Shown here piece by piece: positions 1-59,036 of a stretch of DNA of 59,036 bases. This stretch comes from Gemmatimonadales bacterium (lineage in GTDB: Bacteria > Gemmatimonadota > Gemmatimonadetes > Gemmatimonadales > GWC2-71-9). The stretch lies in NCBI GenBank assembly GCA_036270795.1, contig DATBBW010000111.1, positions 1-59,036 of the forward strand. Reading direction: 5' to 3'. How positions within the stretch are numbered: position 1 is the stretch's first letter; every line of letters begins with the position of its first letter. A model generated the notes under the pieces. The model was not told the origin of the DNA, did no database searches, and saw only the letters and a list, made by a program, of their open reading frames with translations. The translations under genes and the position numbers were made by a program.

Positions 1-80
1 AGCAGGGGGCGCTCGACACCGGGCTCCCCTGGTTCTACGCCGGCGTCGAGATCCGCACCGACCACTGGGCCGGCCCGTGA
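1..80 (+). CDS. 3' end (last 26 codons) of an upstream paralog of the C-terminal-domain family seen in 324..2870 and 4278..5132; the gene begins outside the window
   Basis: Frame 3 reads QGALDTGLPWFYAGVEIRTDHWAGP-stop (TGA 78..80). It is nucleotide-identical to 2791..2870. Confidence 0.8.
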   Translation, partial: QGALDTGLPWFYAGVEIRTDHWAGP

Positions 81-168
81 CGGCGGCGCCGCGGTGCGGT
101 CGCGACGTGCAGCACCGGCCCGCCCGGGGCCGCGCCGTCCGCTGAGCTGAACACCTCGCGGGGTCGTA

Positions 169-198
169 CTGGGCGTCACCACCGGGCGTGACGCCCAG
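169..198 (+). terminator. Stem-loop downstream of the partial paralog (11-bp perfect stem, 8-nt loop, no T-tract)
   Basis: The arms ctgggcgtcac (169..179) and gtgacgcccag (188..198) are exact reverse complements. Confidence 0.35.
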
Positions 199-323
199 CC
201 CCCGGGGCCTGGCTGCTCAGGGTCCCCGCCTCCCGTGCTCCCGGGGCTGGTAGCACCCGTCAACATTGACTGCGGCGCAGCTCGCGCCGCCACACCTTAC
301 GACCTACGTAGGGAGGAACGGTT

Positions 324-2870
324 ATGCCCTTCAAACACAAACTCTCCAAGCGCCTGGCGCTGATCAGGGATTTTGCACTTGGTCTCGCGGTCCTGGTCAT
401 GGCGTGTACTGACCGGTCCGTCACGAGCTTATCGAGCGCATCGAGCGTGTCTCACCTGTCCGGCGCCGTTACACCCTCCTCACCAGGACAGGTCCTCAAT
501 CTCAGCGTCGCCGGTGTGACCCAAACCTCGGTCAGCCTCACCTTCACCGAGGTGGATGACGGCACGGGTCAGCCCGCTCAGTACGACGTCCGCTATGCGC
601 CGCCGCCCTCGTTGTCGAACTACGGCTGGGGCGGGGCACCCAGTGTCACGAGCGGTACCTGCACCACGCCGGTGGCAGGGACTACGATCGGCGCGGTCCA
701 CAGCTGCACGATCACCGGCCTCGCGGCAGGGAAGGCGTACGAGTTCCAACTCGTGCCCTTCCGGGGCACCTATTCCACGTCGTCCACGTCGCTCGTGTTC
801 GGGAGCTTGTCCAACGTCGCCAGCGCCACGACCGCGGCCAGCGCCACGACCGTCGCCGGGCCGCCTGGACAAGTGCAGAACCTCGCCGTCGCGAGCGTCA
901 CATCGACCTCGGTCACGCTGGCCTTCACGGAAGTGACCGACGGTACCGGTCAGCCCGCCCAGTACGACGTCCGCTATGCCCCGGCACCCACCCTGTCGAA
1001 CTATGGCTGGGGCCTGGCCTCGACCGTCACGAGCGGCACCTGCACGACACCGGTGGCGGGGACCACAATCGGCGCGGCACGCAGCTGTACCATCACTGGC
1101 CTCGGGGCGGGGAAAGCGTACCAGTTCCAACTGGTGGCGTTCCGGGGTACCTATTCCGCGTCGTCCACGTCGCTCGTGTTCGGCAGCTTGTCCAATGTGG
1201 CCAGCGCCACGACTGCGGCTGGGCCGCCCGGGACTGTGCAGAACCTTGCGGTCGCGAGCGTCACGTCGACGTCAGTCACGCTGGCCTTCACCGAAGTGAC
1301 CAACGGCACCGGTCAGCCCGCCCAGTACGACGTCCGCTATGCGCTGGCGCCCGCCCTGTCGAACTATGGCTGGGGCCAGGCCTCGAGCGTCACGAGCGGC
1401 ACCTGCGCGACGCCGGTGGCGGGGACCACGATCGGCGCGGTACGCAGCTGCACCATCACCGGCTTGGCGGCGGGGAAGGCGTACCAGTTCCAACTGGTGG
1501 CGTTCCGGGGTACCTATTCCACGTCGTCCACGTCGCTCGTGTTCGGCAGCTTGTCCAATGTGGCCAGCGCCACGACCCCGGCCGGCACAGTCGTGCCGGT
1601 GGCAGCGGTGACGGTGAGTCCGGCGACGGCGAGCCTCTCGAACGGGCAGACGGTGCAGCTGACGGCGACGCCCAAGGATGCGAGCGGGACGCCGTTGAGC
1701 GGCCGCGTGGTGACCTGGGCGATGAGCAACGCGGCGGTGGCGACGGTGAGCGGCAGCGGGCTGGTCACCGGCGGCGGGGCCGGGACGGCCACGATCACGG
1801 CCACGAGCGAAGGCCAGAGTGGCGCGAGCGCGGTCACCGTGACGGTGGTCCCGGTGGCGTCGGTGGCGGTGAGTCCGGCGACGGCGAGCCTCTCGAACGG
1901 GCAGACGGTGCAGCTGACGGCGACGCCGAAGGATGCGAGCGGGACGCCGTTGAGCGGTCGGGTGGTCACCTGGGCGACGAGCAACGCCGCGGTGGCGACG
2001 GTGAGCGGCAGCGGGCTGGTCACCGGCGTGGTGCCCGGGACGGCGACGATCACGGCCACGAGCGAGGGCCAGAGTGGCGCGAGCGCGATCACCGTGACGG
2101 TCGTCACGGGGGGCGTGGTGTTCCAGAGCGATTGGCCCGTGGTCGGCACCACGGCGGCGGCGGTGAGTGACGGTGGCAAATGGGCCAGCTACTGGGAATT
2201 CAACAATGGCACGACCGTGCAGCTCTTGTCGGTCGTCCCCGGTGGCCCCGGGGGTCGCAATGCCCTGCAAGTGATCCAGCGGGGGTCGACCTACGCCGCC
2301 GCCGTGCAGCAGGACAACATCCTGCCGCCCTCGACGGATTTCTACGTCCGCTACTACATGCGGAACGATGACACCTCGCCCGCCGGCGATCACCTGGTGG
2401 TGGCGGGCATCTACTCGTATCAGAATCTCATCTACATGCGCAAGTATAGCGGGGCCACGGGGTGGCAGTTCGTGATCGGGGTGTACGGCTGTACGTACAC
2501 CTACCCCGTCGGCTATTGGGGGCCGAGCGCGCCGCTCAGCCACGGGGCGTGGTACCGCTTTGAGTACTTCGTCCACTATGTCGATGCGACGCACGTCCAG
2601 ATCCATCCCCGGGTGTACGACGTGAACGGCACCCAGATCCTCGGGGATGCGGACTTCCAGCAGTCCGACTACGGGACCGCCGTATGGAACGGGTCGAACA
2701 CGTGGACGCTCGCGTCGTATTACGCCGCGGGCTACAACTTGTGCGTCACCCCGTCGGCCCTCACGAGTTTCTCCGTGGGGAACAACGGGCAGCAGGGGGC
2801 GCTCGACACCGGGCTCCCCTGGTTCTACGCCGGCGTCGAGATCCGCACCGACCACTGGGCCGGCCCGTGA
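324..2870 (+). CDS. Large surface lipoprotein: 3x FN3-like repeats, 2x Big_2-like repeats, and a ~250-aa uncharacterised C-terminal domain
   Basis: SD GGGAGG lies 7 nt upstream of the ATG. There is a lipobox LVMAC (Cys28). The FN3-like units contain LTFTEV.DGTGQPAQYDVRYA...GKAY.FQLV.FRG. The Big_2-like units contain VSPATASLSNGQTVQLTATPKDASG...ATITATSEGQSG. The C-terminal domain is shared with 4278..5132. Confidence 0.85.
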   Translation: MPFKHKLSKRLALIRDFALGLAVLVMACTDRSVTSLSSASSVSHLSGAVTPSSPGQVLNLSVAGVTQTSVSLTFTEVDDGTGQPAQYDVRYAPPPSLSNYGWGGAPSVTSGTCTTPVAGTTIGAVHSCTITGLAAGKAYEFQLVPFRGTYSTSSTSLVFGSLSNVASATTAASATTVAGPPGQVQNLAVASVTSTSVTLAFTEVTDGTGQPAQYDVRYAPAPTLSNYGWGLASTVTSGTCTTPVAGTTIGAARSCTITGLGAGKAYQFQLVAFRGTYSASSTSLVFGSLSNVASATTAAGPPGTVQNLAVASVTSTSVTLAFTEVTNGTGQPAQYDVRYALAPALSNYGWGQASSVTSGTCATPVAGTTIGAVRSCTITGLAAGKAYQFQLVAFRGTYSTSSTSLVFGSLSNVASATTPAGTVVPVAAVTVSPATASLSNGQTVQLTATPKDASGTPLSGRVVTWAMSNAAVATVSGSGLVTGGGAGTATITATSEGQSGASAVTVTVVPVASVAVSPATASLSNGQTVQLTATPKDASGTPLSGRVVTWATSNAAVATVSGSGLVTGVVPGTATITATSEGQSGASAITVTVVTGGVVFQSDWPVVGTTAAAVSDGGKWASYWEFNNGTTVQLLSVVPGGPGGRNALQVIQRGSTYAAAVQQDNILPPSTDFYVRYYMRNDDTSPAGDHLVVAGIYSYQNLIYMRKYSGATGWQFVIGVYGCTYTYPVGYWGPSAPLSHGAWYRFEYFVHYVDATHVQIHPRVYDVNGTQILGDADFQQSDYGTAVWNGSNTWTLASYYAAGYNLCVTPSALTSFSVGNNGQQGALDTGLPWFYAGVEIRTDHWAGP
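477..1580 (+). repeat. Three tandem ~363-380-nt intragenic repeats (FN3-like units)
   Basis: Units start near 477, 858 and 1221. Units 2 and 3 differ at roughly one residue in ten by eye, and long stretches are nucleotide-identical. Confidence 0.9.
1590..2105 (+). repeat. Two tandem ~255-nt intragenic repeats (Big_2-like units)
   Basis: Units start near 1590 and 1845. About 7 of 85 residues differ, and gtgagtccggcgacggcgagcctctcgaacgggcagacggtgcagctgacggcgacgcc is repeated. Confidence 0.9.
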
Positions 2871-2999
2871 CGGCGGCGCCGCGGTGCGGTCGCGACGTGC
2901 AGCACCGGCCCGCCCGGGGCCGCGCCGAACGCTGAGCTGAACACCTCGCAGGGTCGTACTGGGCGTCACCACCGGGCGTGACGCCCAGCCCCCGGGGCC
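2791..2999 (+). repeat. Copy B of the 209-nt duplicated segment (see 1..209)
   Basis: Same as copy A; it covers the last 80 nt of CDS 324..2870 plus 129 nt downstream. Confidence 0.9.
2959..2988 (+). terminator. Stem-loop downstream of 324..2870 (duplicate of 169..198)
   Basis: Identical 11-bp stem ctgggcgtcac/gtgacgcccag. There is no T-tract, so this is intrinsic-terminator-like only. Confidence 0.35.
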
Positions 3000-3206
3000 G
3001 GTCGTATACCCACAATATTGACAGCCGCCGTTTTCACTCTAGTGTTCGGCGCATCAGCTTGAGGCCCCAGGCCACGTCGCCGGGCGGCTGCGCCGCCGTC
3101 CTGCGGTGTGCCGGGCTCACCCTCCATCCCATGTCCCAACTCCGTCCAACTCCGTGACGCCGATCGTCCCTCGACGGGTCGCCCTACCTGAGCCGGCGGC
3201 CGCGCG

Positions 3207-3992
3207 ATGAGCGCCACATGGCTCGAGCAGGCCTACTGGCGGGTGGAGCAATTCGTGGTACCGGGCCTGCAATACTCCCAGGACTCCTACGCCGACGCCC
3301 TCGATGGCCAGGTCGCGGCCCACACCGCGTGGCTGGAGCTCGGCTGCGGGCATCAGATTCTGCCCGCGTGGCGCGCGGCGAGGGAGCGGGCCCTGGTCGC
3401 TCGGGCGCGGTGCGTGGTCGGCGTGGACCGCGTGTCGACGGCCCTCCAGCGGCACCAGACCATTGCGCGCTTGGCCGCGGCCGATATCGCGGAGTTGCCG
3501 TTCCGCGGGGAGCAGTTCGATCTGGTGACGGCGAACATGGTGGTCGAACACCTGCAAGAGCCCGAGCGCCTGTTCGGAGAGGTGTGGCGCGTGATGAAGC
3601 CCGGGGGGCGGTTCTTGTTCCACACGCCCAACACGCTCGGCTATTCCACGGTGCTCGCGAGGCTTGTGCCCGAGTGGATGAAGCAGCCCGCGATCCGGGT
3701 GATCGAGGGCCGCTGGAGTCACGATGTCTTTCCGACGCACTATCAGGCGAACTCCCGCAAGGCGATCGCACGGATCGCCGGAACTGTGGGCTTTGAGGTC
3801 GCGACGATTCAGCTGGTGGACTCCGCCGCGGAGTTCATCCGCTTCCTGCCGTTCGCCGTCCTCGAGTTGTTGTGGATCCGCCTGCTGCGCACGACCAGAC
3901 TCGACGGGTTGCGCACCAACATCATCGCCGTGCTCCGCAAGCCGGCGCCGCCGCCAGCGTCTTCCGAAGGGAGGGGTGCGCCGGTGGCCTGA
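3207..3992 (+). CDS. Class I SAM-dependent methyltransferase
   Basis: Motif I is WLELGCGHQ. Later motifs are VVGVD, FDLVTANMVVEHLQEP and VMKPGGRFLFHTPN, which is Methyltransf_11-like. Confidence 0.8.
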   Translation: MSATWLEQAYWRVEQFVVPGLQYSQDSYADALDGQVAAHTAWLELGCGHQILPAWRAARERALVARARCVVGVDRVSTALQRHQTIARLAAADIAELPFRGEQFDLVTANMVVEHLQEPERLFGEVWRVMKPGGRFLFHTPNTLGYSTVLARLVPEWMKQPAIRVIEGRWSHDVFPTHYQANSRKAIARIAGTVGFEVATIQLVDSAAEFIRFLPFAVLELLWIRLLRTTRLDGLRTNIIAVLRKPAPPPASSEGRGAPVA

Positions 3993-4277
3993 CGGTTGGT
4001 CTACGCCCACGAGAGACGGGGGCGGCACCGGCTCTGTGCCCTCGGCCGCGCGCGATGGCCGCTCGGCGACCCGTCGCGGCCACGCAGCGGGGGCTCGCGC
4101 ACCTGAGGCGAGCACACCCTGGCCTTCAGCATGAAACGTGGCGTCGGGTGCACGGGACTTGCAGCGAGGCACAGGCAGCACACCCCCGAGCCGGCGCGGT
4201 GCCGTCGCCCCGGCCTCGACATTGACCCTCGGTCCCCCTGACGCTCGGTCGCGGGGTCCCGGGGATTGCGGAGTGCC

Positions 4278-5132
4278 ATGGTCTCCATGCGGCTACACCG
4301 ATTACCGCTGGCTGCGGCCGGGGTCGCGTTCGGCCTCGCGGCCGGTTGCTTAGCCGTCCCCTACCACGGCGAGGAGGTGTTCCAAAGCGATTGGCAGACC
4401 GAACTCGGCACGTCCCGTCGCGCCGTGACCGACGGTGGGCGCTGGCACAGCTATTGGGAGTTCAACCATGGCACGCCTGTCCAGCTCTTGTCGGTCGTCC
4501 CCGGCGGCCCCGGGGGCCGCAATGCCCTCCGAGTGATTCAGCGGGGGCCGAGCTACGCCGCCGCCCTGCAGCAGGACAACGTGGTGCCGCCCGCGACCGA
4601 TTTCTACGTCCGCTACTACATGCGCAACGATGACACCTCGACCGCCGGCGATCACCTGGCGGTGGCGGGCATCGCCTCGTATCAGAATCTCACCTACATG
4701 CGGAAGTTCGGCGGCAACAGCGGCTGGCGGTTCGCCGTCAGCTTCTACGGCTGCGGCTATGTCTACCCCATCGGGCACTGGAGTCCGGCGGTGACGCTCC
4801 ACCCCAAGACGTGGTACCGCTTCGAGTATTTCGTGGAATACGTGGATGCGCGGCATGTCCGCGTGCATCCCCGGGTATTCGACGCGAGCGGCACCCAGAT
4901 CCTGAGCGATGCCGATTACCGACAGTCGGACTGGGGCAGCAGCGCCTGGCAGGGGCGGAACACCTGGACGCTGGCCTCCTACTACGCCTCGGGGTACAGC
5001 TTCTGCGTTGTGCCGACCGCGCTCACGAGTTTCTCCGTGGGGAACAACGGGCAACAGGGCGCGCTCGACACCGGGCTCCCGTGGTTTTTTGCCGGTGTCG
5101 AGATCCGGCTCGACCACTGGGCGGGCCCCTGA
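4278..5132 (+). CDS. Lipoprotein consisting only of the uncharacterised C-terminal domain (paralog of 2118..2867)
   Basis: GGAG lies 4 nt upstream of ATG 4278; the track starts at TTG 4266. There is a lipobox LAAGC. The protein aligns end to end with the C-terminus of 324..2870 (VFQSDW...YVRYYMRNDDTS...WYRFEYFV...SVGNNGQQGALDTGLPWF.AGVEIR.DHWAGP). Confidence 0.8.
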   Translation: MVSMRLHRLPLAAAGVAFGLAAGCLAVPYHGEEVFQSDWQTELGTSRRAVTDGGRWHSYWEFNHGTPVQLLSVVPGGPGGRNALRVIQRGPSYAAALQQDNVVPPATDFYVRYYMRNDDTSTAGDHLAVAGIASYQNLTYMRKFGGNSGWRFAVSFYGCGYVYPIGHWSPAVTLHPKTWYRFEYFVEYVDARHVRVHPRVFDASGTQILSDADYRQSDWGSSAWQGRNTWTLASYYASGYSFCVVPTALTSFSVGNNGQQGALDTGLPWFFAGVEIRLDHWAGP

Positions 5133-5221
5133 CGCCGTTGCCGCGACGCCCGGTGGCGCCGCCGATCGTCGCCGCTTGGGGAGACCGCTCGCGAGACGAT
5201 CGGGTCAACCGTGCGGCGTGA

Positions 5222-6508
5222 TCAGGCGCGGCGGGGGATGGCGTCCGCGGCGCGCGCCAACCGCGCCGCCGGCACGGCGGGCCGGCCCAGCAGCCCGTCA
5301 TAGGCCGAGCAGATCCGTCGGCCGATGACGCTCCAGCTGTAGTGCTCGACCGCGGTGCGCCGCGCATGCTCCCCGAGACGCGCGCGCAGGCGAGCATCGC
5401 TCAGCACCTGGAGCACCGCGGCGGCAAACGCCTCCGGTGTGTCCCGGACGAGGATGTTGTCACCGTCCCGGGCGGCGAGGCCCTCGGCGCCGATCGCCGT
5501 GGAGACGACTGCCTGTCCCATCGCCCAGGCGTCGAGGATCTTCAAACGGGTGCCCCCGCCGATCCGGATCGGCACCACGCAGCAACGAGCCTCCGACAGG
5601 GGAGGCCGGACGTCAGTCACGTAGCCCAGCGTGGTGACGCCGGGCTCGGCATTGTAGCGGGCTTGGTCGGACGGGGCGCTGCGGCCGATCAGCCGCAAGG
5701 AGGTGGAGCGGTCCGCGGTGTGGACCTTGGGCCAGATGTCCTGCAGGAGGAACTCTACCGCATCCCAGTTGGGGTGGTTGTAGGTCGGCCCCACGAACAC
5801 CACACGCCCGGCTACGGATTCGCGGCCCGGCTGAAAGTACTCCGTGTCCGTGCCGTTCGGGACCACGACCGTGGTCGCGTGCGGGGCCAGGGCCCGGAGT
5901 CGCCGAGCGTCCAGCTCGGACATCATCACGTTGAGGGCGAGTCTGGGACACACCTCGCGCACTAGGCGCTCGACCCGGTCCGCCTGGAACCGCAAGTAGC
6001 GGCGGAGCACGGTGGACCGCGTGCGTTCAGCCCGCTGCCGCAGCAGCTCGAAATCGATGTCGTGGTGCGTGCACGCCGTGGGGACCGGCGGCAAGGCGGG
6101 CAACCAGCGCGCGAGATCGAGGCTGTCCAGATGCACGAGGTCGGGCCGCCGCCGTCGGAGGACGTCGTGGAGCCGGTCCCGGAATGCGTCGCTCTCATAG
6201 ACGTAGTGGGTGTACGCGCGCCCGCTGAGGACACTGCGTAAGTGATCCCACAGCTTGCGGAGCGCCGAGTGCTCGTGGGGAATCGGCGTGGGTTCGGCGA
6301 CGACCGTGGCGACATCCTGGAGCGCACGCCACGCCGCCTCGCGCGCCGCGCGATCCGGCTGATGGCTCACGCGAGCGAATGCGACGAGATCGATGTCGTA
6401 GGCGAGCTGCAGTTGCCGGAGGATGTTGAACGTGCGGTTCGCCACGCCGCTGTGGGGTGGATAGGGGAGGGCCTGCGCGAGGAACAGCAGGCGCGGTCGG
6501 GCCGCCAT
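5222..6508 (-). CDS. GT-B fold glycosyltransferase (GT4-like)
   Basis: N-terminus is LLFLAQALPYPPHSGVANR. C-terminal signature is PIRIGGGTRLKILDAWAMGQAVVSTAIGAEGL. ATG 6508 lies 15 nt after the stop of the upstream gene. The remainder of the 884-aa track ORF overlaps that gene out of frame. Confidence 0.85.
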   Translation of the reverse strand: MAARPRLLFLAQALPYPPHSGVANRTFNILRQLQLAYDIDLVAFARVSHQPDRAAREAAWRALQDVATVVAEPTPIPHEHSALRKLWDHLRSVLSGRAYTHYVYESDAFRDRLHDVLRRRRPDLVHLDSLDLARWLPALPPVPTACTHHDIDFELLRQRAERTRSTVLRRYLRFQADRVERLVREVCPRLALNVMMSELDARRLRALAPHATTVVVPNGTDTEYFQPGRESVAGRVVFVGPTYNHPNWDAVEFLLQDIWPKVHTADRSTSLRLIGRSAPSDQARYNAEPGVTTLGYVTDVRPPLSEARCCVVPIRIGGGTRLKILDAWAMGQAVVSTAIGAEGLAARDGDNILVRDTPEAFAAAVLQVLSDARLRARLGEHARRTAVEHYSWSVIGRRICSAYDGLLGRPAVPAARLARAADAIPRRA

Positions 6509-6522
6509 CGGACGCCGCCGGC

Positions 6523-7887
6523 CTAGGTCGCGCCGGGTCGCACAGCGAGGCGGCGTCGCGGGTCGTCGGGGCGGGTCACCTTCTGCAGCGCCAGGGCTAA
6601 CGCCGCGAGCGCGTACAGGACGTCCGAATACGCCAGCGACAAGAAGAACCCGCCGACCGCGAATCCGACCAGCGCCGTCATGAGGCTCTGCGCGAGCCGC
6701 GCCGTGTTCTGGGCCGCCGCTCCTGCCTGGAGCGAGCGCCGGGCCACGCGCCGGAGCCCGACGAAGGCGCTCACAATCAACCCCACGAAGAACAGGAGGC
6801 CGGGAATGCCGATCTCGGCGCCCACCTGAAGGAAGCTGTTGTGCGCGGTGGTCCAGGGGACCCCGATGCCGTACTCCTGCCGCCGGGCTAACGGCGAAAT
6901 CGTGCCCTCCGCCACCGGAAAGTTGCCCGCTCCCACCCCGAACACCGGGTGCGCCTCCAGGTACGTGAAGCCGCGCTCCCAGGTCTTGAGGCGGCCGGCA
7001 TCGGACGTCGCGTTGTAATCCTGTTGCGGGTTGATGATGGTCTGCATCTGGGTCCAGTATCGGTCGCTCGCGGTTGTGGCAAGGACCGCCGCGATCACGA
7101 GCAGCCCCACGAACCGCGATCGCGCGGGGAGCGTGGTGAAACGCAGCAGCACGAACGCCGCGACCGCGAGCAGCGCGAGGAAGCCACCCCGGGAGCCCGA
7201 GCGGATCTCTCCCACCACCAGCAGCCCGAGCCCGGCGAGCGCGAGCAGCCGCAGCACGAGGCGGCGCTGCCCCAGCACGAAGTACAACCCGAGCGGCAGC
7301 GCGGTCGCGACCAGCGTCGCGAAATCGTTCGCATCGTAGTTGTACAGGTGGCTGAGGCGCCAGTTGTCCGCGCCCAGCTGGAAGCGCGAGAGCGCGACCC
7401 CCGTGTACACCACGGTCACGCTGAAGTACACGAGAATCAATCGCTCGACGTCGCGCACGCTGCGGACACTGCCCGCGATCACGAGACACATCACGATGGC
7501 CTTCGCGAGGTTGTCGGTCACGATGTGGAAGGCCATCCCCTGGCTCAGCGCACCGGGCACCGACAGGGCGCTCCACACGAGCAGCCCGAGGGCGCAGGTT
7601 GTGGTGGCGGAGCGTAGCCGCTCGATCCGGCGCGCGCCGGCTTGGTGGAGCAGGTACAGGACGACCGCCAGGGCGGCCGCGACGAGCGTGGGCTTGAGCG
7701 CTCCTAGTGCGGGGAACAGCTCGTGCACCCGGCCCACCGCCGTGGCGAGGTAAATCGCCACACAGATGAGCAGGGGATCCCACCGCGCCGTCGTGACCGG
7801 CCGGCGCTCCATCGGGAGCAACCACAGAGCGGGCGAGCCGGGGCCCTCGGCGACCACGGCCCTCGGCGCGCGCCACGGCTCATGCAT
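6523..7887 (-). CDS. O-antigen ligase / Wzy-like polysaccharide polymerase (polytopic membrane protein)
   Basis: The protein has many hydrophobic helices and a Wzy_C-like loop EIRSGSRGGFLALLAVAAF. ATG 7887 overlaps the upstream stop by 8 nt; an alternative start is MERRP at 7812. Confidence 0.75.
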   Translation of the reverse strand: MHEPWRAPRAVVAEGPGSPALWLLPMERRPVTTARWDPLLICVAIYLATAVGRVHELFPALGALKPTLVAAALAVVLYLLHQAGARRIERLRSATTTCALGLLVWSALSVPGALSQGMAFHIVTDNLAKAIVMCLVIAGSVRSVRDVERLILVYFSVTVVYTGVALSRFQLGADNWRLSHLYNYDANDFATLVATALPLGLYFVLGQRRLVLRLLALAGLGLLVVGEIRSGSRGGFLALLAVAAFVLLRFTTLPARSRFVGLLVIAAVLATTASDRYWTQMQTIINPQQDYNATSDAGRLKTWERGFTYLEAHPVFGVGAGNFPVAEGTISPLARRQEYGIGVPWTTAHNSFLQVGAEIGIPGLLFFVGLIVSAFVGLRRVARRSLQAGAAAQNTARLAQSLMTALVGFAVGGFFLSLAYSDVLYALAALALALQKVTRPDDPRRRLAVRPGAT

Positions 7888-9952
7888 ATGCTTGGCTCAT
7901 GCGCTCGGTCGTGCCGGCCCGCGTCGGGGGCCGCGCTGGTGGCAGGTCCTGAGATGCGGCCGCGAGGACCGCGGCCGCCACCGCCGGGTCGTAGCGGCGG
8001 GGCCGGAGGATGGACCATACGGCCGGGGGACGCGCCGACGCTCCGCGAGTGAGCCCGATGAGGCGAGTCAGCACGGTGACGGCGGCGGCTAGGAGGCTGA
8101 TCGGTACCCAGAGCACGCGCCCACGCCAGCCGTGCGCCCGGAACAGGGCGAGGAGCTCGCCCCGCGTCCGGATGGCCGGATCGATCAGGTTGACGAGTGC
8201 CGGCGCGGCGTCGAAGTGGTCGGCACACCACGCCACCACCGCGCCCGCCCGCCCGACTTCGCACACCGCGAAGGGCAGGCCAGGGCGTCCGAGGCCGAGG
8301 TGCCAGCGGCCCAACAGGTGCCGCCCCACGAGTCCCGGGAGCTCGATGTGCTCCCAGTCGATCAACGCGGCCGGCCGAATGATGCGAGCGTCGATCTCCT
8401 GCCGCGCGTGCGCGGCGGCGACCAGTTCCTCGGCGGCGCACTTGCCCCACGTGTAGGGCCCGAGCCGGTGCGGCCGGGACGCGCGCGGGGTCCGCTCGTT
8501 CTGCCGCTCCCACACCCAACGCGGCGGGCGCAGCACCGACAGGGTGCTCACATACACGAGGCGACGTACCTGCGCGCCAGCCATGGCGCGGAGCACCGCG
8601 CGCGTCGCGTCAACGGTGTTGCGTTGATGGGCGTCGAACCCGCCGGCCGTCGCGGCGGCGGCGTGCACGACCACCGCGGCGCCGACCAGAGCATCGGGCG
8701 GAACGATCTCGGCACAGTCGGCGCGCACCCACTCGTGCACGTGCGGATCGTCGGGGCGCTCGGATCGGCCGAGCCCCCGCACGCGGAAGCCGCGCGTCGC
8801 CAGCGCCCGACTGATGGCGCGGCCGAGGAATCCCCCAGCCCCGGTAACCACGGCGAGCGGCCCCGTGGGCGCCTTCGCGGCAGGGGCTCTGAGCCCCGCA
8901 ATCGGGGGAGCGGCGGCGTGCCGCACGTTGGCCCCGAGCTCCTCATGGAGGACGGTGACGCGTCGGAGATGGTCCACCGTGAGCGGCGGGCGACTGCCCG
9001 CCGCGGCGGCGGCGTAGAAGTCCCCGAGGAGCTCCACCAACCCCGGATAGTCGCCTCCGCGCAGGAGCCGCCGGCTGAGACTCGCAGCACTGCGCCATGC
9101 GAGCTGCGCGGATTCGAGGAACGGGTTGGCGATCTTCTCGAGCGGGCTCGTGCCCGCGTTCGCCGTTCCCAGCACGATCGCGCGGACGAAGTCGGCCGTC
9201 AGGCTCCCGTGCGCGCCGACGAGCGTGAGCGTCGACGCGACGGGACGGGCGCGCAGGCTGACGCACAAACGCCCACTCACCTCACCCACCCGGAGCAGCG
9301 CGTGCAGGTCCGTCGCTGTCGCCGTTACGCTGACGAGCTCGAGTGGTGCGGTCGTCGGGCCGACCGCCTCCAACGCCGCCACCAGCGTGTACAGCGGGTG
9401 CGGGAGCACGTCCAGTAACTGGTCAGCCAGCGCGCGCCGGGGCGAGCCATACGGGTCAAGCCGGGGAGGCCGAAACGCGAGGTAGCTGTCGACGAACGTG
9501 ACGGGCCGGAGCTCGGCGGCGCGCTCGAGCACGCGGCGAAAAGCGGCGTCGCGCACGAGTTGGTGGCCGGCGCAGATGAGAAGGCCGCGCGCGCCAGCCA
9601 CTTCGGTCAGCGCATCGGCCTCCGCCCGGGTCTCGACGAACGGCTTCTCGACGTACACGTGAGCCCCGGCGAGCAGGGCCTGGCGGGCGGGCTCAAAGTG
9701 CATGCCCGCCGGCGTGCAGATGTGCGCGACATCTGGCCGCGCCTCCTGAAACAGCGCGGACAGCGTGCGATAGACACCCGCTCCCGCGCGCAGGGCGAAA
9801 GCCTCGGCCGCCCCCGCCCGCACGTCGCACACGCCGACGACGGTATGCGCCGTGGGAACGCGCCGCAGGGCGCGGAGATGGAGGCCGGCCATCTGGCCGG
9901 CGCCGATGAATGCGATTCGCAGCGGTCGAGCGTCGAGAATCACCCCCGTCAT
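7880..9952 (-). CDS. Fusion protein: Gfo/Idh/MocA-type oxidoreductase (N-terminal) plus NAD-dependent epimerase/dehydratase (SDR, C-terminal)
   Basis: N-terminal Rossmann motif is IAFIGAGQMAG, followed by HICTPAGMHFEPA and YVEKPF. The second Rossmann motif is VVTGAGGFLGRAI. AGGAG precedes ATG 9952; the track start GTG 10036 is an alternative. Confidence 0.8.
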   Translation of the reverse strand: MTGVILDARPLRIAFIGAGQMAGLHLRALRRVPTAHTVVGVCDVRAGAAEAFALRAGAGVYRTLSALFQEARPDVAHICTPAGMHFEPARQALLAGAHVYVEKPFVETRAEADALTEVAGARGLLICAGHQLVRDAAFRRVLERAAELRPVTFVDSYLAFRPPRLDPYGSPRRALADQLLDVLPHPLYTLVAALEAVGPTTAPLELVSVTATATDLHALLRVGEVSGRLCVSLRARPVASTLTLVGAHGSLTADFVRAIVLGTANAGTSPLEKIANPFLESAQLAWRSAASLSRRLLRGGDYPGLVELLGDFYAAAAAGSRPPLTVDHLRRVTVLHEELGANVRHAAAPPIAGLRAPAAKAPTGPLAVVTGAGGFLGRAISRALATRGFRVRGLGRSERPDDPHVHEWVRADCAEIVPPDALVGAAVVVHAAAATAGGFDAHQRNTVDATRAVLRAMAGAQVRRLVYVSTLSVLRPPRWVWERQNERTPRASRPHRLGPYTWGKCAAEELVAAAHARQEIDARIIRPAALIDWEHIELPGLVGRHLLGRWHLGLGRPGLPFAVCEVGRAGAVVAWCADHFDAAPALVNLIDPAIRTRGELLALFRAHGWRGRVLWVPISLLAAAVTVLTRLIGLTRGASARPPAVWSILRPRRYDPAVAAAVLAAASQDLPPARPPTRAGTTERMSQAYA

Positions 9953-10053
9953 ATCGCTCCTGGCGAGATTCGTAGCGCGTGGCGCAGTGGATCCCTCGCG
10001 GCATTCCCCCGCGGGGTGTGGCGGCGGGCGTGGCACATAGCGGTTCCCCTCTC

Positions 10054-10069
10054 TGCAAGACGGAAGCCA
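10054..10069 (-). promoter_or_regulatory. Candidate sigma-54 promoter (TGGCTT-N5-TTGCA) for the 9952..5222 operon
   Basis: The minus strand reads TGGCTTCCGTCTTGCA, which matches 8 of the 10 defined consensus positions with GG/GC spacing exact. Confidence 0.45.
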
Positions 10070-10228
10070 CAGCCGGCACCCAGGGGCTCGGACCGGTCAC
10101 GCTGCGGTGTGGCGTCGACGCGACGCTGCGACCCCTGCATGACGATGGCGCCGCGCTGGCGAGCGTTGCGGGGCGTGTCCGGCGCTGTCTCGCGACCGGC
10201 CTGCAAGTTGCGTTGGGTAGTCGGACCA

Positions 10229-11440
10229 ATGCGCGTCTTGATCACGGACGGGAATGAGCGGGCCGCGCTGGCCGCAGCGCGATCGCTGGTCGCCGTGGGA
10301 TACGCGGTGCACGTGGCGGCCCGCGTGCGGCCGTCCCTCGCGGGCGTGTCGCAGCAGGTGCGCTCCCATACCCTCACGCGGGATCCGCTCGCGGACCCAG
10401 CCGGGTACACCGACGAGGTGCGCCGCCTGGCCCTTGACGAGGGCATCGACCTGCTCCTGCCAGTGACCGACGCGTCCCTCGAGGCCGTGCTCGAGCACCG
10501 CGCCGCGCTGCCGCTGGCGCTGCTCCTGCCCGGTCCCGATCTCGCCAGCTATCGGGCCGCCTCCGACAAGGCGCACGTGCTGACCCTGGCCGAGTCGTGC
10601 GGCTTTGGTGTCCCCGAGACACGGATCATTGCCACACCCGAGCAGGCCGAGCGGGCGCTGACGGACGCCGCCACCTGGTTCCCTGCGGTTGTCAAGCCGC
10701 ACCGGTCCGTGGTCCGCGTGGGCGCGGTGCGGCGCAAGCTCCCGGTGACGCTGGTGGCTGACCGCGCCGCGGGCCGTCGCGCGCTCGCCGCGCTCCCGCC
10801 GTCGGCGTTCCCGGTCTTGCTCCAGCGCCGAGTCACGGGTGTGGGAGAGGGATTCTTTGCACTGCGGTGGGAGGGTCGCCCGATCGCGCTGTTTGCCCAT
10901 CGCCGCCTGCGCGAGAAGCCGCCCTCGGGGGGCGTCAGCGTGTACCGCGAAAGCATCCCACTCGACGCGCAGCTGGTCGGCCCTGGACTCTGCCTGCTCG
11001 ACGCGCTGGGCTGGAACGGCGTCGCGATGATCGAGTGTAAGCGGGAACAGTCGACCGGCCGGCAGGTGGTGATGGAGGTGAACGCGCGCTTCTGGGGTTC
11101 GCTGCAGCTGGCCATCGACGCCGGCGTCGACTTTCCGGCCCTCCTGGTGCGCTGCGCGTCAGGGGAGCGCGTCCCCCCAGTCTCGCACTACCGGGTGGGC
11201 GTGCGGAGTCGCTGGTGGTGGGGGGATGTGGACCACTTGTATCAGCGGCTCCGGCGCTCGGCGGCGGAGCTGCAGTTGGAGAACGGGGCCGGTTCCCGCC
11301 TCAGGGCGCTGCGCGACTTCCTGCGCATTGCCCCAGGCCGCGACCGCGCCGAAGTCTGGCGCTGGCGCGATCCCGCGCCGTTCATCGTGGAAACGCTCCA
11401 GTGGCTTCACCTCCTCGGCACCGGCTCGTCCGGCATCTGA
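10229..11440 (+). CDS. ATP-grasp domain protein (carboxylate-amine ligase-like)
   Basis: The protein begins MRVLITDGNERAALAAARSL. It has an ATP-grasp-like core (AVVKPHRS..., LLQRRVTGVGEGFF, GVAMIECK...VMEVNARFWGS). The first 223 codons of the track ORF are an upstream artefact. Confidence 0.75.
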   Translation: MRVLITDGNERAALAAARSLVAVGYAVHVAARVRPSLAGVSQQVRSHTLTRDPLADPAGYTDEVRRLALDEGIDLLLPVTDASLEAVLEHRAALPLALLLPGPDLASYRAASDKAHVLTLAESCGFGVPETRIIATPEQAERALTDAATWFPAVVKPHRSVVRVGAVRRKLPVTLVADRAAGRRALAALPPSAFPVLLQRRVTGVGEGFFALRWEGRPIALFAHRRLREKPPSGGVSVYRESIPLDAQLVGPGLCLLDALGWNGVAMIECKREQSTGRQVVMEVNARFWGSLQLAIDAGVDFPALLVRCASGERVPPVSHYRVGVRSRWWWGDVDHLYQRLRRSAAELQLENGAGSRLRALRDFLRIAPGRDRAEVWRWRDPAPFIVETLQWLHLLGTGSSGI

Positions 11441-11479
11441 GGCAAACGGGACCGCGGTGCACCCGGCGCACCGACCGCG

Positions 11480-13369
11480 TCATTCTGCAAACAGCCGGTG
11501 CCATACGGAGAAGCACAGCAACGCCCACAGGATCCCCTCGCGATTCTGCCGCCCCGTGAGGTGCTCGCGCTGCAAGGCCTCCACGACGGCGGGGTCGAAA
11601 TAGCCGAGGCGCCGGTGGCGCTCCGGCGACAGCTCGTCGCTCAGCATGCCGCGCAGCTCGTGCCGGAGCCACGCTGACGTGGGACCGACGAAGCCACGTT
11701 TGGGCGCCCGCAGATGGGCGGCTGGCACGCGGGGGCGCAACGCGCGTCGCAGTAGCCGCTTGTTCCGCCACCACCGCCCGATCTTCACGCGCTGGGGCAC
11801 GGGGAAGACCGCCTCCACCAGGACGTGGTCCACGAGGGGCACGCGGACCTCGAGCGAGTGCGCCATCGCCAACCGGTCGCTCAGCGCGAGGATGTCGTCG
11901 GGAAGAAACGTCATGTAGTCGAAATACAGGCCGGCGGCGAGGCCCGAGGGACACCCCTGAGCGCGAAACAGCTCCTCAAACCGCGCTCGTGCGGCGCCGC
12001 CGGTGATGTTGGCGCGCAGGCCTGGCGCGTATAGCCCCGGACGCTCGCCGTTCGGGAGCCGGCTCAGCAGGCTGAGAAAGCGGTCCGGAGCGCCCCCGGT
12101 GCCGGAGCGCAGGAAGCGTTTCAGGCGGTCGACGCCGAGGGTGCCGTCCCGGGGTTCGGGGAGCAGGCGACTGGCGGCGCTGGCGACTCGGCGCAGTCCC
12201 GCCGGCAGCTTCGCGTAGTGCTCGGCGGCGAGCAGGCCGATGTGCCGTCGGTACCCGGCAAACAGCTCGTCACCACCCGTCCCCGTCAACGCAACCTTGT
12301 ACCGGCTCCCCACCGCCTGGGACAGGAGCCAGGTGGGGATCGCCGAGTCGTCGGCATGGGGCTCGTCCAAGGCCCGGACGATGGGCTCGAAGATGTTCCG
12401 CACGTCCGGGCGGATGTCGATGAGCGTGAGCTCCGCGCCGTACCGTGCGGCGAGGGTCCGAGCGAGACCCGTCTCGTCGGCCGCCGTCGCGCCGGAACCG
12501 AAGTACTGCGCCGTGAACGCGTGCGGCGGCGCCCCACCCGCCAGCGCCATGCTGGCGACGACGGCTGAGGAGTCGAGGCCACCGCTCAAGAACGCCGCCA
12601 CAGGCACGTCGCTCACGAGGTGCGCCGCCACTGAATCGTCGAGCCACTCTCGCACCCGCACCTCGGGCTGGTGCGGCCCGGCACCCGGCGCCGGCGGAAC
12701 TTGCCAGTAGCGGCGGACGGTGGTCTCCCCGGTCCGCCGCCACACGAGCGTATGCCCCGGCTCGAGCTTGCGCACGTCCAGGAATGGTGAAGCAGGAGCC
12801 GGGATGTACCCCAGCTGGAAGTACGCATCGAGGGCCTCCCAGTCGAGCGCCCGCGACGTCAGGCCCGCGGCGTGCAGCGCCTTGAGCTCGGAGGCGAAGG
12901 CGATCCCCCAGGGAGCGGTGAGGACATAGAGCGGCTTGATCCCAAACCGGTCGCGGGCCAGGAGCAACGTCTCCGCAGACGCGTCCCAAATGGCGAAGGC
13001 GAACATCCCGCGCAGGGGGGTGACGCAGTCGGGCCCGAGCTCCTCATACAGGTGCAGCACCGTCTCCGTGTCGCTGCGGGAGCGGACCGCGTGTCCGCGG
13101 GCGAGCAGACCACGACGAAGGTCTTGGTAGTTGTAGATCTCGCCGTTAAAGACGATCACCTTGGAGCGGTCTTCGTTGAAGATCGGCTGCTGGCCGCCAC
13201 TCAGGTCGATGATGCTGAGGCGCCGCATTCCCAGGCCGACGCCGCCCTGGACCCAGAGTCCCTCGTCGTCCGGGCCTCGGTGCTGCATCGCCGTGCACAT
13301 GCAGCGCACCAGCTGCGCTGACACGGGCTTGTCTCGCTCGCGATGGAGGATGCCGGCAATGCCGCACAT
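11480..13369 (-). CDS. Asparagine synthase (glutamine-hydrolysing) family amidotransferase, EPS-locus type
   Basis: The N-terminal nucleophile is MCGIAGIL (Cys2), which fixes the start at 13369. The PP-loop motif is AAFLSGGLDSS. The protein is 629 aa. Confidence 0.9.
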   Translation of the reverse strand: MCGIAGILHRERDKPVSAQLVRCMCTAMQHRGPDDEGLWVQGGVGLGMRRLSIIDLSGGQQPIFNEDRSKVIVFNGEIYNYQDLRRGLLARGHAVRSRSDTETVLHLYEELGPDCVTPLRGMFAFAIWDASAETLLLARDRFGIKPLYVLTAPWGIAFASELKALHAAGLTSRALDWEALDAYFQLGYIPAPASPFLDVRKLEPGHTLVWRRTGETTVRRYWQVPPAPGAGPHQPEVRVREWLDDSVAAHLVSDVPVAAFLSGGLDSSAVVASMALAGGAPPHAFTAQYFGSGATAADETGLARTLAARYGAELTLIDIRPDVRNIFEPIVRALDEPHADDSAIPTWLLSQAVGSRYKVALTGTGGDELFAGYRRHIGLLAAEHYAKLPAGLRRVASAASRLLPEPRDGTLGVDRLKRFLRSGTGGAPDRFLSLLSRLPNGERPGLYAPGLRANITGGAARARFEELFRAQGCPSGLAAGLYFDYMTFLPDDILALSDRLAMAHSLEVRVPLVDHVLVEAVFPVPQRVKIGRWWRNKRLLRRALRPRVPAAHLRAPKRGFVGPTSAWLRHELRGMLSDELSPERHRRLGYFDPAVVEALQREHLTGRQNREGILWALLCFSVWHRLFAE

Positions 13370-13381
13370 GCCGCGACCAAG

Positions 13382-13397
13382 AGCAAGAGTAGCGCCA
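13382..13397 (-). promoter_or_regulatory. Sigma-54 promoter (TGGCGC-N5-TTGCT) immediately upstream of the asnB-like gene
   Basis: The minus strand reads TGGCGCTACTCTTGCT, matching 9 of 10 consensus positions. The -12 C is 14 nt from the A of the ATG, so the predicted TSS is about 2 nt upstream of the start codon. Confidence 0.6.
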
Positions 13398-13563
13398 CCC
13401 CCGCGTGCTCGGGCCTGACACACGCGGCCGCGCGCCGTGGTGCCACGGACCGGGTGGCCCCCCATGGTGGGCGCCTGGCCTTTCCAGGGTGTAGCGCCAG
13501 CGCGACAGCATCGGTCGCCGCGCCGTGCCAGCGCGACTCTTGCAACGCAGCCGGGGCACACGC

Positions 13564-14679
13564 ATGGCACTCCGATCCTCGCTGTCGCGCACGTTGGCTG
13601 GCCGGCACCTACCGGCGCTCGACGGACTGCGCGCCATCGCCGTCTTCACCGTGATCGTCTACCACTTTGGGATCACCATCGTCCCCGGGGACCTGGGGGT
13701 AAGCGCGTTCTTCGTGCTCAGCGGGTTCTTGATCACCTGGCTCCTGCTCAAGGAGCACCGCGCGACGGGCACGATCTCGCTCCGCCAGTTCTACACGCGC
13801 CGCTCACTCCGCATTTTCCCGGCGTACTACGCGTTTCTCGCGGTGTCCTTCATGATCGATTACGCCCGCGGGCACGAATGGCCCCCGGGATTGACGCGGT
13901 CCGCCGTGTTTTACGTCGTCAACTACTACAACGCGCTGCATGGCCACCCGGTGACCTCAATTGCCCACGCCTGGTCACTCGGCATCGAGGAGCAGTTCTA
14001 CCTCCTCTGGCCGCTGCTCCTGCTCGTGCTCTTGCGCGGCGGTGTCCCCCGTGCCGCCCGGGCCGTAGCAGTGCTCATCGTGGCCGTGGTGACGTGGCGG
14101 TGTGGCCTGTTCCTGGGACGCCACGTGGGCCAGGCGTACGTCTACAACGCTTTCGACACGCGCTTCGACAACCTCGCGGTCGGCTGTCTGCTCGCTCTGG
14201 GTGCCCAGGCCCCGGGGTTCCAGGGCGTCGCCGAGCGGTTGGGGCGATCGGCTCTCGCCCCGCTCGCCTCGCTGGCGCTCCTCGTCGTGTCGCGCACCGC
14301 CCTCGGTTCCACCTACCACTACACGTTGGGCTTCACGGTGGACGCCGTGCTCGTGGCCGTGTTCATCGTGCAGCTGCTGCAGCTGCACGGCTCCCCGCTC
14401 TGGTCGTGGCTGGAGTCGCCGCCGGCGCGATTCCTCGGAGTCATCTCGTACCCGCTGTACCTGTGGCATGTATGGGGGCTGACGGTGGGCCATCGCGTGC
14501 CGGTCGGCGGGTCGCTCGGCAAGTTCGTTGTTGGGGTCCTCGCGTGCATCGTGGCGGCGTGCGGGTCCTACTACGTCATCGAACGACCGTTCCTCGCCCT
14601 GAAGCGACGGTTCGAGCCACGCGCTGCGCCGCCGGCAGCGGCCGCCAGACGCGCCCACGCGGCCGAGACGCCGGTCTGA
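13564..14679 (+). CDS. Acyltransferase family 3 (OafA/WecH-like membrane O-acyltransferase)
   Basis: The N-terminus LPALDGLRAIAVFTVIVYHF is typical of Acyl_transf_3. The protein has multiple TM helices and an internal WSLGIEEQFYLLWP motif. Confidence 0.85.
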   Translation: MALRSSLSRTLAGRHLPALDGLRAIAVFTVIVYHFGITIVPGDLGVSAFFVLSGFLITWLLLKEHRATGTISLRQFYTRRSLRIFPAYYAFLAVSFMIDYARGHEWPPGLTRSAVFYVVNYYNALHGHPVTSIAHAWSLGIEEQFYLLWPLLLLVLLRGGVPRAARAVAVLIVAVVTWRCGLFLGRHVGQAYVYNAFDTRFDNLAVGCLLALGAQAPGFQGVAERLGRSALAPLASLALLVVSRTALGSTYHYTLGFTVDAVLVAVFIVQLLQLHGSPLWSWLESPPARFLGVISYPLYLWHVWGLTVGHRVPVGGSLGKFVVGVLACIVAACGSYYVIERPFLALKRRFEPRAAPPAAAARRAHAAETPV

Positions 14680-15147
14680 GCCGGGGAGCGCGGGGCCTCG
14701 GGAGTTGCTACACACCGTGGCTACGGCCCGCGAGAGCGGCCGCTCGAGCACCACGCCGAGTGTCACAGACGGCGCGACGTGGTGTGGTTGTCGCGCCGCA
14801 CCTGGGGCGAGGTGGGGATTGGCTGAGCCGAGGTGAATATCTGCAACTCGTTGCACCATCTACAGTTGTGAATCAACGCCAGATGGCGCGCGGGGTTCGT
14901 CCGCCTCTTGCGGAGTAGGAGTAAATGAGCCGTCACCGAGCAGCGGGCGAATGATCAGGGCATCCAGGGCAGGGCGATGGGGTTCCGCAACCGCGTACGA
15001 CGGGCGATCGCATCGCACGGGAACCGGAGTCCCCGGACGATCGGGTGAGGCTCCAGGCCGTGCGGCGCCGGACGGGCGCATCACCGACACGCCTCGCGCA
15101 GATGCCGGACGCCCACGGCGTGGGGCGCGGCGCGGCCTCGCTCTCCG

Positions 15148-16311
15148 ATGAGTATGCGCGCGGTCCTGTCGCTTGCGCCGGTCGAGGGCGCCTCCTCCCG
15201 CGGGGCGGACGACGCCCAGGCAACTCGCACGTCCTTGCGGCACGCCCTCGAACTCGGGGCTGCGGCGTGGGACGGATTGCTCCCCCGGGCGGCGGCTCCC
15301 TTCGGCGGCTGGGCGTGGCATCGTGCCTGGACGGACACCGCGCTGGCAGGCGAGGTGAACGCCAGCGAGGCGCTGCTGCTCCACGGGACCGACGGCGCTC
15401 TCCGAGCCGTGCTTCCTGTCCTGTTGCGGCAGCTGCGGTTCCGGCGCGTGGCGGTGCGGGCGTTGACCTGGGCCAGCGGCGATGACGGTTGCCCCGATCA
15501 CCTCGACGTGCTCGCCGACCCCGGTGCCGACCTCGGGGCTCTCGTGCCGGCGCTCGAGGCCATCCCGTGGCAGGTGGCGATCCTCTCCAACCTCGCGGCG
15601 GAGGCGCCCAACGCTGAGCGGCTCTGCGCAGCGCTCGCGCGTCGCGGGCACGCGGTACGACGCCGGACGCTGTGGGAGTGCCCCCATCTGGCGCTGCCGA
15701 GTGATTGGGACGCGTACCTCGCCACGTTGAGCCCGACCCGCCGCCAAACGGTGCGCCGCAAGGATCGCGGCTTGTGCCGCCGCCACGCCGTGACGCTGAC
15801 CGACTATCCGCAAGAGCGGTTCGACGAAGGGTGGAGCCATCTGCTGCGCCTCCACGCACAGCGCTGGAAGGGCGAGGGCGCGTTCAGCAATCCCCGCTTG
15901 GAACAGCTACAGCGCCAGTTCGCCCAAGAAATGGCGCGGCAACAGCGGCTCTGGCTGTCGACGTTGGACGTGGACGGGGAGCCTGCAGCGGCCTGGTACG
16001 GGTTTTCCTCGGATGACACCGTGTACTTCTATCAGAGTGGCCGCGCGCCCCGCTGGGAGCGAGAAAGCGTGGGCCTCGTCCTGATGGCCCGGATGATCCG
16101 CCGGGCGATCGAGCGCGGGTACAAGTGGTTTGATTTGCTGCGCGGCGAGGACAGCTACAAGCGGCAGTGGACCCAGACTCAGCGCCTGACCCAGGAGATC
16201 GTGATCTTCCGGTCGGGGTGGAGCGGTCGCTGGATCAGCGCGTTGGACTGGGCCGCCGAGCTGCGCGGCCGGCTGTGGCCGCGCCCGCCGCACGATGGGG
16301 GTGTCGGATGA
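15148..16311 (+). CDS. FemAB/CelD(BcsL)-like GNAT-fold acyltransferase
   Basis: The C-terminal region is WLSTLDVDGEPAAAWYGFSSDDTVYFYQSGR...LLRGEDSYKRQWT, as in the Acetyltransf_6/CelD family. Confidence 0.75.
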   Translation: MSMRAVLSLAPVEGASSRGADDAQATRTSLRHALELGAAAWDGLLPRAAAPFGGWAWHRAWTDTALAGEVNASEALLLHGTDGALRAVLPVLLRQLRFRRVAVRALTWASGDDGCPDHLDVLADPGADLGALVPALEAIPWQVAILSNLAAEAPNAERLCAALARRGHAVRRRTLWECPHLALPSDWDAYLATLSPTRRQTVRRKDRGLCRRHAVTLTDYPQERFDEGWSHLLRLHAQRWKGEGAFSNPRLEQLQRQFAQEMARQQRLWLSTLDVDGEPAAAWYGFSSDDTVYFYQSGRAPRWERESVGLVLMARMIRRAIERGYKWFDLLRGEDSYKRQWTQTQRLTQEIVIFRSGWSGRWISALDWAAELRGRLWPRPPHDGGVG

Positions 16312-17335
16312 GGACCCGCGACGCACGAGCGGGGCGATGACTGAGCCGCGCACCGCCCGCGGGCGCGAGACGATCGTCGTCGTCTCCATCGACACCGAGG
16401 AGGACAACTGGCGGCCCAGCCGGAACGGCGTGACCGTCGAGAACATTGCTGAGCTCCGGCGGCTGGCGCGGCTCCTCGACCGCTGGGGCGTCCGGCCCAC
16501 GTACCTCACCGCCTATCAGGTGGCGATTCGACCGCGCGCGGTGGAGACGTTGCGCGAGTGCTGCGCGGCGGGGCGCGCAGAGATCGGAGCGCATCTCCAC
16601 CCCTGGAACACGCCGCCGCTCAGCGAACCGCTCGTGCCTCGCAACTCGATGCTGAAGAATCTGCCGGCCGGGCTGCAGCTCGCCAAGCTCGAGCATCTCA
16701 CCACGGCGCTAGAGCAAGCGTTCGACTCCCGGCCCCGCGCGTTTCGCGCCGGGCGCTACGGCTTCGGGCGCGACACCGTCGCCGCGCTGCTGCGCTGCGG
16801 CTACCGCGTGGACAGCAGTGTGAGCCCCTTCGTCAATCTGGAGCGCATGGACGATGGCCCGAACTTCGTCGGCGCGCCGCTCGACGCGTATCGTCTCGCG
16901 CCGGACCGTGACGTGCGGCGCCCGGCCCCCGATGGCAGCCTGTTCGAGATTCCCCTGTCCCACGGCTTCACCCGTAAGCCGTTCGGCGTCTGGGACCGGG
17001 TGCGGCGGATGTTTGAGGCGCGGCCCTGGCGGTGGCTCCACTGTGCTGGGGTGGCCGCCCGCCTGGGGTTGGTGGACCGGCTCGAGTTGTGTCCGGAAGT
17101 GGCGTCGGTCGACGGGATGTTGACGCTGTCGCGCCAGTTGCTCGACCAGGGCGTCCGCCACCTCCAGCTGTCCTGGCACAGTCCGACGCTGCTCCCCGGC
17201 CTCAGTCCCTTCGCCGCGACGCCGGCCGATGTCGAGCGTCTGTACGCGTCCATTGCCACCTATCTCGAAGGCCTGGTGCGGATGACGTCGGTGCGATTTG
17301 CTACGATGAGCGAGGCCGCAGCCCTGTTGTGGTAA
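16295..17335 (+). CDS. Polysaccharide deacetylase-like protein (WalW-type)
   Basis: Motifs are IVVVSIDTEEDNW, GVRPTYL and EIGAHLHPWNTPP. An alternative start is ATG 16337. Confidence 0.65.
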   Translation: MGVSDEDPRRTSGAMTEPRTARGRETIVVVSIDTEEDNWRPSRNGVTVENIAELRRLARLLDRWGVRPTYLTAYQVAIRPRAVETLRECCAAGRAEIGAHLHPWNTPPLSEPLVPRNSMLKNLPAGLQLAKLEHLTTALEQAFDSRPRAFRAGRYGFGRDTVAALLRCGYRVDSSVSPFVNLERMDDGPNFVGAPLDAYRLAPDRDVRRPAPDGSLFEIPLSHGFTRKPFGVWDRVRRMFEARPWRWLHCAGVAARLGLVDRLELCPEVASVDGMLTLSRQLLDQGVRHLQLSWHSPTLLPGLSPFAATPADVERLYASIATYLEGLVRMTSVRFATMSEAAALLW

Positions 17336-17517
17336 CGCGACAGGCCTGGCGGGCGTGTGGCGGGAACGCCACGCCCGCAGGCTAGCGCTCGCCTGCGGAC
17401 TCGCGCCACCGCCGCTACTCGGCGGCCAGCCCAGGGAGGGCGGTGGGAACGGTGCGCCCGACGCCTCGGTGCCCGCACGCCGCGCCGCCGCAGAACCCCC
17501 GTCCGCGAGCATCTCCG

Positions 17518-17533
17518 TGGCACACGCCCTGCG
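17518..17533 (+). promoter_or_regulatory. Candidate sigma-54 promoter (TGGCAC-N5-CTGCG) upstream of the flippase operon
   Basis: The sequence is TGGCACACGCCCTGCG, matching 9 of 10 positions with correct GG/GC spacing. It lies 45 nt upstream of ATG 17577. Confidence 0.4.
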
Positions 17534-17669
17534 AGCCTGTGCGACAGAAACGCCCAGCCCTCACCGGTCGCCGGGCATGGTCCAAGGCCGGCCGCTCCCG
17601 CGCTGCGTGCGAGCGGTTCGAGCGTCCTTCACGCTGCGCGTCAGCAGAGACGCAGGGAAACCGACCACC

Positions 17670-19178
17670 GTGGTTAAGAGTGTCAGCAGCAACTGGGTGA
17701 TCACGTTGGTCACGGTCGCCGCGGCGTACCTGCTCACCCCCTTCACACTCCACCGGCTCGGGGACGCCGGGTATGGTACCTGGAACCTGATCAACGCGAT
17801 CACCGGGTACCTGGCGCTGCTGGTGCTGGGCGTGCCCATGGCGTCGGTGCGCTACTTCGCGCAACACGTGGCCGAGGGCGACGTTCCCAAGTTGAATGAG
17901 GCGATCGGGAGCTGCACGGCGCTGTACCTGCTGTTGGGAGCCGTGGCGTTGCTCGTTGGGGTGGGCCTGTATTTCTTCTTCGACGTCACCTACACCATCC
18001 CGGCGACCCTCAGCCGGGACGCCCACTGGGCCTTCGCCCTCACGGTGCTGTACGTGGCCGTCGGATTCATCGGGCTCCTTCCCAACGGCGTCCTCTCGGC
18101 GCATGACGACTTCATGCCCCGCAACATGATTCGCCTCGGCGGCGTCGTGCTGCGTGTCGTTTTAACGCTCGTGCTGCTGACGTTGCGGGCGTCGCTGACC
18201 GCCCTGGCACTCGTCCAGCTGGCGTGTCTCGCCTTCGATTTCTGGCTGTGTGGGTGGCTCGTGTTGCGGCGCTATCCCGGCACCCGGATCCGGCTGGCCG
18301 ACCTCGACTGGGGCATGGTGCGGCGGATCCTCGGGTTCAGTGTCTACGTCCTGGTGCTGAACGCGGGCGCCCGCCTGTCGTTCGAGACGGACTCGCTCGT
18401 CATCGGGAAATTTCAGGACGTGAGCTCGATTCCGTACTTCACCGTCGCCAACAGCTTCATTCTCTACCTCATGGAGTTCATCATCGCGATCGCCGCCGTC
18501 GTCATGCCGCTGGCCACGCGGCTCAATACCCAGGGGCGCACGGCGGAGCTGCGCGAGGTCTTTCTCAAGTGGTCCAAGATCGCGCTCTCGCTGACGATGA
18601 TGGCTGGATTGTTCCTGATCGTCCTCGGGCCGCGGTTCATCGCGTGGTGGATCGACCCGGCGTTCGAGAGGCCGGCGGGGCAGGTGCTCCAGATCCTCAT
18701 GGTGTCGTACCTGGTGTTCCTCCCCGTGCGCGGGGTGTCGCTCCCGATCTTGATGGGGCTCGGCAAGCCGGGCTTGCCGACGATCGGGTTCCTCGCCGCC
18801 GGGCTTCTCAACCTCGGGCTGAGCATCGCGCTGGCCCGGCCGCTCGGCCTCGCCGGCGTCGCGATTGGCACGGCCATTCCCAACGTCCTGTTCGCCGCCC
18901 TCGTGTTGGTCCACGCCTGTCGGGAGCTGGAGACGCCGGTCGGGCAGTACCTGCGGTACGTGGTGCCGCGGGCGACGCTGGGTGCCCTTCCCGCGCTGGC
19001 GCTGTTGCTCTGGTTCAAGCTCGGCCTCGACGTCAGGAGTCTCGGTGAGCTGGCGGGTGCGGGCGTCGCCATGGTGTTGCTCTTCGGGGTGACCTGGGTG
19101 TTCTTCGTGTACCACAATGACCCGTACGTAGACTTGCGCGGCCGCTGGGCCGCGCTGCGAGTCGTGGGGCGACGGTGA
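17670..19178 (+). CDS. wzx: Wzx-type oligosaccharide/polysaccharide flippase (MOP superfamily)
   Basis: The protein has about 12 or more hydrophobic helices. Its N-terminus SSNWVITLVTVAAAYLLTPFTLHRLGDAGYGTWNL is typical of Polysacc_synt. The start is uncertain (GTG 17670, ATG 17577 or track 17355). Confidence 0.8.
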   Translation: MVKSVSSNWVITLVTVAAAYLLTPFTLHRLGDAGYGTWNLINAITGYLALLVLGVPMASVRYFAQHVAEGDVPKLNEAIGSCTALYLLLGAVALLVGVGLYFFFDVTYTIPATLSRDAHWAFALTVLYVAVGFIGLLPNGVLSAHDDFMPRNMIRLGGVVLRVVLTLVLLTLRASLTALALVQLACLAFDFWLCGWLVLRRYPGTRIRLADLDWGMVRRILGFSVYVLVLNAGARLSFETDSLVIGKFQDVSSIPYFTVANSFILYLMEFIIAIAAVVMPLATRLNTQGRTAELREVFLKWSKIALSLTMMAGLFLIVLGPRFIAWWIDPAFERPAGQVLQILMVSYLVFLPVRGVSLPILMGLGKPGLPTIGFLAAGLLNLGLSIALARPLGLAGVAIGTAIPNVLFAALVLVHACRELETPVGQYLRYVVPRATLGALPALALLLWFKLGLDVRSLGELAGAGVAMVLLFGVTWVFFVYHNDPYVDLRGRWAALRVVGRR

Positions 19179-20362
19179 CCGCGTCGGTGGCGAGCGTCAT
19201 GCTGGCGGCGCTGGTCGTGGCGCTAGCCGTCGAGCTCGGTGCGCGCTGGTGGCTCCAGCGGCGCACGGGCTACTACGTGTGGCCGCCGAGATATCGCCTC
19301 GAGTTGCGACAGTCCCCCGAGGTCAGCCCCCAGATCGAGCCTCGCGTGCGCTTCGAGATCAACGCCGACGGCGAGCGCGGCGGCGAGGTGGACAGGCAGG
19401 AAGCCGGGTTGCTACGGATCCTCGTCGCGGGCGGGAGCGCGGTGGAGTGTCTCGCGCTCGATCAGCCTACCAGTTGGCCGGGCGCGCTCGAGCGGTTGCT
19501 CAACGCGCCGGAGAACCGTCGCATCCTCGGCGCCCGCCGCGTGCACGTGGGCAACATCGGCCGGAGCGGAATCGGGTCCCGGGAGTTGGACTTGATCTTC
19601 GAACGCGTGCTGCCGCGGTACGGTCGCCTCGCAGGCATTGTGGTCATGGTGGGCGCCAGCGACATCCTGGGATGGCTCGAGCAAGGGACGCCAGCGTCGC
19701 TGGGGTCCGCCGCTGCGAGCGCGACGGGGACGTTCGAGTGTCATCCCGAGCAGCGATTCGGCTGGAGGCCGCGAGCGTGGGCCACGCTCGAGGTGGCGCG
19801 CCGACTCCGTCGGTCGTGGTGGCGGCCGCTCGACCTCCGGGATCCAGCCGGGGGTTGGATCGTGGCCGCTCGAACCATGCGCGCCCAGGCCAAGGAGCTG
19901 CGCACGAGCGTGCCCGACCCCACCCCGCCCCTGGAGCGCTTCACGTACCATTTCCGGCGCCTCCTCCAGCGGGCCCAGGCCCACGCGGACCGCGTGCTGG
20001 TGGCGCGGCAGCCATGGTTCGAGAAGGAATACACCGCCGAGGAGGTCGCGCACTTCTGGCATGGCGGTCTCGGCAAGGCGTGGAAGGAGAGGATCACCGT
20101 CTATTATTCCCTGCCGGTCATGAACCGCTTGATGGGTCTCCTCGACGCTCGCGCCGCCGCCGTCGCGGACGAACTCGGGATCGAGCACCTCGACTTAAAC
20201 CGCTCGCTGGCGCCCAGCCTCACGCACTACTTCGATTCCTTCCACTACACGCCGGCAGGCGCGGCCGTCGTCGCGCGCGCGGTCGCCGCGGCCTGGGTGC
20301 ACCGTCCGAGGGCTCCGGGGGGATCGGTGGCACGGCCCATCGCAGAGTCGGCGGCCCTGTAG
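19175..20362 (+). CDS. SGNH/GDSL-like hydrolase (esterase/acyl-transfer accessory)
   Basis: The start overlaps the wzx stop in a GTGA arrangement. Block I-like motif is ILVAGGSAVEC, block III-like is VMVGASDILGW, and block V DxxH is FDSFHYTP. Confidence 0.6.
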   Translation: MTASVASVMLAALVVALAVELGARWWLQRRTGYYVWPPRYRLELRQSPEVSPQIEPRVRFEINADGERGGEVDRQEAGLLRILVAGGSAVECLALDQPTSWPGALERLLNAPENRRILGARRVHVGNIGRSGIGSRELDLIFERVLPRYGRLAGIVVMVGASDILGWLEQGTPASLGSAAASATGTFECHPEQRFGWRPRAWATLEVARRLRRSWWRPLDLRDPAGGWIVAARTMRAQAKELRTSVPDPTPPLERFTYHFRRLLQRAQAHADRVLVARQPWFEKEYTAEEVAHFWHGGLGKAWKERITVYYSLPVMNRLMGLLDARAAAVADELGIEHLDLNRSLAPSLTHYFDSFHYTPAGAAVVARAVAAAWVHRPRAPGGSVARPIAESAAL

Positions 20363-20405
20363 ACGGAACCAGGCGCCTACCGGCTTGGAAAACTGTCAAA
20401 CGGGT

Positions 20406-21599
20406 CTACGCGCTGCCTCGGCCACTGGCGGCCAGCGCTGGCGACCCCTCGGCTGGAGCGATCCGCAGGACGGCGAGAACGGCGTCCGCGATGCGGTCGA
20501 TGTCTTCCGGACTCAGCTCCTGATGGATCGGCAACTCCAGGCAGTGACGGCGCCAGCCCGCGACTTCGGCTGCGAGGTCTGCCGGGCAACTCGGATGCGC
20601 CACATCCCACAGATTCACGCTCTGCACTCCTCGTCGCTCGAGGTCCCGCTGAAATCGTGGCTTGTCCGGAACCATCACCGGCAGAAACAGCGGACAGACC
20701 CCCGAGGGCAGTTCAGTCCATGGTAGTGGGAGATGACCCTGCAGGTGGGCTACGAGCCGCATGAAGTTCCGCCGCCGCCGCACGACGATCTCCGCTGGAT
20801 CGATGAACCGCATGAGCCCGGTAGCCCACGCCGACGCGCCATATGCCAGGAGGCGCGGATCCCAGAGCGCTCCACCCGAACTTATCGTCTGCGTACGGTC
20901 CCACCGCAGCGCCCTCCGGATCCAGCGCGAAACCCGGGTGAGCCATTGCTCCACCCGCCCCCAGGGGGACGCCTGCAGGCCATTGTGGAACAGGTCAAGC
21001 GATTGCACGAGCGTGGACGCGAGGGGCGCTGGCGGCAACGACACTGGAGGACGGGCCTGCTTGGTCAGCAAGAAGCCGCCGTGCGGGAGGGGAGCCGTCT
21101 TGTAGACGGAGAACAGGGCCAGGTCTCCAACCGACCCCAGCCAGGTGCCATGCGCGCGGCTGAACAACGCCAGCGCACAGTCCTCAATAAGCCGCAGCCG
21201 GTGGGCCTCACAGAAGGCCCGGATGTCGTCCAACGGCTGCGGAAACCCGAAGTAATGGATCACATACAGCGCCGACACCGTGTGGTCCAACTGGCGTCTG
21301 GCGTGTGCGAGGTCGATCAAGAGGCGCTCGGTGAGCCGGTAGTAGCGCACGCGATAGCCGGCGGTCAGCAGGGTCTCGATCTCCACGCCCTGGTGATATG
21401 TCGGAACCAAGATCGTACTGCCGTCTGGAAGGCCGAGGCTCGGCAAACCGTGATACAGGGCCACGCGACCGCTGAACGTCCACGTTCCGGCTGGTGCGCT
21501 GAATGGGTACCACTGTTGCCACTTCGTGCGCCGACGCGGCAACCGCCAGAAATGAGCCCCGGTTGGATATACGGGCACCTGCGCATCGCGTGCGTTCAT
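20406..21599 (-). CDS. DegT/DnrJ/EryC1/StrS-family PLP-dependent enzyme-like protein
   Basis: Motifs are GSTILVPTYHQGVE..., LRLIEDCALALFS and GDLALFSVYKTAPLPHGGFLL (Lys in the SxxK context). The ATG overlaps the upstream stop (ATGA at 21596..21599). Confidence 0.7.
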   Translation of the reverse strand: MNARDAQVPVYPTGAHFWRLPRRRTKWQQWYPFSAPAGTWTFSGRVALYHGLPSLGLPDGSTILVPTYHQGVEIETLLTAGYRVRYYRLTERLLIDLAHARRQLDHTVSALYVIHYFGFPQPLDDIRAFCEAHRLRLIEDCALALFSRAHGTWLGSVGDLALFSVYKTAPLPHGGFLLTKQARPPVSLPPAPLASTLVQSLDLFHNGLQASPWGRVEQWLTRVSRWIRRALRWDRTQTISSGGALWDPRLLAYGASAWATGLMRFIDPAEIVVRRRRNFMRLVAHLQGHLPLPWTELPSGVCPLFLPVMVPDKPRFQRDLERRGVQSVNLWDVAHPSCPADLAAEVAGWRRHCLELPIHQELSPEDIDRIADAVLAVLRIAPAEGSPALAASGRGSA

Positions 21600-22786
21600 G
21601 CAGGTGCCCATCGCGCGCGGAACCAGCGCGCCGCTTGCTGCGCGCCTGGAATCCGCTTCGCGTGCTCCCGAAGCCCGTAGCGGATCCAGTAGGCGTAGCG
21701 ACCCGCGGCGGAGGGCGAGAACAAGAGCACGCGGTAGTGACGCCGCAAGCACGGCGCCCAATCACTCTTCCACGTCATGTTCTCGGCCAGGAAGTCCAGC
21801 GCCGCGAACCCATGGTCGCTGCCGTACCGCAGGATGCGGGCGGTGAGCAACTGCCCCGGCGCATAGGGCGAGAAGCCGGGGTCATACGCGGTCTTGAGCA
21901 TAAACAGGGTGCGACCGTGGGTCCGGATCAACTGCGCGGCCACCGTGCGTCCGCCGACGGACAGGGTCGCGACCCACGTCTCCTGGGGCGTCAGCGCCGT
22001 GAGGCGGTCGTAAAATGCCCGAGCACTCGCCCGTTGCCCGATGGCCGTGCCGCGTTCACCTTTCCAGCCGCTGGCCTCGAGGGCGTAAAAGATGTCGAGC
22101 GCCCGGCGCTGCTCGGGGCCCTCCTGCGCGACGGCGAACGTGACTTCGCCCAGCTGCTGCAGCCGACGCTCGCGGTTCCGCAAGTTCGACTTGAACTTTC
22201 GCTTCAGGCCCTCGTCCCAGGGAGCCGGTGGCGGGGGCAGCGGACGCCACGGCGATGCGAACGTCTCTTCGACGACGTGCCTCCACCGCCGTTCGGCGGC
22301 GACCGTGAGCGCCGCCCGCAGCGTGGGCGAATTCTCCGGGAGGTACTCCAACCGGATGACATCCCACTCCGCCGCTTCGCACAGTGCGCCACACAGATAC
22401 GCCGGGATGTCAGGACGGTCGCAGGCCGCGAGGACTTCGAAGCGGGGAGTCTCGACGTTCGTGAGCGACTGGAGCACGACCGTGCGGCGCCCCCCCCAGG
22501 ATTCGGTACCACTCTGGAACGCGCCCAGGCCGACCAGCGTATCCCCTTCGCGTACGCACGCGAGCAGCGGCTCCGGGGGGTGGAACGCGTGAATCCAGGC
22601 GGCGACCCAGGCCTCGTCGACGAACGGCGCGCTGTCCGGGTGGTGCGCGAGGAGCTGGCGCCAGCCAACGCAATCCGTATCGGCAAGGCCCACCCACTCG
22701 CCGAGGGCCGTCGGCGCTCCAGACCCGACTGCCCGCGGACGTGCGTTCGCCACAACCGTGGCCTGGGGAGGCGCAGGCGCTCCCAT
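21596..22786 (-). CDS. Second FemAB/CelD-like GNAT-fold acyltransferase
   Basis: The sequence LSVGGRTVAAQLIRTHGRTLFMLKTAYDPGFSPYAPGQLL...LDFLAENMTWKSDWA is paralogous to 15148..16311. SD GAGAGGGG precedes ATG 22786. Confidence 0.75.
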   Translation of the reverse strand: MGAPAPPQATVVANARPRAVGSGAPTALGEWVGLADTDCVGWRQLLAHHPDSAPFVDEAWVAAWIHAFHPPEPLLACVREGDTLVGLGAFQSGTESWGGRRTVVLQSLTNVETPRFEVLAACDRPDIPAYLCGALCEAAEWDVIRLEYLPENSPTLRAALTVAAERRWRHVVEETFASPWRPLPPPPAPWDEGLKRKFKSNLRNRERRLQQLGEVTFAVAQEGPEQRRALDIFYALEASGWKGERGTAIGQRASARAFYDRLTALTPQETWVATLSVGGRTVAAQLIRTHGRTLFMLKTAYDPGFSPYAPGQLLTARILRYGSDHGFAALDFLAENMTWKSDWAPCLRRHYRVLLFSPSAAGRYAYWIRYGLREHAKRIPGAQQAARWFRARWAPA

Positions 22787-23010
22787 AATGCCCCTCTCGT
22801 GTGTGGTGCGTCGACGACCGATCGCTTGCCGACCGTCTGTTCGCAAGAGCGGGACCGTGGCGCTGCCGCGCCGCAGGGCGTCGCGCCAAGGTGTTCGCGG
22901 ACGTTCGTTGTTGCGTTCCCGCGGCGCTGTTGGATCGGCGCCACGTCGCTCACAGCACTGCCCGCCGTTGGGCGCCCGCGCGCCTGCGCGCCTTAGCGGC
23001 ACGGATCTTG

Positions 23011-24147
23011 GTGCTTCCGAATCCCGTGCTGGTCCTCCATATCATCGCTCCGGGGACGGTCGGGGGTCTCGAGCGCGTCGTCCAGCTGCTGGCCCAGGGC
23101 CAGGCGCAGCGCGGCACGGAAGTGCACGTAGCCGCCGTGCTGGACGACCCCGCGGCCGCTACCCCGCTGCTTGAGGCCTTGGCGGCGACGGGGGTCGTGG
23201 CTCATCGGATTGGGGGGCGCGGCCGCGCTTATTGGCGCGAGCGCGGCGCGACGCGTGAGTTGTGCCGCCGGTTGCGGCCCGATGTGGTGCACACCCACGG
23301 GTATCGGCCCGATGTCCTCGACGCGGGCGTCGCGCGACGGCTGGACATTCCGATCGTCACCACGGTTCATGGTTTCACGGGTGGTGATTGGAAGAACAGA
23401 CTGTACGAGCGGCTGCAGCGCCGCGCCTATCGGGGGTTCGACGCCGTGGTCGCCGTGGCGGGTCCGCTTGCCGCAGAGCTCGTCCGGGCCGGTGTCCCAG
23501 CTGCTCGGGTTCACCTCGTGCGCAACGCGTGGCACGAGACGATCCCCCTGCTTGACCGCGCGCACGCCCGTCGCGCGCTGGGAATCCCTCCGCACGGATT
23601 TCACGTCGGCTGGGTGGGCCGCATCAGCTCGGAAAAGGGTGCGGACGTCCTGGTCGACGCCCTGGCATACCTAGGAGACCGCCCCCTGATGGTATCGATC
23701 CTCGGAACCGGCCCCGAGCGGGCCCCGCTCGAGCGGCGCGCCCGCGCGCTGGGGGTAGCGGCGCGCATCCGTTGGCACGGCGCGATGACGGACGCCGCTC
23801 GACTGTTCGCCGCGTTCGATGTATTCGTGCTGAGCTCACGCACTGAAGGCACGCCGATCGTGCTATTCGAGGCGATGGCGGCGGGCGTGCCCATCGTCGC
23901 GACCCGGGTCGGCGGTGTCCCGGACGTAGTCTCGGCGGCGGAAGCCAAGCTCGTTCCCGCCGACGACCCGAGCGCCCTGGCGGCGGCCATTCGCGCGGTG
24001 CAGGACGCGCCAGCGACGGCCGCGTGGCGCGCGGGCGCGGCACGGGCTCGCCTGGCGCAGGATTTCGGCGTCGCCCCGTGGCTGGAGCGATACGAAACGA
24101 TTTACGCCGCGGTGCGCCGCCGGGCCCTGGCCGCGGTGGGGGCGTGA
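23011..24147 (+). CDS. GT4-family glycosyltransferase
   Basis: N-terminus is VLHIIAPGTVGGLERVV. The C-terminal E-x7-E region is SRTEGTPIVLFEAMAAGVPIVATRVGGVPDVV. The start is uncertain (GTG 23011 or 23026). Confidence 0.85.
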   Translation: MLPNPVLVLHIIAPGTVGGLERVVQLLAQGQAQRGTEVHVAAVLDDPAAATPLLEALAATGVVAHRIGGRGRAYWRERGATRELCRRLRPDVVHTHGYRPDVLDAGVARRLDIPIVTTVHGFTGGDWKNRLYERLQRRAYRGFDAVVAVAGPLAAELVRAGVPAARVHLVRNAWHETIPLLDRAHARRALGIPPHGFHVGWVGRISSEKGADVLVDALAYLGDRPLMVSILGTGPERAPLERRARALGVAARIRWHGAMTDAARLFAAFDVFVLSSRTEGTPIVLFEAMAAGVPIVATRVGGVPDVVSAAEAKLVPADDPSALAAAIRAVQDAPATAAWRAGAARARLAQDFGVAPWLERYETIYAAVRRRALAAVGA

Positions 24148-25328
24148 TGCTGCCGCGCTTGCTGCTGGCCCTGGCTGCGGCCTTCGGCGTGTATACCTAT
24201 CTCGGCTACCCCGCCATCCTGACGTTGGTGAGCGCGCGACGCCGGTCCTCGCGCCCGCGGCACGGAGACGATCCGCCCGAGCAATGGCCCCGCATCAGCA
24301 TCGCGCTCCCGGTCTACAACGAGGCAGCGGTGATTGGCGGGACGCTCGGGGAGATCCTCGCCGCTCCCTACCCGGTCGATCGGCGCCAGATCCTCGTGGT
24401 GTCGGATGCGTCCACCGACGGGACCGACGCAGTCGTCGCGGGCTTTCGCGACCGCGGGGTGGAGTTGCTCCAGCTGCCGCAGCGACAGGGCAAGACCGCG
24501 GCGGAGAACGCGGCACGGTGCCACCTCACGGGCGCGATCATCATTAACACCGATGCGTCCGTGCACATCCACCCCGGGGCCATCAAGCACCTCGTCGCCG
24601 CGCTGCGCGATCCCGACGTGGGCGTCGCCTCGGGGCGCGACGTGAGCGTGGCCAATTTGGAGGCGCACCCCAATGCCGGTGAGGAAGCGTACGTGGGCTA
24701 TGAGATGTGGGTGCGCGACGCGGAGACGACCACCGGCGGGATCGTGGGCGCTTCGGGGTGTCTGTACGCGATTCGTGCGGCGCTGCACGCGGGCCACGTG
24801 CCGGAGGCTCTGAGTCGCGACTTCGCCGCCGCGCTCACCGCCCGGGAGCACGGCTTCCGCGCTGTATCCGTTCCGGAGGCGGTGTGCTTCGTGCCGCGCG
24901 GTGCGTCCTTGCGCCAGGAATATCGGCGCAAGGTGCGCACCATCACGCGCGGTCTCGGCACCCTGGTCTGGAAGCGCACGCTCTTGAATCCGTGGCGCTA
25001 CGGCGTGTTCGCGTGGATGCTGTTCAGTCACAAGGTGTGCCGCTGGCTCGTGCCGTGGGCGCTCCTGCTCGGGCTCGGCGCCCTCGCCGCCGCCGCCCCC
25101 GCGGCAGGCTGGGCCCGAGCCGCGCTCGCCGGCTGCGGGGTGTGCGGGGCGCTGGCCGCGATCGGCTGGCTGTGGCCGGAAGGGAAGCGCACACCGCGGC
25201 TCGTCGCGCTGCCCGCGTACGTGGTCGCGGGCAATGTTGCGGTGCTGCACGCCTGGGTGCGAGTGCTGGTCGGCGCGCGCGCGCCGGTGTGGGAACCTAC
25301 GCGACGGGGCGCCGTGCCGGCGCGCTGA
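24147..25328 (+). CDS. GT2-family glycosyltransferase with C-terminal TM helices
   Basis: The ATG overlaps the GT4 stop (TGATG). Motifs are ISIALPVYNEAAVI, VVSDASTDGTD and QRQGKTAAENAA. Confidence 0.85.
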   Translation: MLPRLLLALAAAFGVYTYLGYPAILTLVSARRRSSRPRHGDDPPEQWPRISIALPVYNEAAVIGGTLGEILAAPYPVDRRQILVVSDASTDGTDAVVAGFRDRGVELLQLPQRQGKTAAENAARCHLTGAIIINTDASVHIHPGAIKHLVAALRDPDVGVASGRDVSVANLEAHPNAGEEAYVGYEMWVRDAETTTGGIVGASGCLYAIRAALHAGHVPEALSRDFAAALTAREHGFRAVSVPEAVCFVPRGASLRQEYRRKVRTITRGLGTLVWKRTLLNPWRYGVFAWMLFSHKVCRWLVPWALLLGLGALAAAAPAAGWARAALAGCGVCGALAAIGWLWPEGKRTPRLVALPAYVVAGNVAVLHAWVRVLVGARAPVWEPTRRGAVPAR

Positions 25329-25337
25329 CGCCCGGCA

Positions 25338-26057
25338 TTACAAGGCGCCGCGCCCGAACAGCATCACGGGCACCGTGCGCACCATGATGCGAAGATCCTC
25401 GGGTGGCGACTGGCGCCGGATATACTCGAGGTCCAGGCTGAGCTTGTTGCGGACGTCCTCCACCGAGCGATCGTAGCCCAAGTTGATCTGCGCCCACCCG
25501 GTGATGCCGGGCCGCACCCGTTGGCGGCGCTGGTAGCCTTCGATCTGCTCGCGCAGGTACACAAAGATGGCGGGCTGCTCCGGGCGTGGTCCCACGATGT
25601 TCATATCGCCCAACAGGACGTTCACCAGTTGCGGCAGCTCGTCCAACCGGAACTTCCGCAGCACGCGCCCGATCGAGGTCACCCGCGCGTCGCCCTGGCT
25701 CGCCCACACCGCGGCATCGCCTGTCGCCGGCTGGACGCGCATGGAGCGGAACTTGAACATCGTGAAGGGCTTGCCCCCAAGGTCGAGCTGGCGCCGGGTG
25801 TTGCCGCCCGCCCGCGACAGCGCCCGGCGGTCGAGGCCGATGCGCGTCTGGGTGAACAACACCGGGCCGCGCGATGTGAGTTTGATCAACAGCGCGATCA
25901 GCAGCATGAGCGGGAGCGCGAGCACGAGGCCCGCGGCGGCCACCAGCACGTTGAGCAGCCGGCGCGCGGCGTGTTCGCGATCGCGCGGGCGCAGCGATGC
26001 GGTGAGCGAAAGCGCGACCGAGCGTCGCGCCGTGTCGAACGTGAGAGAGGTTGCCAT
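25338..26057 (-). CDS. Polyprenyl-phosphate glycosyl-1-phosphate transferase (Bac_transf; priming sugar transferase)
   Basis: Motifs are SRGPVLFTQTRIG, KFRSM and LRKFRLDELPQLVNVLLGDMNIVGPRPEQP. An alternative start is GTG 26093. Confidence 0.9.
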   Translation of the reverse strand: MATSLTFDTARRSVALSLTASLRPRDREHAARRLLNVLVAAAGLVLALPLMLLIALLIKLTSRGPVLFTQTRIGLDRRALSRAGGNTRRQLDLGGKPFTMFKFRSMRVQPATGDAAVWASQGDARVTSIGRVLRKFRLDELPQLVNVLLGDMNIVGPRPEQPAIFVYLREQIEGYQRRQRVRPGITGWAQINLGYDRSVEDVRNKLSLDLEYIRRQSPPEDLRIMVRTVPVMLFGRGAL

Positions 26058-26070
26058 GACCGCTCGTAAT

Positions 26071-26086
26071 TGCAAGCTCCGTACCC
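26071..26086 (-). promoter_or_regulatory. Candidate sigma-54 promoter (GGGTAC-N5-TTGCA) upstream of the priming transferase
   Basis: The minus strand reads GGGTACGGAGCTTGCA, matching 8 of 10 positions. The predicted TSS is about 3 nt upstream of ATG 26057. Confidence 0.35.
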
Positions 26087-26190
26087 GGGCCACTCACGTG
26101 TTTGCGGGGTGTGCTGTGAACGCGCCACATGGCGCCGCGGCCTCGGTCGTAGGAGGGCCGCGACGCGGGCGTGCTGACGGTGTGGCGGAT

Positions 26191-26991
26191 TTAGGGAACC
26201 GGTGTGCCGGCCGGGGCGTCGACGGCGAAGAAAAACCGCGTGCCCCATCCCGGACGGGTCTCGACGTGCAATTCGGAGCGCATGGCGCGCACCAGTTTGC
26301 GGCAGATGGCGAGCCCCAGGCCAGAGCTGGAGAACTGCTGGCGCAGGCCGGACGACGCCTTACGGAACGGCTGAAACACTGACTCGATCGCGCCCGCGTC
26401 GAGTCCCGGGCCCGTGTCGCGGACGGAGAACTCGAGTTGGGTGGGCGTGAGGGGGCGCGCCGCGATTTCGACGAACCCGCTGTCGGTGTACTTGACGGCG
26501 TTCGTGGCGAGGTTCAGCAGGACGCGGGACAACGCGCGCGCGTGCCCGACCCGACGCTCGGGGACCGGGTAGCCGAATCGCACATCGAGCCCATGCTCCT
26601 CGGCGAGCGGCTGGATCATGCTGCGCACCGAGCCGAACATCTCGACCACGGAGAACGGCGCAGGATCGCGCTCGACCAGGCGGACACCGCCGCGGGCCAG
26701 CTCGAGCACGTCACTCGCGGCCGTGCACAAGCACAGGGCCGCACTGTAGATCAGCCCCAGCTGACGGCGCTGCGTCTCGGTGACCGCGCCGCCCTGGCCC
26801 TGCTGCATCGCCTCCGCGAGAAACAAAATCGACGTCAGCGGGGAGCGCAGGTCGTGCGCCATCTCGACGACCAGCTCGAGCCCGTTGGGACCGGCGAGAC
26901 AGGCGCTGAGATCGGGCGGCTCGAGGTCCGGCTGAGGCGCGCGGGCCGGTTGCGGCCGCCACTCGAGTTGCTCCGCCGTGTTGGTTCTCAT
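26191..26991 (-). CDS. Soluble histidine kinase with no recognisable sensor or TM domain (HisKA + HATPase_c only)
   Basis: The H-box is MAHDLRSPLTSILFLAEA, the N-box is LLNLATNAVKYT, and the G-boxes are DTGPGL and GLGLAICRKLV. SD GGAAGGAG precedes ATG 26991. Confidence 0.85.
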   Translation of the reverse strand: MRTNTAEQLEWRPQPARAPQPDLEPPDLSACLAGPNGLELVVEMAHDLRSPLTSILFLAEAMQQGQGGAVTETQRRQLGLIYSAALCLCTAASDVLELARGGVRLVERDPAPFSVVEMFGSVRSMIQPLAEEHGLDVRFGYPVPERRVGHARALSRVLLNLATNAVKYTDSGFVEIAARPLTPTQLEFSVRDTGPGLDAGAIESVFQPFRKASSGLRQQFSSSGLGLAICRKLVRAMRSELHVETRPGWGTRFFFAVDAPAGTPVP

Positions 26992-27010
26992 CCTAGGGCT
27001 CCTTCCCCTC

Positions 27011-28648
27011 TCACGAGGCGGCTCGCATGGCGTCCACGGGCTCGAGCGCGTCCGGTGACGTGGTTGCCTCGGCGGCGTCCGCCGGCGCCGCTGGCTCCCG
27101 CTCCACCACCCAGCCTGCCGTGGGGCTCCGCTGCAGGCTGTGACGTTCCATCAGTCGGTACAGCGTGGTGCGGTCGACGCCCGCGATCCGGGCAGCCTTC
27201 GACATGTTCCCCCCGGCGCGGTTCACGAGCCACGTCAGGTACTGCCGTTCGAACTGCGTGATGACGCGATCGCGGGCCGCGTGGTAGCTCTCCTCGAGCA
27301 GCGTGGCCACGAGCGCCGCGGGGTTGGCCCCGGTCTCGGGGGCAGCAGCGTCTCCGGTGAGCTGCAGGTGCTCGGGACCAATCGACGTCCCCGGTTCCGC
27401 AACGACGGCCAGGTGCTCGACCACGTTCTGCAACTCGCGCACGTTGCCGCGCCACGGATACGCGCACAGCGCGCGGAGCGCGGCGTCCGTCAGCTTGGGG
27501 AACGGCGCCCCTTTGCTGCGGTGCCGGACCCAGTACGTCGAGAGGAAATACTCGGCCAGCAGGGGAATGTCCTCCGGCCGCTCCCGCAGCGCGGGCACCT
27601 GGATCGGGACCACGCGCACGCGGTAGTACAGGTCTTCCCGCAGCGTGCCCGCCTTCACGGCCGCCTCGGGATCGCCGTTCGTCGCCGCGATGAAACGAAC
27701 ATTCACGACCGCGTCGGTCGTTTCACTGCCCACGCGGCGCACCACGCCATCCTGGATCACCCGCAGCAGCTTCGCCTGGATCGGCTTCGACATTTCGATC
27801 AGCTCATCCAGAAACAGCGTGCCGCCATTGGCCGCCTCGAGCAGGCCGGGCTTATCGCGCACTGCGCCGGTGAAGGCTCCCTTGCGGTGCCCAAACATCT
27901 CTGACTCGAGCAACCCCTCGGGGAGCGCCGCGCAGTTGACCGCGACGAACGGCCGGCTGGAGCGGCGGCTGTGATGGTGGATGAACTGCGCGATCATTTC
28001 CTTGCCCGTACCGCTCTCGCCGGTGATGAAGACCGACGCGTCGGTAGGAGCGACCTTGCGGGCCAGGTCGACGGCCCGGCGGAACGCGGGCGCCGTGCCG
28101 AGCAGCGCGATCTTGTCCGAGTGCACGTGCCGGCGCTCGAGCTCGCCCTGCTGCGCGCGTGTCTCCCGGGCGACGAGCAGCGTGTGCACGGCGCGCCCGA
28201 TCAACACCTGGAGGTGCGTGGCCGAGAACGGCTTCGGCAGGTAGTCGAACGCCCCTTGCCGCAGCGCCTCGACGCTCGAATCCACGCTGGGATTCCCGGT
28301 CATGACGACGACGACGGTATCGCGGTTCGTGGCGAGGGCCGCGCGCAACAGCACGAGGCCGCCCACCTGCGGCAGGTAGAGATCGACCAGCAGGATGTCG
28401 AAGGCGCGACGGCGCAGGAGGTCAAGGGCCTCTTGGCCGCGGCCGCTGACGGTCACGTCGTAGCCGTCTTGGCGGAGCACGCTGGCGCAGCTCTCGCGCA
28501 GCGTGTGCTCGTCATCCACGATCAGCACCCGGATCTGGGCCTTCACCTCGGGTCCGATCGGTAGCAGCGCCGCGAGGTTCTGCGCCTCGTCGGGCTCGCT
28601 GGCCCAAGGGGCCTTGTCCTGGGTAACCGGTATCGACATGGCGCTCAT
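27011..28648 (-). CDS. NtrC-family sigma-54-dependent response regulator (canonical REC + AAA+ + HTH)
   Basis: The REC domain keeps all conserved residues (LIVDDE, LLVDLYLP, VVMTG, LPKPF). Walker A is GESGTGKE, and GAFTGA is present. The C-terminal HTH is AARIAGVDRTTLYRLMERH. Confidence 0.9.
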   Translation of the reverse strand: MSAMSIPVTQDKAPWASEPDEAQNLAALLPIGPEVKAQIRVLIVDDEHTLRESCASVLRQDGYDVTVSGRGQEALDLLRRRAFDILLVDLYLPQVGGLVLLRAALATNRDTVVVVMTGNPSVDSSVEALRQGAFDYLPKPFSATHLQVLIGRAVHTLLVARETRAQQGELERRHVHSDKIALLGTAPAFRRAVDLARKVAPTDASVFITGESGTGKEMIAQFIHHHSRRSSRPFVAVNCAALPEGLLESEMFGHRKGAFTGAVRDKPGLLEAANGGTLFLDELIEMSKPIQAKLLRVIQDGVVRRVGSETTDAVVNVRFIAATNGDPEAAVKAGTLREDLYYRVRVVPIQVPALRERPEDIPLLAEYFLSTYWVRHRSKGAPFPKLTDAALRALCAYPWRGNVRELQNVVEHLAVVAEPGTSIGPEHLQLTGDAAAPETGANPAALVATLLEESYHAARDRVITQFERQYLTWLVNRAGGNMSKAARIAGVDRTTLYRLMERHSLQRSPTAGWVVEREPAAPADAAEATTSPDALEPVDAMRAAS

Positions 28649-28883
28649 CCGAAAGTGGTTTCGCGCTCTCTCCTACGCAGGGTTCGGGCCACGCTGTCGC
28701 GACCTCGCAGCACCGCCTGCGCGCGACCGTGGCGCACCAACCTGCGTCACCGGCCGTGGGCGGGTGCACCGATTTGCGGCGGTTCGGCCGGTGTGGCGCG
28801 CCCTGGTGTGGCTGGCTCGCGGTATCGGACTTGCGACTGTGCCGGGAGCTAGCGCCTCATGCCCTAACCAGATCGGAGCCGTA

Positions 28884-31280
28884 ATGATCATGACCCCGAA
28901 CGACCAGCCTGGGGCTCTCGTCGCTGCCCCCCCGCCGCTGCCCCCGCGTCCGGGCCCGCTGGCCTTGGTCGAGCCCCCGTTTGACGTCGACGGGGGCCTC
29001 GATTGGCGACGGGTCGGAACGGCGGTGCTGCGGTTCAAATGGCTGATTCTCGTGGCCACCCTGCTCGGCGGCGTGGTGGGGGTCGCGGCGACGTGGTTCC
29101 TGAACCCCGTCTACGTGGCGCAGGGGACGATCTGGATCGATGAGACGGGACGGGCCGACGGCCGCGCCGCCGACCGCGGTCCGATCGGGCCGGGCCAGCT
29201 GCTGGATCGCGAGTCCTGGGTGGACCTGCTCCGGTCCTTCGCGGTGTTGGACTACGTGGTCCGCTCGCAGCGGCTCTTCCTCACCGCGCTGCCGTCGGAC
29301 AGCACGGCGCTCGCGACGTTCAGCGTCGCGGAGCATTACCGGCCGGGCGAGTACCAGGTGACGGTCGATTCAGCGGGACGCTACACCCTGGCAGACGCGA
29401 CCGGGCGCACGCTCGAACGCGGAGCCGTGGGAGACTCGATCGGGGCCCGGCTCGGGTTCGCCTGGGTCCCGACGCGCGAGGCGCTGGGGCCGGGGCGCGT
29501 GCTCCGGCTGGGCGTCGCCTCGATTCGCGAAGGGGCGCGCCGCTTGGATGAGGCGCTGGACATTCGGGCCGATCCCAACGGGAACTTCCTGCACCTCGAG
29601 TTCCGGGGCACCGACCCGGTGCGCATCACCGCGATCGTGAACGGGGTGGCCGAACGCTATGTCGAGGTGGCGGCCCAGCTCAAGCGCGAACGGGTGTCCC
29701 AGTTGGCGAAGATCCTCGACGACCAACTCGCGTCCGCGCGCGACAATCTGCGCCAGGCCGAGGCCGCGCTCGAGCGCTACGGCGTGCGGACCATCACGCT
29801 GCCGTCCGGCCAGGCGCCCCAGGGCACGGACCGGGTCCCCGCCGTCGGATCATTCTTCGAGGTGCAGCTCGAGCGCGATTCATTGCGACGGGACCGCGAG
29901 GCGTTGCAACAGGTCATCGCGCAGGCGCGCGATTCGGGCCTCTCGGCCAGCGCGCTCCAGACGATTGCGGCCGTGCAGCACGACCCCAACCTCACCCAAG
30001 CGCTGAAGGAGCTGGTGGCCAAACAGGCCGACCTGCGCGTCCTGAAGTACCGCTACGCCGACGCGTACCCGCCGGTGCAACGGCTCACGGCGGACATCGC
30101 GCACCTCGAGCGGGAGACGATCCCGTCACTGGCCCAGGTGCTCGTGGGCGAGCTCAGCGCGCGCGAGAGCGCGGTCGGGCGGCGGATCGACACCAACAGC
30201 CGCGATCTGCGCCAGATCCCGGCGCGGGTGCTCGAGGACGCACGCTTGCGACGCGCGGCGACGCTCGCCGAGAACGTGTATACGACGCTGCAGCAGCGCT
30301 ACGACGAGGCGAAGCTGGCCGAAGCGAGCACGATCCCCGATGTGCGGGTCCTCGACTCGGCGGTCGTCCCGCAACGGCCGGTGCGCAACACGGCGCCGCG
30401 CGTCATCCTAATGGCGCTCGTCGGGACGTTTGGTCTCGCCGTCGTGGGCGCCGTGTTGCGCGATCGGGCGGACCCACGGGTGCGCTATCCCGACCAGGTC
30501 TCCCGCGAGATGGGGCTCCCGATCCTCGGCGCGCTGCCGCACGTCACGCGGCGGGAAGAGCGGGACCGCACCGGGCGGATGGCGGAGGACGTCGCCCAGT
30601 TGGTCGAAGCCCTGCGCGGCACCTGTCTCAACCTCGTGTACGCCTATGGGGCGGCGGGCCCCATGCTCGTGACAGTGACGAGCCCCGGACCGGGGGAGGG
30701 CAAGTCGTTCCTCACGGCGAACCTGGCCCGCACCTTCGCCGAGGGGGGACACCGCACGCTCCTCGTGGACGGGGACATCCGACGCGGGGTGCTGCACCGC
30801 CGCCTGTCGGCCCGGCGGCGACCGGGACTAACGGACTGCCTGCGGGGCGAGCTGTCGTTCGACGCGATCCTGCAGCAGACTGCCTACCCGCTCCTCACGC
30901 TGATCGGCTGCGGCACCCGGGTCCACAACGCGCCCGAGCTGCTAAACTCGCAGGCGATGGCCCAGCTGATCGCGCGGGCGCGTGGCGTCTACGATGTGAT
31001 CCTGATCGACAGCCCGCCGCTCGGCGGCGGGGTGGACCCCTTCATCCTCGGGACCCACACGGGGAGCCTGCTCTTGGTGCTCCGGACGGCGCAGAGCCAC
31101 CGCGATGTGGCGGCGGCCAAGCTGGAAGTGCTGCGGCGCCTCCCGGTGCGGCTGCTCGGCGCCGTGCTGAACGACATCCCCCGGGGAGCGGGGTACCGCT
31201 ACTACGCGTCGTATTCGTATTACCTGCCGGGCTACGAGGCGGAGGACGAGCACGCGACCGGCCGGCCGTTGGCGAGTTAA
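28884..31280 (+). CDS. wzc: Wzc-type polysaccharide co-polymerase fused to a BY-tyrosine kinase
   Basis: GGAG lies 6 nt upstream of ATG 28884. A TM helix is followed by a Wzz-like periplasmic and coiled-coil region. Walker A is SPGPGEGKSF, with LLVDGDIRRG and Walker B VILIDSPP. The C-terminal Tyr cluster is YRYYASYSYYLPGY. Confidence 0.9.
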   Translation: MIMTPNDQPGALVAAPPPLPPRPGPLALVEPPFDVDGGLDWRRVGTAVLRFKWLILVATLLGGVVGVAATWFLNPVYVAQGTIWIDETGRADGRAADRGPIGPGQLLDRESWVDLLRSFAVLDYVVRSQRLFLTALPSDSTALATFSVAEHYRPGEYQVTVDSAGRYTLADATGRTLERGAVGDSIGARLGFAWVPTREALGPGRVLRLGVASIREGARRLDEALDIRADPNGNFLHLEFRGTDPVRITAIVNGVAERYVEVAAQLKRERVSQLAKILDDQLASARDNLRQAEAALERYGVRTITLPSGQAPQGTDRVPAVGSFFEVQLERDSLRRDREALQQVIAQARDSGLSASALQTIAAVQHDPNLTQALKELVAKQADLRVLKYRYADAYPPVQRLTADIAHLERETIPSLAQVLVGELSARESAVGRRIDTNSRDLRQIPARVLEDARLRRAATLAENVYTTLQQRYDEAKLAEASTIPDVRVLDSAVVPQRPVRNTAPRVILMALVGTFGLAVVGAVLRDRADPRVRYPDQVSREMGLPILGALPHVTRREERDRTGRMAEDVAQLVEALRGTCLNLVYAYGAAGPMLVTVTSPGPGEGKSFLTANLARTFAEGGHRTLLVDGDIRRGVLHRRLSARRRPGLTDCLRGELSFDAILQQTAYPLLTLIGCGTRVHNAPELLNSQAMAQLIARARGVYDVILIDSPPLGGGVDPFILGTHTGSLLLVLRTAQSHRDVAAAKLEVLRRLPVRLLGAVLNDIPRGAGYRYYASYSYYLPGYEAEDEHATGRPLAS

Positions 31281-32218
31281 CCGGTCGCCGCCCCGCTCAC
31301 CTCAAAGCGTCGAATCCAGCCCCCCCCTTCCGCTCTCCCGGTGCGCAGGGCGGCTGAGGCGCGCCCCAACAGCTCCACCGGCTCGATCGGCGCATACCCC
31401 ATATTGGCGACCGCCTCGTAGCCGAAGCGCATACCCCGCGGGGTCACCCCCCCGCCGGGGCTCGGGTCGAGCGCGACCTGGAGCGAGCCTGCGAGGCGCT
31501 CCGCCAGGCGGCGCGCACCGGACGCGTCCGTCCCCGGCGCCAGTACCGCAAACTCGGTCGAGCCCAAGCGACCGATCACGTCGGAGCGGCGGGCGGTGGC
31601 CTGGAGCACGTGAACGCCGCGTCCCACGACGTCGGTCGCTCCCCCGGGAGCCGCGCCGGCCCCTGCGGGATCGATCGCCAACACGACGCACGCAATCGCG
31701 GCGTGGTCACGGACCGCCTGCGAACTGAGCTCGCGGGCGCGGCGCGCGAGGCCCTGGCGGTTGTACAACCCGGTTTGCAGGTCGAGCAATCCCTCGGTCC
31801 GCGTGCGGTCGGCCTCGAGCTTGGCGCGGATGTAGACGCTCGCCTTGAGCACGATTTCATCGTGGTCATGCGGCGGCGCGATGCACTCCCAGGCACCCGC
31901 GCGTAACGCGGTCAGCCGTTGCTCTCGGGTAGCGGGTTCCGAAAACGCGAGCAAGATCGGCGTCGTACTCGTGAGGCGGCCGTCGCCTAGCAGCGCGCGG
32001 CACAACTCGATGCCCGTCATGTCAGGCAGCTCGGCAGCGATGATGATCACGTCGGGCCGGGCGGCTTGGGCGCGCTCCAGCGCGTGTCGGGCTGTGCGCT
32101 CGCGCAGCACGACGTACCCTACCTGCTCGAGCAGGCGGGCGAGCCACTGGGTGCGTTCCTCGCGATCATCGGCGAGAAGCGCCAGGGACAAGCCGTTCGG
32201 TGACGTGTCGTCGCTCAT
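31277..32218 (-). CDS. Receiver-like domain plus degenerate GGDEF domain protein (candidate c-di-GMP receptor, not a cyclase)
   Basis: SD GGGGGGAG precedes ATG 32218. The REC-like domain has Ala where the phospho-Asp should be (PDVIIIAAELPDMTG). The GGDEF motif is replaced by GSTEF, while the I-site RRSD sits exactly 5 residues upstream. Confidence 0.75.
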   Translation of the reverse strand: MSDDTSPNGLSLALLADDREERTQWLARLLEQVGYVVLRERTARHALERAQAARPDVIIIAAELPDMTGIELCRALLGDGRLTSTTPILLAFSEPATREQRLTALRAGAWECIAPPHDHDEIVLKASVYIRAKLEADRTRTEGLLDLQTGLYNRQGLARRARELSSQAVRDHAAIACVVLAIDPAGAGAAPGGATDVVGRGVHVLQATARRSDVIGRLGSTEFAVLAPGTDASGARRLAERLAGSLQVALDPSPGGGVTPRGMRFGYEAVANMGYAPIEPVELLGRASAALRTGRAEGGGWIRRFEVSGAATG

Positions 32219-32522
32219 GCAGGAACTCCCCCCCACGGTTTCCACCGATGCGACCGGGCGCCAGGGTGATCTGCCTGCAAGCTCGGGGCCGTAGCGCGGT
32301 GCGCGCGCGCCGCCTGCCGCGGAGCGGGCGGCGCGCTCGGAATGCAGCGTGAGCGCAACGGAGTGACGCCCCGGCGCGGCCCGGGCGGCCCCTCGGGGGC
32401 GCCTGCTAAGCCGTTGTCGGCCCGTGCGCTAGACGCGTGCGACGGGAGGGGTACGCGGGTCAGGCCTCAAACTTGAAGGGACAGAACGCCCGAGCGAGCG
32501 CGTAATCGGTGAGGAATGGCGC

Positions 32523-32744
32523 ATGCTATGCAAACGCTGTGAAGCCCAAACCGGAAGCAGTCCGACGCGACCCCACGCCGCCGAGCGCTATCAGGCGCTC
32601 CGGTGCGATCGGTGCGGCGCGGCGATCCTCACGCTCGCAGGCGTAGTTGTGGGCGTGGGCGACCATATCCTGGCCGAACTGGCCCGATTCGGACTCGCGA
32701 CCCGCGGCAAACCGCTGCTCAAACCCAAGCGTAGGGGGGCCTGA
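32523..32744 (+). CDS. Possible small zinc-ribbon protein (73 aa) immediately upstream of glmS
   Basis: GAGGAA lies 6 nt upstream of the ATG. There are two CxxC pairs (CKRC, CDRC). The stop is 3 nt before the glmS ATG. Composition is otherwise unremarkable, and a sigma-54-like motif overlaps its start. Confidence 0.35.
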   Translation: MLCKRCEAQTGSSPTRPHAAERYQALRCDRCGAAILTLAGVVVGVGDHILAELARFGLATRGKPLLKPKRRGA

Positions 32745-32747
32745 CCG

Positions 32748-34574
32748 ATGTGTGGTATCGTGGGCTACGTCGGATCACGCGACGCCACTCCGGTCCTGTT
32801 GGACGCCCTCGCGCGGTTGGAGTACCGCGGCTACGACTCGGCGGGCGTCGCCGTGCTGAATGGCGGAGGCGTCGAAACCCGGAAGCTCGCCGGCCGCATC
32901 GGGGGGCTGCGCGACCTGCTCGCGCGCTCCCCGCTACGCGGTCATTGCGGCATCGGCCACACGCGCTGGGCGACCCACGGCGCCCCGAACGAGCGCAACG
33001 CCCACCCGCACGCGGATTGCACCGGCACCCTGGCCCTGGTGCATAACGGGATCATCGAAAACGCGGAGCTGCTGCGCGCGCGCCTGGCGCGCACGGGTCA
33101 CCGCTTCGCCACCGACACCGACACCGAGACGCTGACGCACCTGATCGAGGACACCCCCGGCGCGACCCTGGAGGAGCGGGTCATCGCGGCGCTCCCCCAC
33201 GTCGAAGGGACCTATGGCCTCGCGATCGTCGCCCAAAACGATCCCGGGAAGATCGTCGTGGCGCGGCGTGGCTCGCCGCTCCTCATCGGCGTGGGGGAGG
33301 GCGAGTTTCTCGTCGCCTCCGATGCCAATGCCGTGTTGCCGCATACCCGCTCGGTGGTGTACCTCAACGATGGTGACATCGCGGTTCTCACCGCCGCGGG
33401 GTACCGCGTCCTCGATGGCGACGCGCGCGTCCAGGCGCGCGCCGTGGACGCCATCGCGTGGGATCTCGAAACGCTCGGGCTCGGCCCCTACGAGCACTTC
33501 ATGCTCAAGGAAATCTGCGAGCAGCCCGACACCGTGCGGGCGACGCTGCGCGGGCGCCTGCTGCCCGCCGACGGCGACGCGCGTCTCAACGGACTCAACC
33601 TCCCGCCGGCCCGGTGCACGCGGGTCCGGCGCATCGTGATCATCGCCTGCGGCACCTCGTGGCACGCGGGCCTCGTGGGACGCCACGTGCTGGAAGAGCT
33701 GGCCGGCATTCCGGTGTCAGTCGAGTACGCCTCGGAATACCGCTACCGCAAGCGGGTGCCGTTCCCGGGGACGCTCACGGTGGCCATCTCGCAGTCGGGG
33801 GAGACGGCGGACACGCTGGAGGCGCTGCGCGCCGCGAAGGCCGCGGGCTCGACGGTGATCGGGATCGTGAACGTCGTGGGCTCCACCATCGCCCGCGAAG
33901 CGGATGGCGGGATTTACCTGCATGCGGGCCCGGAAGTAGGAGTGGCGTCCACCAAGGCGTTCACCTCGCAGCTCGCCGCGCTGCTGCTGTTGGCGCTGCA
34001 TCTCGGCCGGGCGCGCGGCCTGCCGCTCGCGGCGGGACGTCAGCTCGCCGAACAGCTCGCGGCGTTGCCGGACTTGGTCGCGCGCACCCTCGAGCTCGAG
34101 CCGGAAGTACGGGCCCTCGCCGCGCACTACGCCGACGCGCCCAACGCCTTGTACCTGGGGCGCGGCGTCAACTTCCCGGTGGCCCTCGAGGGCGCCTTGA
34201 AGTTGAAAGAGATCTCCTACATCCACGCCGAGGGCTACCCGGCCGCGGAGATGAAGCACGGGCCCATTGCCCTGATCGACGCCAACATGCCGGTGGTGTT
34301 CGTCGCCCCGAAGGATGAGGTGTACGCGAAGGTGCTCTCGAACATGCAGGAGGTTAAGGCGCGCGGCGGTCGCATCATCGCCGTCACGAGCCAGGGGAAC
34401 GGCGATCTGCGGCACCTCGCGGACCACCAGCTGCGCGTGCCGGCGTGCGCGCCGCTCCTGTCGCCGGTGCTGACGGTGATCCCGCTGCAGCTGCTCGCCT
34501 ATCACATCGCCTTGCTGCGAGGGTGCGACGTGGACCGCCCCCGCAACCTGGCGAAAAGCGTAACGGTGGAGTGA
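32748..34574 (+). CDS. glmS: Glutamine--fructose-6-phosphate aminotransferase (isomerising)
   Basis: The N-terminus is MCGIVGYVG...LEYRGYDSAGV, followed by two SIS domains (SQSGETADT). The protein ends in KSVTVE and is 608 aa. Confidence 0.97.
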   Translation: MCGIVGYVGSRDATPVLLDALARLEYRGYDSAGVAVLNGGGVETRKLAGRIGGLRDLLARSPLRGHCGIGHTRWATHGAPNERNAHPHADCTGTLALVHNGIIENAELLRARLARTGHRFATDTDTETLTHLIEDTPGATLEERVIAALPHVEGTYGLAIVAQNDPGKIVVARRGSPLLIGVGEGEFLVASDANAVLPHTRSVVYLNDGDIAVLTAAGYRVLDGDARVQARAVDAIAWDLETLGLGPYEHFMLKEICEQPDTVRATLRGRLLPADGDARLNGLNLPPARCTRVRRIVIIACGTSWHAGLVGRHVLEELAGIPVSVEYASEYRYRKRVPFPGTLTVAISQSGETADTLEALRAAKAAGSTVIGIVNVVGSTIAREADGGIYLHAGPEVGVASTKAFTSQLAALLLLALHLGRARGLPLAAGRQLAEQLAALPDLVARTLELEPEVRALAAHYADAPNALYLGRGVNFPVALEGALKLKEISYIHAEGYPAAEMKHGPIALIDANMPVVFVAPKDEVYAKVLSNMQEVKARGGRIIAVTSQGNGDLRHLADHQLRVPACAPLLSPVLTVIPLQLLAYHIALLRGCDVDRPRNLAKSVTVE

Positions 34575-34576
34575 CG

Positions 34577-35230
34577 ATGAAACCGCTCGTGCGACTGCTG
34601 TTCGTAGGCTGCACCCTGGGACCCCTCACCGCGTCGGCGCAAACCACCGGCGCACGGAGCGCCCCGTCCTCCGCGACGCTCAGCGGCGAGTTCCAGCTGG
34701 GAGACCGGGTCCAGCTCCAAGTGGAGGGGGATTCCCTGTTCACCGCCACCTTCACGGTCGGGCCCGGACCGGCGCTCACGCTCCCGGCGATCGGCGCGAT
34801 CCCGCTCGCGGGTGTGCGGCGCGCCGACGTCGAGCCTTATCTCCGCCAGGCGCTCGCACGCTACCTGAAGGACCCCGTGGTGCACGCCAAGGCGCTCATC
34901 CGGCTCGCGATCATCGGAGAGGTCGAACATCCGGGCTTCTACTCCGTCCCCGTGGACGCCGTGCTCGCCGACGCCCTGATGCAGGCGGGCGGACCCACCC
35001 GCGAGGCCAGGGTGCCGGGGGTGCGCGTGGAGCGTGAGGGCCAGTCCATCCTGCAAGGGGATTCGCTGCAACGGGTGTTGGCGCATGGACTCACCGTGGA
35101 CCAGGTGGGCCTGCGGGACGGGGATCGGTTCGTGGTGCCGCGCCAACACAACGGGGAGACCCCGTGGCGGATCCTCGGCCTCCTCGTCCTGCTACCGACG
35201 GCGATCTACGGCGTCACGCGAGCGTTCTGA
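34577..35230 (+). CDS. Polysaccharide export protein (Poly_export + SLBB; short Wza-like)
   Basis: GGAG is upstream and the start is 2 nt after the glmS stop. There is a signal peptide. Other features are GDRVQLQVEGD..., LTLPAIGAIPLAGV, the SLBB-like region GEVEHPGFY, and a C-terminal TM helix. Confidence 0.8.
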   Translation: MKPLVRLLFVGCTLGPLTASAQTTGARSAPSSATLSGEFQLGDRVQLQVEGDSLFTATFTVGPGPALTLPAIGAIPLAGVRRADVEPYLRQALARYLKDPVVHAKALIRLAIIGEVEHPGFYSVPVDAVLADALMQAGGPTREARVPGVRVEREGQSILQGDSLQRVLAHGLTVDQVGLRDGDRFVVPRQHNGETPWRILGLLVLLPTAIYGVTRAF

Positions 35231-35234
35231 ATCC

Positions 35235-36452
35235 ATGCGCCTCGTGTCGGTCGTCGGTGCGCGGCCCAATTTCGTCAAGCTGGCGCCGGTGGATCGGGCC
35301 CTCGCCCCGCGCCCCGACGTGGAACACGTCATCGTGCATACCGGCCAGCACTACGACCCCGAGATGTCGGCCGCGTTCTTCGAGGAGCTGTGGATCCCGG
35401 CGCCTGACTACAACCTCGGCGTCGGCTCCGGCTCGCACGCGAGCCAGACCGCCGCCGTGATGGAGCGGCTCGAACCGGTGCTCGCCCGCCTCCGGCCCGA
35501 TCTCGTCCTCGTATACGGCGACGCGAACTCCACGCTCGCCGCGGCGCTCGTCGCGGCCAAGCTGGGGTTGCCGATCGGCCACGTGGAAGCGGGATTGCGC
35601 AGCGGCCAGCGCACCATGCCCGAGGAGATCAACCGGGTGGTGACGGACCGCCTGTCCGATCTCCTGTTTACCTCGTCGCGCGAGGCGAGCGCGAACGTCG
35701 CGGCGGAGAGCATTGCCACCGAGCGCGTGCATTTCGTCGGCAGTGTGACGATCGACGCGCTGTGCTGGGCGCTCCCCCAGGCCCTCGCGCGCCAGGTCCC
35801 CGCACGGTATGGGCTGCCAGAGGGCGGCTACGCGGTGGTGACGCTGCATCAGCCGACCAACGTGGACGACCCCGCGGTGCTCGGGTTACTAGTCGGGGCC
35901 TTCGCGCGCCTGAGCGGCGAGCGCACGGTCGTGTTCCCGATGCACCCGCGCGCCCGGAAACGGCTGCACCAAGCCGGGGAGGCCGTGGACGGCGCCGGCG
36001 ATCTCCGCCTCCTCGCCCCCGTAGGCTACCTCGAGATGCTGGGCCTGATCGCCGGCGCGGCTGTGGTGATCACTGATTCGGGCGGGCTGCAAGAGGAAAC
36101 GACCTTCCTCGGCGTGCCCTGCCTCACCGTCCGGCCCACCACGGAGCGGCTGGTCACGTGCACCCACGGCACCAACCGCCTCGTGCCGCGGCAGGGCGAC
36201 GCGATCGTCGCAGCGGCCGAACGCGCGATCGCGCGGCGGGCACCGGTGCGCCCCCTCATCGAGCGGTGGGACGGCCACGCCGCCGAGCGGCTGGTGGGCG
36301 TCGTGTGCGACGGCGCAGCGTGGGGCGTCGAGGCCCAGGACGAGGCTGGCGTCGTTGGGACGCTGCCACCGGATGCGCTGCCCGACGACCCGGCCGCGGA
36401 GGCCCACGGTGCGCCGGAGGAGGCTTTCGCTGGAGCGACGCAGGCGCGCTGA
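35235..36452 (+). CDS. wecB: UDP-N-acetylglucosamine 2-epimerase (non-hydrolysing)
   Basis: Motifs are MRLVSVVGARPNFVKLAPV, VHTGQHYD, VYGDANSTLA, HVEAGLRS, PEEINR and TDSGGLQEE. Confidence 0.9.
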   Translation: MRLVSVVGARPNFVKLAPVDRALAPRPDVEHVIVHTGQHYDPEMSAAFFEELWIPAPDYNLGVGSGSHASQTAAVMERLEPVLARLRPDLVLVYGDANSTLAAALVAAKLGLPIGHVEAGLRSGQRTMPEEINRVVTDRLSDLLFTSSREASANVAAESIATERVHFVGSVTIDALCWALPQALARQVPARYGLPEGGYAVVTLHQPTNVDDPAVLGLLVGAFARLSGERTVVFPMHPRARKRLHQAGEAVDGAGDLRLLAPVGYLEMLGLIAGAAVVITDSGGLQEETTFLGVPCLTVRPTTERLVTCTHGTNRLVPRQGDAIVAAAERAIARRAPVRPLIERWDGHAAERLVGVVCDGAAWGVEAQDEAGVVGTLPPDALPDDPAAEAHGAPEEAFAGATQAR

Positions 36453-36787
36453 GGCGCGCAACGCTGTCTCTCGAACCAAGGAGGTGCCCCAGGTGACTGA
36501 CGTGGCGATGAGCGGGGAGCGGACCGCACGCCGCTCCCCGCGTCGCCCGGTGTGCCTGCGTGCTCGCTCTGGGCCCGGTGCCACTGGGCCATTTTCGTCT
36601 TGCAGCGGTTGGGGCGATCCGCTGGCCGATCAGGCGGGGAGGCGCACGAGGGGCGGCCACCCCGCCCGTGGTGCGCGCCCGCCCGCACAAGGCCCCAAAC
36701 TGCGGCTGCGGCACACCGAGCACGGCGGCGCCACACCACCGCCTCCCTCAGTGGACAGGTTCCCTGCCTTCCGAGTCTCAGCCTTCC

Positions 36788-36803
36788 TGGCACCACCTTT
36801 GCA
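36788..36803 (+). promoter_or_regulatory. Perfect-consensus sigma-54 promoter with no obvious downstream ORF (orphan)
   Basis: The sequence is TGGCACCACCTTTGCA, matching 10 of 10 defined positions. The next convincing CDS is 520 nt downstream. Confidence 0.6.
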
Positions 36804-37265
36804 ATGACACGTGCCCGAGCTCGCACGAGGACCTGTGTTGATCCTCGAGACGAGCCCCGTGGACCCGCTGACGGCGGGTGATCCGCCGCAGCCCACGGAC
36901 TGCAGGGCAGGGCATGGGTGGGGAGTTCGGGCCGACTGAGTTGACTGCTCGTGGATTGCGTTCCTCGGCTACCCGGGGTGGAGCAGAGGTACCCCGAGCA
37001 GTGGACCGACTCCCCCTCGCCCCGCTCGCGCGTGTCACCGATCCGGATCGCCCCGCCGCGCGGCGGCAGCGGCCGTGCTCGACCCTCTAGCTCCCATCGC
37101 TCGTGAATGTCACGTGAGCGCGGGCCACCGTTGCGCCCAATTTTGGTGCGTGGCGACTTGGCCAGCGCTTCAGTTCGCTGCAGTAGGCCTTGCCGACGAT
37201 CAGGTGTCATTATCGTAACGTGATATAGATCAGTCGCTTACGGTATCAGACGTGGGGAACGTCTG

Positions 37266-37281
37266 TGGCACTAGCCTTGCT
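37266..37281 (+). promoter_or_regulatory. Perfect-consensus sigma-54 promoter of the rsbR-like operon
   Basis: The sequence is TGGCACTAGCCTTGCT, matching 10 of 10. The predicted TSS is near 37292, which is 33 nt upstream of ATG 37325. A 7-bp inverted repeat cagacgt/acgtctg abuts it (37247..37265). Confidence 0.7.
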
Positions 37282-37324
37282 GTGGCGTCGGGGCAACATT
37301 TGTCCCCGACGAGGATCCCGAGCC

Positions 37325-38233
37325 ATGGCTAAGCAACAGCAAGAGCGGACGTCTCCCGCGGCCGGCCTGCCTGCCCAAACGCAGGACACCGTCGCGCTAC
37401 TGCGCGAACTGGTGGCTCACCTGCGCCAGAACCGCACCCAACTGCGCGAAGAGTGGGCCCGCCGTATCACCCGGGCCGAACTGCTCACGGCGATGACAGA
37501 GCAGGAAATCTTCGCCGAAGCGACCTCGGTGTACGACAACTACGTCGAGGCCCTCGAGACGGGGACGTTCGAGGCGTTGCAGGCGTACGCGCGCAACCTG
37601 TCAGAGCGCATCATCCCGCGCGGCGTCGAGACGCACGAAGTCGTCGGGATCGTGCTGCTGCTGCGCGACGTGCTGGCCCGCTCGCTGTTCGCCAAGTACC
37701 ACGAAGACTTCGATAAACTCAACCGCATTCTCGACGCGTACGAGCCCGCCGCGAACCGCATCGCCAACACCGTGGCCGTGGGCTTTGTGCAGGAACGCGA
37801 GCGCATCATCCGCCAGCAACAGGAGGCGATTCGCGAGCTCTCGACGCCGGTGCTCCAGGTGCGCGAACGGCTGCTCATCCTCCCCATCATCGGCGTGATC
37901 GATCCGCAGCGCAACCGGCAGCTCACCGAACAGCTGCTGCGGGCGATCCGCACCAACCGCGCCAAGGTCGTTGTGATCGACATCACCGGTGTGGCGGCGA
38001 TGGACTCCAATGTGGCGAACCAACTGGTGCAAACCGTCGAAGCCTCGCGGCTTTTGGGCGCCACGGTCATCGTCACCGGCCTCTCCCCCGAGATCGCGCA
38101 GACGCTCGTCACCATCGGTGTGGACTTGAGCGAAATGGCGACGGTCGGCGACCTGCAAGGCGGTATCGAGGAAGCGGAGCGGCTGCTCGGCTACAAGGTC
38201 CTGCCATTGGACGAGCTGACCCCGAAGGCCTGA
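37325..38233 (+). CDS. rsbR: RsbR-like stressosome sensor (N-terminal helical/globin-like domain + STAS)
   Basis: The STAS region is LLILPIIGVIDPQR...VVVIDITGVAAMDSNVANQL...VTGLSPEIAQTLVTIGV. Both Thr residues sit in the contexts of the RsbT-phosphorylated threonines of B. subtilis RsbR. Confidence 0.8.
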   Translation: MAKQQQERTSPAAGLPAQTQDTVALLRELVAHLRQNRTQLREEWARRITRAELLTAMTEQEIFAEATSVYDNYVEALETGTFEALQAYARNLSERIIPRGVETHEVVGIVLLLRDVLARSLFAKYHEDFDKLNRILDAYEPAANRIANTVAVGFVQERERIIRQQQEAIRELSTPVLQVRERLLILPIIGVIDPQRNRQLTEQLLRAIRTNRAKVVVIDITGVAAMDSNVANQLVQTVEASRLLGATVIVTGLSPEIAQTLVTIGVDLSEMATVGDLQGGIEEAERLLGYKVLPLDELTPKA

Positions 38234-38260
38234 GCTCGACTCACTCCGGCACCGGAGGGC

Positions 38261-38656
38261 GTGGTGGAAGTTCCGATCCTCAAGCAGGGCCAGTACCTCA
38301 TCGCCTCGATCCAGTCCGCGCTGACCGACGCGGATCTGTCGCAGCTGCGCGAGGCGCTGATCCAACGGGTGGGGAAGTTCCGGGCCCGCGGCGTCATCGT
38401 CGACGTCACCGCGCTCGACGTCATGGACTCGTTCGCCGTGCGCACCCTGCGCGATATCGCCCACATGGCGCGCCTGCGCGGCGCCGAGACCGTCATCGTC
38501 GGGATCCAGCCCGAGGTCGCCTTCGCCATGGTGCAACTCGGGTTGACGCTCAAAGGGGTCGCCACCGCGCTCGATCTCGAGGAGGGGTTGGCCTTTTTGG
38601 ACCGCCACGCCCAAGGCCGTCTCGACCAGGTGAAGGGCCCGATCACCCGTGGCTGA
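38261..38656 (+). CDS. rsbS: RsbS-like single-STAS stressosome scaffold protein
   Basis: The sequence VPILKQGQYLIASIQ...VIVDVTALDVMDSFAVR...GIQPEVAFAMVQLGL...TALDLEEGLAFL is collinear with B. subtilis RsbS as I recall it, including the phospho-Ser in the DSF context. GGAGGG is upstream. Confidence 0.85.
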   Translation: MVEVPILKQGQYLIASIQSALTDADLSQLREALIQRVGKFRARGVIVDVTALDVMDSFAVRTLRDIAHMARLRGAETVIVGIQPEVAFAMVQLGLTLKGVATALDLEEGLAFLDRHAQGRLDQVKGPITRG

Positions 38657-39059
38657 TGCCGTCCGGGTCCCGATCGCGGCCGACGTGGACGTGGTGGACG
38701 CGCGCCAACGCGGCCGCGAGCTGGCAGCGGAAGCCGGGTTCTCGAGCGGGGACCAAACCGTGATCGCCGCCGCGATCTCGGAAATCGCGCGCAACATCCT
38801 GATGTACGCGAAACGGGGCGAGGTCGCGGTCCGCATCGTCGCCAACGGCGACCGCCAGGGCGTCGAGGTGGTGGCGCGCGATCAGGGCCCCGGGATTGCC
38901 GATGTGGCGCGCGCCTTACAGGACGGGTATTCGACGTCGGGCGGCTTGGGCCTGGGCATGCCCGGCGCCCGGCGACTCATGGACGATTTCGACGTCACGT
39001 CGGCCGTGGGCCAGGGCACAACCGTGACGATGCGGAAATGGCGGCCCCTGACCGGCTGA
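38649..39059 (+). CDS. rsbT: RsbT-like serine kinase (GHKL ATPase, anti-sigma-factor-kinase type)
   Basis: The start overlaps rsbS by 8 nt. Motifs are ISEIARNILMYA (N-box), ARDQGPGI and GGLGLGMPGARRLMD. The protein is 136 aa. Confidence 0.8.
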   Translation: MADAVRVPIAADVDVVDARQRGRELAAEAGFSSGDQTVIAAAISEIARNILMYAKRGEVAVRIVANGDRQGVEVVARDQGPGIADVARALQDGYSTSGGLGLGMPGARRLMDDFDVTSAVGQGTTVTMRKWRPLTG

Positions 39060-39688
39060 GCGGCGGGGCGAATGCTCCCCACCTCATCGAGTACGGCGTC
39101 GCCACGCTCGCGCTTGCCGGCGAAACCGAATCGGGCGATCTCCACCTCGTGCAACCCGCCGGCACGGGCGTGCTGGTGTCCGTCGTCGACGGTCTCGGCC
39201 ACGGCCCGGAAGCGGCCGCCGCGGCACGCGCGGCCATCACTGCGTTGGCCCGACAGGCACCCGCGCCCGTGCTGACCCTGCTCCAGGCGTGCCACCAGGC
39301 GCTCATCGGGACTCGCGGCGTGGTGATGAGCCTCGCCAGCTTCGATCGCGCCGATGGCGCGATGACCTGGGTGGGCGTGGGCAATGTCGAGGGGGTGCTC
39401 CTCTACACCGACCCCGGGGCTCGTCAGGCGCACACCACCCTCGTCACCCGCGGTGGCATCGTCGGCGGGGAGCTGCCAAAGCTCCACGCCGAAGTCATCT
39501 CGATCTCCCCCGGCGACACCCTGATCTTTGCCACCGACGGGATCAAGGCCGCGTTTGCCGACGGCCTGCCGGTCGAGCTGGCGCCCCAAGAACTGGCCGA
39601 GCTCATTCTCGCGCGCCACTCCAAGGGAACGGATGATGCGCTCGTCTTGGTGGCCCGGTACACGGGCGGCCTCCGAGGCGCGGCGTGA
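39038..39688 (+). CDS. Stand-alone PP2C/SpoIIE-family phosphatase (RsbX-like)
   Basis: Motifs are [25 protein letters not shown] and IFATDGI. The protein is about 216 aa with no N-terminal RsbU-type domain. It overlaps rsbT by 22 nt. Confidence 0.75.
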
Positions 39689-41097
39689 CGCAATCGGTGC
39701 CGCTGCAATCATCGCCGGCGCCGGCGCCGCCCCAGCCGCCGAGCCCGCGGCTGCTGCAGGTGCTCGTCGTCACGGCCGAGGAGGGGGACGGGCTGCTCCC
39801 GAGTCTGCGCCAGTGGGCGGCCGATGCCGGCGTGGCGGTGCAGGCAGTTCCTGACCTCCCCCGCGCCGTGCGCCAACTCGCCGCCCAGCCTTGGGATATC
39901 GTGCTCGCGATCCTGGGCGAGCGCGCCGATGAAGATCTCACGTGGTGGGCGGACGCGCTGCGGGGGGCCGCAGGCACTCCGCGGCTCCTCGTGGCCGCGC
40001 TGGCGCCGTCCCTGGGGCTGGTGCTGCGCGCCGAGAAGCTCGGCGTGCTCGACCTGCTGTCCCTGCCGCTGCGCCGCGACGACATCGTCCGGGCCTTGGG
40101 CCGGGTGCGCGCCGCGGCCGCGGAAGTGGCCGTGCCGCTTCCGGAGGTGCAGCACCACGCGGTGGGGCCCTACGCCCTGGTGGGCCAGAGCCCCGCCATG
40201 CTCGAGGTCTACAAGCTGAGCGCGCGCGTGGCGGCGAGTAGCGCGACCGTCCTGATCCAGGGGGAGTCCGGCACCGGCAAGGAGGTCGTCGCGCGCGCCA
40301 TCCACGCGAACGGAGCCAAGGCTGCGGGCCCGTTCGTCGCCGTCAACTGCGCCGCCATCCCCGAGAACCTGCTCGAGAGCGAGTTGTTCGGCCACGAGAA
40401 GGGTGCGTTCACCGGGGCCGTCACCCGTAAGATCGGGCGCTTCGAGCAAGCCGCCGGGGGCACGCTGTTCCTCGACGAAATCGCGGACATGGGTCTCGCG
40501 CTGCAGTCGAAAATCCTGCGCGCCGTGCAGGAACGCGAGATCGAGCGGCTCGGCGGCGCCGGGTCGATCCCCGTCGAAGTGCGCCTCATCGCGGCCACGA
40601 ACCGCGACCTGCGCCAGGCGATTGCGCAGGGCCGCTTCCGGGAGGACCTGTACTATCGCCTCGCCGTGGTGACGATCCAACTCCCCACCTTGGCCAACCG
40701 GGGCGAGGACCTCGTCCTCCTGACCGCCTATTACGCCCGCCTCTTCGCCGAGCGCTATGGGAAGCGGCTGCGGGCCATCTCGGATCGCGCCCTGGAGCTG
40801 CTGCGCCACCACGCGTGGGTGGGGAACGTGCGGGAATTGCGCAACGTCGTGGAGCGCGCCGTCATCGTCGCGACGGACGACACGCTGCGCGCGGAGCACC
40901 TGCCGGAGGAGTTGCGGGGTGAGGACACCTCCCACGCCGACGGGCCGCAGGGCACCATGCTCACGCTGGCAGAGCTCGAGGCGCGCCATATCGCCCGGGT
41001 CCTGGCCCACACCGACGGGCAGATCGGCGCTGCCGCGGAGCTGCTCGGGATCCACCGCAACACGCTCACCCGGAAGATGAAGGAATACGGTCTGTGA
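39685..41097 (+). CDS. Sigma-54 enhancer-binding protein with an N-terminal pseudo-receiver domain
   Basis: There is a GTGA start/stop overlap. Walker A is GESGTGKE, and GAFTGA and [15 protein letters not shown] are present. The C-terminal HTH is [21 protein letters not shown]. The N-terminal REC-like fold lacks DD, the phospho-Asp, T and K. Confidence 0.88.
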
Positions 41098-42392
41098 GCG
41101 AGCCGCTCCTCCCCCCGCTGCGCGTCGAAAAGGCGGTCGAGCTGCTCCCCGACGTCGAGGCGCTGGCGCCGCTGCGTGCCCTGCTCGTGTCCATCGCCCG
41201 CGCCGACGAACGCTCCCGTTGGTCGAGCTCCGGTCCCTATCTGACACTGGGGAAGCGCGGGGTCGAGCCCGACGAACTGCGGCGCAGCGTGCCCCACGTG
41301 CTGCATCAGGTCACCGACCACGTGCGGAGCCTGTATGAGGCGTACGTGGGCGCGCTCGACGCGGTGCAACGGGGGGACGTGGCCCGGGCGGTCGCGGCAC
41401 TCCTGCACGCCGGCCGGCTGGAGGAGAGCGTGGGCCGGCTAGCGCAGAGCCGGGCCTGGTACGAGCGGGCGCGGAGCCTGGCCGCGACGCTGCCGGATCG
41501 CCGACCCGAGGTCGAATTGCTCGGCTCGCTCGGTCGGGTGGGGCTCGCGCTTGGCGATGCGGCCGAGGGCGCGCGGTATTTCCAGCGTGCCCTGGCGCTC
41601 GCCGAAGCAGAGTTCGACCAAGCCGGCGCGATCGCGGCGTGCGAGGGACTCGGGGACGCGGCACTGCGGCAGGGGGAATGGGCCGGCGCGCAAGCGTGGT
41701 ATGTGCGGGGACTGCGCCTGGCTGAGGCGTCGGACGATGCCCGCGGCGTGGGACGTCTGGAACGCCAGCTGGGCGCCGTGGCGCGCCGCCAGGGCGACCT
41801 CGTCCGCGCGGGCAACCACCTGCGCCGGGCGCGGGAGCGGCTGGAAGGAGCGGGGGCGGCGGAGGAGCTGGCCCACGTGCTCAACGTCCAGGGGCAACTC
41901 GACGCCCAGTCGGGACGCCACCAGGCAGCGTCGGCTGCGTACCGCGAGGCCCTGGCCTGGATGCAACGCGCGCCGCGCGACCTGGCCCTCGAGCTCGCCA
42001 TTCGGCTCGGCCTGAGCGAGCTACTCCTCGAGGCGACCCGGTACCTCGAGGCCGACGAGGAGCTGCGGCGCGCCGAGCAAGCAGCCATCGCCGGCAACCT
42101 CACCCTCCCCCTGGTGCAGATCTACACCCTGATGGGCAAGCTGCGCGGCGCCCAGGACGACGAGACGGGGTTCGTCTTCTTCGAGCAGGCGGTTGAGCTG
42201 TGCCGGACGCTCGGCCAATCCCTCGAGGCGGTGGCGCAGGTCTACTTCGAGTACGGCCTGTTCCGCGAGCGGCTGGGCCAGCTCGAGGAAGCGCGCGCCT
42301 ATCTCGAGCGGGCCCGCGGCATCTTCGAGTCGCTGGGGGAGGCGAGGGGACGCGACCGCGTGGAAACCGAGCTGAAGAAGCTGTCGGCCTAG
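41094..42392 (+). CDS. TPR-repeat protein (432 aa)
   Basis: There is a GTGA overlap with the bEBP gene. The sequence shows repeated A/L-rich 34-residue periodicity (W..A...Y...L.LA....D..G...). Confidence 0.75.
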
Positions 42393-42435
42393 CGCGCCGG
42401 GCGCCCGCGGCGCGCGCGTCGTTCGAGCCCCTGCG

Positions 42436-42663
42436 CTAATGATTCGTGAGCGGGTTCTTCTGCGTCGTCGTGTCCCGTCGCGCCGCGGTCCGCGCCGGGG
42501 CCTTCGACTTGGACTTCTTCGTCGAAGCCTTCGACCGCGTCGCGGCGGGTTTGGTCGCGTGCCCTGCGGCGCGGCTGTGCGTCGGGGCGGCTTGGGGCTT
42601 GCTGTCGCTGCCGCAGGCAGCGAGACCGAGCAGGGCCAGCGCTAGGAAGAACGGCTTCGACAT
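42436..42663 (-). CDS. Small basic lipoprotein (75 aa)
   Basis: GGAGG lies 4 nt upstream of ATG 42663. The signal peptide with lipobox is MSKPFFLALALLGLAAC. The mature part is Lys/Ala/Thr-rich. Confidence 0.55.
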   Translation of the reverse strand: MSKPFFLALALLGLAACGSDSKPQAAPTHSRAAGHATKPAATRSKASTKKSKSKAPARTAARRDTTTQKNPLTNH

Positions 42664-42719
42664 GGCTCCTCCGACGGCCGGTGGAGGTGCAATATACGAC
42701 ACTGGCCCGGCCCGCGCGC

Positions 42720-43115
42720 CTAGTCGCGCCTCACCGACCACGTGAGGCAGGTCGAGCCCCTCCACCCAGGAGACGCATCTCCCGCCCGGGGAACTCGCAC
42801 GCCTCCACCCCAGCGGGCTCCAGCCGGGACGGCGTTTCGGGGTTGCCGGCGATCGCCATGACCCGGCGCGGCGCGAGACCCAGCACGCCGCAGCCGAGCG
42901 TCGGGAACTCGGCATCCGGCAGCTCGACGAGCTCGATGCCCCGAGCCAGCAGGGCCTTCCGGAACGGCACTGGCATGAACGGCGCGAACATCAAACACCA
43001 GTCGCGGTCGAACGGGCTCGCCAGCGACATCGCGTGGAACACCTCGCTCGGCGTCCCGCACCTGCTTCACGGCGTGGCGCCGCAGCCGCCCCACGTCGCT
43101 CTCGCCGCTCAGCAT
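42720..43115 (-). pseudogene. Remnant (C-terminal half, frameshifted) of an amidinotransferase-superfamily enzyme (DDAH/arginine-deiminase-like)
   Basis: One frame gives FHAMSLASPF...ELPDAEFPTLGCGVLGL...EFPGREMRLLGGG. The expected catalytic-Cys motif GSTCLT continues in another frame after a G-run (about 42765..42775). No N-terminal half is present. Confidence 0.45.
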
Positions 43116-43201
43116 ACGCTCCCCGGCTGGCCACCGTTACGGTGTGGCACCAAGTTTAGCGACGTTCGCCCCAGCCGTCATTGCGCGCCGAGGAGACCTC
43201 C

Positions 43202-44839
43202 ATGAGCGACCGCACGATGAACCGTCGCACGTTTCTCGAGACCGCCGCGGTAAGCGGCGCCGCGGCTGCTGCCGGTTGGGCGGGGCCCCGCCCGGCCGGC
43301 GCAACGCGCGTCGCGGCACTCGAGGTCGAGGAAAACACCATCGCCGAGCTGCAAGCGGGCATGACGGCGGGCAAGTACACCGCCCGCTCGATCGCGGCGG
43401 CGTACCTCGAGCGGATCGAGCAGCTCGACCAGAAGGGCCCCGCGCTGCGCGCGGTGCTGGAGGTGAACCCGGACGCGCTCGCGGCGGCGGACGCGCTCGA
43501 CAGCGAGCGCCGAGGGAAGGGGCCCCGGGGACCCCTGCACGGCATTCCGCTCCTCGTGAAGGACAACGTCGCGACGCGCGACCGGATGCAATCCACGGCC
43601 GGATCGCTCGCGCTGGTCGGGACCACGCCGCCCCGCGACGCCTTCATCGTGGACCGCCTGCGGGCGGCCGGAGCCGTGATCCTCGGGAAGACCAATCTGA
43701 GCGAATGGGCCAACTTTCGGTCGAGCCACTCATCGAGCGGATGGAGCGGCCGGGGCGGGCAGTGCCGCAACCCCTACGCGCTCGATCGCACCCCGTCGGG
43801 CTCGAGCTCCGGCTCGGCCGTCGCTGTGGCCGCGAATCTCGTGGCCGCGGCCATCGGCACCGAAACCGACGGCTCGATCGTCTCCCCGTCTACCAGCTGC
43901 TCGATCGTCGGCATCAAACCGACCGTCGGCCTCGTGAGCCGCGCCGGGATCATCCCGATCGCCCACAGCCAGGACACCGCCGGGCCGATGGCGCGGACGG
44001 TGGCGGACGCGGCCCTGTTGCTCGGGGCGCTCACCGGGGTCGACTCCCGCGACCCAGCCACCAGCGCCGGCGCCGGCCAGTCGCGCACCGACTACCGCGC
44101 GTCGCTCGACGCCGCCGGGCTGAAGGGCGCCCGACTCGGCGTGTGTCGATCGCGGTTCATGGGCTATAGCCCGGCGACAGACGCCCTGATGGAGAGCGCC
44201 CTTGACACGCTCAAGCGGCTGGGGGCCGTGATCGTCGACCCGGCGGACATCACGACGGCGGGGCAGTTCGACGATACTGAGTTCACGGTCCTGTTGTACG
44301 AGTTCAAAGCGGACCTGAACCGCTACCTCAGCGAATGGGCGCCCGGGGCGCCCGCGAAAACGCTCGCAGACCTGATCGGATTCAACGAGCGGAACAAGGA
44401 TCGCGAACTCGTCTACTTCGGGCAGGAAATTTTCGTGCAGGCGCAGGCGAAGGGTCCACTCACGGACCAGGACTACCTGCGCGCGCTCGACAAGGACCAT
44501 CTGCTGGCGCGCCTCCAGGGCATCGACGCGGTGATGGCCGAACACCAGCTCGACGCGCTCATCGCGCCCACGGGCGGCCCCCCGGCCCTCATCGACCTCG
44601 TCAACGGCGATCCGGGGGGTGGGGGGAGCTTTTCGACTCCGGCGGCCGTCGCGGGTTATCCGCACGTCACGGTGCCGATGGGCTACGTCGTCGGGCTGCC
44701 CGTGGGGTTGTCGTTCGTGGGTCGGCCGTGGAGCGAGGCAGCGTTGATCAAGTTGGCGTTCGCCTACGAGCAGGCTACAAAGGTGCGGCGACCCCCGCGG
44801 TTTCTCGCAACGGCCGCCCTGCCGCTCGCCCCGATGTAA
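43202..44839 (+). CDS. Tat-exported amidase (amidase-signature family)
   Basis: GGAGA is upstream. The twin-arginine signal is MNRRTFLETAAVSGAAAAAG. The AS motif is GSSSGSAVAVAANLVAAAIGTETDGSIVSPS. The conserved Lys is in LLVKDN. Confidence 0.9.
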   Translation: MSDRTMNRRTFLETAAVSGAAAAAGWAGPRPAGATRVAALEVEENTIAELQAGMTAGKYTARSIAAAYLERIEQLDQKGPALRAVLEVNPDALAAADALDSERRGKGPRGPLHGIPLLVKDNVATRDRMQSTAGSLALVGTTPPRDAFIVDRLRAAGAVILGKTNLSEWANFRSSHSSSGWSGRGGQCRNPYALDRTPSGSSSGSAVAVAANLVAAAIGTETDGSIVSPSTSCSIVGIKPTVGLVSRAGIIPIAHSQDTAGPMARTVADAALLLGALTGVDSRDPATSAGAGQSRTDYRASLDAAGLKGARLGVCRSRFMGYSPATDALMESALDTLKRLGAVIVDPADITTAGQFDDTEFTVLLYEFKADLNRYLSEWAPGAPAKTLADLIGFNERNKDRELVYFGQEIFVQAQAKGPLTDQDYLRALDKDHLLARLQGIDAVMAEHQLDALIAPTGGPPALIDLVNGDPGGGGSFSTPAAVAGYPHVTVPMGYVVGLPVGLSFVGRPWSEAALIKLAFAYEQATKVRRPPRFLATAALPLAPM

Positions 44840-44986
44840 CACTGCGTCGCGAACGCGCCCGGTTTTGGTGCGCGGATCGGTTCCTCGTGTGCACCCCGCG
44901 CGCAGTCGCGCTGGCCCAACGGCGACGCATCGCGCCGCTGCCGCGTGTGTGCAGCGCGTCGGCCTGGCAACACATCACGGCGCGCG

Positions 44987-45010
44987 TGGCGGGCCTCGGC
45001 GCGACGCCGC
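44987..45010 (+). repeat. Direct repeat 1 (24 nt) upstream of a sigma-54 promoter; candidate activator site
   Basis: The sequence is tggcgggcctcggcgcgacgccgc and contains the dyad cggcg-cga-cgccg. Copy 2 lies 66 nt downstream. Confidence 0.5.
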
Positions 45011-45052
45011 ACGTCCGCCGCGCGTCGACGTCACACCACCCGAGAGCCAGCA

Positions 45053-45076
45053 TGGCGGGCCTCGGCGCGACACCGC
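45053..45076 (+). repeat. Direct repeat 2 (24 nt, 1 mismatch)
   Basis: The sequence is tggcgggcctcggcgcgacaccgc. It ends 67 nt upstream of the TGGCAC at 45143. Confidence 0.5.
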
Positions 45077-45142
45077 GCCCTCGCATCACCCCCTCATCGC
45101 TCCGACCGATGAGTCGCGTGGCGATTCACGACGACGCGGTTT

Positions 45143-45158
45143 TGGCACCGCCCTTGCG
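45143..45158 (+). promoter_or_regulatory. Perfect-consensus sigma-54 promoter of the 45214..46577 operon
   Basis: The sequence is TGGCACCGCCCTTGCG, matching 10 of 10 defined positions. The predicted TSS is near 45169, which is 45 nt upstream of ATG 45214. Confidence 0.65.
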
Positions 45159-45213
45159 TACTCGACCACCGGAGAGGGCAGCAGACGAACTACAAACTCC
45201 GGGAGGCGACATC

Positions 45214-45840
45214 ATGTCGAATCGCAGACACCTCAGCGTCCTGGCTAGTGCTGTCGCGGGGGCGCTCGCGCTGGTTGCCTGTAGCGACCAGACGAACGTC
45301 ACGACGGTGCCCAAACGCCCGAGCTTTTGGGGCGGCGTCACCGAGTGCGTCACCGGGAAGTGGACGGGCGGCGGTCGGATGGACCCGCCCAACCCAGACG
45401 TCCCAGATGGCGCAACGGGAACGAGCACGATGCAGGGGAAGGTCACGTTCGGGTTCAACGTCTTTCTCGGGACGGACCCGGTTAGCGGGCAATGCATCGT
45501 CACCAAGGGTGAGATCCAAGTCAACCACCACCCCTCGCACACCAGCTGGCACGTCTCGATCCACAACGGGGTGGATGACTTCAATGAAACCGTGTTCGCC
45601 GAGATCATCTCCCCGGACGCATCGGGCAGAGGCGTGTGTCTCGTCGTGGGCGAGACGCCCATCACGGCGCGCGTCGACGGGCAAAAAGGCACGGACCAGG
45701 TGCAAATGGAGCTCTGCGACAACGACCCCGACGCCCCGCAAAACAGCCGCACCGATGCGATGCGGTGGATCACCGCGGGGCACGGAGACACGGACCTCAC
45801 GTACTTGACAGGCGGTAACATCGTCGATCACGGGGCGTGA
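45214..45840 (+). CDS. Hypothetical lipoprotein (208 aa)
   Basis: GGGAGG lies 7 nt upstream. The lipobox is ALALVAC. I recognise no family. The first 293 codons of the track ORF are an artefact. Confidence 0.65.
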   Translation: MSNRRHLSVLASAVAGALALVACSDQTNVTTVPKRPSFWGGVTECVTGKWTGGGRMDPPNPDVPDGATGTSTMQGKVTFGFNVFLGTDPVSGQCIVTKGEIQVNHHPSHTSWHVSIHNGVDDFNETVFAEIISPDASGRGVCLVVGETPITARVDGQKGTDQVQMELCDNDPDAPQNSRTDAMRWITAGHGDTDLTYLTGGNIVDHGA

Positions 45841-45902
45841 TGGGCGATCCCATGCCAGCTCACGAGGATCAAGCCTCTTGGAATCGAGGAAGGAGCGCAC
45901 TG

Positions 45903-46577
45903 ATGAACGACATGAGAATACACGGGACGCACCACCTCGCCGCCCTCGGTGTGGTCGTCGCCCTGACCGCAGGATTGGCGGTGGCGGGGACCGCGCAGAC
46001 CGTCTCGGGCCAGGCGTTCAGCACGTACGTCAACACATCGGTCGCGTCCAGCATCCAGTCGCCGCTGGTGGTGCTGCCCGCCGTCTCGGGGACGGATGGC
46101 GCCGAAGCGGATGCAGAGGGCGCTGGGGTGACGGTCGCCAACACGCTGTCATCTGATTTCCTGAACAGTATCACGTCGGGCGAACTCGACACGAGCGCGG
46201 CCGGCGCGCAGAGCACCGCGAGTGCGGCCGATATCAACGTCCTGAACGGGCTGATCACCGCGGATGAAGTGATCGCCAACGCGACGAGCAGCCGCACCGG
46301 GAGCGGGGCCGTCAGCAACGCCGACGGTTCGACGTTCCAGAACTTGGTGGTGGCCGGCGTGGCGCTGACGACGGGCGATGGACCGGTGGCGCCGAACACG
46401 ACCATCGCCTTGTCTGGGGTCGGTTACGTCGTGTTAAACGAACAGACCCTCTCGGGGGACGGCGTCACGACCAGCGGGATCACGGTGAACATGATTCACG
46501 TGTACCTACAGAGCGCCCTCGGCGGCCCGACCGGCGAGATCATCGTCGGTTCGGCGACGACGTCCGTGGGTTCCTGA
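45903..46577 (+). CDS. Hypothetical secreted Ala/Thr/Ser/Gly-rich protein (224 aa)
   Basis: GGAAGGAG lies about 9 nt upstream of ATG 45903. The signal peptide ends in AVAGTAQT. The composition is beta-rich and low in charge, and there is no recognisable C-terminal sorting signal. Confidence 0.6.
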   Translation: MNDMRIHGTHHLAALGVVVALTAGLAVAGTAQTVSGQAFSTYVNTSVASSIQSPLVVLPAVSGTDGAEADAEGAGVTVANTLSSDFLNSITSGELDTSAAGAQSTASAADINVLNGLITADEVIANATSSRTGSGAVSNADGSTFQNLVVAGVALTTGDGPVAPNTTIALSGVGYVVLNEQTLSGDGVTTSGITVNMIHVYLQSALGGPTGEIIVGSATTSVGS

Positions 46578-46753
46578 TCTCGCGCACGAGCGGCGCCAGG
46601 TCTCGCGGGCCCGAGACCACGGAGCGCGGGGAGTAGCGGCTCAGGGGCTTGCCTGTCGCGGATGCAATTCCGCCGTGATGCGAGCGCACGCGGTGGGGAC
46701 CGCGCTGGCAAGTCCCGTTCCCGCTCGGCCGGGGGCGGTGTGTCGGTCGGGCG

Positions 46754-47332
46754 TCAGCGGCGAGCTGCGGGGGACTGGAGCTGGGCGTGGCGAAAGCATT
46801 TCACGAGGTGGTCATTCACCATCCCTACCGCCTGCATGAAGGCATAACAGATGGTCGGCCCGACGAAGCGGAAGCTCCGTTCGATCAGCGCGGCGCTCAT
46901 TTCGTCCGATTCGCGGGACCGCGCCGGGAGCTCCCGCAGACTGCGGCGGCGGTACTGCTTGGGCCTCCCCCCCACGAAGCCCCACAGGAAGCGGTCGAAC
47001 GAGCCCTCCCGCGCGCGCAATTCGAGAAACGCGCGGGCATTAGAGATCGCGGCGTGCACTTTCTGCCGGTTGCGCACGATGCCGGGATCCCGCAGCAACG
47101 CGGCGATCTTGCGGCGGTCGTAGCGCGCCAAGCGCTCCGGCTCGAACCCATCAAACGCCTCGAGGAAACGGGCGCGCTTGTGGAGAATCACGCGCCAGGA
47201 CAAGCCCGCCTGAAACCCATCCAGGACAAGCTTGGCGAATAGGTCCCGGTCGTCATGGAGCGGGACGCCCCACTCGGTGTCGTGATAGGCGACCATCAAG
47301 GGGTCGCCGTCGCCCCAGCAGCGCTTACGCAT
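46754..47332 (-). CDS. tag: DNA-3-methyladenine glycosylase I
   Basis: Motifs are CWGDGDPLMVAYHDTEWGVP, LVLDGFQAGLSWRVIL, GIVRNRQKV and VGPTICYAFMQAVGMVNDH. Confidence 0.92.
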   Translation of the reverse strand: MRKRCWGDGDPLMVAYHDTEWGVPLHDDRDLFAKLVLDGFQAGLSWRVILHKRARFLEAFDGFEPERLARYDRRKIAALLRDPGIVRNRQKVHAAISNARAFLELRAREGSFDRFLWGFVGGRPKQYRRRSLRELPARSRESDEMSAALIERSFRFVGPTICYAFMQAVGMVNDHLVKCFRHAQLQSPAARR

Positions 47333-47382
47333 ACGGAGGCGAATTCTGCACGGGCGGGCCCCCGGCCGGTAGTATAGACGCC

Positions 47383-48342
47383 ATGAAGTTCCTCCACGTC
47401 ACGGAGCAGCAGGGCCGCTACGCCGCCTCGCTCCGCGAGACCGCCATCCCGGTCCCGCAGCCCGGTGAGCTGCTGATCCGCGTCGCGGCGTCCGGCGTCA
47501 ACCGGGCCGACCTCTCGCAAATCGCCGGCCACTACCCCCCGCCCCCCGGGGAGCCCGACATCCTCGGCCTCGAGGTCGCGGGCACCGATGACGCCACGGG
47601 TGCCACCGTGTGCGCGTTGCTCGGCGGCGGCGGGCACGCCGAATACGTGGCGGCGCCCGTGGGGCAGGTGTTCGCGGCGCCGCCGGAGCTCGATCCCACG
47701 GTCGCCGCGGGGATCCCGGAGGCCTTCCTCACCGCGTTCGTCAACCTCGTGATCGAGGGCAGCCTCGCGGCGGGAGCCACCGCGCTGGTGCACGCCGGCG
47801 CGTCAGGGGTCGGGCTCGCGGCGATCCAGGTCGCCAAGTTGTGCGGCGCGCGCGTCGCGGCGACCACCCGCACGCGTGAGAAGCTTCCCGCGCTCGAGGC
47901 TGCAGGCGCGGATCTCGCGATTGACGCGGCGCGAGGGGACTTCGCGGCGGCGATCACCGCGCGCTGGGGCGCGGACCCCGTGGACGTGGTGCTCGATCCG
48001 GTGGGCCAGGCGAGCCTGGCGGGCGACCTGCGGGTGCTCGCTCCCGGCGGCCGCATTGTCTGCATCGCGACCATGTCGGGCGCGAGGGTCGAGCTGGACC
48101 TCGCCCAGCTCATGCGGAAACGCGCGCGCCTCGCTGGCTCTACGCTGCGCGCCCGTAGCCGCGCGGAGAAGGCGGCGCTCGTGACCCGGTTCTGCGCGGA
48201 GATCCTCCCAGCGCTCGCGTCCGGGGCGTTGCGCGTGACGCTCGACTCCGTGTTTCCTCCGCGGCGCGCCGCCGACGCGTTTCAGCGCATGCGCGAAAAC
48301 CGCAACGTCGGCAAAATCGTCATCGCGTGGACCGGCCGCTAA
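47383..48342 (+). CDS. NAD(P)H:quinone oxidoreductase (MDR superfamily, zinc-free type)
   Basis: Motifs are LIRVAASGVNRADL, the Rossmann motif LVHAGASGVGLAAIQ, and the typical ending NVGKIVI. Confidence 0.85.
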   Translation: MKFLHVTEQQGRYAASLRETAIPVPQPGELLIRVAASGVNRADLSQIAGHYPPPPGEPDILGLEVAGTDDATGATVCALLGGGGHAEYVAAPVGQVFAAPPELDPTVAAGIPEAFLTAFVNLVIEGSLAAGATALVHAGASGVGLAAIQVAKLCGARVAATTRTREKLPALEAAGADLAIDAARGDFAAAITARWGADPVDVVLDPVGQASLAGDLRVLAPGGRIVCIATMSGARVELDLAQLMRKRARLAGSTLRARSRAEKAALVTRFCAEILPALASGALRVTLDSVFPPRRAADAFQRMRENRNVGKIVIAWTGR

Positions 48343-48761
48343 CCGAGACTGCGAAAGTACCCCACCACGTCCGCGTTGCGGTAGAAGTACCACGCCGCGA
48401 GCGCGCCGAGCCCGAGGGCCTGCAGCGCCGCCCGCCAGGCGAGCGCCGCGGGGACGCGACCAGTCACCCCGACCGCGACCCCATAGACCGCAACCGTGGT
48501 CCAGAGCACCATGACGACATGCCGAGACCAGCGCTTGCGAGCGCGGAACCCATACGCGATCACCGCCATGAGCACGCCCATGGAGAGGAACAGCGGGCCC
48601 GCTACGCGCAGCCATTCGCCGCTCGTGACCGGTCGGCCGGCGATGCCGAAGGAGCCGACGCCGAGCGCCGCGAGGACCAGCAGCAGGCCGGCCCCCGCGG
48701 CGAACGCCGCCGCGAGCCGCCCGCCGAGCCGCATCAGGAACGGCATCTCCACCGCCGACAT
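48339..48761 (-). CDS. Small membrane protein (140 aa, about 4 TM helices)
   Basis: Only the last 140 codons of the 528-aa track ORF look protein-like and hydrophobic. The rest is antisense to 48825..49943. The stops overlap convergently with qor by 4 nt. Confidence 0.5.
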   Translation of the reverse strand: MSAVEMPFLMRLGGRLAAAFAAGAGLLLVLAALGVGSFGIAGRPVTSGEWLRVAGPLFLSMGVLMAVIAYGFRARKRWSRHVVMVLWTTVAVYGVAVGVTGRVPAALAWRAALQALGLGALAAWYFYRNADVVGYFRSLG

Positions 48762-48824
48762 GATGCTCAATCGGTCCCGTGAACGAGCGGCCGTCAAGAC
48801 TGGGGCGATGTATCTTGAGGGCGC

Positions 48825-49943
48825 ATGAAACTCCTGAGCAACGCCGTCGTCTTCGGCGTGGGGCTCGCGCGGGCGGTCACCGCGGCCGCGCAGACCACCC
48901 AGACCCTCAACATCTACGCGCAGGCGGGGGCGCACGCGCTCGCCCCCGCGGCGCTCCGCGCCCTCCCCCGCGTCTACGTCCCCAACTCGCACGACGGGAC
49001 CGTGTCGGTCATCGACCCCCGGACGTACCGCGTGGTGCGCACGTTTCGGACTGGGGCGCTGCCGCAGCACGTCGTGCCGTCCTACGATCTCACGACCCTC
49101 TGGGTGGCCAACAACCTGGGCAACACGCTGACGCCGATCGATCCCGGGACGGGGCGCGAGGGCAAGAACGTGCCCGTCGCGGATCCCTATAACCTCTACT
49201 TCACGCCGGACGGGCGGTTTGCCATCGTCGTCGCCGAACGGCTGCGGCGGCTCGACTTCCGGGACGCGCGCACGATGGCGCTGGTCCAATCCGTGCCGCT
49301 GTACTGCAAGGGCGTCGATCACCTGGAGTTCACTGCCGACGGGCAGAGCGCCATCGCCACGTGCGAGTTCTCCGGCCAGCTCGTGAAGCTGGATCTGACG
49401 AGCCGCGCCGTGACGGGGTACCTGACGCTCGATCCTGGAGGGCTGGGCCGCGCGGCGATGCCGCAAGACATCCGCTCCGCCGCGGACGGGAAGGTGTTCT
49501 ACGTGGCCGACATGGTGGCGAACGGCGTGTTTCTCGTCGACCCCGTCGCGTTCCAGCGCATCGGGTTCATCGCCACTGGGAAGGGCACGCACGGCCTGTA
49601 CCCGAGCCGCGATGGGCGGCTGCTGTACATCACCAACCGGGGCTGGAACACGACGGCGGGCGGCCGCCACGGGCCGGGCTCGGTGACCGTGCTCGACCTC
49701 GCCACCCGCCAGATTGTCGCCACTTGGCCGGTCCCGAGAGGCGGCAGTCCCGATATGGGGAACGTGAACGCCGATGGCACGGAGCTGTGGCTCTCCGGAC
49801 GCTACGACAACGAGGTCTATGTGTTCGACACCGAGACCGGACGCCTCACCCATCGGATCGCCGTGGGACGGGAGCCGCACGTGCTGTGCGTGTGGCCGCA
49901 GCCGGGACGATATTCGCTCGGCCACACGGGGAACATGAGGTGA
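48825..49943 (+). CDS. Secreted YVTN-family beta-propeller repeat protein
   Basis: There is a signal peptide, followed by repeated motifs YVPNSHDGTVSVID, LWVANNLGNTLTPID, FYVADMVANGVFLVD, LYITNRG...VTVLD and VYVFD. Confidence 0.8.
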   Translation: MKLLSNAVVFGVGLARAVTAAAQTTQTLNIYAQAGAHALAPAALRALPRVYVPNSHDGTVSVIDPRTYRVVRTFRTGALPQHVVPSYDLTTLWVANNLGNTLTPIDPGTGREGKNVPVADPYNLYFTPDGRFAIVVAERLRRLDFRDARTMALVQSVPLYCKGVDHLEFTADGQSAIATCEFSGQLVKLDLTSRAVTGYLTLDPGGLGRAAMPQDIRSAADGKVFYVADMVANGVFLVDPVAFQRIGFIATGKGTHGLYPSRDGRLLYITNRGWNTTAGGRHGPGSVTVLDLATRQIVATWPVPRGGSPDMGNVNADGTELWLSGRYDNEVYVFDTETGRLTHRIAVGREPHVLCVWPQPGRYSLGHTGNMR

Positions 49944-49950
49944 TCACGCC

Positions 49951-50730
49951 ATGAGCCGGATCGCGGGCCAGCTGATCCTCATCACCGGCGCGAGCTCGGG
50001 CATCGGCGCCGCCTGTGCGCGGCGGTTCGCCGCCGAGGGGGCGAACCTCGTGCTGTGGGCGCGCCGTCGGGACCGGCTCGAGCAGCTCGCCGCCGAGCTG
50101 TCGGAGCGGCATCGGCGCGTGACGCGGGTGGCCGCCATCGACGTGCGCGACCGTGCCGCTGTGACGCGCGCCGCCGACGCGCTCGTGGCCGAGGGGGCGG
50201 TCCCCGACGTCCTGCTCAACAACGCGGGGCTCGCGAGCGGCCTTGCCAAGCTGCACGAGGGCGATCCGGACGACTGGGATCGGATGATCGACACCAACCT
50301 CAAAGGGCTGTTGTACGTCAGCCGTGCCATCCTGCCGCACATGGTGGCGCGGCGCCGCGGGCACGTCGTGAACATCGGCTCGACGGCCGGCCACATGACC
50401 TACCCGATGGGCAACGTGTACAACGCCACCAAGTTCGGCGTGCGCGCGCTCACCGAAGGCATGAACCTCGACCTCGCCGGCACGCCCATCCGGGTGTCGA
50501 GTGTGGATCCGGGGTTCGTGGAGACGGAGTTCTCCGAGGTGCGCTTCCACGGCGACCGGGAGCGCGCGCGGGCGGTGTATCAGGGATTCCAGCCGCTCAC
50601 CCCCGAGGACATCGCCGACACGATTGCGTACGTCGTGAACCTGCCCGAGCACGTGAACATCGTCGATCTCATCATCGTGCCCACGGCGCAGCGCAACGTC
50701 TATGTGGTGGACCGCGACCCAGGTCGCTAG
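49951..50730 (+). CDS. Short-chain dehydrogenase/reductase (YdfG-like)
   Basis: Motifs are TGASSGIGAACARRF, NNAG and the catalytic YNATK. Confidence 0.88.
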   Translation: MSRIAGQLILITGASSGIGAACARRFAAEGANLVLWARRRDRLEQLAAELSERHRRVTRVAAIDVRDRAAVTRAADALVAEGAVPDVLLNNAGLASGLAKLHEGDPDDWDRMIDTNLKGLLYVSRAILPHMVARRRGHVVNIGSTAGHMTYPMGNVYNATKFGVRALTEGMNLDLAGTPIRVSSVDPGFVETEFSEVRFHGDRERARAVYQGFQPLTPEDIADTIAYVVNLPEHVNIVDLIIVPTAQRNVYVVDRDPGR

Positions 50731-50746
50731 GGTCTGCGCCGCAGCC

Positions 50747-50760
50747 CCGCAACGTTGCGG
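50747..50760. promoter_or_regulatory. Perfect 14-bp palindrome CCGCAACGTTGCGG, about 175-190 nt upstream of the 50935 sigma-54 promoter (candidate activator site, or a minimal stem after the SDR gene)
   Basis: The sequence is self-complementary over all 14 nt. It lies 17 nt after the SDR stop codon. Confidence 0.3.
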
Positions 50761-50934
50761 CCGTGCCGGGGGTCTAGCGGCGGCCGGTGCGGATTCCGAG
50801 CGGGCGCCGCCTCCGCGGCTGCTTGATTAAAGCGTCTGGCCCGATGCGGCAGTTGAGAACCTGCGGCCTGGCCTCCTCCGGGGAACGCCCGATTGTTGCA
50901 TTCATGCTACAGCCGACGTGGATACCGCTCCGCA

Positions 50935-50950
50935 TGGCGCATAAATTGCA
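50935..50950 (+). promoter_or_regulatory. Sigma-54 promoter (TGGCGC-N5-TTGCA) of the precursor-peptide cassette
   Basis: The sequence is TGGCGCATAAATTGCA, matching 9 of 10 defined positions. The predicted TSS is near 50961, which is 51 nt upstream of ATG 51012. Confidence 0.65.
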
Positions 50951-51011
50951 GCGTCACCGCAGCGGGGTCGCTCATGTGGAGCTCCCAGCGCTTCATGAAG
51001 GGAGGGTAGCG

Positions 51012-51155
51012 ATGCATCCGCAACACGTGAAACGGCCGTTTGTGGCGCCTACGCTGCACCGGGAGGCGTCGCTCGCCAGCGTGACGCTGTGGAGTAGTGG
51101 AGGTGACGCTGGAGTCGAGGAACAGGAACACGAGGGATATGAGGGGTCAACGTAA
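51012..51155 (+). CDS. Candidate RiPP precursor peptide (47 aa) with a lasso-type leader motif
   Basis: GGAGGG lies 5 nt upstream of the ATG. The peptide is MHPQHVKRPFVAPTLHREASLASVTLWSSGGDAGVEEQEHEGYEGST. The segment F-xx-P-x-L-xxx-A-xxxxx-T-x has the spacing of the lasso leader motif YxxPxLx3Gx5Tx. Local GC3 is lower than in neighbouring genes. Confidence 0.6.
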   Translation: MHPQHVKRPFVAPTLHREASLASVTLWSSGGDAGVEEQEHEGYEGST

Positions 51156-51181
51156 GTGATACGAAGCGGTTGCCCCTTGTT

Positions 51182-51211
51182 GCGCCAGCCGCCGCCTTAA
51201 GCGGCTGGCGC
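51182..51211 (+). terminator. Intercistronic stem-loop between the precursor ORF and the kinase gene (attenuator or processing candidate)
   Basis: The arms gcgccagccgc (51182..51192) and gcggctggcgc (51201..51211) are exact reverse complements, with an 8-nt loop. There is no T-tract. Confidence 0.4.
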
Positions 51212-51233
51212 GCGTTCTGCGCCGGGTTCCACT

Positions 51234-52148
51234 GTGCCGACCCCCTTCCTCGTCTGCGACGATGCCCCCCTCCGAGCCAGCCTGACGGCATGGCTTGAGA
51301 AGGGAGGGCTCGCTCCGTCGACCGCCTTGACCCTCGTCGTTCAGGTCGGCGATCCACCGCCCCTCGACGCCGATGATCGCCCGGTGTTCCACCAGCCTGA
51401 CGTCCTCATTCGTTCCGGCCCCCCGCACGGCACGCTGACGCTGTCCTGGGAGCGGGCCCCGGCCCTGGCCGAGATCGCGCCCGGCACGCAGACCGCGCGC
51501 GTGACCCTGTCGCGGCTGGCGGTGGCGCGACTCCAGGAGTGCACCTGCACGTTTTTCATGGCGGTCTTGATCTTCCTCTTGCGGCGCGCGGGCTGGCACC
51601 ACGTGCACGCCGGCACGGCGATCGACCCGGCGGGGCGCGGCTGGCTGATCGCCGGCGATAGCGGGGCCGGAAAGTCGACGACTGCGGCGCTGTTCGCGTC
51701 GCATGGCTGGCAGGTCGGCACCGACGACGCCACGTTTCTCGCACCCGCGGGCGCACAGGTGGCCGCCGTGGCCTACCGCGCCCCCATCGCCTTGCGCCCG
51801 GACGCGCAGCGCGCGCTCGGCCGCTCCGGCGGGATCCCGGTCGCGGGGCGCCGCAAGGCGGCGTACTGGCCCGAAGACCTCGGGGGACGCTGGGCACCGA
51901 AGGTCGAACCCGAAATCGTGGCATTCACATCGGTGGGGGAAGGACCCACTCGGGCGGCGCGGCTCGGAGCGCGTGCGGCCTTGGCGCAGCTGGTGCGCTG
52001 GTCGGCCTGGGTGGTGCTCGAGCCCGACTTGGCCCAGGAGCACCTCGACTTGCTCGCGCGGCTCGCGCGACAGGCCCGGAGCTATCGCGTCAGCTTGGGG
52101 CCCGATCTCTTCACCGACGTGGCCGGCCTCCCCGACCTCGTTCGATGA
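51234..52148 (+). CDS. HPr-kinase-related serine kinase (lasso/RiPP-associated type)
   Basis: The P-loop GDSGAGKST sits in an HprK C-terminal-domain-like context (WLIAGDSGAGKSTTAALF). The protein is 304 aa with a GTG start. Confidence 0.75.
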   Translation: MPTPFLVCDDAPLRASLTAWLEKGGLAPSTALTLVVQVGDPPPLDADDRPVFHQPDVLIRSGPPHGTLTLSWERAPALAEIAPGTQTARVTLSRLAVARLQECTCTFFMAVLIFLLRRAGWHHVHAGTAIDPAGRGWLIAGDSGAGKSTTAALFASHGWQVGTDDATFLAPAGAQVAAVAYRAPIALRPDAQRALGRSGGIPVAGRRKAAYWPEDLGGRWAPKVEPEIVAFTSVGEGPTRAARLGARAALAQLVRWSAWVVLEPDLAQEHLDLLARLARQARSYRVSLGPDLFTDVAGLPDLVR

Positions 52149-52420
52149 CGGATCGCTACCGCCGCCACCACGACCTGCGGCTCGCCGCGCTCGAGGACGA
52201 GGGTGTGATCCTGCACCTGGGCTCGCGCAGCTACTTCACCGTGAGCGAAAGCGGCGTCCTCATCTTTGAGGCGCTCGCGACGCCCCACAGTGTCGAGGAG
52301 CTCGTCGCAGTCCTCCAGGCTCGCTACGAGGTCAATGCCGAGCAGGCCGAGGCGAGTGTGCGCGATTTCCTCGAGCGTTGCCGCGCCGCCGATCTGCTGG
52401 AAATCGAGGCAGGCGCGTGA
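52145..52420 (+). CDS. PqqD-family protein (RiPP recognition element, lasso B1-like)
   Basis: There is an ATGA overlap with the kinase gene. The 91-aa protein reads LRLAALEDEGVILHLGSRSYFTVSESGVLIFEAL...SVEELVAVLQARYEV...VRDFLERC, the typical PqqD pattern. Confidence 0.8.
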   Translation: MTDRYRRHHDLRLAALEDEGVILHLGSRSYFTVSESGVLIFEALATPHSVEELVAVLQARYEVNAEQAEASVRDFLERCRAADLLEIEAGA

Positions 52421-54144
52421 GCGCCTCGGCGTCGCTTCCCTGGGCGTGGCGGCTCCGCGCGGTGCTTACGATGGCAATCGTCCCCCCCCTCCTGCACGTC
52501 ATGTCGTTTGCGCGGATCGCCTCGTGGCTCGGCGGACGTCCGCGGTGGGCCGCCCCCTCCGTCGCTGGGTTGCGCGACGACGTGCTGGCACACTGGGTGG
52601 ATGCGCTGCTGCGGCACTGGCCTCCGCCATGGCGGTATACGTGTCTCAAGCGCGCCGCGGTGCTCTATCATCTGCTGCGCCGGGCCGGTCGGCCGGTGGA
52701 GCTGCGGATCGGCGTGCGGCGTGCCGGCGGCACGGGCGGTGCGCTCGCGGCGCACGCCTGGTTGGTGCGGGATGGCGTTCCCTATCTCGAGCCCCAGTCG
52801 GGACAGCCGTCCCTTCATGCGGTCATCGTCCGTCTGCCGGAAGGAAGCGGAGTGAAATCTCTGGCCGACGATCCTGCGCAACTCCTGCTCGAGACGCTGC
52901 GACTCCAGAGCGAGCGCAGTCGGGACGAGCTGCGCACGGCGTGGGCGAACGCCCGTACGGACGGGCTCGCCCGCCTCGTCGCGTTCGAGGGATGCGCGCT
53001 CTGGTTGGCGCACCGCCTGGCGCGGATCGACGCGCGCCTGCTGTTGCCGTTCGACTTCGCGAACTGGTTGCAGCGGCGGGTGCGCAAAGAGGTTGCGCGC
53101 AATCTGCTCGTCGGCGCCCAGGTGGACGCGCTCGCCGGCGTCTTCGCCGCCGACGGGATTCCCTACGTACTGCTTAAGGGCGCCGCCCGGCAGGCGTTAG
53201 GGGATGCCTTAGCGTACGCCGCGGTGCGTTCGATGCGCGACGTCGATGTCTTGGTGCCGGCGGCCCGCGCCCCGGAAGCCTGGCATCAGCTGCGCCGCCG
53301 CGGCTACGAACGCGCCGCTCCGCCGGGCGCGACCCCGACCCTCCACCACCACTTCCCGCCGTTATGGGATCGGGCCCGCATTACGGTCGAGCTACATACC
53401 TCTACCTCGCGCCGCCTGCCCCCGCTCGCGGCATGGCGCCGCGCGATCTGCGCGGCGCGCACGGTGGAGCGTGAGGGGCGTACCCTTCCCGTCCCTTCAG
53501 ACACCGAGCTGCTATGGCATGCGATCACCCACGGGCTCGATCAGCAGGCGCGCGCCTTTCGCCTGCAGCCACTCCTCGACGTGGCGCTGCTCTGCGCGAG
53601 CGGCGCCGAGATCGACTGGGGAGTGATCGTGGCACGGTTCGCCGGGGACGAGATCGAACACCATCCGCGCGCCATCGCCTGGCTTCGCGCGGCGAGCTGG
53701 CTCGTCGGTCGACCGCTACCACCGGAACTCTCGACGGGGCTCCCCCCGTTCGAGTTAGGGCGCGCGCTGCGGTGGCGGCTGGCGGTGTTCAGGCACACCG
53801 ACGCCGGCAGTCGGAGCGGCGAGCGGTTGTTAGAGGAAGGCATGCGCTGCGAGATCGGGCTTGGCTTGTCGCCCGCCGTCCGCGGTGCCGGGATCGGCCA
53901 GCGAACCCGTGGCCACGTCGCGGCCTCCGCGGCGCAGGGTATGTACCGTGCGTGGCGCGTCGCCGAACGCCTAGCTCGACCCGAGGCGCCACTGGTGCGC
54001 CAGCCGCACGATACCGACGCCCTCCGCCTCGCTGTGGCTCACCCGGAACCGGGCCGCACGCTTCACAACGAACATGGGCCTTTGGGCGAGACGATGCTCG
54101 AGCACCAGCACGTGCAGCGCGTAGACACCGCGGCTCAGGCTTAG
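52417..54144 (+). CDS. Fusion: lasso-type B2 transglutaminase-like cysteine protease (N-terminal) plus uncharacterised nucleotidyltransferase family (C-terminal)
   Basis: There is a GTGA overlap with the PqqD gene. The B2 part is RYTCLKRAAVLYHLLRRAG...ELRIGV...AHAWLVRDGVPYLEP (Cys and His). The NTase part is IPYVLLKGAA...MRDVDVLVP...HHHFPPLWD...VELHTS. Confidence 0.75.
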   Translation: MSASASLPWAWRLRAVLTMAIVPPLLHVMSFARIASWLGGRPRWAAPSVAGLRDDVLAHWVDALLRHWPPPWRYTCLKRAAVLYHLLRRAGRPVELRIGVRRAGGTGGALAAHAWLVRDGVPYLEPQSGQPSLHAVIVRLPEGSGVKSLADDPAQLLLETLRLQSERSRDELRTAWANARTDGLARLVAFEGCALWLAHRLARIDARLLLPFDFANWLQRRVRKEVARNLLVGAQVDALAGVFAADGIPYVLLKGAARQALGDALAYAAVRSMRDVDVLVPAARAPEAWHQLRRRGYERAAPPGATPTLHHHFPPLWDRARITVELHTSTSRRLPPLAAWRRAICAARTVEREGRTLPVPSDTELLWHAITHGLDQQARAFRLQPLLDVALLCASGAEIDWGVIVARFAGDEIEHHPRAIAWLRAASWLVGRPLPPELSTGLPPFELGRALRWRLAVFRHTDAGSRSGERLLEEGMRCEIGLGLSPAVRGAGIGQRTRGHVAASAAQGMYRAWRVAERLARPEAPLVRQPHDTDALRLAVAHPEPGRTLHNEHGPLGETMLEHQHVQRVDTAAQA

Positions 54145-55182
54145 CCGCTGATACGCGAGCTCAAGCGTCACCGTCTCACCCGCCCGGGCAGTGATCTCGA
54201 TGCCCTGGCGGTTCGAACGGGTGCCGTGCAGCACGTGCCAATCTCGAGCGAGCTGAACGCCGACCACCGCGCCTCGCACGGCGCGCACCGCTCGTAGGCG
54301 AATCCGCACGGTGAGCGGCTGGTCCACGGTGTAGACCGGCGACGCTCCTCCTGGCGCATCGACGAGGTCGACGGCCTCGATGACCAGAGACGCGTGGTTT
54401 GGGTCGCCTTCCCCGGCGAGCGTGTGCGCAGCCGCGGCGTCGGCCTCGATCACGCGGTCGTACACTTCAAACGCCTCCTCCGGCGTCCCCGTGCGCGCGA
54501 CCCGGCCTCGATGCAGGAGGACGGCTTGGTCACACAACTGCTCGATGAGATAGCGGTCGTGCGAGACGAGCACGAGCGTGGTGCCGCCTGCCTGGAACGC
54601 CAGGATACGCTCGAGACAGCGGTCCCGAAACGCCGCGTCGCCCACCGCGAGGGCCTCGTCGATGAGCAAGATGTCCGGCTCGACGTGCGCGGCGATGGCG
54701 AAGCCTAGCCGCAGCGACATGCCCGCGGAATAGAACTTGACCGGGACGTCGGCGAACGCTTCGAGCTCGGCGAAGCGGAAGATCGCGTCGAGCTTGGTGC
54801 GCAGCTGGTGCCGGTCCAATCCCAACACCGCGCCTTGGAGGAAGACGTTCTCGCGCCCCGTGAGATCCCCATGGAAGCCGCCCCCCAGATGCGTGAGCAA
54901 CGCGAGGCGGCCCGTCACGTCGATGGTCCCGCGGGTCGGCACCATCATCCCGGCGATCAGTTTGAGCATCGTGGACTTGCCAGAGCCGTTCGCGCCCATT
55001 ACGGCGCAGGTCGTGCCCCGCGCGATCCCGAACGACACATCCTCGAGCGCCCAGAAGGCGCGGCGCAGCGGTGCCACTCCGTCCCCGCGCCAGGGCCACA
55101 GGCCCAACGTCAGGTCTCCCAACGAGCGACCGCGCAGGCGGAAGCGCTTCCACACGCCCACGGCGGCGATGGCATCGGTCAT
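53971..55182 (-). CDS. wzt: ABC transporter ATP-binding protein, Wzt/TagH type, with a C-terminal beta-sandwich extension
   Basis: Walker A is GANGSGKST, the signature is YSAGMSLRLGF, and Walker B is ILLIDEALAVGD. A C-terminal domain of about 150 aa follows the NBD. Confidence 0.88.
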   Translation of the reverse strand: MTDAIAAVGVWKRFRLRGRSLGDLTLGLWPWRGDGVAPLRRAFWALEDVSFGIARGTTCAVMGANGSGKSTMLKLIAGMMVPTRGTIDVTGRLALLTHLGGGFHGDLTGRENVFLQGAVLGLDRHQLRTKLDAIFRFAELEAFADVPVKFYSAGMSLRLGFAIAAHVEPDILLIDEALAVGDAAFRDRCLERILAFQAGGTTLVLVSHDRYLIEQLCDQAVLLHRGRVARTGTPEEAFEVYDRVIEADAAAAHTLAGEGDPNHASLVIEAVDLVDAPGGASPVYTVDQPLTVRIRLRAVRAVRGAVVGVQLARDWHVLHGTRSNRQGIEITARAGETVTLELAYQRLSLSRGVYALHVLVLEHRLAQRPMFVVKRAARFRVSHSEAEGVGIVRLAHQWRLGSS

Positions 55183-55185
55183 GCC

Positions 55186-56019
55186 CTAGACGGACTCGGG
55201 AAAGAAGGGCTCGGTGACGCGGAACAGCAGCACGCCCACGACCAGCAGCACGGTCCCCGCCCCGAACGGATAGAGCAGACTTGCCAGGGCCGGCGGGCGT
55301 CCGCCGAAGAGCGCCGTGCGCGCGCCTTCGAATACGGCGACCAGTGGGTTGAGATCGTACAGTGCGCGGTAGTGCGTCGGCACAGCCGAGGACGCGTAGA
55401 CGACGGGGGTTATCAGCAGCCAGAGACGGACACCGACATCGACCAGGTGGCTGAAGTCGTGGTAGAAGACGTTCAGGGCCGAACAGATCAGCGTCAACCC
55501 AGTGACGATCATCACGAGCACCACGGCGACGGGGAGCAACCACAAGGCCGCGAAGGACGGGAGCGCGGTGCGGTAGGCGATTAGGAGCACTGCGAGCAGC
55601 AGACCCGCGACCATGGCATCGACCATGGCTGCCGCGAGGGCCGCGAGCGGAATCGTCGCCTTGGGGAAGGGCGTGCGCGATACGAGCGCCGCGTGGGCCG
55701 TGATGCTGCGCGTCCCGCGCGGCAGTCCGCCGGCCACGTAGGTCCACAGGACAACCCCGGTGTACGCGAAGAGGGGATAGGGGATGTCGCCGGAAGGCGC
55801 CTTGAGGAAAGAGCCGAAGACGATGACGTAGACAACGAGTTCTCCCAGCGGTCGGCCGAGTGCCCACAGCGCGCCGAGGAATGTCTGGCGGTAGCGCGTC
55901 TTCAAGTCCCGCACAGTCAACTGATAGGTCAGAAAGGCGAATTGCGAAATGGTTGCCACGCGGGCTTTCACAGGCGGCACGATTCGACCAAAGCTAACAG
56001 CCGAGCGAAGACCGTACAA
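55186..56019 (-). CDS. wzm: ABC-2 type polysaccharide/polyol-phosphate export permease (Wzm)
   Basis: The N-terminal motif is LTVRDLKTRYRQTFLGALWALGRPL, followed by 6 TM helices. The stop is 3 nt before the wzt ATG. The start is uncertain (TTG 56019 or GTG 55971). Confidence 0.85.
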   Translation of the reverse strand: MYGLRSAVSFGRIVPPVKARVATISQFAFLTYQLTVRDLKTRYRQTFLGALWALGRPLGELVVYVIVFGSFLKAPSGDIPYPLFAYTGVVLWTYVAGGLPRGTRSITAHAALVSRTPFPKATIPLAALAAAMVDAMVAGLLLAVLLIAYRTALPSFAALWLLPVAVVLVMIVTGLTLICSALNVFYHDFSHLVDVGVRLWLLITPVVYASSAVPTHYRALYDLNPLVAVFEGARTALFGGRPPALASLLYPFGAGTVLLVVGVLLFRVTEPFFPESV

Positions 56020-56169
56020 ATGCAGGACACTCGGCTGCTTCGTCCGCGCCGCGTGGCGTAACCCGTGGTGAATCGAATGGCCAGGCAGAGACTCGAAGGG
56101 GACATCGAGATCGAGGGGCGACGGGCAGGCCGTGACAGTCGTGTCGCGCGACTCGGGTCGGCGGCCACG

Positions 56170-57180
56170 TCACGTGGCGGCCGGTGCCCGACGGGAACTC
56201 GCGGCGCGGGCGGCCGCGGCGAACCGCTGCACAATCTCCCCCGTCGGCTCAATGCTCCTAATCCCGCTCACGCTCTTGCCGGCCTGCCAGTAATCCTTGG
56301 ACGACGGCCCGGCGACGTGGCCCCGCTTGAGCCGCCACGCGGAGTTGAGCGCGTAGAGGGCCCGCATCCAGTGCTTGGTGCGGCGGCCGCGCAGCAGCCA
56401 GCGCGCCAGCGGACCGGCCTTCAGGCCCACGCGCGCCACGTGCGGCGTGCGAATCACGGCGAGCGGGACGCCGGTGACGCGCTCGGTCAGCACGATGTCG
56501 TCCTCTGCGGCGGCGACAATGGCGCGTTTGTAGTCGAGGTGGGCGGTGCACTCGGTCGTCGCGATGAAGCGCGTGCCGAGCTGCGCACCGGCGTACCCCA
56601 GCTCGAGCGCCGCGACGAATCCCGCGGCATCGCCGATGCCGCCGGCGCACACGAGCGGCACCCCCAGGTCCCCGAGCTCGTCGCGCAGCTGCTCGGCGCT
56701 GCGCGGCCCCGCGTGCCCGCCGGCCCGGTTATTGACGGCGATGAGCCCCCGCACGCCCGACTCGAGGCCCTTGAGTGCCCACTTCCGCTCCGTCACGTCG
56801 TGGTAGACGAGCCCACCGACCGGGCGGACGTGATCGACCACCCAGCGTGGCTTGCCGAGCGACGTAATAAAAAAGCGCACGCCTTCCTCAAGCGCGACAT
56901 CCACCCACCGCTTCATCCGGTCGAGGTACAGCTTGGACGACTGCTCGATGAGCACGTTCATCCCGATGGGCCGGGACGTGAGACGCCGGATCAGCCGCAG
57001 CCCCTCGCGCAGGTCGTGGCCATGCACATACACCAGGGAGAGCGGCTGCACGATGCCGATGCCACCGGCCTCCGACACGGCGGCCACGAGCTCGGGATTG
57101 GAGCACGGGAACATGGCGCCGCCAATGAGCGGCACGGCCACCCGCGCGTCCCGCGTGAGCGGGGTGTCGAGCGAGATCAC
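56170..57180 (-). CDS. Nitronate monooxygenase / FabK-like FMN oxidoreductase family protein
   Basis: Motifs are [39 protein letters not shown] and [11 protein letters not shown]. The GTG start overlaps the upstream stop (GTGA). Confidence 0.8.
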
Positions 57181-57665
57181 GCCGGCGGCACCGGCCCGAT
57201 GCGCCACCGCACCGTGGCGCGCGCCACGACGTCCCCCGCCGCATCCGTGATGACCGACGGGTAGTCGTACTCGGCTGCGCGGGTGGCGGCGGGCGCGGCA
57301 CAACGCGCTTCGGCGGTGAGCGTGCCCCGCGCCTTCTTCAAGAACGTGATCGAGAGCGCGATCGGGATGCCCCGCACGGTCGCCGGCAGGCCGAGGGTCA
57401 CTGCGAGACCGCTCGTGACCTCGGCGAGGTTCGCCAGCGCTACGGCGTGCACCGAGTCGAGATGATTGCGGACCTGTCGGCGGTCCACCATCTGGACCTT
57501 CGCATACCCCGGCGCGAGCTCGAGGACCCGGGGGCGCACGGTCCCGGTGTAGGGGACCAGGCGGCCGAGCAGCCAGCTGAAGAGCCGCCGGCCCCCGGGC
57601 AGTGGGGCGAGTCGCTCCCACCAGACGCCGAGCCGCGTCGCCGGGCTCGCCCGAGGCGTGGTCAT
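57177..57665 (-). CDS. Hotdog-fold (DUF4442/PaaI-like thioesterase) protein
   Basis: The protein is 162 aa. Motifs are [24 protein letters not shown] and GTLTAEARC. Confidence 0.65.
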
Positions 57666-57747
57666 GGGCGAATTCTAAGCCACAGGGAGGATGTCCGAGC
57701 GGCGGCCACCGCCCAGCGGGCACCCCGGCGCCCCGCGTGGCGCGCTG

Positions 57748-59036
57748 CTAAGGGGTCCGGGCCGACACGCCGTTGCCCAGCAGGTAGCGCTCGACGAACA
57801 ACAGCGTGGCGTAGAACTGGAAGTCCTGGTTCGCCTTCTTGCGGAACCCGTGACCCTCGTCCTTGGCCATCAGGTACCACACCGGCACCCCGCGTTGCTT
57901 GAGCGCCGCCACCATCTGTTCGGACTCGGTGCGGGGGACACGAGGGTCGTTCATTCCTGCGACAATGAACAGTGGCTTCGTCACCTTGGCGACGTTGGTG
58001 AGCGGCGCCGTGCGCTCCATCCACGCCCGGATCGTCGAGTCACGCTCGTCGCCATATTCGACCCGCCGCAGGTCCTGACGGTAGCCCGAGGTGTGCGCGA
58101 GGAACGTCGCCAGGTTCGACATCCCCACCACGTCCACCGAACAGCAGATCCGGTCGTCGTACCGGGTGGCGGTCACGAGGGTCATGTGGCCGCCGTAGCT
58201 GCCCCCGGTGATGAGCACGCGGTCGGCGTCGAGCTCGGGCCGCGCCCGGATCCAGTCGAGCAGGGCGCCGATATCGCGGTACGCGCCTTCGCGGAGCACG
58301 CCGTTGTCGAGCTTCACGAAGGTCTTGCCGTAGCCCGTCGAACCCCGGATGTTGGGGAAGACGAGGGCGACGCCGAGCTCTTGCAGGTAATAGTTGTTGC
58401 GACCCAGGAATCCCGGCCGCGACTGGCCCTCGGGCCCGCCGTGGATGTTCACGATCACCGGCCGGCGTCCCGAAAACCGCGCCGGCGGCTTGTAGAGGAA
58501 GCCCGCAACGGCGTGGCCGTCGAAGCTCGTCCAGTGGACCAGCTCGGGCCGGGCGAAGCCGCTCGGCTGGAGCCCGGCCGTCTCGCTCTCAGTCCAGCGC
58601 ACCAGCTGGCCGCGCGCCAAGTCGAGGGAGTACGCATCCGCGGTGGTCTGCGCGGAGCTGTAGGTGAAGCCGAGCTCGGCGCCGCTGCGGCGCCAGCGCA
58701 GCCCGCCGATCAGCCCGGGGGGGAGCGTCGGCACCCGCCGCTCCACCCCGGTCTGGGCGTTCGCCACGTGCAACACGCTGCTCCCGTCCTCGTTGGTCAC
58801 GAACGCGATCAAGCGCCCGTCGGGCGCGACATCGAACTCCTCCACGTCCCACGGGATGGCGGTGGTGAGGAAGCGGTAGCGCCGGGTGCTGAGGTCCAGG
58901 TAGGCGAGCCGGTGGAACTCCGCGCCGAGGTCCGTCGTGAGGTAGAGACCCGCACCGTCGCGGCTGAAGCGGGGGGCACCGTAAGCGACGGTGTCCGCGT
59001 CCACGGGCGCCGTGAGCAGGGTCTTCTCGCCCCGGT
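57748..59036 (-). CDS. S9-family serine peptidase (beta-propeller + alpha/beta-hydrolase); 5' end lies outside the window
   Basis: The catalytic Ser motif is ITGGSYGGHMT. Other features are IVNIHGGPEGQ, the Asp in AGMNDPRVP, and GHGF. The frame stays open to the window edge. Confidence 0.88.
   Translation of the reverse strand, partial: RGEKTLLTAPVDADTVAYGAPRFSRDGAGLYLTTDLGAEFHRLAYLDLSTRRYRFLTTAIPWDVEEFDVAPDGRLIAFVTNEDGSSVLHVANAQTGVERRVPTLPPGLIGGLRWRRSGAELGFTYSSAQTTADAYSLDLARGQLVRWTESETAGLQPSGFARPELVHWTSFDGHAVAGFLYKPPARFSGRRPVIVNIHGGPEGQSRPGFLGRNNYYLQELGVALVFPNIRGSTGYGKTFVKLDNGVLREGAYRDIGALLDWIRARPELDADRVLITGGSYGGHMTLVTATRYDDRICCSVDVVGMSNLATFLAHTSGYRQDLRRVEYGDERDSTIRAWMERTAPLTNVAKVTKPLFIVAGMNDPRVPRTESEQMVAALKQRGVPVWYLMAKDEGHGFRKKANQDFQFYATLLFVERYLLGNGVSARTP

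Follow-up and report, generated by a model that had tools for sequence, protein, structure and literature searches.

Predicted sigma-54 promoters at a polysaccharide locus and a stressosome operon of a Gemmatimonadales bacterium, with two probable linked circuits

We analysed a stretch of 59,036 nucleotides from a Gemmatimonadales genome (hereafter the window), which probably contains at least ten functional sigma-54 promoters in two linked circuits, each arranged around a locally encoded activator. The first circuit would be the Wzx/Wzy polysaccharide locus (7880-36452), with most of its transcription coming from weak promoters that depart from the consensus, at 10054(-), 13382(-), 17518(+), 28676(-), 28820(+) and 32276(-). 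The second would be the stressosome operon (37325-42392) with its GAFTGA activator. From sequence, we infer where transcription starts, which activator pairs with which site, and the direction of cross-regulation.

All seven -24/-12 sites reported in the initial annotation are present in the window. Three match TGGCAC-N5-TTGC exactly (36788, 37266 and 45143, all on the plus strand), three have one mismatch (13382(-), 17518(+) and 50935(+); if the last was meant as a minus-strand site, that was wrong), and TGGCTTCCGTCTTGCA at 10054-10069(-) matches at 8 of 10 positions. Plus-strand TGGCAC hexamers number 23, of which 9 are intergenic, rather than the roughly 17 counted before; as had been stated, only three are followed by N5-TTGC, and these are all intergenic. 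The mean number of exact sites in the shuffled window was 0.11, and none of 100 shuffles reached three. The sites are intergenic and correctly oriented, and in relatives, with the exception of 36788, their position before orthologous genes is kept although the surrounding DNA has diverged. With the conserved sites at 28676(-), 28820(+) and 32276(-), all three absent from the earlier list, there are at least ten conserved sigma-54 sites in the window, and the original 'at least six strong sites' was an understatement.

The host is described as a soil Gemmatimonadales bacterium, and its DNA has a G+C content of 70%. The 2.62-Mb assembly has seven exact matches. Five are in intergenic DNA, which makes up 9% of the genome and for which a first-order Markov model predicts 0.35. 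One-mismatch intergenic matches number 27 (13.8 expected) and two-mismatch ones 217 (209 expected), so that two-mismatch matches are uninformative by sequence alone; on that basis both one- and two-mismatch sites may be due to chance. Sites before glnA and an hsp20 gene provide positive controls outside the window. Although the window makes up 3.7% of the intergenic DNA, it holds three of the five exact intergenic sites (p = 5e-4) and six of the 32 intergenic sites that have one mismatch or none (p = 1e-3), p-values that are weak alone because the window was chosen out of a very large scan. We also scored the genes with an upstream spacer of at least 60 nt (25 in the window, 1006 genome-wide), using gene boundaries from a purpose-made codon-usage caller. 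Sites scoring at least 12 precede 8 of 25 genes in the window versus 15 of 981 in the rest of the genome (Fisher p = 1.7e-8). Because window sites formed part of the training set of the scoring matrix, scores within the window are inflated; the exact-match count is the independent test.

It is very improbable that only the three exact sites are promoters, with the weaker matches being mostly chance occurrences in 70% G+C DNA or binding sites that do not promote transcription, and the site density being a selection effect of scanning many windows. Such an explanation would draw on the chance level, which covers about half of the one-mismatch and essentially all of the two-mismatch intergenic matches, on a match at 32517 before glmS that is not kept in the relatives examined, and on two further one-mismatch matches in coding DNA (4443 and 18866, probably chance). 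However, for every proposed weak site both the position and the GG/GC core are retained across 3-7 orthologous loci whose flanks have diverged, the syntenic regions of relatives are equally dense (a site at 5-8 of 14-20 scored genes), and an independent motif, the dyad TGTNGC-N6-GCNACA, clusters beside the proposed weak sites. We are highly confident that eight or more of the ten sites function as sigma-54 promoters. The site density is high for this genome, and not unprecedented at surface-polysaccharide loci (PMC1569441; PMC3162934).

With at most one mismatch, the dyad occurs 10 times in the window versus 2.6 expected, and 8 of the 10 copies adjoin sigma-54 sites. Genome-wide there are 141 dyads, of which 36 are intergenic, and 18 of these 36 are no more than 260 nt away from a sigma-54 match. 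The units behind the promoters are those named in the initial annotation: the AsnB-like amidotransferase, the Wzy, flippase and stressosome/activator operons, the lipoprotein pair and the peptide cassette. The dyad is found at polysaccharide, peptide-cassette and rsbR promoters.

Within the polysaccharide locus, the site at 10054..10069(-) is predicted to drive an operon for an oxidoreductase/epimerase (7880-9952), a Wzy_C polymerase (6523-7857) and a GT4 glycosyltransferase (5222-6508). The argument for this promoter is conservation only: TGGC-N8-CTTGCA is kept in four orthologous loci, whose products are 56-58% identical, and the position of the site is conserved in five Wzy-operon loci. A dyad with one mismatch (10108..10125) lies upstream as a candidate enhancer, and relatives of the operon have a zero-mismatch dyad at -47 from TGG in 4/4 cases, with fixed arms and a varying centre. 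The AsnB-like amidotransferase gene (11480-13369; N-terminus MCGIAG) has its predicted promoter, TGGCGCTACTCTTGCT (13382..13397, minus strand), 13 nt upstream of the ATG. In seven loci with the gene at the head of its unit and lacking a Shine-Dalgarno sequence, the GG/GC core is found 13-17 nt before the ATG; where asnB lies inside an operon, a GGAGG Shine-Dalgarno sequence is present instead and the sigma-54 site is absent. A perfect dyad, TGTAGCGCCAGCGCGACA (13490..13507), is positioned about 95-110 nt upstream of this promoter, and most asnB orthologues are without a dyad at one mismatch. The predicted asnB leader is only about 2 nt long, which is unusual for sigma-54.

The Wzx-like flippase gene (17670-19178) and a GDSL-like gene would be transcribed from TGGCACACGCCCTGCG (17518..17533, plus strand). 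Among four orthologues, all have [TC]GGCACAnGCnnTGC 47-137 nt upstream of the start, and all four orthologous loci have upstream dyads; the window has two, 31 nt apart (17325-17342 and 17356-17373). Candidate promoters kept in four relatives precede three more genes. TGGCCCGAACCCTGCG (28676..28691, minus strand) lies before the gene of an activator with a receiver (REC) domain, CGGTATCGGACTTGCG (28820..28835, plus strand; CGGTATCGGA[CA]TTGC) before wzc, encoding a Wzc-like chain-length determinant and tyrosine kinase (28884-31280), and CGGCCCCGAGCTTGCA (32276..32291, minus strand; CGGCCCCGnGTTTGCA) before a REC-GGDEF gene (31277-32245). Between the divergent 28676 and 28820 promoters are a degenerate dyad, TGTCGCGACCTCGCAGCA (28695-28712), which abuts the REC activator promoter, a conserved GCACCAA..TGC box (about 28732-28746) and the box GTGCACCGATTTGCGGC (28764-28780), identical in 5/5 genomes; the dyad is degenerate at wzc.

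An rpoN gene is present in the genome; the RpoN box of its product is intact, and the DNA-binding domain contains ARRTVAKYR. The genome also encodes eight strong enhancer-binding-protein AAA+ domains, of which two are in the window; Pfam and NCBIfam bear out both of these proteins, which the initial annotation had predicted, and the GAFTGA motif is intact in each. The first, REC-AAA+-HTH_8 (27011-28648), forms a two-component pair (26191..28648, minus strand) with a HisKA/HATPase_c kinase of 266 amino acids (26191-26991). The second, in the stressosome operon (39685-41097), has no working receiver, its N-terminus being degenerate and receiver-like. At least 11 genomes, from several genera, have the two genes as neighbours on one contig, separated by 4-17 kb. 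How the genome's eight activators pair with promoters is something we infer; the six enhancer-binding proteins encoded outside the window could serve any of its sites.

The stressosome operon (37325..42392, plus strand) encodes RsbR-like (STAS) and RsbS-like proteins, an RsbT-like kinase, a PP2C phosphatase, the activator and a TPR protein. Its predicted promoter, the perfect-consensus TGGCACTAGCCTTGCT (37266..37281, plus strand), is located 43 nt before rsbR and is the sole strongly conserved block (87%) in the 1 kb upstream among 25 loci. Of the loci with the in-operon activator, 12 of 13 have this promoter, versus none of 52 loci without the activator; this comparison, like the co-occurrence test for the small RNA below, is phylogenetically non-independent because the activator-bearing loci form one clade. 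The dyad TGTGGCGTCGGGGCAACA (37281..37298) begins at the last -12 base and overlaps the expected transcription start; 12 of 14 rsbR loci have TGTTGC-N6-GCAACA, with a variable centre, at about +15 (+16 in one), and this dyad could equally be an RNA hairpin. Two conserved boxes further upstream, TGCGCCCAATTTTGGTGCG and GCGCTTCAGTTCGCTGC (37132..37182), are a possible enhancer; alternatively, box 1 could be, at least partly, a terminator tail.

The best-conserved, perfectly palindromic dyad is that of the stressosome operon's own promoter, and the wiring might be the reverse of the one we propose: the stressosome-linked activator would bind the dyad, envelope stress sensed by the stressosome would directly switch the polysaccharide promoters, and the REC activator would use other conserved boxes, such as GTGCACCGATTTGCGGC, which is invariant between its gene and wzc. 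We regard this arrangement as unlikely, since the stressosome-linked activator is found in only 21 of 151 family genomes and the promoter of the REC activator gene has a degenerate dyad directly beside it.

The initial annotation described all sites as pointing toward the adjacent operon, and the other listed sites agree with this; 36788 would not serve a protein-coding unit. No ORF follows this perfect-consensus candidate promoter (TGGCACCACCTTTGCA, 36788..36803, plus strand); downstream lies a conserved, covarying hairpin of about 100 nt (36917..37018, plus strand), a candidate sigma-54-dependent small RNA (sRNA). The site is present in some relatives only, and its distance to rsbR is variable. 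In an alignment of 17 sequences 92% of cells pair, with compensatory changes in 22 of 32 pairs; none of 500 shuffles was as good, and slid controls pair at 50-55%. The RNA folds as one long hairpin whose internal loops are conserved, and an Rfam search gave no sequence or structure match to any family. A sigma-54 site is found 16-113 nt upstream in 8 of 12 loci. Across 151 genomes, an orthologue of the stressosome-linked activator is present in 9 of 11 with the sRNA versus 12 of 140 without (Fisher p = 1.6e-7).

The third perfect-consensus candidate promoter, TGGCACCGCCCTTGCG (45143..45158, plus strand), precedes a lipoprotein gene (45214-45840) and a choice-of-anchor P gene (45951-46577). The site lies 52-74 nt before the start of every full-length lipoprotein orthologue (11 relatives, 41-64% identity). 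The dyad is missing at both the sRNA and the lipoprotein promoters of the window and is absent at 10 of 11 lipoprotein promoters compared. A comparison of the three perfect-consensus promoters defined no shared enhancer. At the peptide cassette, the predicted promoter TGGCGCATAAATTGCA (50935..50950, plus strand) is located 61 nt before a 47-aa precursor ORF (51012-51155), which is followed by genes for an HprK-like kinase, PqqD and a protease/nucleotidyltransferase. The promoter is present in all three loci compared: in L153, a genome of another family, a GG-N10-GC site precedes the homologous precursor by about 57 nt, and L152 has the site too. A perfect dyad 24 nt upstream, TGTTGCATTCATGCTACA (50894..50911), is found in the window only and not in the two relatives.

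The initial annotation had proposed one RpoN-centred regulon. Its components stand, in that the sites are real and RpoN and the activators are encoded, but the dyad would split the promoters into two classes; its absence from the sRNA and lipoprotein promoters points to two overlapping circuits rather than one regulon. We consider it improbable, slightly more so than the reversed wiring, that the REC activator drives all promoters while the stressosome-linked protein acts elsewhere or only modulates. The dyad is common to the polysaccharide, peptide-cassette and rsbR promoters, the REC activator family has a wide distribution (109 of 151 family genomes), and the two activator genes are syntenic, all of which would suit a single regulon. 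Besides the promoters that lack the dyad, however, the rsbR promoter tracks the in-operon activator and not the REC activator, the sRNA tracks the stressosome-linked activator, and the rsbR dyad lies over the transcription start, a position that suits repression better than activation.

The distribution of the dyad argues for two promoter classes over one. Whether each class belongs to one of the two activators is an even call. In the proposed model of two circuits, the dyad near several polysaccharide promoters would be the binding site of the REC activator. The kinase encoded next to this activator would phosphorylate it, and the activator would in addition regulate its own promoter. The stressosome-linked activator would drive its own operon from 37266, the sRNA from 36788 and the lipoprotein/choice-of-anchor P pair from 45143. 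The dyads at the peptide-cassette promoter (50935) and over the rsbR start may cross-wire the two circuits.

Parts of this arrangement resemble known systems. In the Vibrio fischeri syp locus each polysaccharide operon has its own sigma-54 promoter and enhancer, the response-regulator activator SypG is encoded in the locus, and the partner-switching proteins SypA and SypE act after transcription. Similarly, the window's polysaccharide operons have their own predicted sigma-54 promoters and one response-regulator activator in the locus; the syp locus, however, comes from another phylum and is not known to include a stressosome or a second activator, and the likeness considered here is one of arrangement. 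RsbR-RsbS-RsbT stressosome modules serve the Bacillus sigma-B pathway and other output modules. A complete RsbR/RsbS/RsbT/PP2C set likewise heads the window operon, but the next gene encodes a sigma-54 enhancer-binding protein instead of RsbU/V/W/sigma-B, and, unlike the compared modules, the operon has its own predicted sigma-54 promoter. A full-text literature search found no study linking a stressosome to a sigma-54 activator, although stressosome and RpoN/sigma54/NtrC terms do co-occur in two papers. Sigma-54-dependent sRNAs include the Vibrio Qrr sRNAs with LuxO, and GlmY with GlrR. As in these cases, an orphan perfect -24/-12 promoter beside an activator gene precedes a short, structured, non-coding candidate transcript; in contrast to them, the window sRNA lacks an Rfam match and consists of one long hairpin in which internal loops are conserved. 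Qrr sRNAs are also covered in bioRxiv 10.1101/2021.07.01.450815.

The PrsK/PrsR/PrsT regulon with its PEP-CTERM box in Proteobacteria (Haft et al., 2006, PMC1569441) shares with the window an NtrC-type response regulator and kinase encoded inside the polysaccharide locus, many short units whose -24/-12 promoters are each preceded by a conserved activator box, and a TPR protein encoded nearby. The best NCBIfam matches of the window's AsnB-like, Wzc-like, export and priming-transferase proteins are XrtA/PEP-CTERM-associated models. In contrast to the Prs system, no exosortase was found in the host genome (78.8% complete), the activators score below the PrsR cut-off (373 and 356 versus 502.6 bits), the kinase is a soluble protein of 266 amino acids, the TPR protein scores 17.5 bits versus 312 for PrsT, the enhancer word TGTNGC-N6-GCNACA is different, and the targets are biosynthetic operons rather than PEP-CTERM protein genes. 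Comparative genomics has also described sigma-54 as a controller of the bacterial exterior (Francke et al., 2011, PMC3162934), an association that the window matches with predicted promoters before exopolysaccharide biosynthesis and transport, lipoprotein and precursor-supply genes; it is a statistical trend across phyla and not a described locus. Neither that study nor a 2025 PSSM survey (PMC12316311) worked out a sigma-54 regulon of Gemmatimonadota. The window is probably a case of dense but familiar sigma-54 control of the cell surface, here in a new lineage.

The genome belongs to an uncultured bacterium, and its assembly (a MAG) comprises 2.62 Mb in 246 contigs with 70.7% G+C and 78.8% completeness, the window being contig C111. 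Genome-wide gene calling relied on a codon-usage model, with the long open reading frames of the genome as training set, and yielded 2525 genes and 9% intergenic DNA, and those in the window were named by Pfam and NCBIfam. RpoN is encoded (Sigma54_DBD, 213 bits) with an intact RpoN box, ARRTVAKYR; the gene is cut at a contig end, and its N-terminal part is missing from that contig. Two of the eight strong PF00158 matches in the genome are located in the window, and both of these activators contain the GAFTGA loop.

The first activator, REC-AAA+-HTH_8 in architecture (27011-28648, minus strand; hereafter the REC activator), belongs to a Wzx/Wzy-type polysaccharide locus (7880-36452). The locus also encodes an oxidoreductase/epimerase, a Wzy_C polymerase, GT4 and GT2 glycosyltransferases, an ATP-grasp protein, an AsnB-like amidotransferase, acyl- and acetyltransferases, a flippase, a priming transferase, a short histidine kinase, a Wzc-like tyrosine kinase, a REC-GGDEF protein, GlmS, a Wza-like exporter and a UDP-GlcNAc 2-epimerase. 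The second, stressosome-linked activator (39685-41097) has no recognisable receiver and lies in an operon (37325-42392, plus strand) with RsbR, RsbS, RsbT, a PP2C phosphatase and a TPR protein. Its N-terminal ~160 residues (39685-40180) have no Pfam match and lack the acidic pocket of a receiver, for which the REC activator has VLIVDDEHT. On the 3' side of this operon follow an amidase, a lipoprotein, a choice-of-anchor P protein, housekeeping genes and then a peptide cassette (51012-54144), comprising a 47-aa precursor, an HprK-like kinase, PqqD and a transglutaminase-core/nucleotidyltransferase fusion. The precursor contains a lasso-like leader (KRPFVAPTL), and a cyclase gene is absent from the cassette.

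All seven matches to the sigma-54 -24/-12 word (TGGCAC-N5-TTGC) listed in the initial annotation were found in the sequence, with the site at 50935 on the plus strand and not the minus strand; three further conserved sites, 28676(-), 28820(+) and 32276(-), were missing from that list. The GG-N10-GC core is kept in all ten proposed sites, three of which match at 10 of 10 positions. There are 23 TGGCAC hexamers on the plus strand rather than the roughly 17 counted by eye, and, as had been stated, just three are followed by N5-TTGC, all of them intergenic. The proposed comparison of intergenic and coding DNA was run genome-wide, and five of the seven exact matches are located in intergenic sequence (9% of the total), where a first-order Markov model of such sequence predicts 0.35. 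With one mismatch, 27 intergenic matches were observed genome-wide (13.8 expected), and with two mismatches 217 (209 expected). The exact sites are therefore significant, chance could account for about half of those with one mismatch, and a match at 8 of 10 positions, such as 10054, is uninformative on its own.

The window accounts for 3.7% of the intergenic DNA, yet it holds three of the five exact intergenic sites (p = 5e-4) and, when up to one mismatch is allowed, six of 32 (p = 1e-3). We also scored sites with a matrix blind to the spacer between the two elements, restricting the comparison to genes preceded by 60 nt or more of spacer. Scores of 12 or higher occur upstream of 8 of 25 such genes in the window and 15 of 981 elsewhere (Fisher p = 1.7e-8), and at a score of at least 10 the figures are 12 of 25 and 32 of 981; since window sites formed part of the training set for this matrix, the count of exact matches is the one free of bias. 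Overall, sites point at gene starts and are over-represented in intergenic relative to coding DNA, and with a full-length matrix nine of the 14 genome matches scoring at least 16 are intergenic. Both glnA (C136:8538-10013) and hsp20 (C119:804-1196), classic sigma-54 targets, have a sigma-54-like promoter, 40 and 137 nt upstream, respectively, and thus serve as internal positive controls for the scan. Outside the window, sites were also found at a glycosyltransferase and several large secreted proteins. The syntenic regions of five relatives have a site density equal to that of the window, so the high density is a lineage trait.

The main evidence for the predicted promoters is their positional conservation in relatives. 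Conservation in the 1 kb upstream of rsbR, compared over 25 Gemmatimonadales loci, is 10-50% except in the block at 37265-37284, which is the promoter 37266 and reaches 87%; two boxes located 85-135 nt 5' of it are partly conserved. This promoter is absent upstream of rsbR in other phyla and is specific to the clade with the activator in the operon. For the lipoprotein gene, a site like 45143 is found 52-74 nt before the start in every full-length orthologue (11 relatives, 41-64% identity). The gene itself (45214-45840) lies 8 kb downstream of rsbR in the window, and directly upstream of rsbR in six relatives (genome:contig G004:C33, G016:C56, G002:C315, G003:C4, G009:C11 and G005:C47).

In the polysaccharide locus, the flippase site 17518 reads [TC]GGCACAnGCnnTGC in all four orthologous loci, and the Wzy-operon site 10054 reads TGGC-N8-CTTGCA in five of five. 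The sites 28820(+) before wzc, 28676(-) before the REC activator gene and 32276(-) before the REC-GGDEF gene are each kept in four relatives. A clean footprint is seen in the 235 nt that separate the activator gene from wzc, where three conserved boxes lie between two outward-facing promoters; one of these boxes, the 17-nt GTGCACCGATTTGCGGC (28764-28780), is identical in all five genomes compared. This box resembles the -24/-12 word with one extra spacer base. At the peptide cassette, GG-N10-GC of the type at 50935 is found ~60 nt before a homologous precursor gene in a genome of another family. We rejected 32517, before glmS, as a promoter, since its score is moderate and it is not kept in four relatives. 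The sites 22842(-) and 26071(-), with scores of 10-13 and two-mismatch dyads (described below) nearby, are candidate promoters at most.

The amidotransferase gene asnB offers a natural control, because its start codon is fixed by the obligatory N-terminal cysteine (MCGIAG; Cys2 is the nucleophile). Seven loci have asnB at the head of its unit; these lack a Shine-Dalgarno sequence and place the GG/GC core 13-17 nt upstream of the ATG. Six others have the gene within an operon, and there the pattern is the opposite, with a GGAGG Shine-Dalgarno sequence and no sigma-54 site. The comparison points to a leader of only ~2-6 nt. In the window (13367-13397), the predicted sigma-54 transcript would begin 2-6 nt before the start codon. 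A similar placement is seen in relatives (L155-L158), where the Wzy-operon promoter has a GTG 14 nt after TTGC.

No credible open reading frame was found downstream of 36788 in any frame. The promoter is separated from the polysaccharide operon by the terminator that closes that operon (36572-36600), and no sigma-70-like promoter was predicted in the surrounding spacer. Downstream lies an element of ~100 nt (36917-37018) that folds into a long hairpin, in which 11 of 32 pairs change on both sides among eight sequences. A covariance-model search detected this structured RNA (sRNA) in 11 of 151 family genomes, representing at least six genera. When 17 sequences are aligned, pairing extends to 92% of cells and compensatory change to 22 of the 32 pairs; the alignment, being fitted to the covariance model, somewhat favours the structure. 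None of 500 shuffles reaches the observed covariation, and slid controls pair at 50-55%. The conserved loops are ACUGAGCUGA and GGAUUGCG. A strong sigma-54 site lies 16-113 nt upstream of the sRNA in eight of 12 loci. Rfam gave no match, either for the whole window at gathering thresholds or for 36780-37160 at E-values up to 1.

A U-rich run follows the hairpin in most loci, and none is present in the window or its closest relative, so that read-through towards rsbR is possible there. The sRNA is not always adjacent to rsbR across genomes; in the window and some other genomes it takes the position upstream of rsbR. In many relatives, rsbR box 1 (37132-37150 in the window, GCGCC-T-run-GTGC) lies directly 3' of the sRNA hairpin or of a post-lipoprotein hairpin, and it may therefore double as a terminator U-tract.

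The stressosome genes form a single operon, with Pfam domains STAS (RsbR-type with an N-terminal domain), STAS (RsbS), HATPase_c_2 (RsbT-type) and SpoIIE (PP2C), and their order is kept in at least 65 loci. In the 65 distinct loci with enough flank, the rsbR promoter was found at 12 of 13 with an in-operon activator and at none of 52 without one. This co-occurrence fits autoregulation, although all 13 loci belong to one clade. The activator also co-occurs with the sRNA, as its orthologue is found in nine of 11 genomes with the sRNA and in 12 of 140 without it (p = 1.6e-7, 151 genomes). The two activators are also neighbours elsewhere, with 11 or more genomes having a close orthologue of the REC activator 4-17 kb from the stressosome-linked one on a single contig. 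The RsbR-like protein (37325-38233) has near full-length homologues with 82-93% identity in MAGs labelled as other phyla (L038-L101; Acidobacteriota, Ignavibacteria, Planctomycetota, Gammaproteobacteria, Bacteroidota, Nitrospirota, Dormibacterota and Verrucomicrobiota), a conservation far above expectation for a sensor protein. RsbS is 66-94% identical across these MAGs, and RsbT and PP2C are conserved far less.

The dyad TGTNGC-N6-GCNACA is a candidate enhancer word. Allowing at most one mismatch, it occurs ten times in the window (2.6 expected), and eight of these dyads adjoin sigma-54 sites (10108, 13490, 17325, 17356, 28695, 37281, 50894 and 51041). Genome-wide, 36 of 141 dyads are intergenic, half of which (18) are within 260 nt of a sigma-54 match. 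Pairs of dyad and sigma-54 site outside the window, on contigs C87 (~1.7-19.5 kb) and C89 (~7.0-7.1 kb), adjoin very large secreted repeat proteins and a GT4 glycosyltransferase in a divergent promoter pair. In relatives, the Wzy operon has a mismatch-free dyad at -47 (4 of 4), and the flippase promoter is preceded by a dyad in four of four orthologous loci. At rsbR, 12 of 14 loci have a dyad that starts at about +15 from the promoter TGG (+16 in one), a position over the expected transcription start. The dyad is missing from the sRNA promoter and from ten of 11 lipoprotein promoters, whose upstream alignment revealed weakly conserved GC-rich boxes alone.

By this word, the predicted promoters split into two classes. 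The dyad class has weak -24/-12 words and covers the polysaccharide units and the peptide cassette, plus rsbR with its dyad downstream of the promoter; the dyad-free class, with perfect consensus, covers the sRNA and the lipoprotein. Motif search defined no common enhancer for the dyad-free class, and no NtrC-type pattern (GCACC/GGTGC half-sites, TGCRCC-N7-GGYGCA or box GTGCACCGATTTGCGGC) links the promoters. The initial annotation had proposed one RpoN-centred regulon served by both activators. Judged from sequence comparison, the window does contain a genuine control region centred on sigma-54, conserved in relatives and served by a linked pair of activators, as proposed, but the dyad classes favour two overlapping circuits over a single regulon. 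We infer every activator-to-promoter assignment in this model, in which the REC activator would act on 10054, 13382, 17518 and 28820, and the stressosome-linked activator on 36788, 37266 and 45143.

We tentatively propose a joint reading for this soil Gemmatimonadales clade, while considering it rather doubtful as a whole. The stressosome would signal to a pseudo-receiver sigma-54 activator instead of sigma-B, and this activator would use perfect-consensus promoters to drive its own operon, the surface lipoprotein pair and a new structured sRNA; the polysaccharide regulator would bind the dyad over the start of the stressosome operon, and some transcripts would be leaderless. If true, envelope-stress sensing and slime production would be reciprocally wired by way of sigma-54. 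Gemmatimonadota are abundant in soil and genetically almost unstudied, and the locus provides a concrete, testable map of surface-polysaccharide control in one member, with ten promoters, a single enhancer word, a pair of activators and a small RNA. Reporter assays, DAP-seq and the annotation of related MAGs can draw directly on the conserved sites and boxes.

The window operon shares the full gene set of the RsbR/RsbS/RsbT stressosome. In contrast, the RsbU/RsbV/RsbW/sigma-B output is missing, and the genes that follow encode a sigma-54 activator and a TPR protein. The window offers a naturally occurring example of a stressosome that apparently feeds sigma-54 rather than sigma-B. Our full-text literature search yielded no report on a stressosome coupled to a sigma-54 activator, although some papers use both vocabularies, and none of a Gemmatimonadota sigma-54 regulon. 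We rejected membership of the Prs/PEP-CTERM/exosortase systems. The window activators score 373.0 and 356.5 bits against the PrsR equivalog (TIGR02915, cut-off 502.6), and the TPR protein scores 17.5 against the PrsT TPR lipoprotein (TIGR02917, cut-off 312.2). PrsK is a transmembrane kinase, whereas the window kinase is short and soluble (266 aa), with no PrsK model among its best matches. Exosortase (EpsH/XrtA, PF09721) has no match in the assembly, which at 78.8% completeness leaves its absence from the organism unproven. The arrangement nevertheless works like that of the PrsK/PrsR/PrsT PEP-CTERM regulon (PMC1569441) and of syp-type loci. As one example of the link between sigma-54 and the cell exterior (PMC3162934), it extends to a new phylum the idea that sigma-54 governs this exterior.

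Follow-up and report, generated by a model that had tools for sequence, protein, structure and literature searches.

The question raised by this locus is what a stressosome-type sensing module controls when the genes behind it encode a sigma-54 activator (bEBP) and a TPR protein. The locus lies on a contig from a Gemmatimonadales MAG, representing an uncultured soil bacterium, and the whole 59,036-nucleotide stretch that was analysed is referred to here as the window. Six + strand genes (37325-42392) encode, in order, RsbR, RsbS, RsbT, an RsbX-size PP2C, the bEBP and the TPR protein, with ORF spans of 37265/37325-38233, 38261-38656, 38649-39059, 39038-39688, 39685-41097 and 41094-42392. The successive junctions from rsbR to the TPR gene are +27, -8, -22, -4 and -4 nt, and these coordinates bear out the initial annotation, which described six packed cistrons with an 8-nt overlap, a 22-nt overlap and two GTGA overlaps. 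A single sigma-54-dependent operon, joining a stressosome-type sensing module to its own transcriptional output, would best explain the locus as a whole, a reading that can be given slightly less than an even chance.

The first four genes form a complete RsbR-S-T-X set, as had been proposed, on the strength of Pfam domains and full alignments to the Listeria RsbR and RsbS proteins; the HMM assignments across the operon comprise STAS, RsbRD_N, HATPase_c_2, SpoIIE/PP2C, Sigma54_activat and TPR_12. The RsbR-like protein (37325-38233, 302 aa) has an N-terminal RsbRD_N-type sensor domain, which scores 26.3 bits against a Pfam cut-off of 24.3 when the N-terminal half is scanned alone, and a C-terminal STAS domain (Pfam, 4e-15). 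It aligns over its full length with the Listeria stressosome RsbR (E 1e-31) and is 88-97% identical across relatives. Threonines in the VIDITGV and SPEIAQT contexts had been put forward as its phospho-acceptors. These threonines exist, but the Listeria alignment places the acceptor positions elsewhere: where Listeria RsbR has T175 and T209, the Gemmatimonadales protein has Pro194 (IGVIDPQR) and Ser228 (AAMDSNV), and the threonine candidates were rejected. The T175 equivalent is proline in all 53 relatives, and the T209 equivalent is serine in 41 and alanine in 12.

The RsbS-like protein (38261-38656, 131 aa) is a single STAS domain (Pfam, 1.2e-14) that matches Listeria RsbS with an E value of 1e-27. 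The serine initially singled out in its DSF motif, Ser57 in VMDSF, corresponds in the alignment to the phospho-serine of the Listeria protein and is conserved in 53/53 relatives. It is followed, with an 8-nt overlap, by an RsbT-like GHKL serine kinase (38649-39059, 136 aa; HATPase_c_2, 4.5e-14, Pfam) with conserved N-box (E-x-A-R-N) and G1 box (D-x-GPGI), close homologues of which carry the JGI annotation 'serine/threonine-protein kinase RsbT'. The PP2C (39038-39688, 216 aa) overlaps rsbT by 22 nt, its sole possible start being the ATG at 39038; Pfam assigns SpoIIE to residues 43-207 (7.2e-12) and no second domain, which upholds its description as a stand-alone phosphatase of RsbX size.

The bEBP (39685-41097, 470 aa) begins at a GTG that overlaps the PP2C stop (GTGA). 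It consists of a pseudo-receiver (residues ~23-146), an AAA+ domain with GAFTGA (165-332), a lid and a Fis-type HTH (427-468), and Pfam detects Sigma54_activat (1.8e-72), AAA_lid_14 and HTH_8. The AF2 model of the N-domain (pLDDT 85) has a (beta-alpha)5 fold, with receiver domains as its best Foldseek matches (TM 0.76-0.79). Ile76 stands at the acceptor Asp position, which is hydrophobic throughout the relatives, and Leu127 at the Lys position, so that both residues are replaced in every member; model and alignments thus indicate that this domain is a receiver fold unable to accept phosphate, in agreement with the initial assignment. Because GAFTGA and Walker A are conserved whereas no member has the acceptor Asp or the Lys, the protein appears to be a functional activator carrying a dead receiver. 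Ser109, in a PSMGL motif at helix alpha-4, is invariant. The TPR protein (41094-42392, 432 aa), whose gene start overlaps the bEBP stop (GTGA), carries MalT/AfsR-like TPR repeats (Pfam TPR_12, 9e-23; TPR_MalT weak) behind a conserved helical N-region (~1-100). It has 440 homologues; the best 120 are 63-100% identical, and those among these 120 with a source name come from Gemmatimonadales. A fold search with the N-region gave no significant match, and no RsbU_N signal was found there.

The canonical downstream components had been described as absent. Within the 59-kb window there is no RsbU_N domain, additional STAS protein or additional GHKL paralogue, and this part of the claim stands; the absence of rsbV, rsbW and sigB holds for the 59-kb contig only. 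RsbU_N was not detected in the bEBP or TPR protein by Pfam at E<=10, and hhalign comparisons with RsbU_N gave probabilities of 2% and 6.6%. No RsbT-bEBP fusions occur among the 10 longest of 150 RsbT representatives.

The arrangement is strongly conserved: all six genes are collinear in 59/59 species-level relatives. The pseudo-receiver bEBP family was found in Gemmatimonadales only and never apart from RsbRSTX, and wherever the contig reaches, its gene lies behind RsbR-S-T-X and ahead of the TPR gene (59 GTDB loci plus L001, L002 and L142). The 4-nt RsbX/bEBP overlap is kept in 49/60 loci and the bEBP/TPR overlap in 47/52, while flanking genes are less stable, being kept in about 40-50% of loci. 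Sister RsbRSTX modules in other soil bacteria, with RsbR 70-96% identical, have no bEBP or TPR gene; there, RsbX is usually followed by a gene for a histidine kinase with RsbU_N, a known RsbT-docking output domain. Since that kinase occupies in sister loci the place held by the bEBP in the Gemmatimonadales operon, the bEBP position corresponds to an output slot. In one sister group, however, the gene after RsbRSTX is an unrelated MatE gene and no output gene adjoins the module, and the output may therefore be encoded elsewhere in the genome.

The perfect sigma-54 promoter noted ahead of the operon was confirmed as TGGCACTAGCCTTGC (37266-37280, +), a -24/-12 match 59 nt upstream of the rsbR ATG and one of only three perfect matches in the 59 kb (36788, 37266 and 45143). 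The region 36400-43200 yielded no sigma-70-like promoter. Conservation was counted over the 46 relatives whose contigs include upstream DNA. All 46 keep the GG-N10-GC promoter and the GGCA[CT]-N5-TTGC core, in 33 cases as exact TGGCAC-N5-TTGC. Predicted enhancer site 1, GCCCAATTTTGGTGC (37135-37149, +), is an NtrC-type palindrome of the GCAC-N7-GTGC type, ~149 nt ahead of the predicted start of transcription; it is the sole strongly conserved block in the 46-locus upstream alignment and, in every locus checked, lies at -132 +/- 2 relative to the -24 GG. Predicted enhancer site 2, GCTTCAGTTCGCTGC (37167-37181, +), follows site 1 at a distance of 32 bp (three helical turns) and lies ~117 nt before the predicted start. 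It is aligned in 46/46 loci, at -99 +/- 1 in those scanned, and is a clear GCAC-N7-GTGC palindrome in more distant loci. Between enhancer and promoter is an AT-rich stretch (37205-37245, +; alignment consensus 'tT...a....gTTa.g') in which an ATCAG-N4-TTA block is partly conserved and, by eye, resembles a putative IHF site. A palindrome, TGTGGCGTCGGGGCAACA (37281-37300, +), straddles the predicted start, is conserved in the 46-locus alignment and reads TGTTGCG-N-GCAACA in relatives; it is a candidate RNA hairpin or operator.

None of 31 sister RsbRSTX loci without the bEBP has a -24/-12 element. With the promoter conserved, two palindromes at fixed positions and the promoter present only where the bEBP exists, the in-operon bEBP most likely binds the two predicted enhancer sites and activates the operon that encodes it, and the positive autoregulation inferred initially is well supported by comparison (promoter and both sites 46/46, promoter 0/31 in sisters). 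All bEBP-type loci come from a single taxonomic order in which synteny is generally conserved, however, so the 46-versus-0 co-occurrence may reflect a single evolutionary event. Another activator could instead drive the operon through these sites, leaving the in-operon bEBP to control other promoters only. The sites fit the general NtrC consensus, GCACC-N5-GGTGC, and an intact canonical NtrC-type response regulator (27011-28648) is encoded with its kinase 9 kb upstream of the operon; an intact NtrC-type bEBP with its kinase is also encoded near the L142 locus. Such an activator, from this contig or from elsewhere, is nonetheless very improbable given that the sigma-54 promoter accompanies the in-operon bEBP (46/46 versus 0/31), which has a Fis/NtrC-type HTH of its own.

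All that the co-occurrence of promoter and bEBP demonstrates is control of the operon by the bEBP, and the bEBP and TPR protein could act upstream of the stressosome. The TPR protein, whose repeats resemble MalT/AfsR sensor domains, would sense a cue and control the bEBP in a NifL-NifA-like manner, the bEBP would set the amount of stressosome, and the RsbT partner, such as a kinase or phosphatase with RsbU_N, would be encoded elsewhere. The lack of a recognisable RsbT-docking domain in either protein and the MatE-type loci without an adjacent output gene are consistent with this arrangement, and Vibrio vulnificus stressosome genes are likewise transcriptionally induced, by starvation (PMC9237108). 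It is a serious but rather unlikely alternative, since the bEBP gene sits exactly where sister loci have their RsbU_N output gene, has its translation coupled to that of the PP2C gene in 49/60 loci, belongs to a family always accompanied by RsbRSTX, and shares its 59-kb contig with no RsbU_N.

The bEBP probably also acts on other sigma-54 promoters, for which sites at 45143, 50935 and 36788 had been suggested. The first, TGGCACCGCCCTTGC, is a perfect match followed 57 nt downstream by an RBS and ATG, and heads a candidate linked unit (45143-46577, +) whose two genes encode a lipoprotein (45215-45840) and a secreted protein (45837-46577). In at least 18 related loci a homologous pair immediately precedes rsbR, with a single -24/-12 element per locus, and this candidate is retained on its linkage and conserved promoter, but the enhancer motif of the rsbR type does not recur consistently. 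The other two fared less well: the 36788 promoter (36788-36802, in a + strand element ending at 37016) heads a structured RNA motif of ~100 nt (36920-37016) that is conserved in 16/46 loci, with compensatory changes at 10/27 predicted pairs and no matching Rfam family, and the 50935 site, ahead of a RiPP-like cluster, has one mismatch (TGGCGC).

How the module would reach the bEBP can be sketched in part by homology. The STAS proteins RsbR and RsbS would form a scaffold holding RsbT; on a signal, RsbT would phosphorylate RsbS Ser57 and be released, with RsbR lacking a conserved phospho-site, and the PP2C would reset the system. Gene context makes it plausible that freed RsbT then acts on the bEBP or TPR protein, or on both, their genes being translationally coupled to the module. 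It could do so by binding or by Ser/Thr phosphorylation, with bEBP Ser109 as a candidate site, and would thereby lift a block on assembly of the AAA+ ring; the activated bEBP would bind the upstream palindromes and turn on its own operon in positive feedback. The same gene context would equally fit partner switching of opposite sign, in which free RsbT binds the pseudo-receiver or TPR protein and inhibits the bEBP, in the manner of an anti-sigma factor with its sigma, until unphosphorylated RsbS/RsbR capture the kinase. RsbT shares the GHKL family with the anti-sigma kinases SpoIIAB and RsbW, and protein anti-activators commonly hold bEBPs inactive (PspA-PspF, NifL-NifA, HrpV-HrpS). However, freed RsbT activates rather than inhibits its partner RsbU in characterised stressosomes, and positive feedback would raise production of the inhibitor upon induction, making this sign of control improbable. 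Release of RsbT onto the bEBP and TPR protein as output, with the operon self-activated, is still the best explanation of the whole, if a tentative one that falls just short of even probability. The initial annotation knew of no stressosome-to-bEBP/RpoN pathway, and a literature search likewise found no paper describing such a link; a bEBP/TPR output would be of a type not previously described for stressosomes.

The six-gene operon occupies positions 37265-42392 of the window, which has a G+C content of ~70%, and all six ORFs lie on the + strand. With the rsbR start codon placed at the ATG at 37325, rsbR and rsbS are separated by 27 nt, rsbS and rsbT overlap by 8 nt, rsbT and the PP2C gene overlap by 22 nt, and each of the last two junctions is a 4-nt GTGA overlap, in agreement with the overlaps described in the initial annotation. 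The sole usable start of the fourth gene, which encodes the PP2C phosphatase, is the ATG at 39038. Pfam searches support the domains proposed for the six products, in the order STAS, STAS, HATPase_c_2, SpoIIE/PP2C, Sigma54_activat and TPR (TPR_12 with related families).

The product of the first gene, RsbR, contains a STAS domain (4e-15) and, when its N-terminal half is scanned alone, an RsbRD_N domain at 26.3 bits against a cut-off of 24.3. Its alignment with RsbR of Listeria monocytogenes (9o3o/7b0u), at E 1e-31, spans the whole protein. RsbS consists of a single STAS domain and matches Listeria RsbS at E 1e-27, with its Ser57 aligned to the serine that is replaced by alanine in the Listeria variant 9o4r. 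This residue, the DSF serine pointed out in the initial annotation and the predicted phospho-acceptor, lies in the sequence VMDSF and is invariant in 53 of 53 relatives. RsbT is a 136 aa HATPase_c_2 protein (4.5e-14) with N and G1 boxes that are conserved in the relatives, and its close homologues are named 'serine/threonine-protein kinase RsbT' by JGI; a PDB search with RsbT matched no RsbT chain, and retrieved only SpoIIAB (3e-5). RsbX, at 216 aa, has a SpoIIE/PP2C domain (7.2e-12) and no other Pfam domain. The stressosome is a ~1.8 MDa pseudo-icosahedral complex of RsbR and RsbS that sequesters RsbT, and by homology RsbR and RsbS of the window would form such a scaffold.

The STAS threonines that the initial annotation noted in RsbR, in the contexts VIDITGV and SPEIAQT, do not align with the phospho-sites of Listeria RsbR. 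The known sites are T171/T205 in B. subtilis and T175/T209 in Listeria; in the Listeria RsbR variants in the PDB, alanine replaces precisely two residues, those of IGTID-T-ER and VVD-T-MV, which are T175 and T209. Their equivalents in the window protein are Pro194 (IGVIDPQR) and Ser228 (AAMDSNV). The first position is proline in all 53 relatives, and the second is serine in 41 and alanine in 12, so that phosphorylation of RsbR is not conserved in the clade. By four of the five sequence features considered, the module is nevertheless a member of the RsbRSTX family, the exception being the missing RsbR phospho-threonines.

A profile of the pseudo-receiver, as the N-terminal domain of the sigma-54 activator (bEBP) is called here, was used to scan GTDB with one genome per species, and detected 59 loci, nearly all of them in assemblies titled Gemmatimonadales or Gemmatimonadetes MAGs. 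The order of all six genes is collinear in these loci wherever the contig reaches, and the same order is found on three further contigs with called genes. Identities to the window proteins among the relatives are 88-97% for RsbR, which is unusually conserved, 81-94% for RsbS, 64-86% for RsbT, 48-71% for the PP2C protein, 44-69% for the pseudo-receiver, 70-86% for the AAA+ and HTH portion of the bEBP, and 42-74% for the TPR protein. The 4-nt start/stop overlap is kept between the PP2C and bEBP genes in 49 of 60 loci and between the bEBP and TPR genes in 47 of 52, and the RsbT/PP2C junction measures no more than 8 nt in 50 of 56. The flanking genes (GlmS, UDP-GlcNAc 2-epimerase, amidase, adenine glycosylase and ADH) are syntenic in only ~40-50% of loci. 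Since the lineage is fairly collinear overall, synteny by itself is moderate evidence, but the six-gene arrangement is real and strongly conserved. No second lineage with RsbRSTX-bEBP wiring was seen in the GTDB-species scan or among the best 80 metagenome loci.

Next to the operon, at 42731-43042 on the - strand, lies a 103-codon remnant of an arginine deiminase/DDAH-type gene, which corresponds to no more than the C-terminal portion of Pfam ADI; L002, one of the related loci, has an intact copy (294 aa) at the equivalent place. The remnant overlaps a 159-codon ORF (42436-42915) that belongs to no family.

The product of the fifth gene has the Pfam domains Sigma54_activat (1.8e-72), AAA_lid_14 and HTH_8 (1.1e-14). 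The GAFTGA motif is exact in 46 of 60 relatives and differs by one residue in the other 14, and the Walker A sequence GESGTGKE is exact in 58 of 61, with GDSGTGKE in the other three. The N-terminal 160 residues match no Pfam family, Response_reg and FleQ included, even at E <=10, and the homologues of this domain (at least 39% identical) are all soil-metagenome fragments. An AlphaFold2 model built on 13 such homologues (pLDDT 85) has (beta-alpha)5 topology, and Foldseek aligns it with receiver domains in the PDB, including those of NtrC1, NtrC4 and DctD, at TM 0.76-0.79; the non-phosphorylatable AmiR and HP1043 are also among the matches. With the strands placed on the sequence, the acceptor aspartate position is occupied by Ile76 (V, A, I or M in every relative) and the conserved lysine position by Leu127, although the proline after the latter is retained; helix alpha-4 bears an invariant PSMGL motif. 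The fold and these replacements bear out the non-phosphorylatable receiver that had been proposed. By its AAA+ and HTH domains the protein is thus classified as a sigma-54 bEBP, yet not as a response regulator, and, since its receiver lacks the phospho-acceptor, its control must come from elsewhere than a histidine kinase.

A broad RsbT profile was also run on JGI metagenome contigs, and of the best 80 loci, 79 are RsbR-RsbS-RsbT-RsbX modules without a bEBP (sister loci, from other soil bacteria; L062-L141) and one is of the window type. No bEBP or TPR gene occurs within up to 8 kb in the 79 sister loci. RsbR in these modules is still 70-96% identical to the window protein, despite which RsbT is only 52-75% identical; in classic stressosomes, the N-terminal domain of RsbR is the variable part. 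The gene directly after RsbX in the eight sister loci tested encodes a fusion of RsbU_N to a histidine kinase, which may also carry PAS, GAF or receiver domains and represents the two-component class of output already known, and the bEBP gene therefore occupies the usual slot of an RsbT-docking output protein. In another sister group a MatE transporter gene follows RsbX, which shows that an RsbRSTX module can exist without an adjacent output.

The sigma-54 promoter of the operon, TGGCACTAGCCTTGC, is located at 37266, 59 nt before the rsbR ATG, and is a perfect TGGCAC-N5-TTGC match, of which the window has only two others. It is exact and in the same place in 33 of the 46 loci with upstream DNA, and the remainder keep GGCA[CT]-N5-TTGC, so that the promoter described in the initial annotation is present and its core is retained in all 46. 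Apart from the promoter, only two blocks are strongly conserved in the alignment of these upstream regions. Each is a 15-mer with the pattern GC-N11-GC that becomes a clear GCAC-N7-GTGC palindrome in more distant loci. In the window, these putative enhancer sites lie at 37135-37149 (site 1) and 37167-37181 (site 2), with centres 32 bp apart; they are aligned in 46 of 46 loci and, in the 15 loci scanned with a PWM, stand at -132 +/- 2 and -99 +/- 1 from the -24 GG. The symmetrised matrix is GCaCCA-N3-TGGtGC, the consensus of enteric NtrC, and the sites are arranged as at glnAp2. Enhancer and promoter are separated by an AT-rich, IHF-like stretch, and no sigma-70-like promoter or convincing internal terminator was found at the operon. 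A search of 1.4 Mb of DNA for the RpoN-box pattern gave no match. A palindrome at 37281-37300 (+), TGTTGCG-N4-6-GCAACA in the relatives, straddles the predicted rsbR transcription start; its stem sequence is conserved and not covarying, and an operator is as conceivable here as a 5' RNA hairpin.

The -24/-12 element precedes rsbR in 46 of 46 bEBP loci and in 0 of the 31 sister loci with upstream DNA. The sigma-54 promoter is therefore found exactly where the operon carries a bEBP, as autoregulation by the bEBP encoded in the operon predicts, although this co-occurrence may be traceable to a single evolutionary event. The window encodes a second candidate activator, a canonical NtrC-type bEBP at 27011-28648 (-) beside a histidine kinase at 26191-26991 (-), with an intact receiver (DD, D, T, K), which could serve any sigma-54 promoter in the contig. 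Given the resemblance of the enhancer sites to NtrC dyads, this protein could in principle use those of the rsbR promoter. The HTH domain of the operon bEBP matches the Fis and NtrC DNA-binding domains in the PDB only generically, and this match cannot tell which bEBP binds the enhancer; the co-occurrence of promoter and in-operon bEBP speaks for the latter. The positive autoregulation suggested in the initial annotation thus gains from the conserved promoter and enhancer and from the absence of the promoter in 31 of 31 sister loci without a bEBP, and an autoregulatory sigma-54 circuit is, at the level of comparative genomics, well supported.

The link from RsbT to the bEBP/TPR pair is a good hypothesis. 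No RsbU_N domain was detected by Pfam in the N-terminal region of the TPR protein or in the bEBP N-domain at E <=10, and when the two regions were compared by hhalign with RsbU_N sequences aligned from the sister loci, the probabilities were 2% and 6.6%, respectively. An AF2 model of the TPR N-region is all helical (pLDDT 79), and a fold search with it against the PDB gave no significant match (best E 0.37). A hidden RsbU_N was accordingly rejected for both regions by Pfam and hhalign, and for the TPR N-region also by the fold search. The RsbU_N HMM (PF08673) finds nothing in a six-frame translation of the window, and the absence of an RsbU N-domain noted initially therefore stands for these 59 kb. 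No RsbT-bEBP fusion is present among the 10 longest of 150 RsbT representatives (50% identity); the fusions in these 10 are to RsbU_N-HD-GYP, a histidine kinase, an ECF sigma factor, PP2C and a canonical receiver. The receiver fused to RsbT in representative P0345 is normal and phosphorylatable, and was dismissed as unrelated to the pseudo-receiver. Some of the fused representatives (P0319, P0242/P0276, P0348 and P0345) may be gene-calling read-throughs, and the fusions hint at further output types.

With no docking domain, no fusion, sister loci of the MatE type and a second bEBP in the window, the proposal that RsbT signals to the bEBP/TPR pair is therefore given slightly less than an even chance; if a variant of opposite sign is counted in, some such signal becomes fairly probable. 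If the bEBP/TPR pair instead only set the expression of the stressosome, the conserved promoter and enhancer would be explained and the module, like those of the MatE loci, would have no adjacent output, but the position of the bEBP gene in the slot of an RsbT-docking protein would not be accounted for; this alternative is considered rather unlikely. A more specific form of the RsbT link is considered nearly as likely as the link itself. Here, released RsbT would directly control a sigma-54 AAA+ activator via the phospho-transfer-dead receiver, a TPR adaptor or both, a new interface would replace the RsbU_N docking domain, on which all stressosome outputs described so far rely, and the outcome would be positive feedback and a sigma-54 regulon of envelope proteins.

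Three other sigma-54 promoters in the window had been named as candidate targets. The one at 45143 is perfect, is followed by an RBS and an ATG 57 nt downstream, and heads a lipoprotein gene and then a secreted-protein gene without a Pfam family (45143-46577, +). In no fewer than 18 related loci, of which L001 (3111-4548) and L004 (5698-7200) are examples, homologues of this pair directly precede rsbR, each time with exactly one -24/-12 element in front; in the window, the pair has moved 3 kb downstream of the operon. The 45143 genes thus form a conserved sigma-54 unit with physical linkage to the operon. A lipoprotein/secreted pair is in keeping with the usual role of sigma-54 regulons at the cell exterior (PMC3162934). 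A PWM built from 92 conserved enhancer sites has a single match 287 nt upstream of the 45143 promoter (score 11.7) and another 97 nt upstream of the 36788 promoter (12.6), each conserved in no related locus but L046. Candidacy of the 45143 unit as a target is thus favoured by linkage and by its own conserved promoter, but the rsbR-type enhancer motif is not consistently present at units of this type.

The promoter-like site at 36788-36802 precedes a structured RNA motif of ~100 nt (36920-37016, +), located between the upstream gene and the rsbR enhancer. The motif is present in 16 of 46 loci, with compensatory changes in 10 of 27 predicted pairs and a G-U pattern that fits the + strand, and no Rfam family was matched by the window or the rsbR leader. 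A -24/-12-like element lies 50-130 nt upstream of the motif in 12 of the 16 loci, and a T-run that overlaps enhancer site 1 follows the closing helix in 14. The motif may act as a small RNA under sigma-54 control or as a leader/attenuator. The third candidate, TGGCGCATAAATTGC at 50935, is a near-consensus site with one mismatch. Behind it, within 50935-52420 (+), come an RBS and a 47-codon ORF, then a P-loop gene resembling HPr kinase (51234-52148) and, at 52145-52420, a PqqD gene. The set has the look of a small RiPP cluster of the lasso-peptide type, and no homologue of it was found in the related loci compared.

The module resembles the B. subtilis and Listeria stressosomes in its R-S-T-X gene order, in the homology of its RsbR and RsbS to the Listeria cryo-EM proteins (E 1e-31 and 1e-27), and in the shared RsbS phospho-serine, RsbT kinase boxes and stand-alone PP2C. 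However, those systems feed RsbU-RsbV-RsbW-sigma B, whereas the window operon has no RsbU_N, RsbV, RsbW or sigB nearby, carries proline and serine or alanine at the RsbR phospho-threonine positions, appears to be sigma-54-dependent, and has a bEBP and a TPR protein as its adjacent candidate outputs. Vibrio vulnificus (VvRsbRSTX-D1-D2) and the sister loci share the RsbRSTX core, an output gene directly after RsbX and the lack of sigma B. The sister-locus output starts with RsbU_N fused to a histidine kinase where the window has a pseudo-receiver bEBP, and a sigma-54 promoter is found only in the latter. The stressosome of Moorella thermoacetica is reportedly linked to c-di-GMP signalling (Quin et al. 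2012). It shares the modular principle of one RsbRST sensing core with exchangeable downstream modules (PMC10014275). The reviews cited there (Pane-Farre 2005/2017) give the outputs as alternative sigma factors, second messengers and two-component systems, and a sigma-54 enhancer-binding protein is not among these classes. The nearest precedent in the literature is that the V. vulnificus stressosome indirectly affects the expression of fleQ, as mentioned in PMC10014275 too. No description of a stressosome or RsbT wired to a sigma-54 bEBP was found in full-text literature searches.

Among bEBPs, the FleQ/FlrA-FleN, NifA-NifL, PspF-PspA and AmiR-AmiC class offers a likeness in its N-domains without a phospho-acceptor or its protein co-regulators. 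In nifLA, the co-regulator gene is translationally coupled, as in the window bEBP/TPR pair. Unlike the degenerate receivers of that class, the window N-domain matches no Pfam family (FleQ included), and the proteins proposed to control it belong to a GHKL serine kinase module or, in the case of the TPR protein, to a family of repeat proteins, neither being, to our knowledge, an established bEBP regulator. Enteric NtrC at glnAp2 binds two GCACC-N5-GGTGC dyads ~110-150 nt upstream of the -24/-12 element and three helical turns apart, an arrangement shared by the two window sites. In contrast to NtrC, the window activator is not phosphorylatable on aspartate, and its predicted target is a stress-sensing module rather than a nitrogen assimilation operon. 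The syp locus of Vibrio fischeri combines a STAS partner-switching pair (SypA and the kinase-phosphatase SypE) and a sigma-54 bEBP, SypG (PMC4517449, PMC10120452). SypA/SypE are not a stressosome, having no RsbR/RsbS/RsbT triad, and SypG has a normal phosphorylatable receiver, unlike the window bEBP. SypA and SypE act downstream of syp transcription and not on SypG.

Stressosomes are widespread, yet sigma B is the one output that we know to be fully characterised, with a two-component/c-di-GMP system characterised in part. If RsbT does control the bEBP, sigma-54 enhancer-binding transcription would be a fourth class of stressosome output and the first partner-switching input into enhancer-dependent transcription. 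The near-identical RsbR proteins, wired either to an RsbU_N kinase or to a pseudo-receiver bEBP, form a natural comparison set that could reveal the rules of RsbT partner choice, and the operon illustrates how a bEBP whose receiver is non-phosphorylatable might be regulated. Were the link only transcriptional, with the bEBP setting stressosome dosage, the operon would still clearly exemplify a stress-sensing module that is autoregulated and under sigma-54 control. It provides a first regulatory handle on the Gemmatimonadales, an abundant and mostly uncultured group of soil bacteria.

Follow-up and report, generated by a model that had tools for sequence, protein, structure and literature searches.

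A putative cyclase-less RiPP cassette of Gemmatimonadota with lasso-type parts and a predicted linear, phosphate-decorated product

Results

Organisation and spread of the cassette

The 59,036-nucleotide stretch of DNA analysed here (the window) comes from a soil Gemmatimonadales genome and carries a small, widely conserved operon in the order precursor, kinase, PqqD and B2–nucleotidyltransferase fusion (A-K-B1-B2N). A sequence-only reading of this DNA had listed a sigma-54 promoter, a 47-residue ORF, a hairpin, a kinase, a PqqD protein and a B2–nucleotidyltransferase fusion linked by ATGA and GTGA overlaps, and all of these are found in the sequence. The span it assigned, 50935-54144, was too narrow, as the conserved unit extends to the convergent Wzt and Wzm genes at 53971-56019.

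The sigma-54-type −24/−12 promoter (TGGCGCATAAATTGCA, GG-N10-GC; 50937-50952, + strand) begins 75 nt 5′ of the precursor start codon. Of 30 homologous precursor genes, 22 have a GG-N8-TTGC element 62-92 nt before the start codon, whereas 1.4% per gene would be expected by chance (binomial P about 1e-34). Genes for two sigma-54 activators lie in the window itself, at 27014-28648 (−) and 39685-41097 (+). Between the precursor and the kinase lies a GC-rich hairpin (GCGCCAGCCGC-N8-GCGGCTGGCGC; 51182-51211, +), which is a perfect 11-bp inverted repeat with arms at 51182-51192 and 51201-51211. The best hairpin after the precursors has a median of −36.5 kcal/mol, compared with −26.9 in control segments (P = 5e-26), and in 1.08 Mb of loci 59 of 64 palindromes of the form GCGCCAG-N6-30-CTGGCGC fall within 120 nt after the precursor stop codon. 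The hairpin is likely to be a cassette-specific leaky terminator, attenuator or RNA-stabilising element. Further downstream, an ATGA overlap at 52145 and a GTGA overlap at 52417, both read directly from the sequence, couple the kinase, PqqD and fusion genes translationally.

Altogether 92 distinct loci carry the cassette, and every one of these with an organism name is a Gemmatimonadota MAG. Among 62 assessable related loci PqqD is present in 59, B2 in 58 and the nucleotidyltransferase in 58; a few loci lack B2 or the nucleotidyltransferase (L011, L028, L043 and L049), and therefore not every step is obligatory. The recurrence of the leader, the sigma-54 element and the hairpin statistics rule out a chance origin of these features.

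The precursor combines a conserved lasso-type leader with a hypervariable core

The precursor ORF (51012-51155, +) encodes 47 residues, with GGGAGGG as the ribosome-binding site located 5 nt before it. Its leader, M1-L26, is MHPQHVKRPFVAPTLHREASLASVTL and its predicted core, W27-T47, is WSSGGDAGVEEQEHEGYEGST. F(−17), P(−14), L(−12) and T(−2) occupy the canonical lasso leader positions, and it is because they match the lasso leader rule (PMC10368454) exactly that cleavage is predicted to leave a 21-residue core, in agreement with the core length proposed earlier. A small upstream ORF is also present in the homologous cassettes: in related loci one to three ORFs matching a leader HMM adjoin the kinase, and this holds for essentially every locus with upstream DNA. 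Over 88 distinct precursor DNA sequences the entropies at the three codon positions are 0.71, 0.65 and 1.43, the third being about twice the other two, and the leader is under purifying selection.

The cores, on the other hand, are hypervariable and range from 5 to 59 residues (87 cores). The earlier description of the product as an acidic peptide fits the window core but not the family, where the cores are rich in Gly, His and Ser. Hypervariable cores that are Gly/His-rich or have paired cysteines suggest a peptide that is secreted as a signal, binds metal or is antagonistic.

A divergent HprK-like kinase and its predicted target

The kinase gene (51234-52148, +) encodes a 304-residue HprK/ScmC-like protein with the P-loop GDSGAGKST, and N-terminal conservation supports the long start at GTG 51234. 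The key residues, G146-K147-S148-T149 of the P-loop and the metal-binding D164-D165, are invariant among 37 homologues. Sequence similarity to HprK is weak and every curated family model scores below its cut-off: Pfam Hpr_kinase_C gives 20.5 bits, HprK_rel_A and ScmC match weakly, and TIGR04352, TIGR04355 and TIGR04249 give 15-21 bits against cut-offs of 125-200. NCBI labels the protein a hypothetical protein, so the expectation that such kinases are annotated by family name was not borne out. A profile of 32 family kinases matches the PDB HprK/P with E = 1.2e-5 over a region spanning the P-loop and the DD motif, and the AlphaFold model (pLDDT 91) is placed by Foldseek in the PEP-carboxykinase/HprK fold.

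The second core residue is Ser or Thr in 78 of the 87 cores (90%), and 84 have one of the two at position 2 or 3, compared with a Ser/Thr content of 12% in the rest of the cores. From this pattern the target of the kinase is most likely the Ser/Thr near the start of the core, which in the window would be core Ser2 (S28), though it could instead be the protease that recognises Ser2-Gly3-Gly4. The conserved hydroxyl resembles the target of the lasso kinase BsfK, which phosphorylates core Ser3 in a leader-dependent manner and is stimulated by the RRE BsfB1, a protein that also serves B2 (PMC10368454).

Phosphorylation had previously been assigned to a C-terminal Ser. The window peptide, however, ends in -GST with Thr as the last residue, and across the family Ser/Thr is C-terminal in 45% of cores (39/87) as against the 90% at position 2. 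It would seem unlikely that the same machinery makes a linear product on which the kinase, like PadeK and PsmK, targets the C-terminal Ser/Thr, with Ser2 providing only part of the context of the cleavage site. All Firmicutes lasso kinases studied do target a C-terminal Ser (PMC8498205, PMC6993621), and C-terminal Ser/Thr is enriched about three-fold here (45% against about 16%). Against this, fewer than half of the cores have a last residue open to phosphorylation; the others end in H, A, V, L, D, F, G and so on, yet their kinases keep all catalytic residues. In addition, BsfK provides a precedent for an N-proximal core Ser.

PqqD and the B2–nucleotidyltransferase fusion

The start codon of the third gene (52145-52420, +) overlaps the kinase stop codon. 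It encodes a 91-residue PqqD-family RRE, a leader-binding chaperone like lasso B1, that scores 61 bits with Pfam PqqD and has lasso PqqD chaperones as its top NCBIfam matches (45 and 39.5 bits, below the cut-offs). It is followed by the fusion gene (52417-54144, +), in which a lasso-type B2 cysteine protease (about 52417-52890) precedes a nucleotidyltransferase fold of the NTP_transf_5 type (about 52930-53990). The overlap with the PqqD stop codon places the B2 start at GTG 52417, and an upstream TTG at 52378 was rejected for this reason. The protease matches the lasso B2 model NF033537 with 55.8 bits (cut-off 33) and Transglut_core3 with 51.7 bits, and the fusion matches NTP_transf_5 with 114.9 bits. 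The B2 motifs TCLKR and AHAWL and the D-V-D of the nucleotidyltransferase are conserved in the 21 loci examined. In most relatives the two are separate genes, and they are fused in the window, L001 and L009.

The nucleotidyltransferase domain is modelled by AlphaFold with pLDDT >90, the last ~50 residues of the fusion being of low confidence, and LnuA, ANT(2″)-Ia and FKRP are among the nearest solved structures. In the pseudomycoidin system PsmK requires its DD motif, and PsmN, with a DxD motif, adds a hexose to the phospho-Ser (PMC6993621).

Phosphorylation might also serve for activation only, with the phospho-Ser converted to dehydroalanine (Dha) or nucleotidylated, to give a Dha, Cys thioether or NMP adduct as the product. 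This is improbable, although at least two cysteines are found in 9 of the 87 cores, the fold is closest to the O-nucleotidyltransferases LnuA and ANT(2″) and the phospho-alditol transferase FKRP, and PF14907 also adjoins a kinase in a phosphonate cluster (PMC8942020). Most cores have no Cys, no lyase or cyclase domain was detected, and the addition of a hexose is the sole experimental datum for the NTP_transf_5-type family.

The absence of a cyclase is a property of the family

As reported in the sequence-only reading, the window encodes no lasso cyclase, and none is adjacent in about 100 related loci. Across some 985 kb (~1 Mb) of flanks from the 92 loci no Asn-synthase-like or cyclase-like ORF was found except for a genuine AsnB in L032, 8.8 kb from the kinase. 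The only AsnB homologue of the window, inside an EPS locus, has MCGIAG at its N-terminus and passes the TIGR01536 cut-off with 418 bits, in keeping with its earlier assignment as a genuine amidotransferase. Nor are the cores compatible with a lasso in length, in missing Asp/Glu and in the ring rules: 30 of the 87 have neither Asp nor Glu, 14 are no longer than nine residues, and a single one combines G/A/S/C at position 1 with D/E at 7-9. Since all but one of the cores break the ring rules, no cyclase lies in the flanks and the AsnB is an amidotransferase proper, the lack of a cyclase is a family-wide property.

The same observations make it very doubtful that this is an ordinary split lasso cluster, with a cyclase encoded elsewhere in the genome closing the macrolactam ring. 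Leader, B1 and B2 all belong to the canonical lasso set, B2 passing the NF033537 cut-off, the 59 kb are the visible share of the genome, and two Chloroflexi loci pair a close homologue of the nucleotidyltransferase with a cyclase-like Asn-synthase homologue; the cores, the flanks and a glutamine-dependent AsnB within the EPS locus nevertheless leave this reading disfavoured.

An adjacent Wzm/Wzt exporter

Convergent with the fusion gene, and overlapping its 3′ end by 174 nt, is a gene (53971-55182, −) for a Wzt-type ABC ATPase with a C-terminal Wzt_C substrate-binding domain (Pfam ABC_tran 66 bits, Wzt_C 48.9 bits). It is accompanied by its partner, a Wzm-type ABC-2 membrane permease (55186-56019, −; Pfam ABC2_membrane 51 bits). 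The earlier statement that an exporter was missing is thus correct in that there is no McjD-type protein here, but a Wzm/Wzt_C ABC-2 pair abuts the cassette. In 24 loci a Wzt homologue likewise occupies this convergent position, about 1.7 kb past the end of the kinase gene; Wzm is conserved next to Wzt in 17 loci, and in L001 and L106 Wzt is co-directional. Downstream DNA of 3.5 kb or more is available for 39 distinct loci; the pair adjoins the cassette in 18 of them and an exporter does so in 19, and in some relatives the pair is replaced by a full-length peptide-type ABC exporter. Wzt is the probable exporter ATPase of the cassette. About half of the loci lack the pair, however, and in L043 it adjoins ORFs that look like glycosyltransferases at their N-termini; it might therefore serve a glycan instead.

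Wzt_C domains recognise glycan caps, and the top NCBIfam matches of Wzt are teichoic-acid, galactan and O-antigen exporters. It is conceivable, but highly improbable, that the enzymes and Wzm/Wzt serve a cell-surface glycopolymer for which the peptide is a primer, carrier or regulator, for example with a Ser-phosphate-linked glycan: similar glycosyltransferase-like ORFs, recognised by the same N-terminal look, flank the unit in L049 as well as L043 and the window also contains the large EPS locus, but no glycosyltransferase adjoins Wzm/Wzt in the window, the alternative use of peptide-type exporters does not fit, and a hypervariable core is atypical of a structural primer.

Discussion

Comparison with known systems

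Among the closest known systems are the bsf-type clusters for phosphorylated lasso peptides found in Bradymonadales (bsfA, K, B1, B2, N, C, D; Duan et al. 2023, PMC10368454), which share with the window an HprK-like kinase, a stand-alone PqqD RRE, a B2 protease, an NTP_transf_5-type N protein and a similarly laid out leader with YxxPxL at −17 to −12. The window differs in having no cyclase (C), in a core without the ring residues Gly1 and Asp8, in its conserved hydroxyl at core position 2, in Thr rather than Ile as the penultimate leader residue, and in Wzm/Wzt_C in place of a D-type ABC exporter.

The connection drawn earlier to the paeninodin and pseudomycoidin types of cluster in Firmicutes (padeCAKB1B2D, psmCAKB1B2ND; PMC8498205, PMC6993621) is well founded. 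The accessory set is the same, HprK-like kinases are documented there, B2–nucleotidyltransferase fusions are reported in a review for several of these clusters, and the kinase DD and nucleotidyltransferase DxD essential in PsmK and PsmN are conserved in the window family. In Firmicutes, however, the C-terminal Ser is phosphorylated and the peptide then cyclised, whereas the window family has no cyclase and no conserved C-terminus; the A-K-B1-B2N order and sigma-54 control also set the window apart.

The HPr-rel-A system and the SynChlorMet cassette (TIGR04352, TIGR04353, TIGR04355, TIGR04249, TIGR04248), which are uncharacterised and defined bioinformatically, likewise pair an HprK-like P-loop protein with a PqqD-family peptide chaperone, and the Pfam ScmC model (PF27840) gives faint matches on the family kinases. 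Their models score 20.8, 15, 18.7 and 25.7 here against cut-offs of 200, 200, 125 and 35, and the window lacks the second kinase and radical SAM genes but has a lasso-type B2 and leader.

The Chloroflexi loci (L030, L031) contain an NTP_transf_5 protein 43% identical to the window domain, a ScmC-like kinase (25% identical), a precursor and an Asn-synthase homologue that lacks the N-terminal Cys and has a lasso cyclase as its best match (161 bits, below cut-off). Their leader follows the window's rule, with Y(−17), P(−14), L(−12) and T(−2)L(−1), and then Q-T. They have no PqqD and no B2, and their core too is without D/E at positions 7-9. Finally, O-antigen/teichoic-acid ABC-2 exporters have the same ABC2_membrane permease and Wzt_C ATPase as the window, where the pair instead adjoins a RiPP cassette without nearby glycosyltransferases and the proposed substrate is a decorated peptide.

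A proposed pathway

The reading that we favour, and consider probable, is that of a self-contained RiPP operon derived from phosphorylated-lasso machinery that has dispensed with the macrolactam cyclase. The steps are put together from computation and literature analogy. The sigma-54 promoter would drive strong transcription of the precursor gene, and the hairpin would let only part of the transcripts through into the enzyme genes. PqqD would bind the leader through F(−17)xxP(−14)xL(−12)...T(−2)L(−1) and hand the peptide to the kinase for phosphorylation near the start of the core, most likely on Ser2 (S28). The nucleotidyltransferase-fold domain may then decorate the phosphate with, for example, a hexose (cf. 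PsmN), a nucleotide or a phospho-alcohol, and B2, with the peptide presented by PqqD, would cut after L26. The product would be a linear, N-terminally free, phosphodiester-decorated peptide, with WSSGGDAGVEEQEHEGYEGST as its core in the window, exported by the Wzm/Wzt_C transporter. For the interpretation given before, the gene identities and the lack of a cyclase stand, while the missing exporter, the C-terminal Ser, the acidic character and the family-name annotation call for correction.

As the leader-recognition, kinase, nucleotidyltransferase and protease parts of lasso systems are present without the ring-forming enzyme, the products are most likely short, linear, phosphate-decorated peptides of a so far uncharacterised kind, and it is plausible that the cassette represents a new RiPP class.

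Organisation of the cassette

The cassette lies downstream of a short-chain dehydrogenase gene (49951-50730), which flanks it at one end. It opens with a -24/-12 element (TGGCGCATAAATTGCA, 50937-50952, forward strand) carrying a GG/GC promoter motif. This is followed on the same strand by a 47-codon precursor ORF with a GGGAGGG ribosome-binding site (51012-51155), a perfect 11 bp hairpin between the precursor and kinase genes (51182-51211), a gene for a P-loop kinase of 304 residues (51234-52148), one for a PqqD protein of 91 residues (52145-52420; Pfam PqqD, 61 bits) and a single long ORF that runs from a GTG at 52417 to 54144. In this last ORF a lasso B2 domain (NF033537, lasso_biosyn_B2, 55.8 bits against a cut-off of 33) is fused to a nucleotidyltransferase domain of the NTP_transf_5 family (PF14907, 114.9 bits). 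As profile-based predictions the PqqD, NTP_transf_5 and lasso B2 assignments are solid. The ATGA and GTGA overlaps among the enzyme genes are seen directly in the DNA, and the start of B2 was placed at GTG 52417 on the basis of the GTGA overlap and the N-termini of homologues.

Convergent with the cassette are a gene encoding ABC_tran and Wzt_C domains (Wzt, 53971-55182) and one encoding an ABC2_membrane domain (Wzm, 55186-56019). The 3' ends of the B2-nucleotidyltransferase and Wzt genes share 174 nt (53971-54144). In the AlphaFold model the C-terminal tail of the fusion protein that falls within this overlap, residues 524-575, has a pLDDT below 50. The same tight convergent layout is found in more than 20 loci.

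Homologous loci

Twenty-five loci from a genome scan, all from Gemmatimonadota MAGs, and 80 from a metagenome scan gave 92 distinct loci with the cassette, which is under purifying selection; individual loci are referred to by handles between L001 and L107. Homologues of the nucleotidyltransferase and the kinase are numerous in metagenomes, the named hosts being mostly Gemmatimonadota with a few labelled Chloroflexi or Rokubacteria. Across the 92 loci the kinase is 41-64% identical to that of the window. Where there is enough downstream DNA, PqqD is present in 59 of 62 loci and B2 and the nucleotidyltransferase in 58 of 62 each, in the same order. B2 and the nucleotidyltransferase are mostly encoded separately; fusions occur in the window, L001 and L009, and have been described in several Firmicutes clusters (PMC8498205). 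Beyond the cassette the neighbours vary by locus, save for recurring sigma-54 activator genes and clade-specific genes.

Several variants of the arrangement were seen. One locus has the precursor, kinase and PqqD followed by a full-length ABC exporter, with neither B2 nor nucleotidyltransferase (L028, 9622-13160); another has kinase, PqqD and nucleotidyltransferase, then the precursor, and lacks B2 (L011, 9977-12632). In L049 (7872-12833) the kinase and nucleotidyltransferase are followed by two ORFs with putative glycosyltransferase-like N-termini, recognised by look alone, and the same two ORFs accompany kinase, PqqD, B2 and then Wzt/Wzm in L043 (2858-8566). Just upstream of the precursors of one subclade there is a conserved gene for a hydrophobic 114-residue protein (MRMIIGYVAGFACAVLAALGG...), about 450-800 nt upstream of the kinase (L078-L080, L086, L088, L092, L093, L095, L098, L104 and L107); the window has none. 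The protein looks membrane-embedded and might be an immunity or transport accessory. A gene for a VanZ-like membrane protein adjoins the cassette or Wzm/Wzt in several loci, namely L001 (4477-5658), L032 (11162-12220), and L024 and L100 (about 3.9 kb after the kinase).

The precursor and its leader

With a leader HMM trained on the first loci, between one and three precursor ORFs are detected per locus, nearly always directly 5' of the kinase, in essentially every locus with upstream sequence; the small upstream ORF is thus kept in homologous cassettes, a check that the sequence-only reading had proposed. Several loci carry two or three precursor genes. The consensus is RKPFVEPTLKEEASLADVTL followed, after the cleavage site, by ISGG. 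Amongst 88 sequences the conserved leader residues are Phe at -17 (99%), Pro at -14 (97%), and Thr at -2 and Leu at -1 (both 100%), while position -12 is Leu in 61% and Ile also occurs. In the precursors the third codon position has double the entropy of the first two. We conclude from these patterns that the small ORF does, as predicted, encode a precursor and that its leader is of the canonical lasso type.

The lasso leader rule is Tyr(-17), Pro(-14), Leu(-12) and Thr(-2) (PMC10368454). The window leader, with Phe(-17), Pro(-14), Leu(-12) and Thr(-2), has its residues at the positions of the rule, and cleavage is therefore predicted after Leu26, before Trp27. This would release a core of 21 residues (WSSGGDAGVEEQEHEGYEGST), the length already proposed from the DNA.

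The cores are far more variable. The 87 distinct cores range from 5 to 59 residues in length and consist of 31% Gly, 11% His and 10% Ser. Unusually, the core of the window is strongly acidic: it contains six Asp or Glu but no Lys or Arg. As an unmodified linear peptide it has a calculated monoisotopic mass of 2209.867 Da, which HPO3 would raise to 2289.834 Da and a hexose on top of this to 2451.886 Da. At least four His, in many cases arranged as HGHGHG repeats, are present in 26 of the 87, and two or more Cys in nine. Long His/Gly-repeat cores such as HSGGAGHGDGGDLHGHGHGHELGHGHGHD... and TSGGGGYGPGHGPGHGPGH... are common in relatives, and other relatives have cores with two spaced Cys, for instance ASGDLAPCTGENCPG and LSCVDPNDPACQSI (the two kinds were collected from L036-L038, L040, L041, L043-L045, L047, L048, L053, L055, L061, L063 and L064). 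The composition hints at metal-binding and disulfide-loop subfamilies.

No lasso cyclase in the loci examined

The absence of a lasso cyclase, first noted in the window, extends to the relatives: neither in the vicinity of the window cassette nor in the related loci, about 985 kb in all, was any SGGxDS/PP-loop or Asn-synthase-like ORF found that could be a cyclase. Two candidates were set aside. A PP-loop ORF in L022 and L023 is GuaA-like, by motif alone, and the Asn-synthase homologue 8.8 kb from the cassette in L032 is a genuine AsnB.

In the window the sole Asn-synthase homologue (11483-13369, reverse strand) begins with MCGIAG, scores 418 bits against a cut-off of 267 with TIGR01536 and is closest to the XrtA/PEP-CTERM amidotransferase. 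The earlier assignment of this distant gene as a genuine amidotransferase of an exopolysaccharide (EPS) locus thus holds. The locus is large, at about 6500-31300, and also holds a Wzy_C O-antigen ligase-like protein, a Polysacc_synt flippase, an acyltransferase and a GNVR/CbiA tyrosine-kinase-like protein.

The cores themselves do not look like substrates for ring closure. Gly, Ala, Ser or Cys is at position 1 in only 7 of the 87, 30 have no Asp or Glu at all, and the combination needed for a lasso ring, a small residue at position 1 with Asp or Glu at positions 7-9, is found in 1 of 87. The window core, with Trp1, Asp6 and Glu10, does not have it. Judged from these residues, most cores could not be cyclised even by a trans-acting cyclase. 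Taken together, the cores and flanks of the related loci make the cyclase-less state a property of the whole family rather than an artefact of assembly.

The kinase and its putative phosphorylation site

The kinase gene corresponds to NCBI protein VH116_06390, annotated as a hypothetical protein. The deposited entry has 273 residues, as opposed to 304 when translation begins at GTG 51234. Since the N-terminus of the longer form is conserved amongst homologues, with Trp20 and Leu21 near-invariant, translation in the deposited entry probably begins too far downstream.

Matches of the kinase to curated models are weak (Hpr_kinase_C, 20.5 bits; HprK_rel_A, HprK_rel_B and ScmC, 15-21 bits), but a profile of 32 members of the kinase family matches HprK/P in the PDB with an E-value of 1.2e-5 over a region spanning the P-loop and the Asp-Asp motif. 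The AlphaFold model (pLDDT 91) has a PEP-carboxykinase fold according to Foldseek, for which the best matches are PEP carboxykinases and not HprK. The HprK catalytic domain and PEP carboxykinase belong to the same superfamily and have a common fold. We therefore assign the fold as PEPCK/HprK type, the specific link to HprK coming from the sequence profile. Residues Gly146-Lys147-Ser148-Thr149 and Asp164-Asp165 are invariant among the homologues aligned, and the requirement of PsmK for its DD motif has been described (PMC6993621).

Searching with the profile gave 45 clusters (50% identity) at E<1e-30 and approximately 1,470 farther relatives at E<1e-10. A distant ScmC/HprK-like relative, P0259 (125 bits to the family profile), lies on a contig (JGI 3300056388) in which a radical SAM gene and an ORF of 65 residues come after it and a PqqD and Transglut_core3 pair lies 5 kb downstream; this contig is a further unexplored combination of RiPP parts. 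With so many distant relatives, one of them beside a radical SAM gene, the kinase is part of a wide family of HprK/ScmC-like proteins associated with RiPPs.

The C-terminal Ser had been put forward as the phospho-acceptor. The cores would favour a site nearer their start, into which the conserved motif of the cleavage junction extends: the C-terminal residue is Ser or Thr in only 39 of 87 (45%), whereas position 2 is Ser in 67 and Thr in 11 (78 of 87, 90% together), with positions 3 and 4 mostly Gly. A Ser or Thr is present at position 2 or 3 in 84 of 87, as compared with a Ser/Thr content of 12% elsewhere in the cores. The window core has Ser at both positions 2 and 3 and ends in Ser-Thr.

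There is a precedent for modification near the start of the core. BsfK, the HprK-like kinase of the Bradymonas bsf lasso cluster, phosphorylates core Ser3 in a leader-dependent manner, and the RRE BsfB1 stimulates BsfK and also assists B2 (PMC10368454). By analogy BsfK and BsfB1 would be the closest functional precedent for the cassette kinase, and stimulation of a BsfK-type kinase by its RRE would account for PqqD being as conserved as the kinase.

B2 and the nucleotidyltransferase

The B2 motifs TCL(K/R)R and AHAWL, which contain the Cys and His, are conserved among homologues, as is the D-x-D of the nucleotidyltransferase, in the form D-V-D. The solved structures nearest to the nucleotidyltransferase model include LnuA, ANT(2'')-Ia and the phospho-ribitol transferase FKRP. 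The addition of one or two hexoses to phospho-Ser depends on PsmN, which is of the same Pfam family and also has a DxD (PMC6993621).

Predicted promoter and the hairpin

In the window the upstream element reads TGGCGC-N5-TTGCA, in which the spacing of GG at -24 and GC at -12 fits a sigma-54 promoter. Of 30 precursor genes, 22 have GG-N8-TTGC at a distance of 62-92 nt before the start codon, where 1.4% per gene would be expected by chance (P about 1e-34). Genes for NtrC-type activators (EBPs) lie 1.7-4.6 kb upstream in L007, L032, L044, L047, L048 and L060, and L053 has a near-identical EBP. The window encodes two Sigma54_activat proteins, both farther from the cassette than in some relatives: one of NtrC type (27014-28648, reverse strand) and one without a receiver domain (39685-41097), which is followed by a TPR protein. 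The latter was considered as an orthologue of the cassette-adjacent activators. Its identity to them (35-46%) is no better than to the second activator of the window (39%) and orthology is therefore not established. With both the motif and activator genes found, we predict that the element is a sigma-54-dependent promoter, from which the precursor mRNA would begin about 12 nt downstream of the GC at 50950-50951.

Across 1.08 Mb of loci, 59 of 64 palindromes of the form GCGCCAG-N6-30-CTGGCGC lie within 120 nt after the stop codon of a precursor, a distribution that rules out a generic terminator or REP element. The hairpin was seen at the same position in L002, L004, L007, L010, L016, L018, L021, L025-L027 and many other loci. 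It keeps GCGCCAG and CTGGCGC invariant while, by inspection, covariation is seen at the inner and outer positions of the stem. An Rfam search of the whole window gave no match, which means that the hairpin corresponds to no known RNA. The element is specific to the cassette and possibly serves as a binding site for a protein or RNase.

The probable exporter

The sequence-only reading noted that a McjD-type exporter is missing. There is nevertheless a probable exporter, the convergent pair of ABC_tran/Wzt_C and ABC2_membrane genes that adjoins the cassette. The pair recurs in related loci at the same position, with a Wzt homologue in 24 loci and Wzm in 17. Among the 39 distinct loci in which 3.5 kb or more follows the kinase, 18 have Wzm/Wzt. 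The pair is co-directional with the cassette in L001 and L106. The full-length exporter of L028 (ABC_membrane and ABC_tran) replaces Wzm/Wzt, and tblastn matches to it are found at the same position in L006, L012, L067 and L068.

Comparison with known systems

The cassette resembles lasso clusters in its leader rule, its PqqD-like RRE (B1) and its transglutaminase-like B2 Cys protease, and lacks two of their defining features, an ATP-dependent macrolactam cyclase (a glutaminase-dead Asn-synthase homologue) and a ring-competent core. It shares with the paeninodin, pseudomycoidin and bsf clusters the parts found with phosphorylated or phosphoglycosylated lasso peptides. Like the accessory set of PadeK, PsmK or BsfK with PsmN or BsfN, it has an HprK-fold kinase with P-loop and DD motif and a PF14907 protein with DxD. 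The known kinases differ in their acceptor, which is the C-terminal Ser in the Pade and Psm type and core Ser3 in the Bsf type.

Two other systems with related components were compared. Against the HPr-rel-A models (TIGR04352, TIGR04353 and TIGR04355) the cassette scores far below the cut-offs (HprK_rel_A 20.8 against 200 bits, HprK_rel_B 15 against 200, PqqD_rel_X 25.7 against 35), and the same is true for SynChlorMet (ScmC 18.7 against 125 bits, ScmD 19.9 against 100). No radical SAM gene was found among the cassette neighbours, as covered by 43181-59004 of the window and the genes called in L001-L004 and L032. By these scores the cassette would belong to neither system.

Two loci labelled Chloroflexi (L030, 10001-14091, and L031, 9655-13775) have a close homologue of the nucleotidyltransferase together with an ScmC-like kinase and a precursor. 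They also encode an Asn-synthase homologue that lacks the N-terminal Cys and for which the best match, below the cut-off, is a lasso cyclase. Their precursor has a canonical lasso leader, MKRPYETPRLVEYGPIADRTL, before a core beginning QTPGQSALTRNE..., with no Asp or Glu at positions 7-9. In contrast to the cassette they have no PqqD and no B2, and they may represent a further non-canonical lasso-derived system. This arrangement, with nucleotidyltransferase, cyclase-like Asn synthase, kinase and precursor but without PqqD and B2, suggests that components have been shuffled among lineages.

Proposed pathway and implications

In the pathway that we propose, sigma-54-dependent transcription would yield abundant precursor mRNA, with the hairpin limiting read-through to the translationally coupled enzyme genes. 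PqqD would bind the leader and the kinase would phosphorylate Ser2 of the core. The nucleotidyltransferase-fold domain would then decorate the phosphate, for which PsmN and the fold shared with LnuA, ANT(2'')-Ia and FKRP are the precedents, before B2 takes off the leader and Wzm/Wzt exports the product. The inferred pathway is weakest as to its regiochemistry and the identity of the cap.

The broadest reading, which we offer tentatively and regard as possible rather than probable, is of a new RiPP class common in soil Gemmatimonadota. Its linear peptides would undergo RRE-guided O-phosphorylation of core Ser2, receive a phosphodiester cap from the nucleotidyltransferase-fold enzyme, be released by B2 and be exported by Wzm/Wzt, with Wzt_C reading the phospho-sugar cap as with O-antigen caps. 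The hypervariable cores (His/Gly repeats, Cys pairs) would be the functional part, for example in metal binding or signalling, and the whole would be under sigma-54 control. On a narrower view the cassette is a well-supported candidate for a new RiPP class with linear, phospho-decorated products, and no account of the cyclase-less form was found in the literature that was searched.

It is the cyclase that defines lasso peptides, and the rules used for mining genomes for them (RODEO, antiSMASH logic) need one. Such mining would therefore overlook this cassette family or tag it only as 'RRE-containing'. Our analysis suggests that the leader, RRE, B2, HprK-like kinase and nucleotidyltransferase enzyme persist as a cyclase-independent pathway in a poorly studied phylum. 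Confirmation of the product would add linear phospho-decorated peptides to the RiPP classes, provide a clean cyclase-free system for defining the chemistry of PF14907 enzymes such as PsmN and BsfN, and extend Wzt_C-type ABC-2 exporters to peptide substrates.
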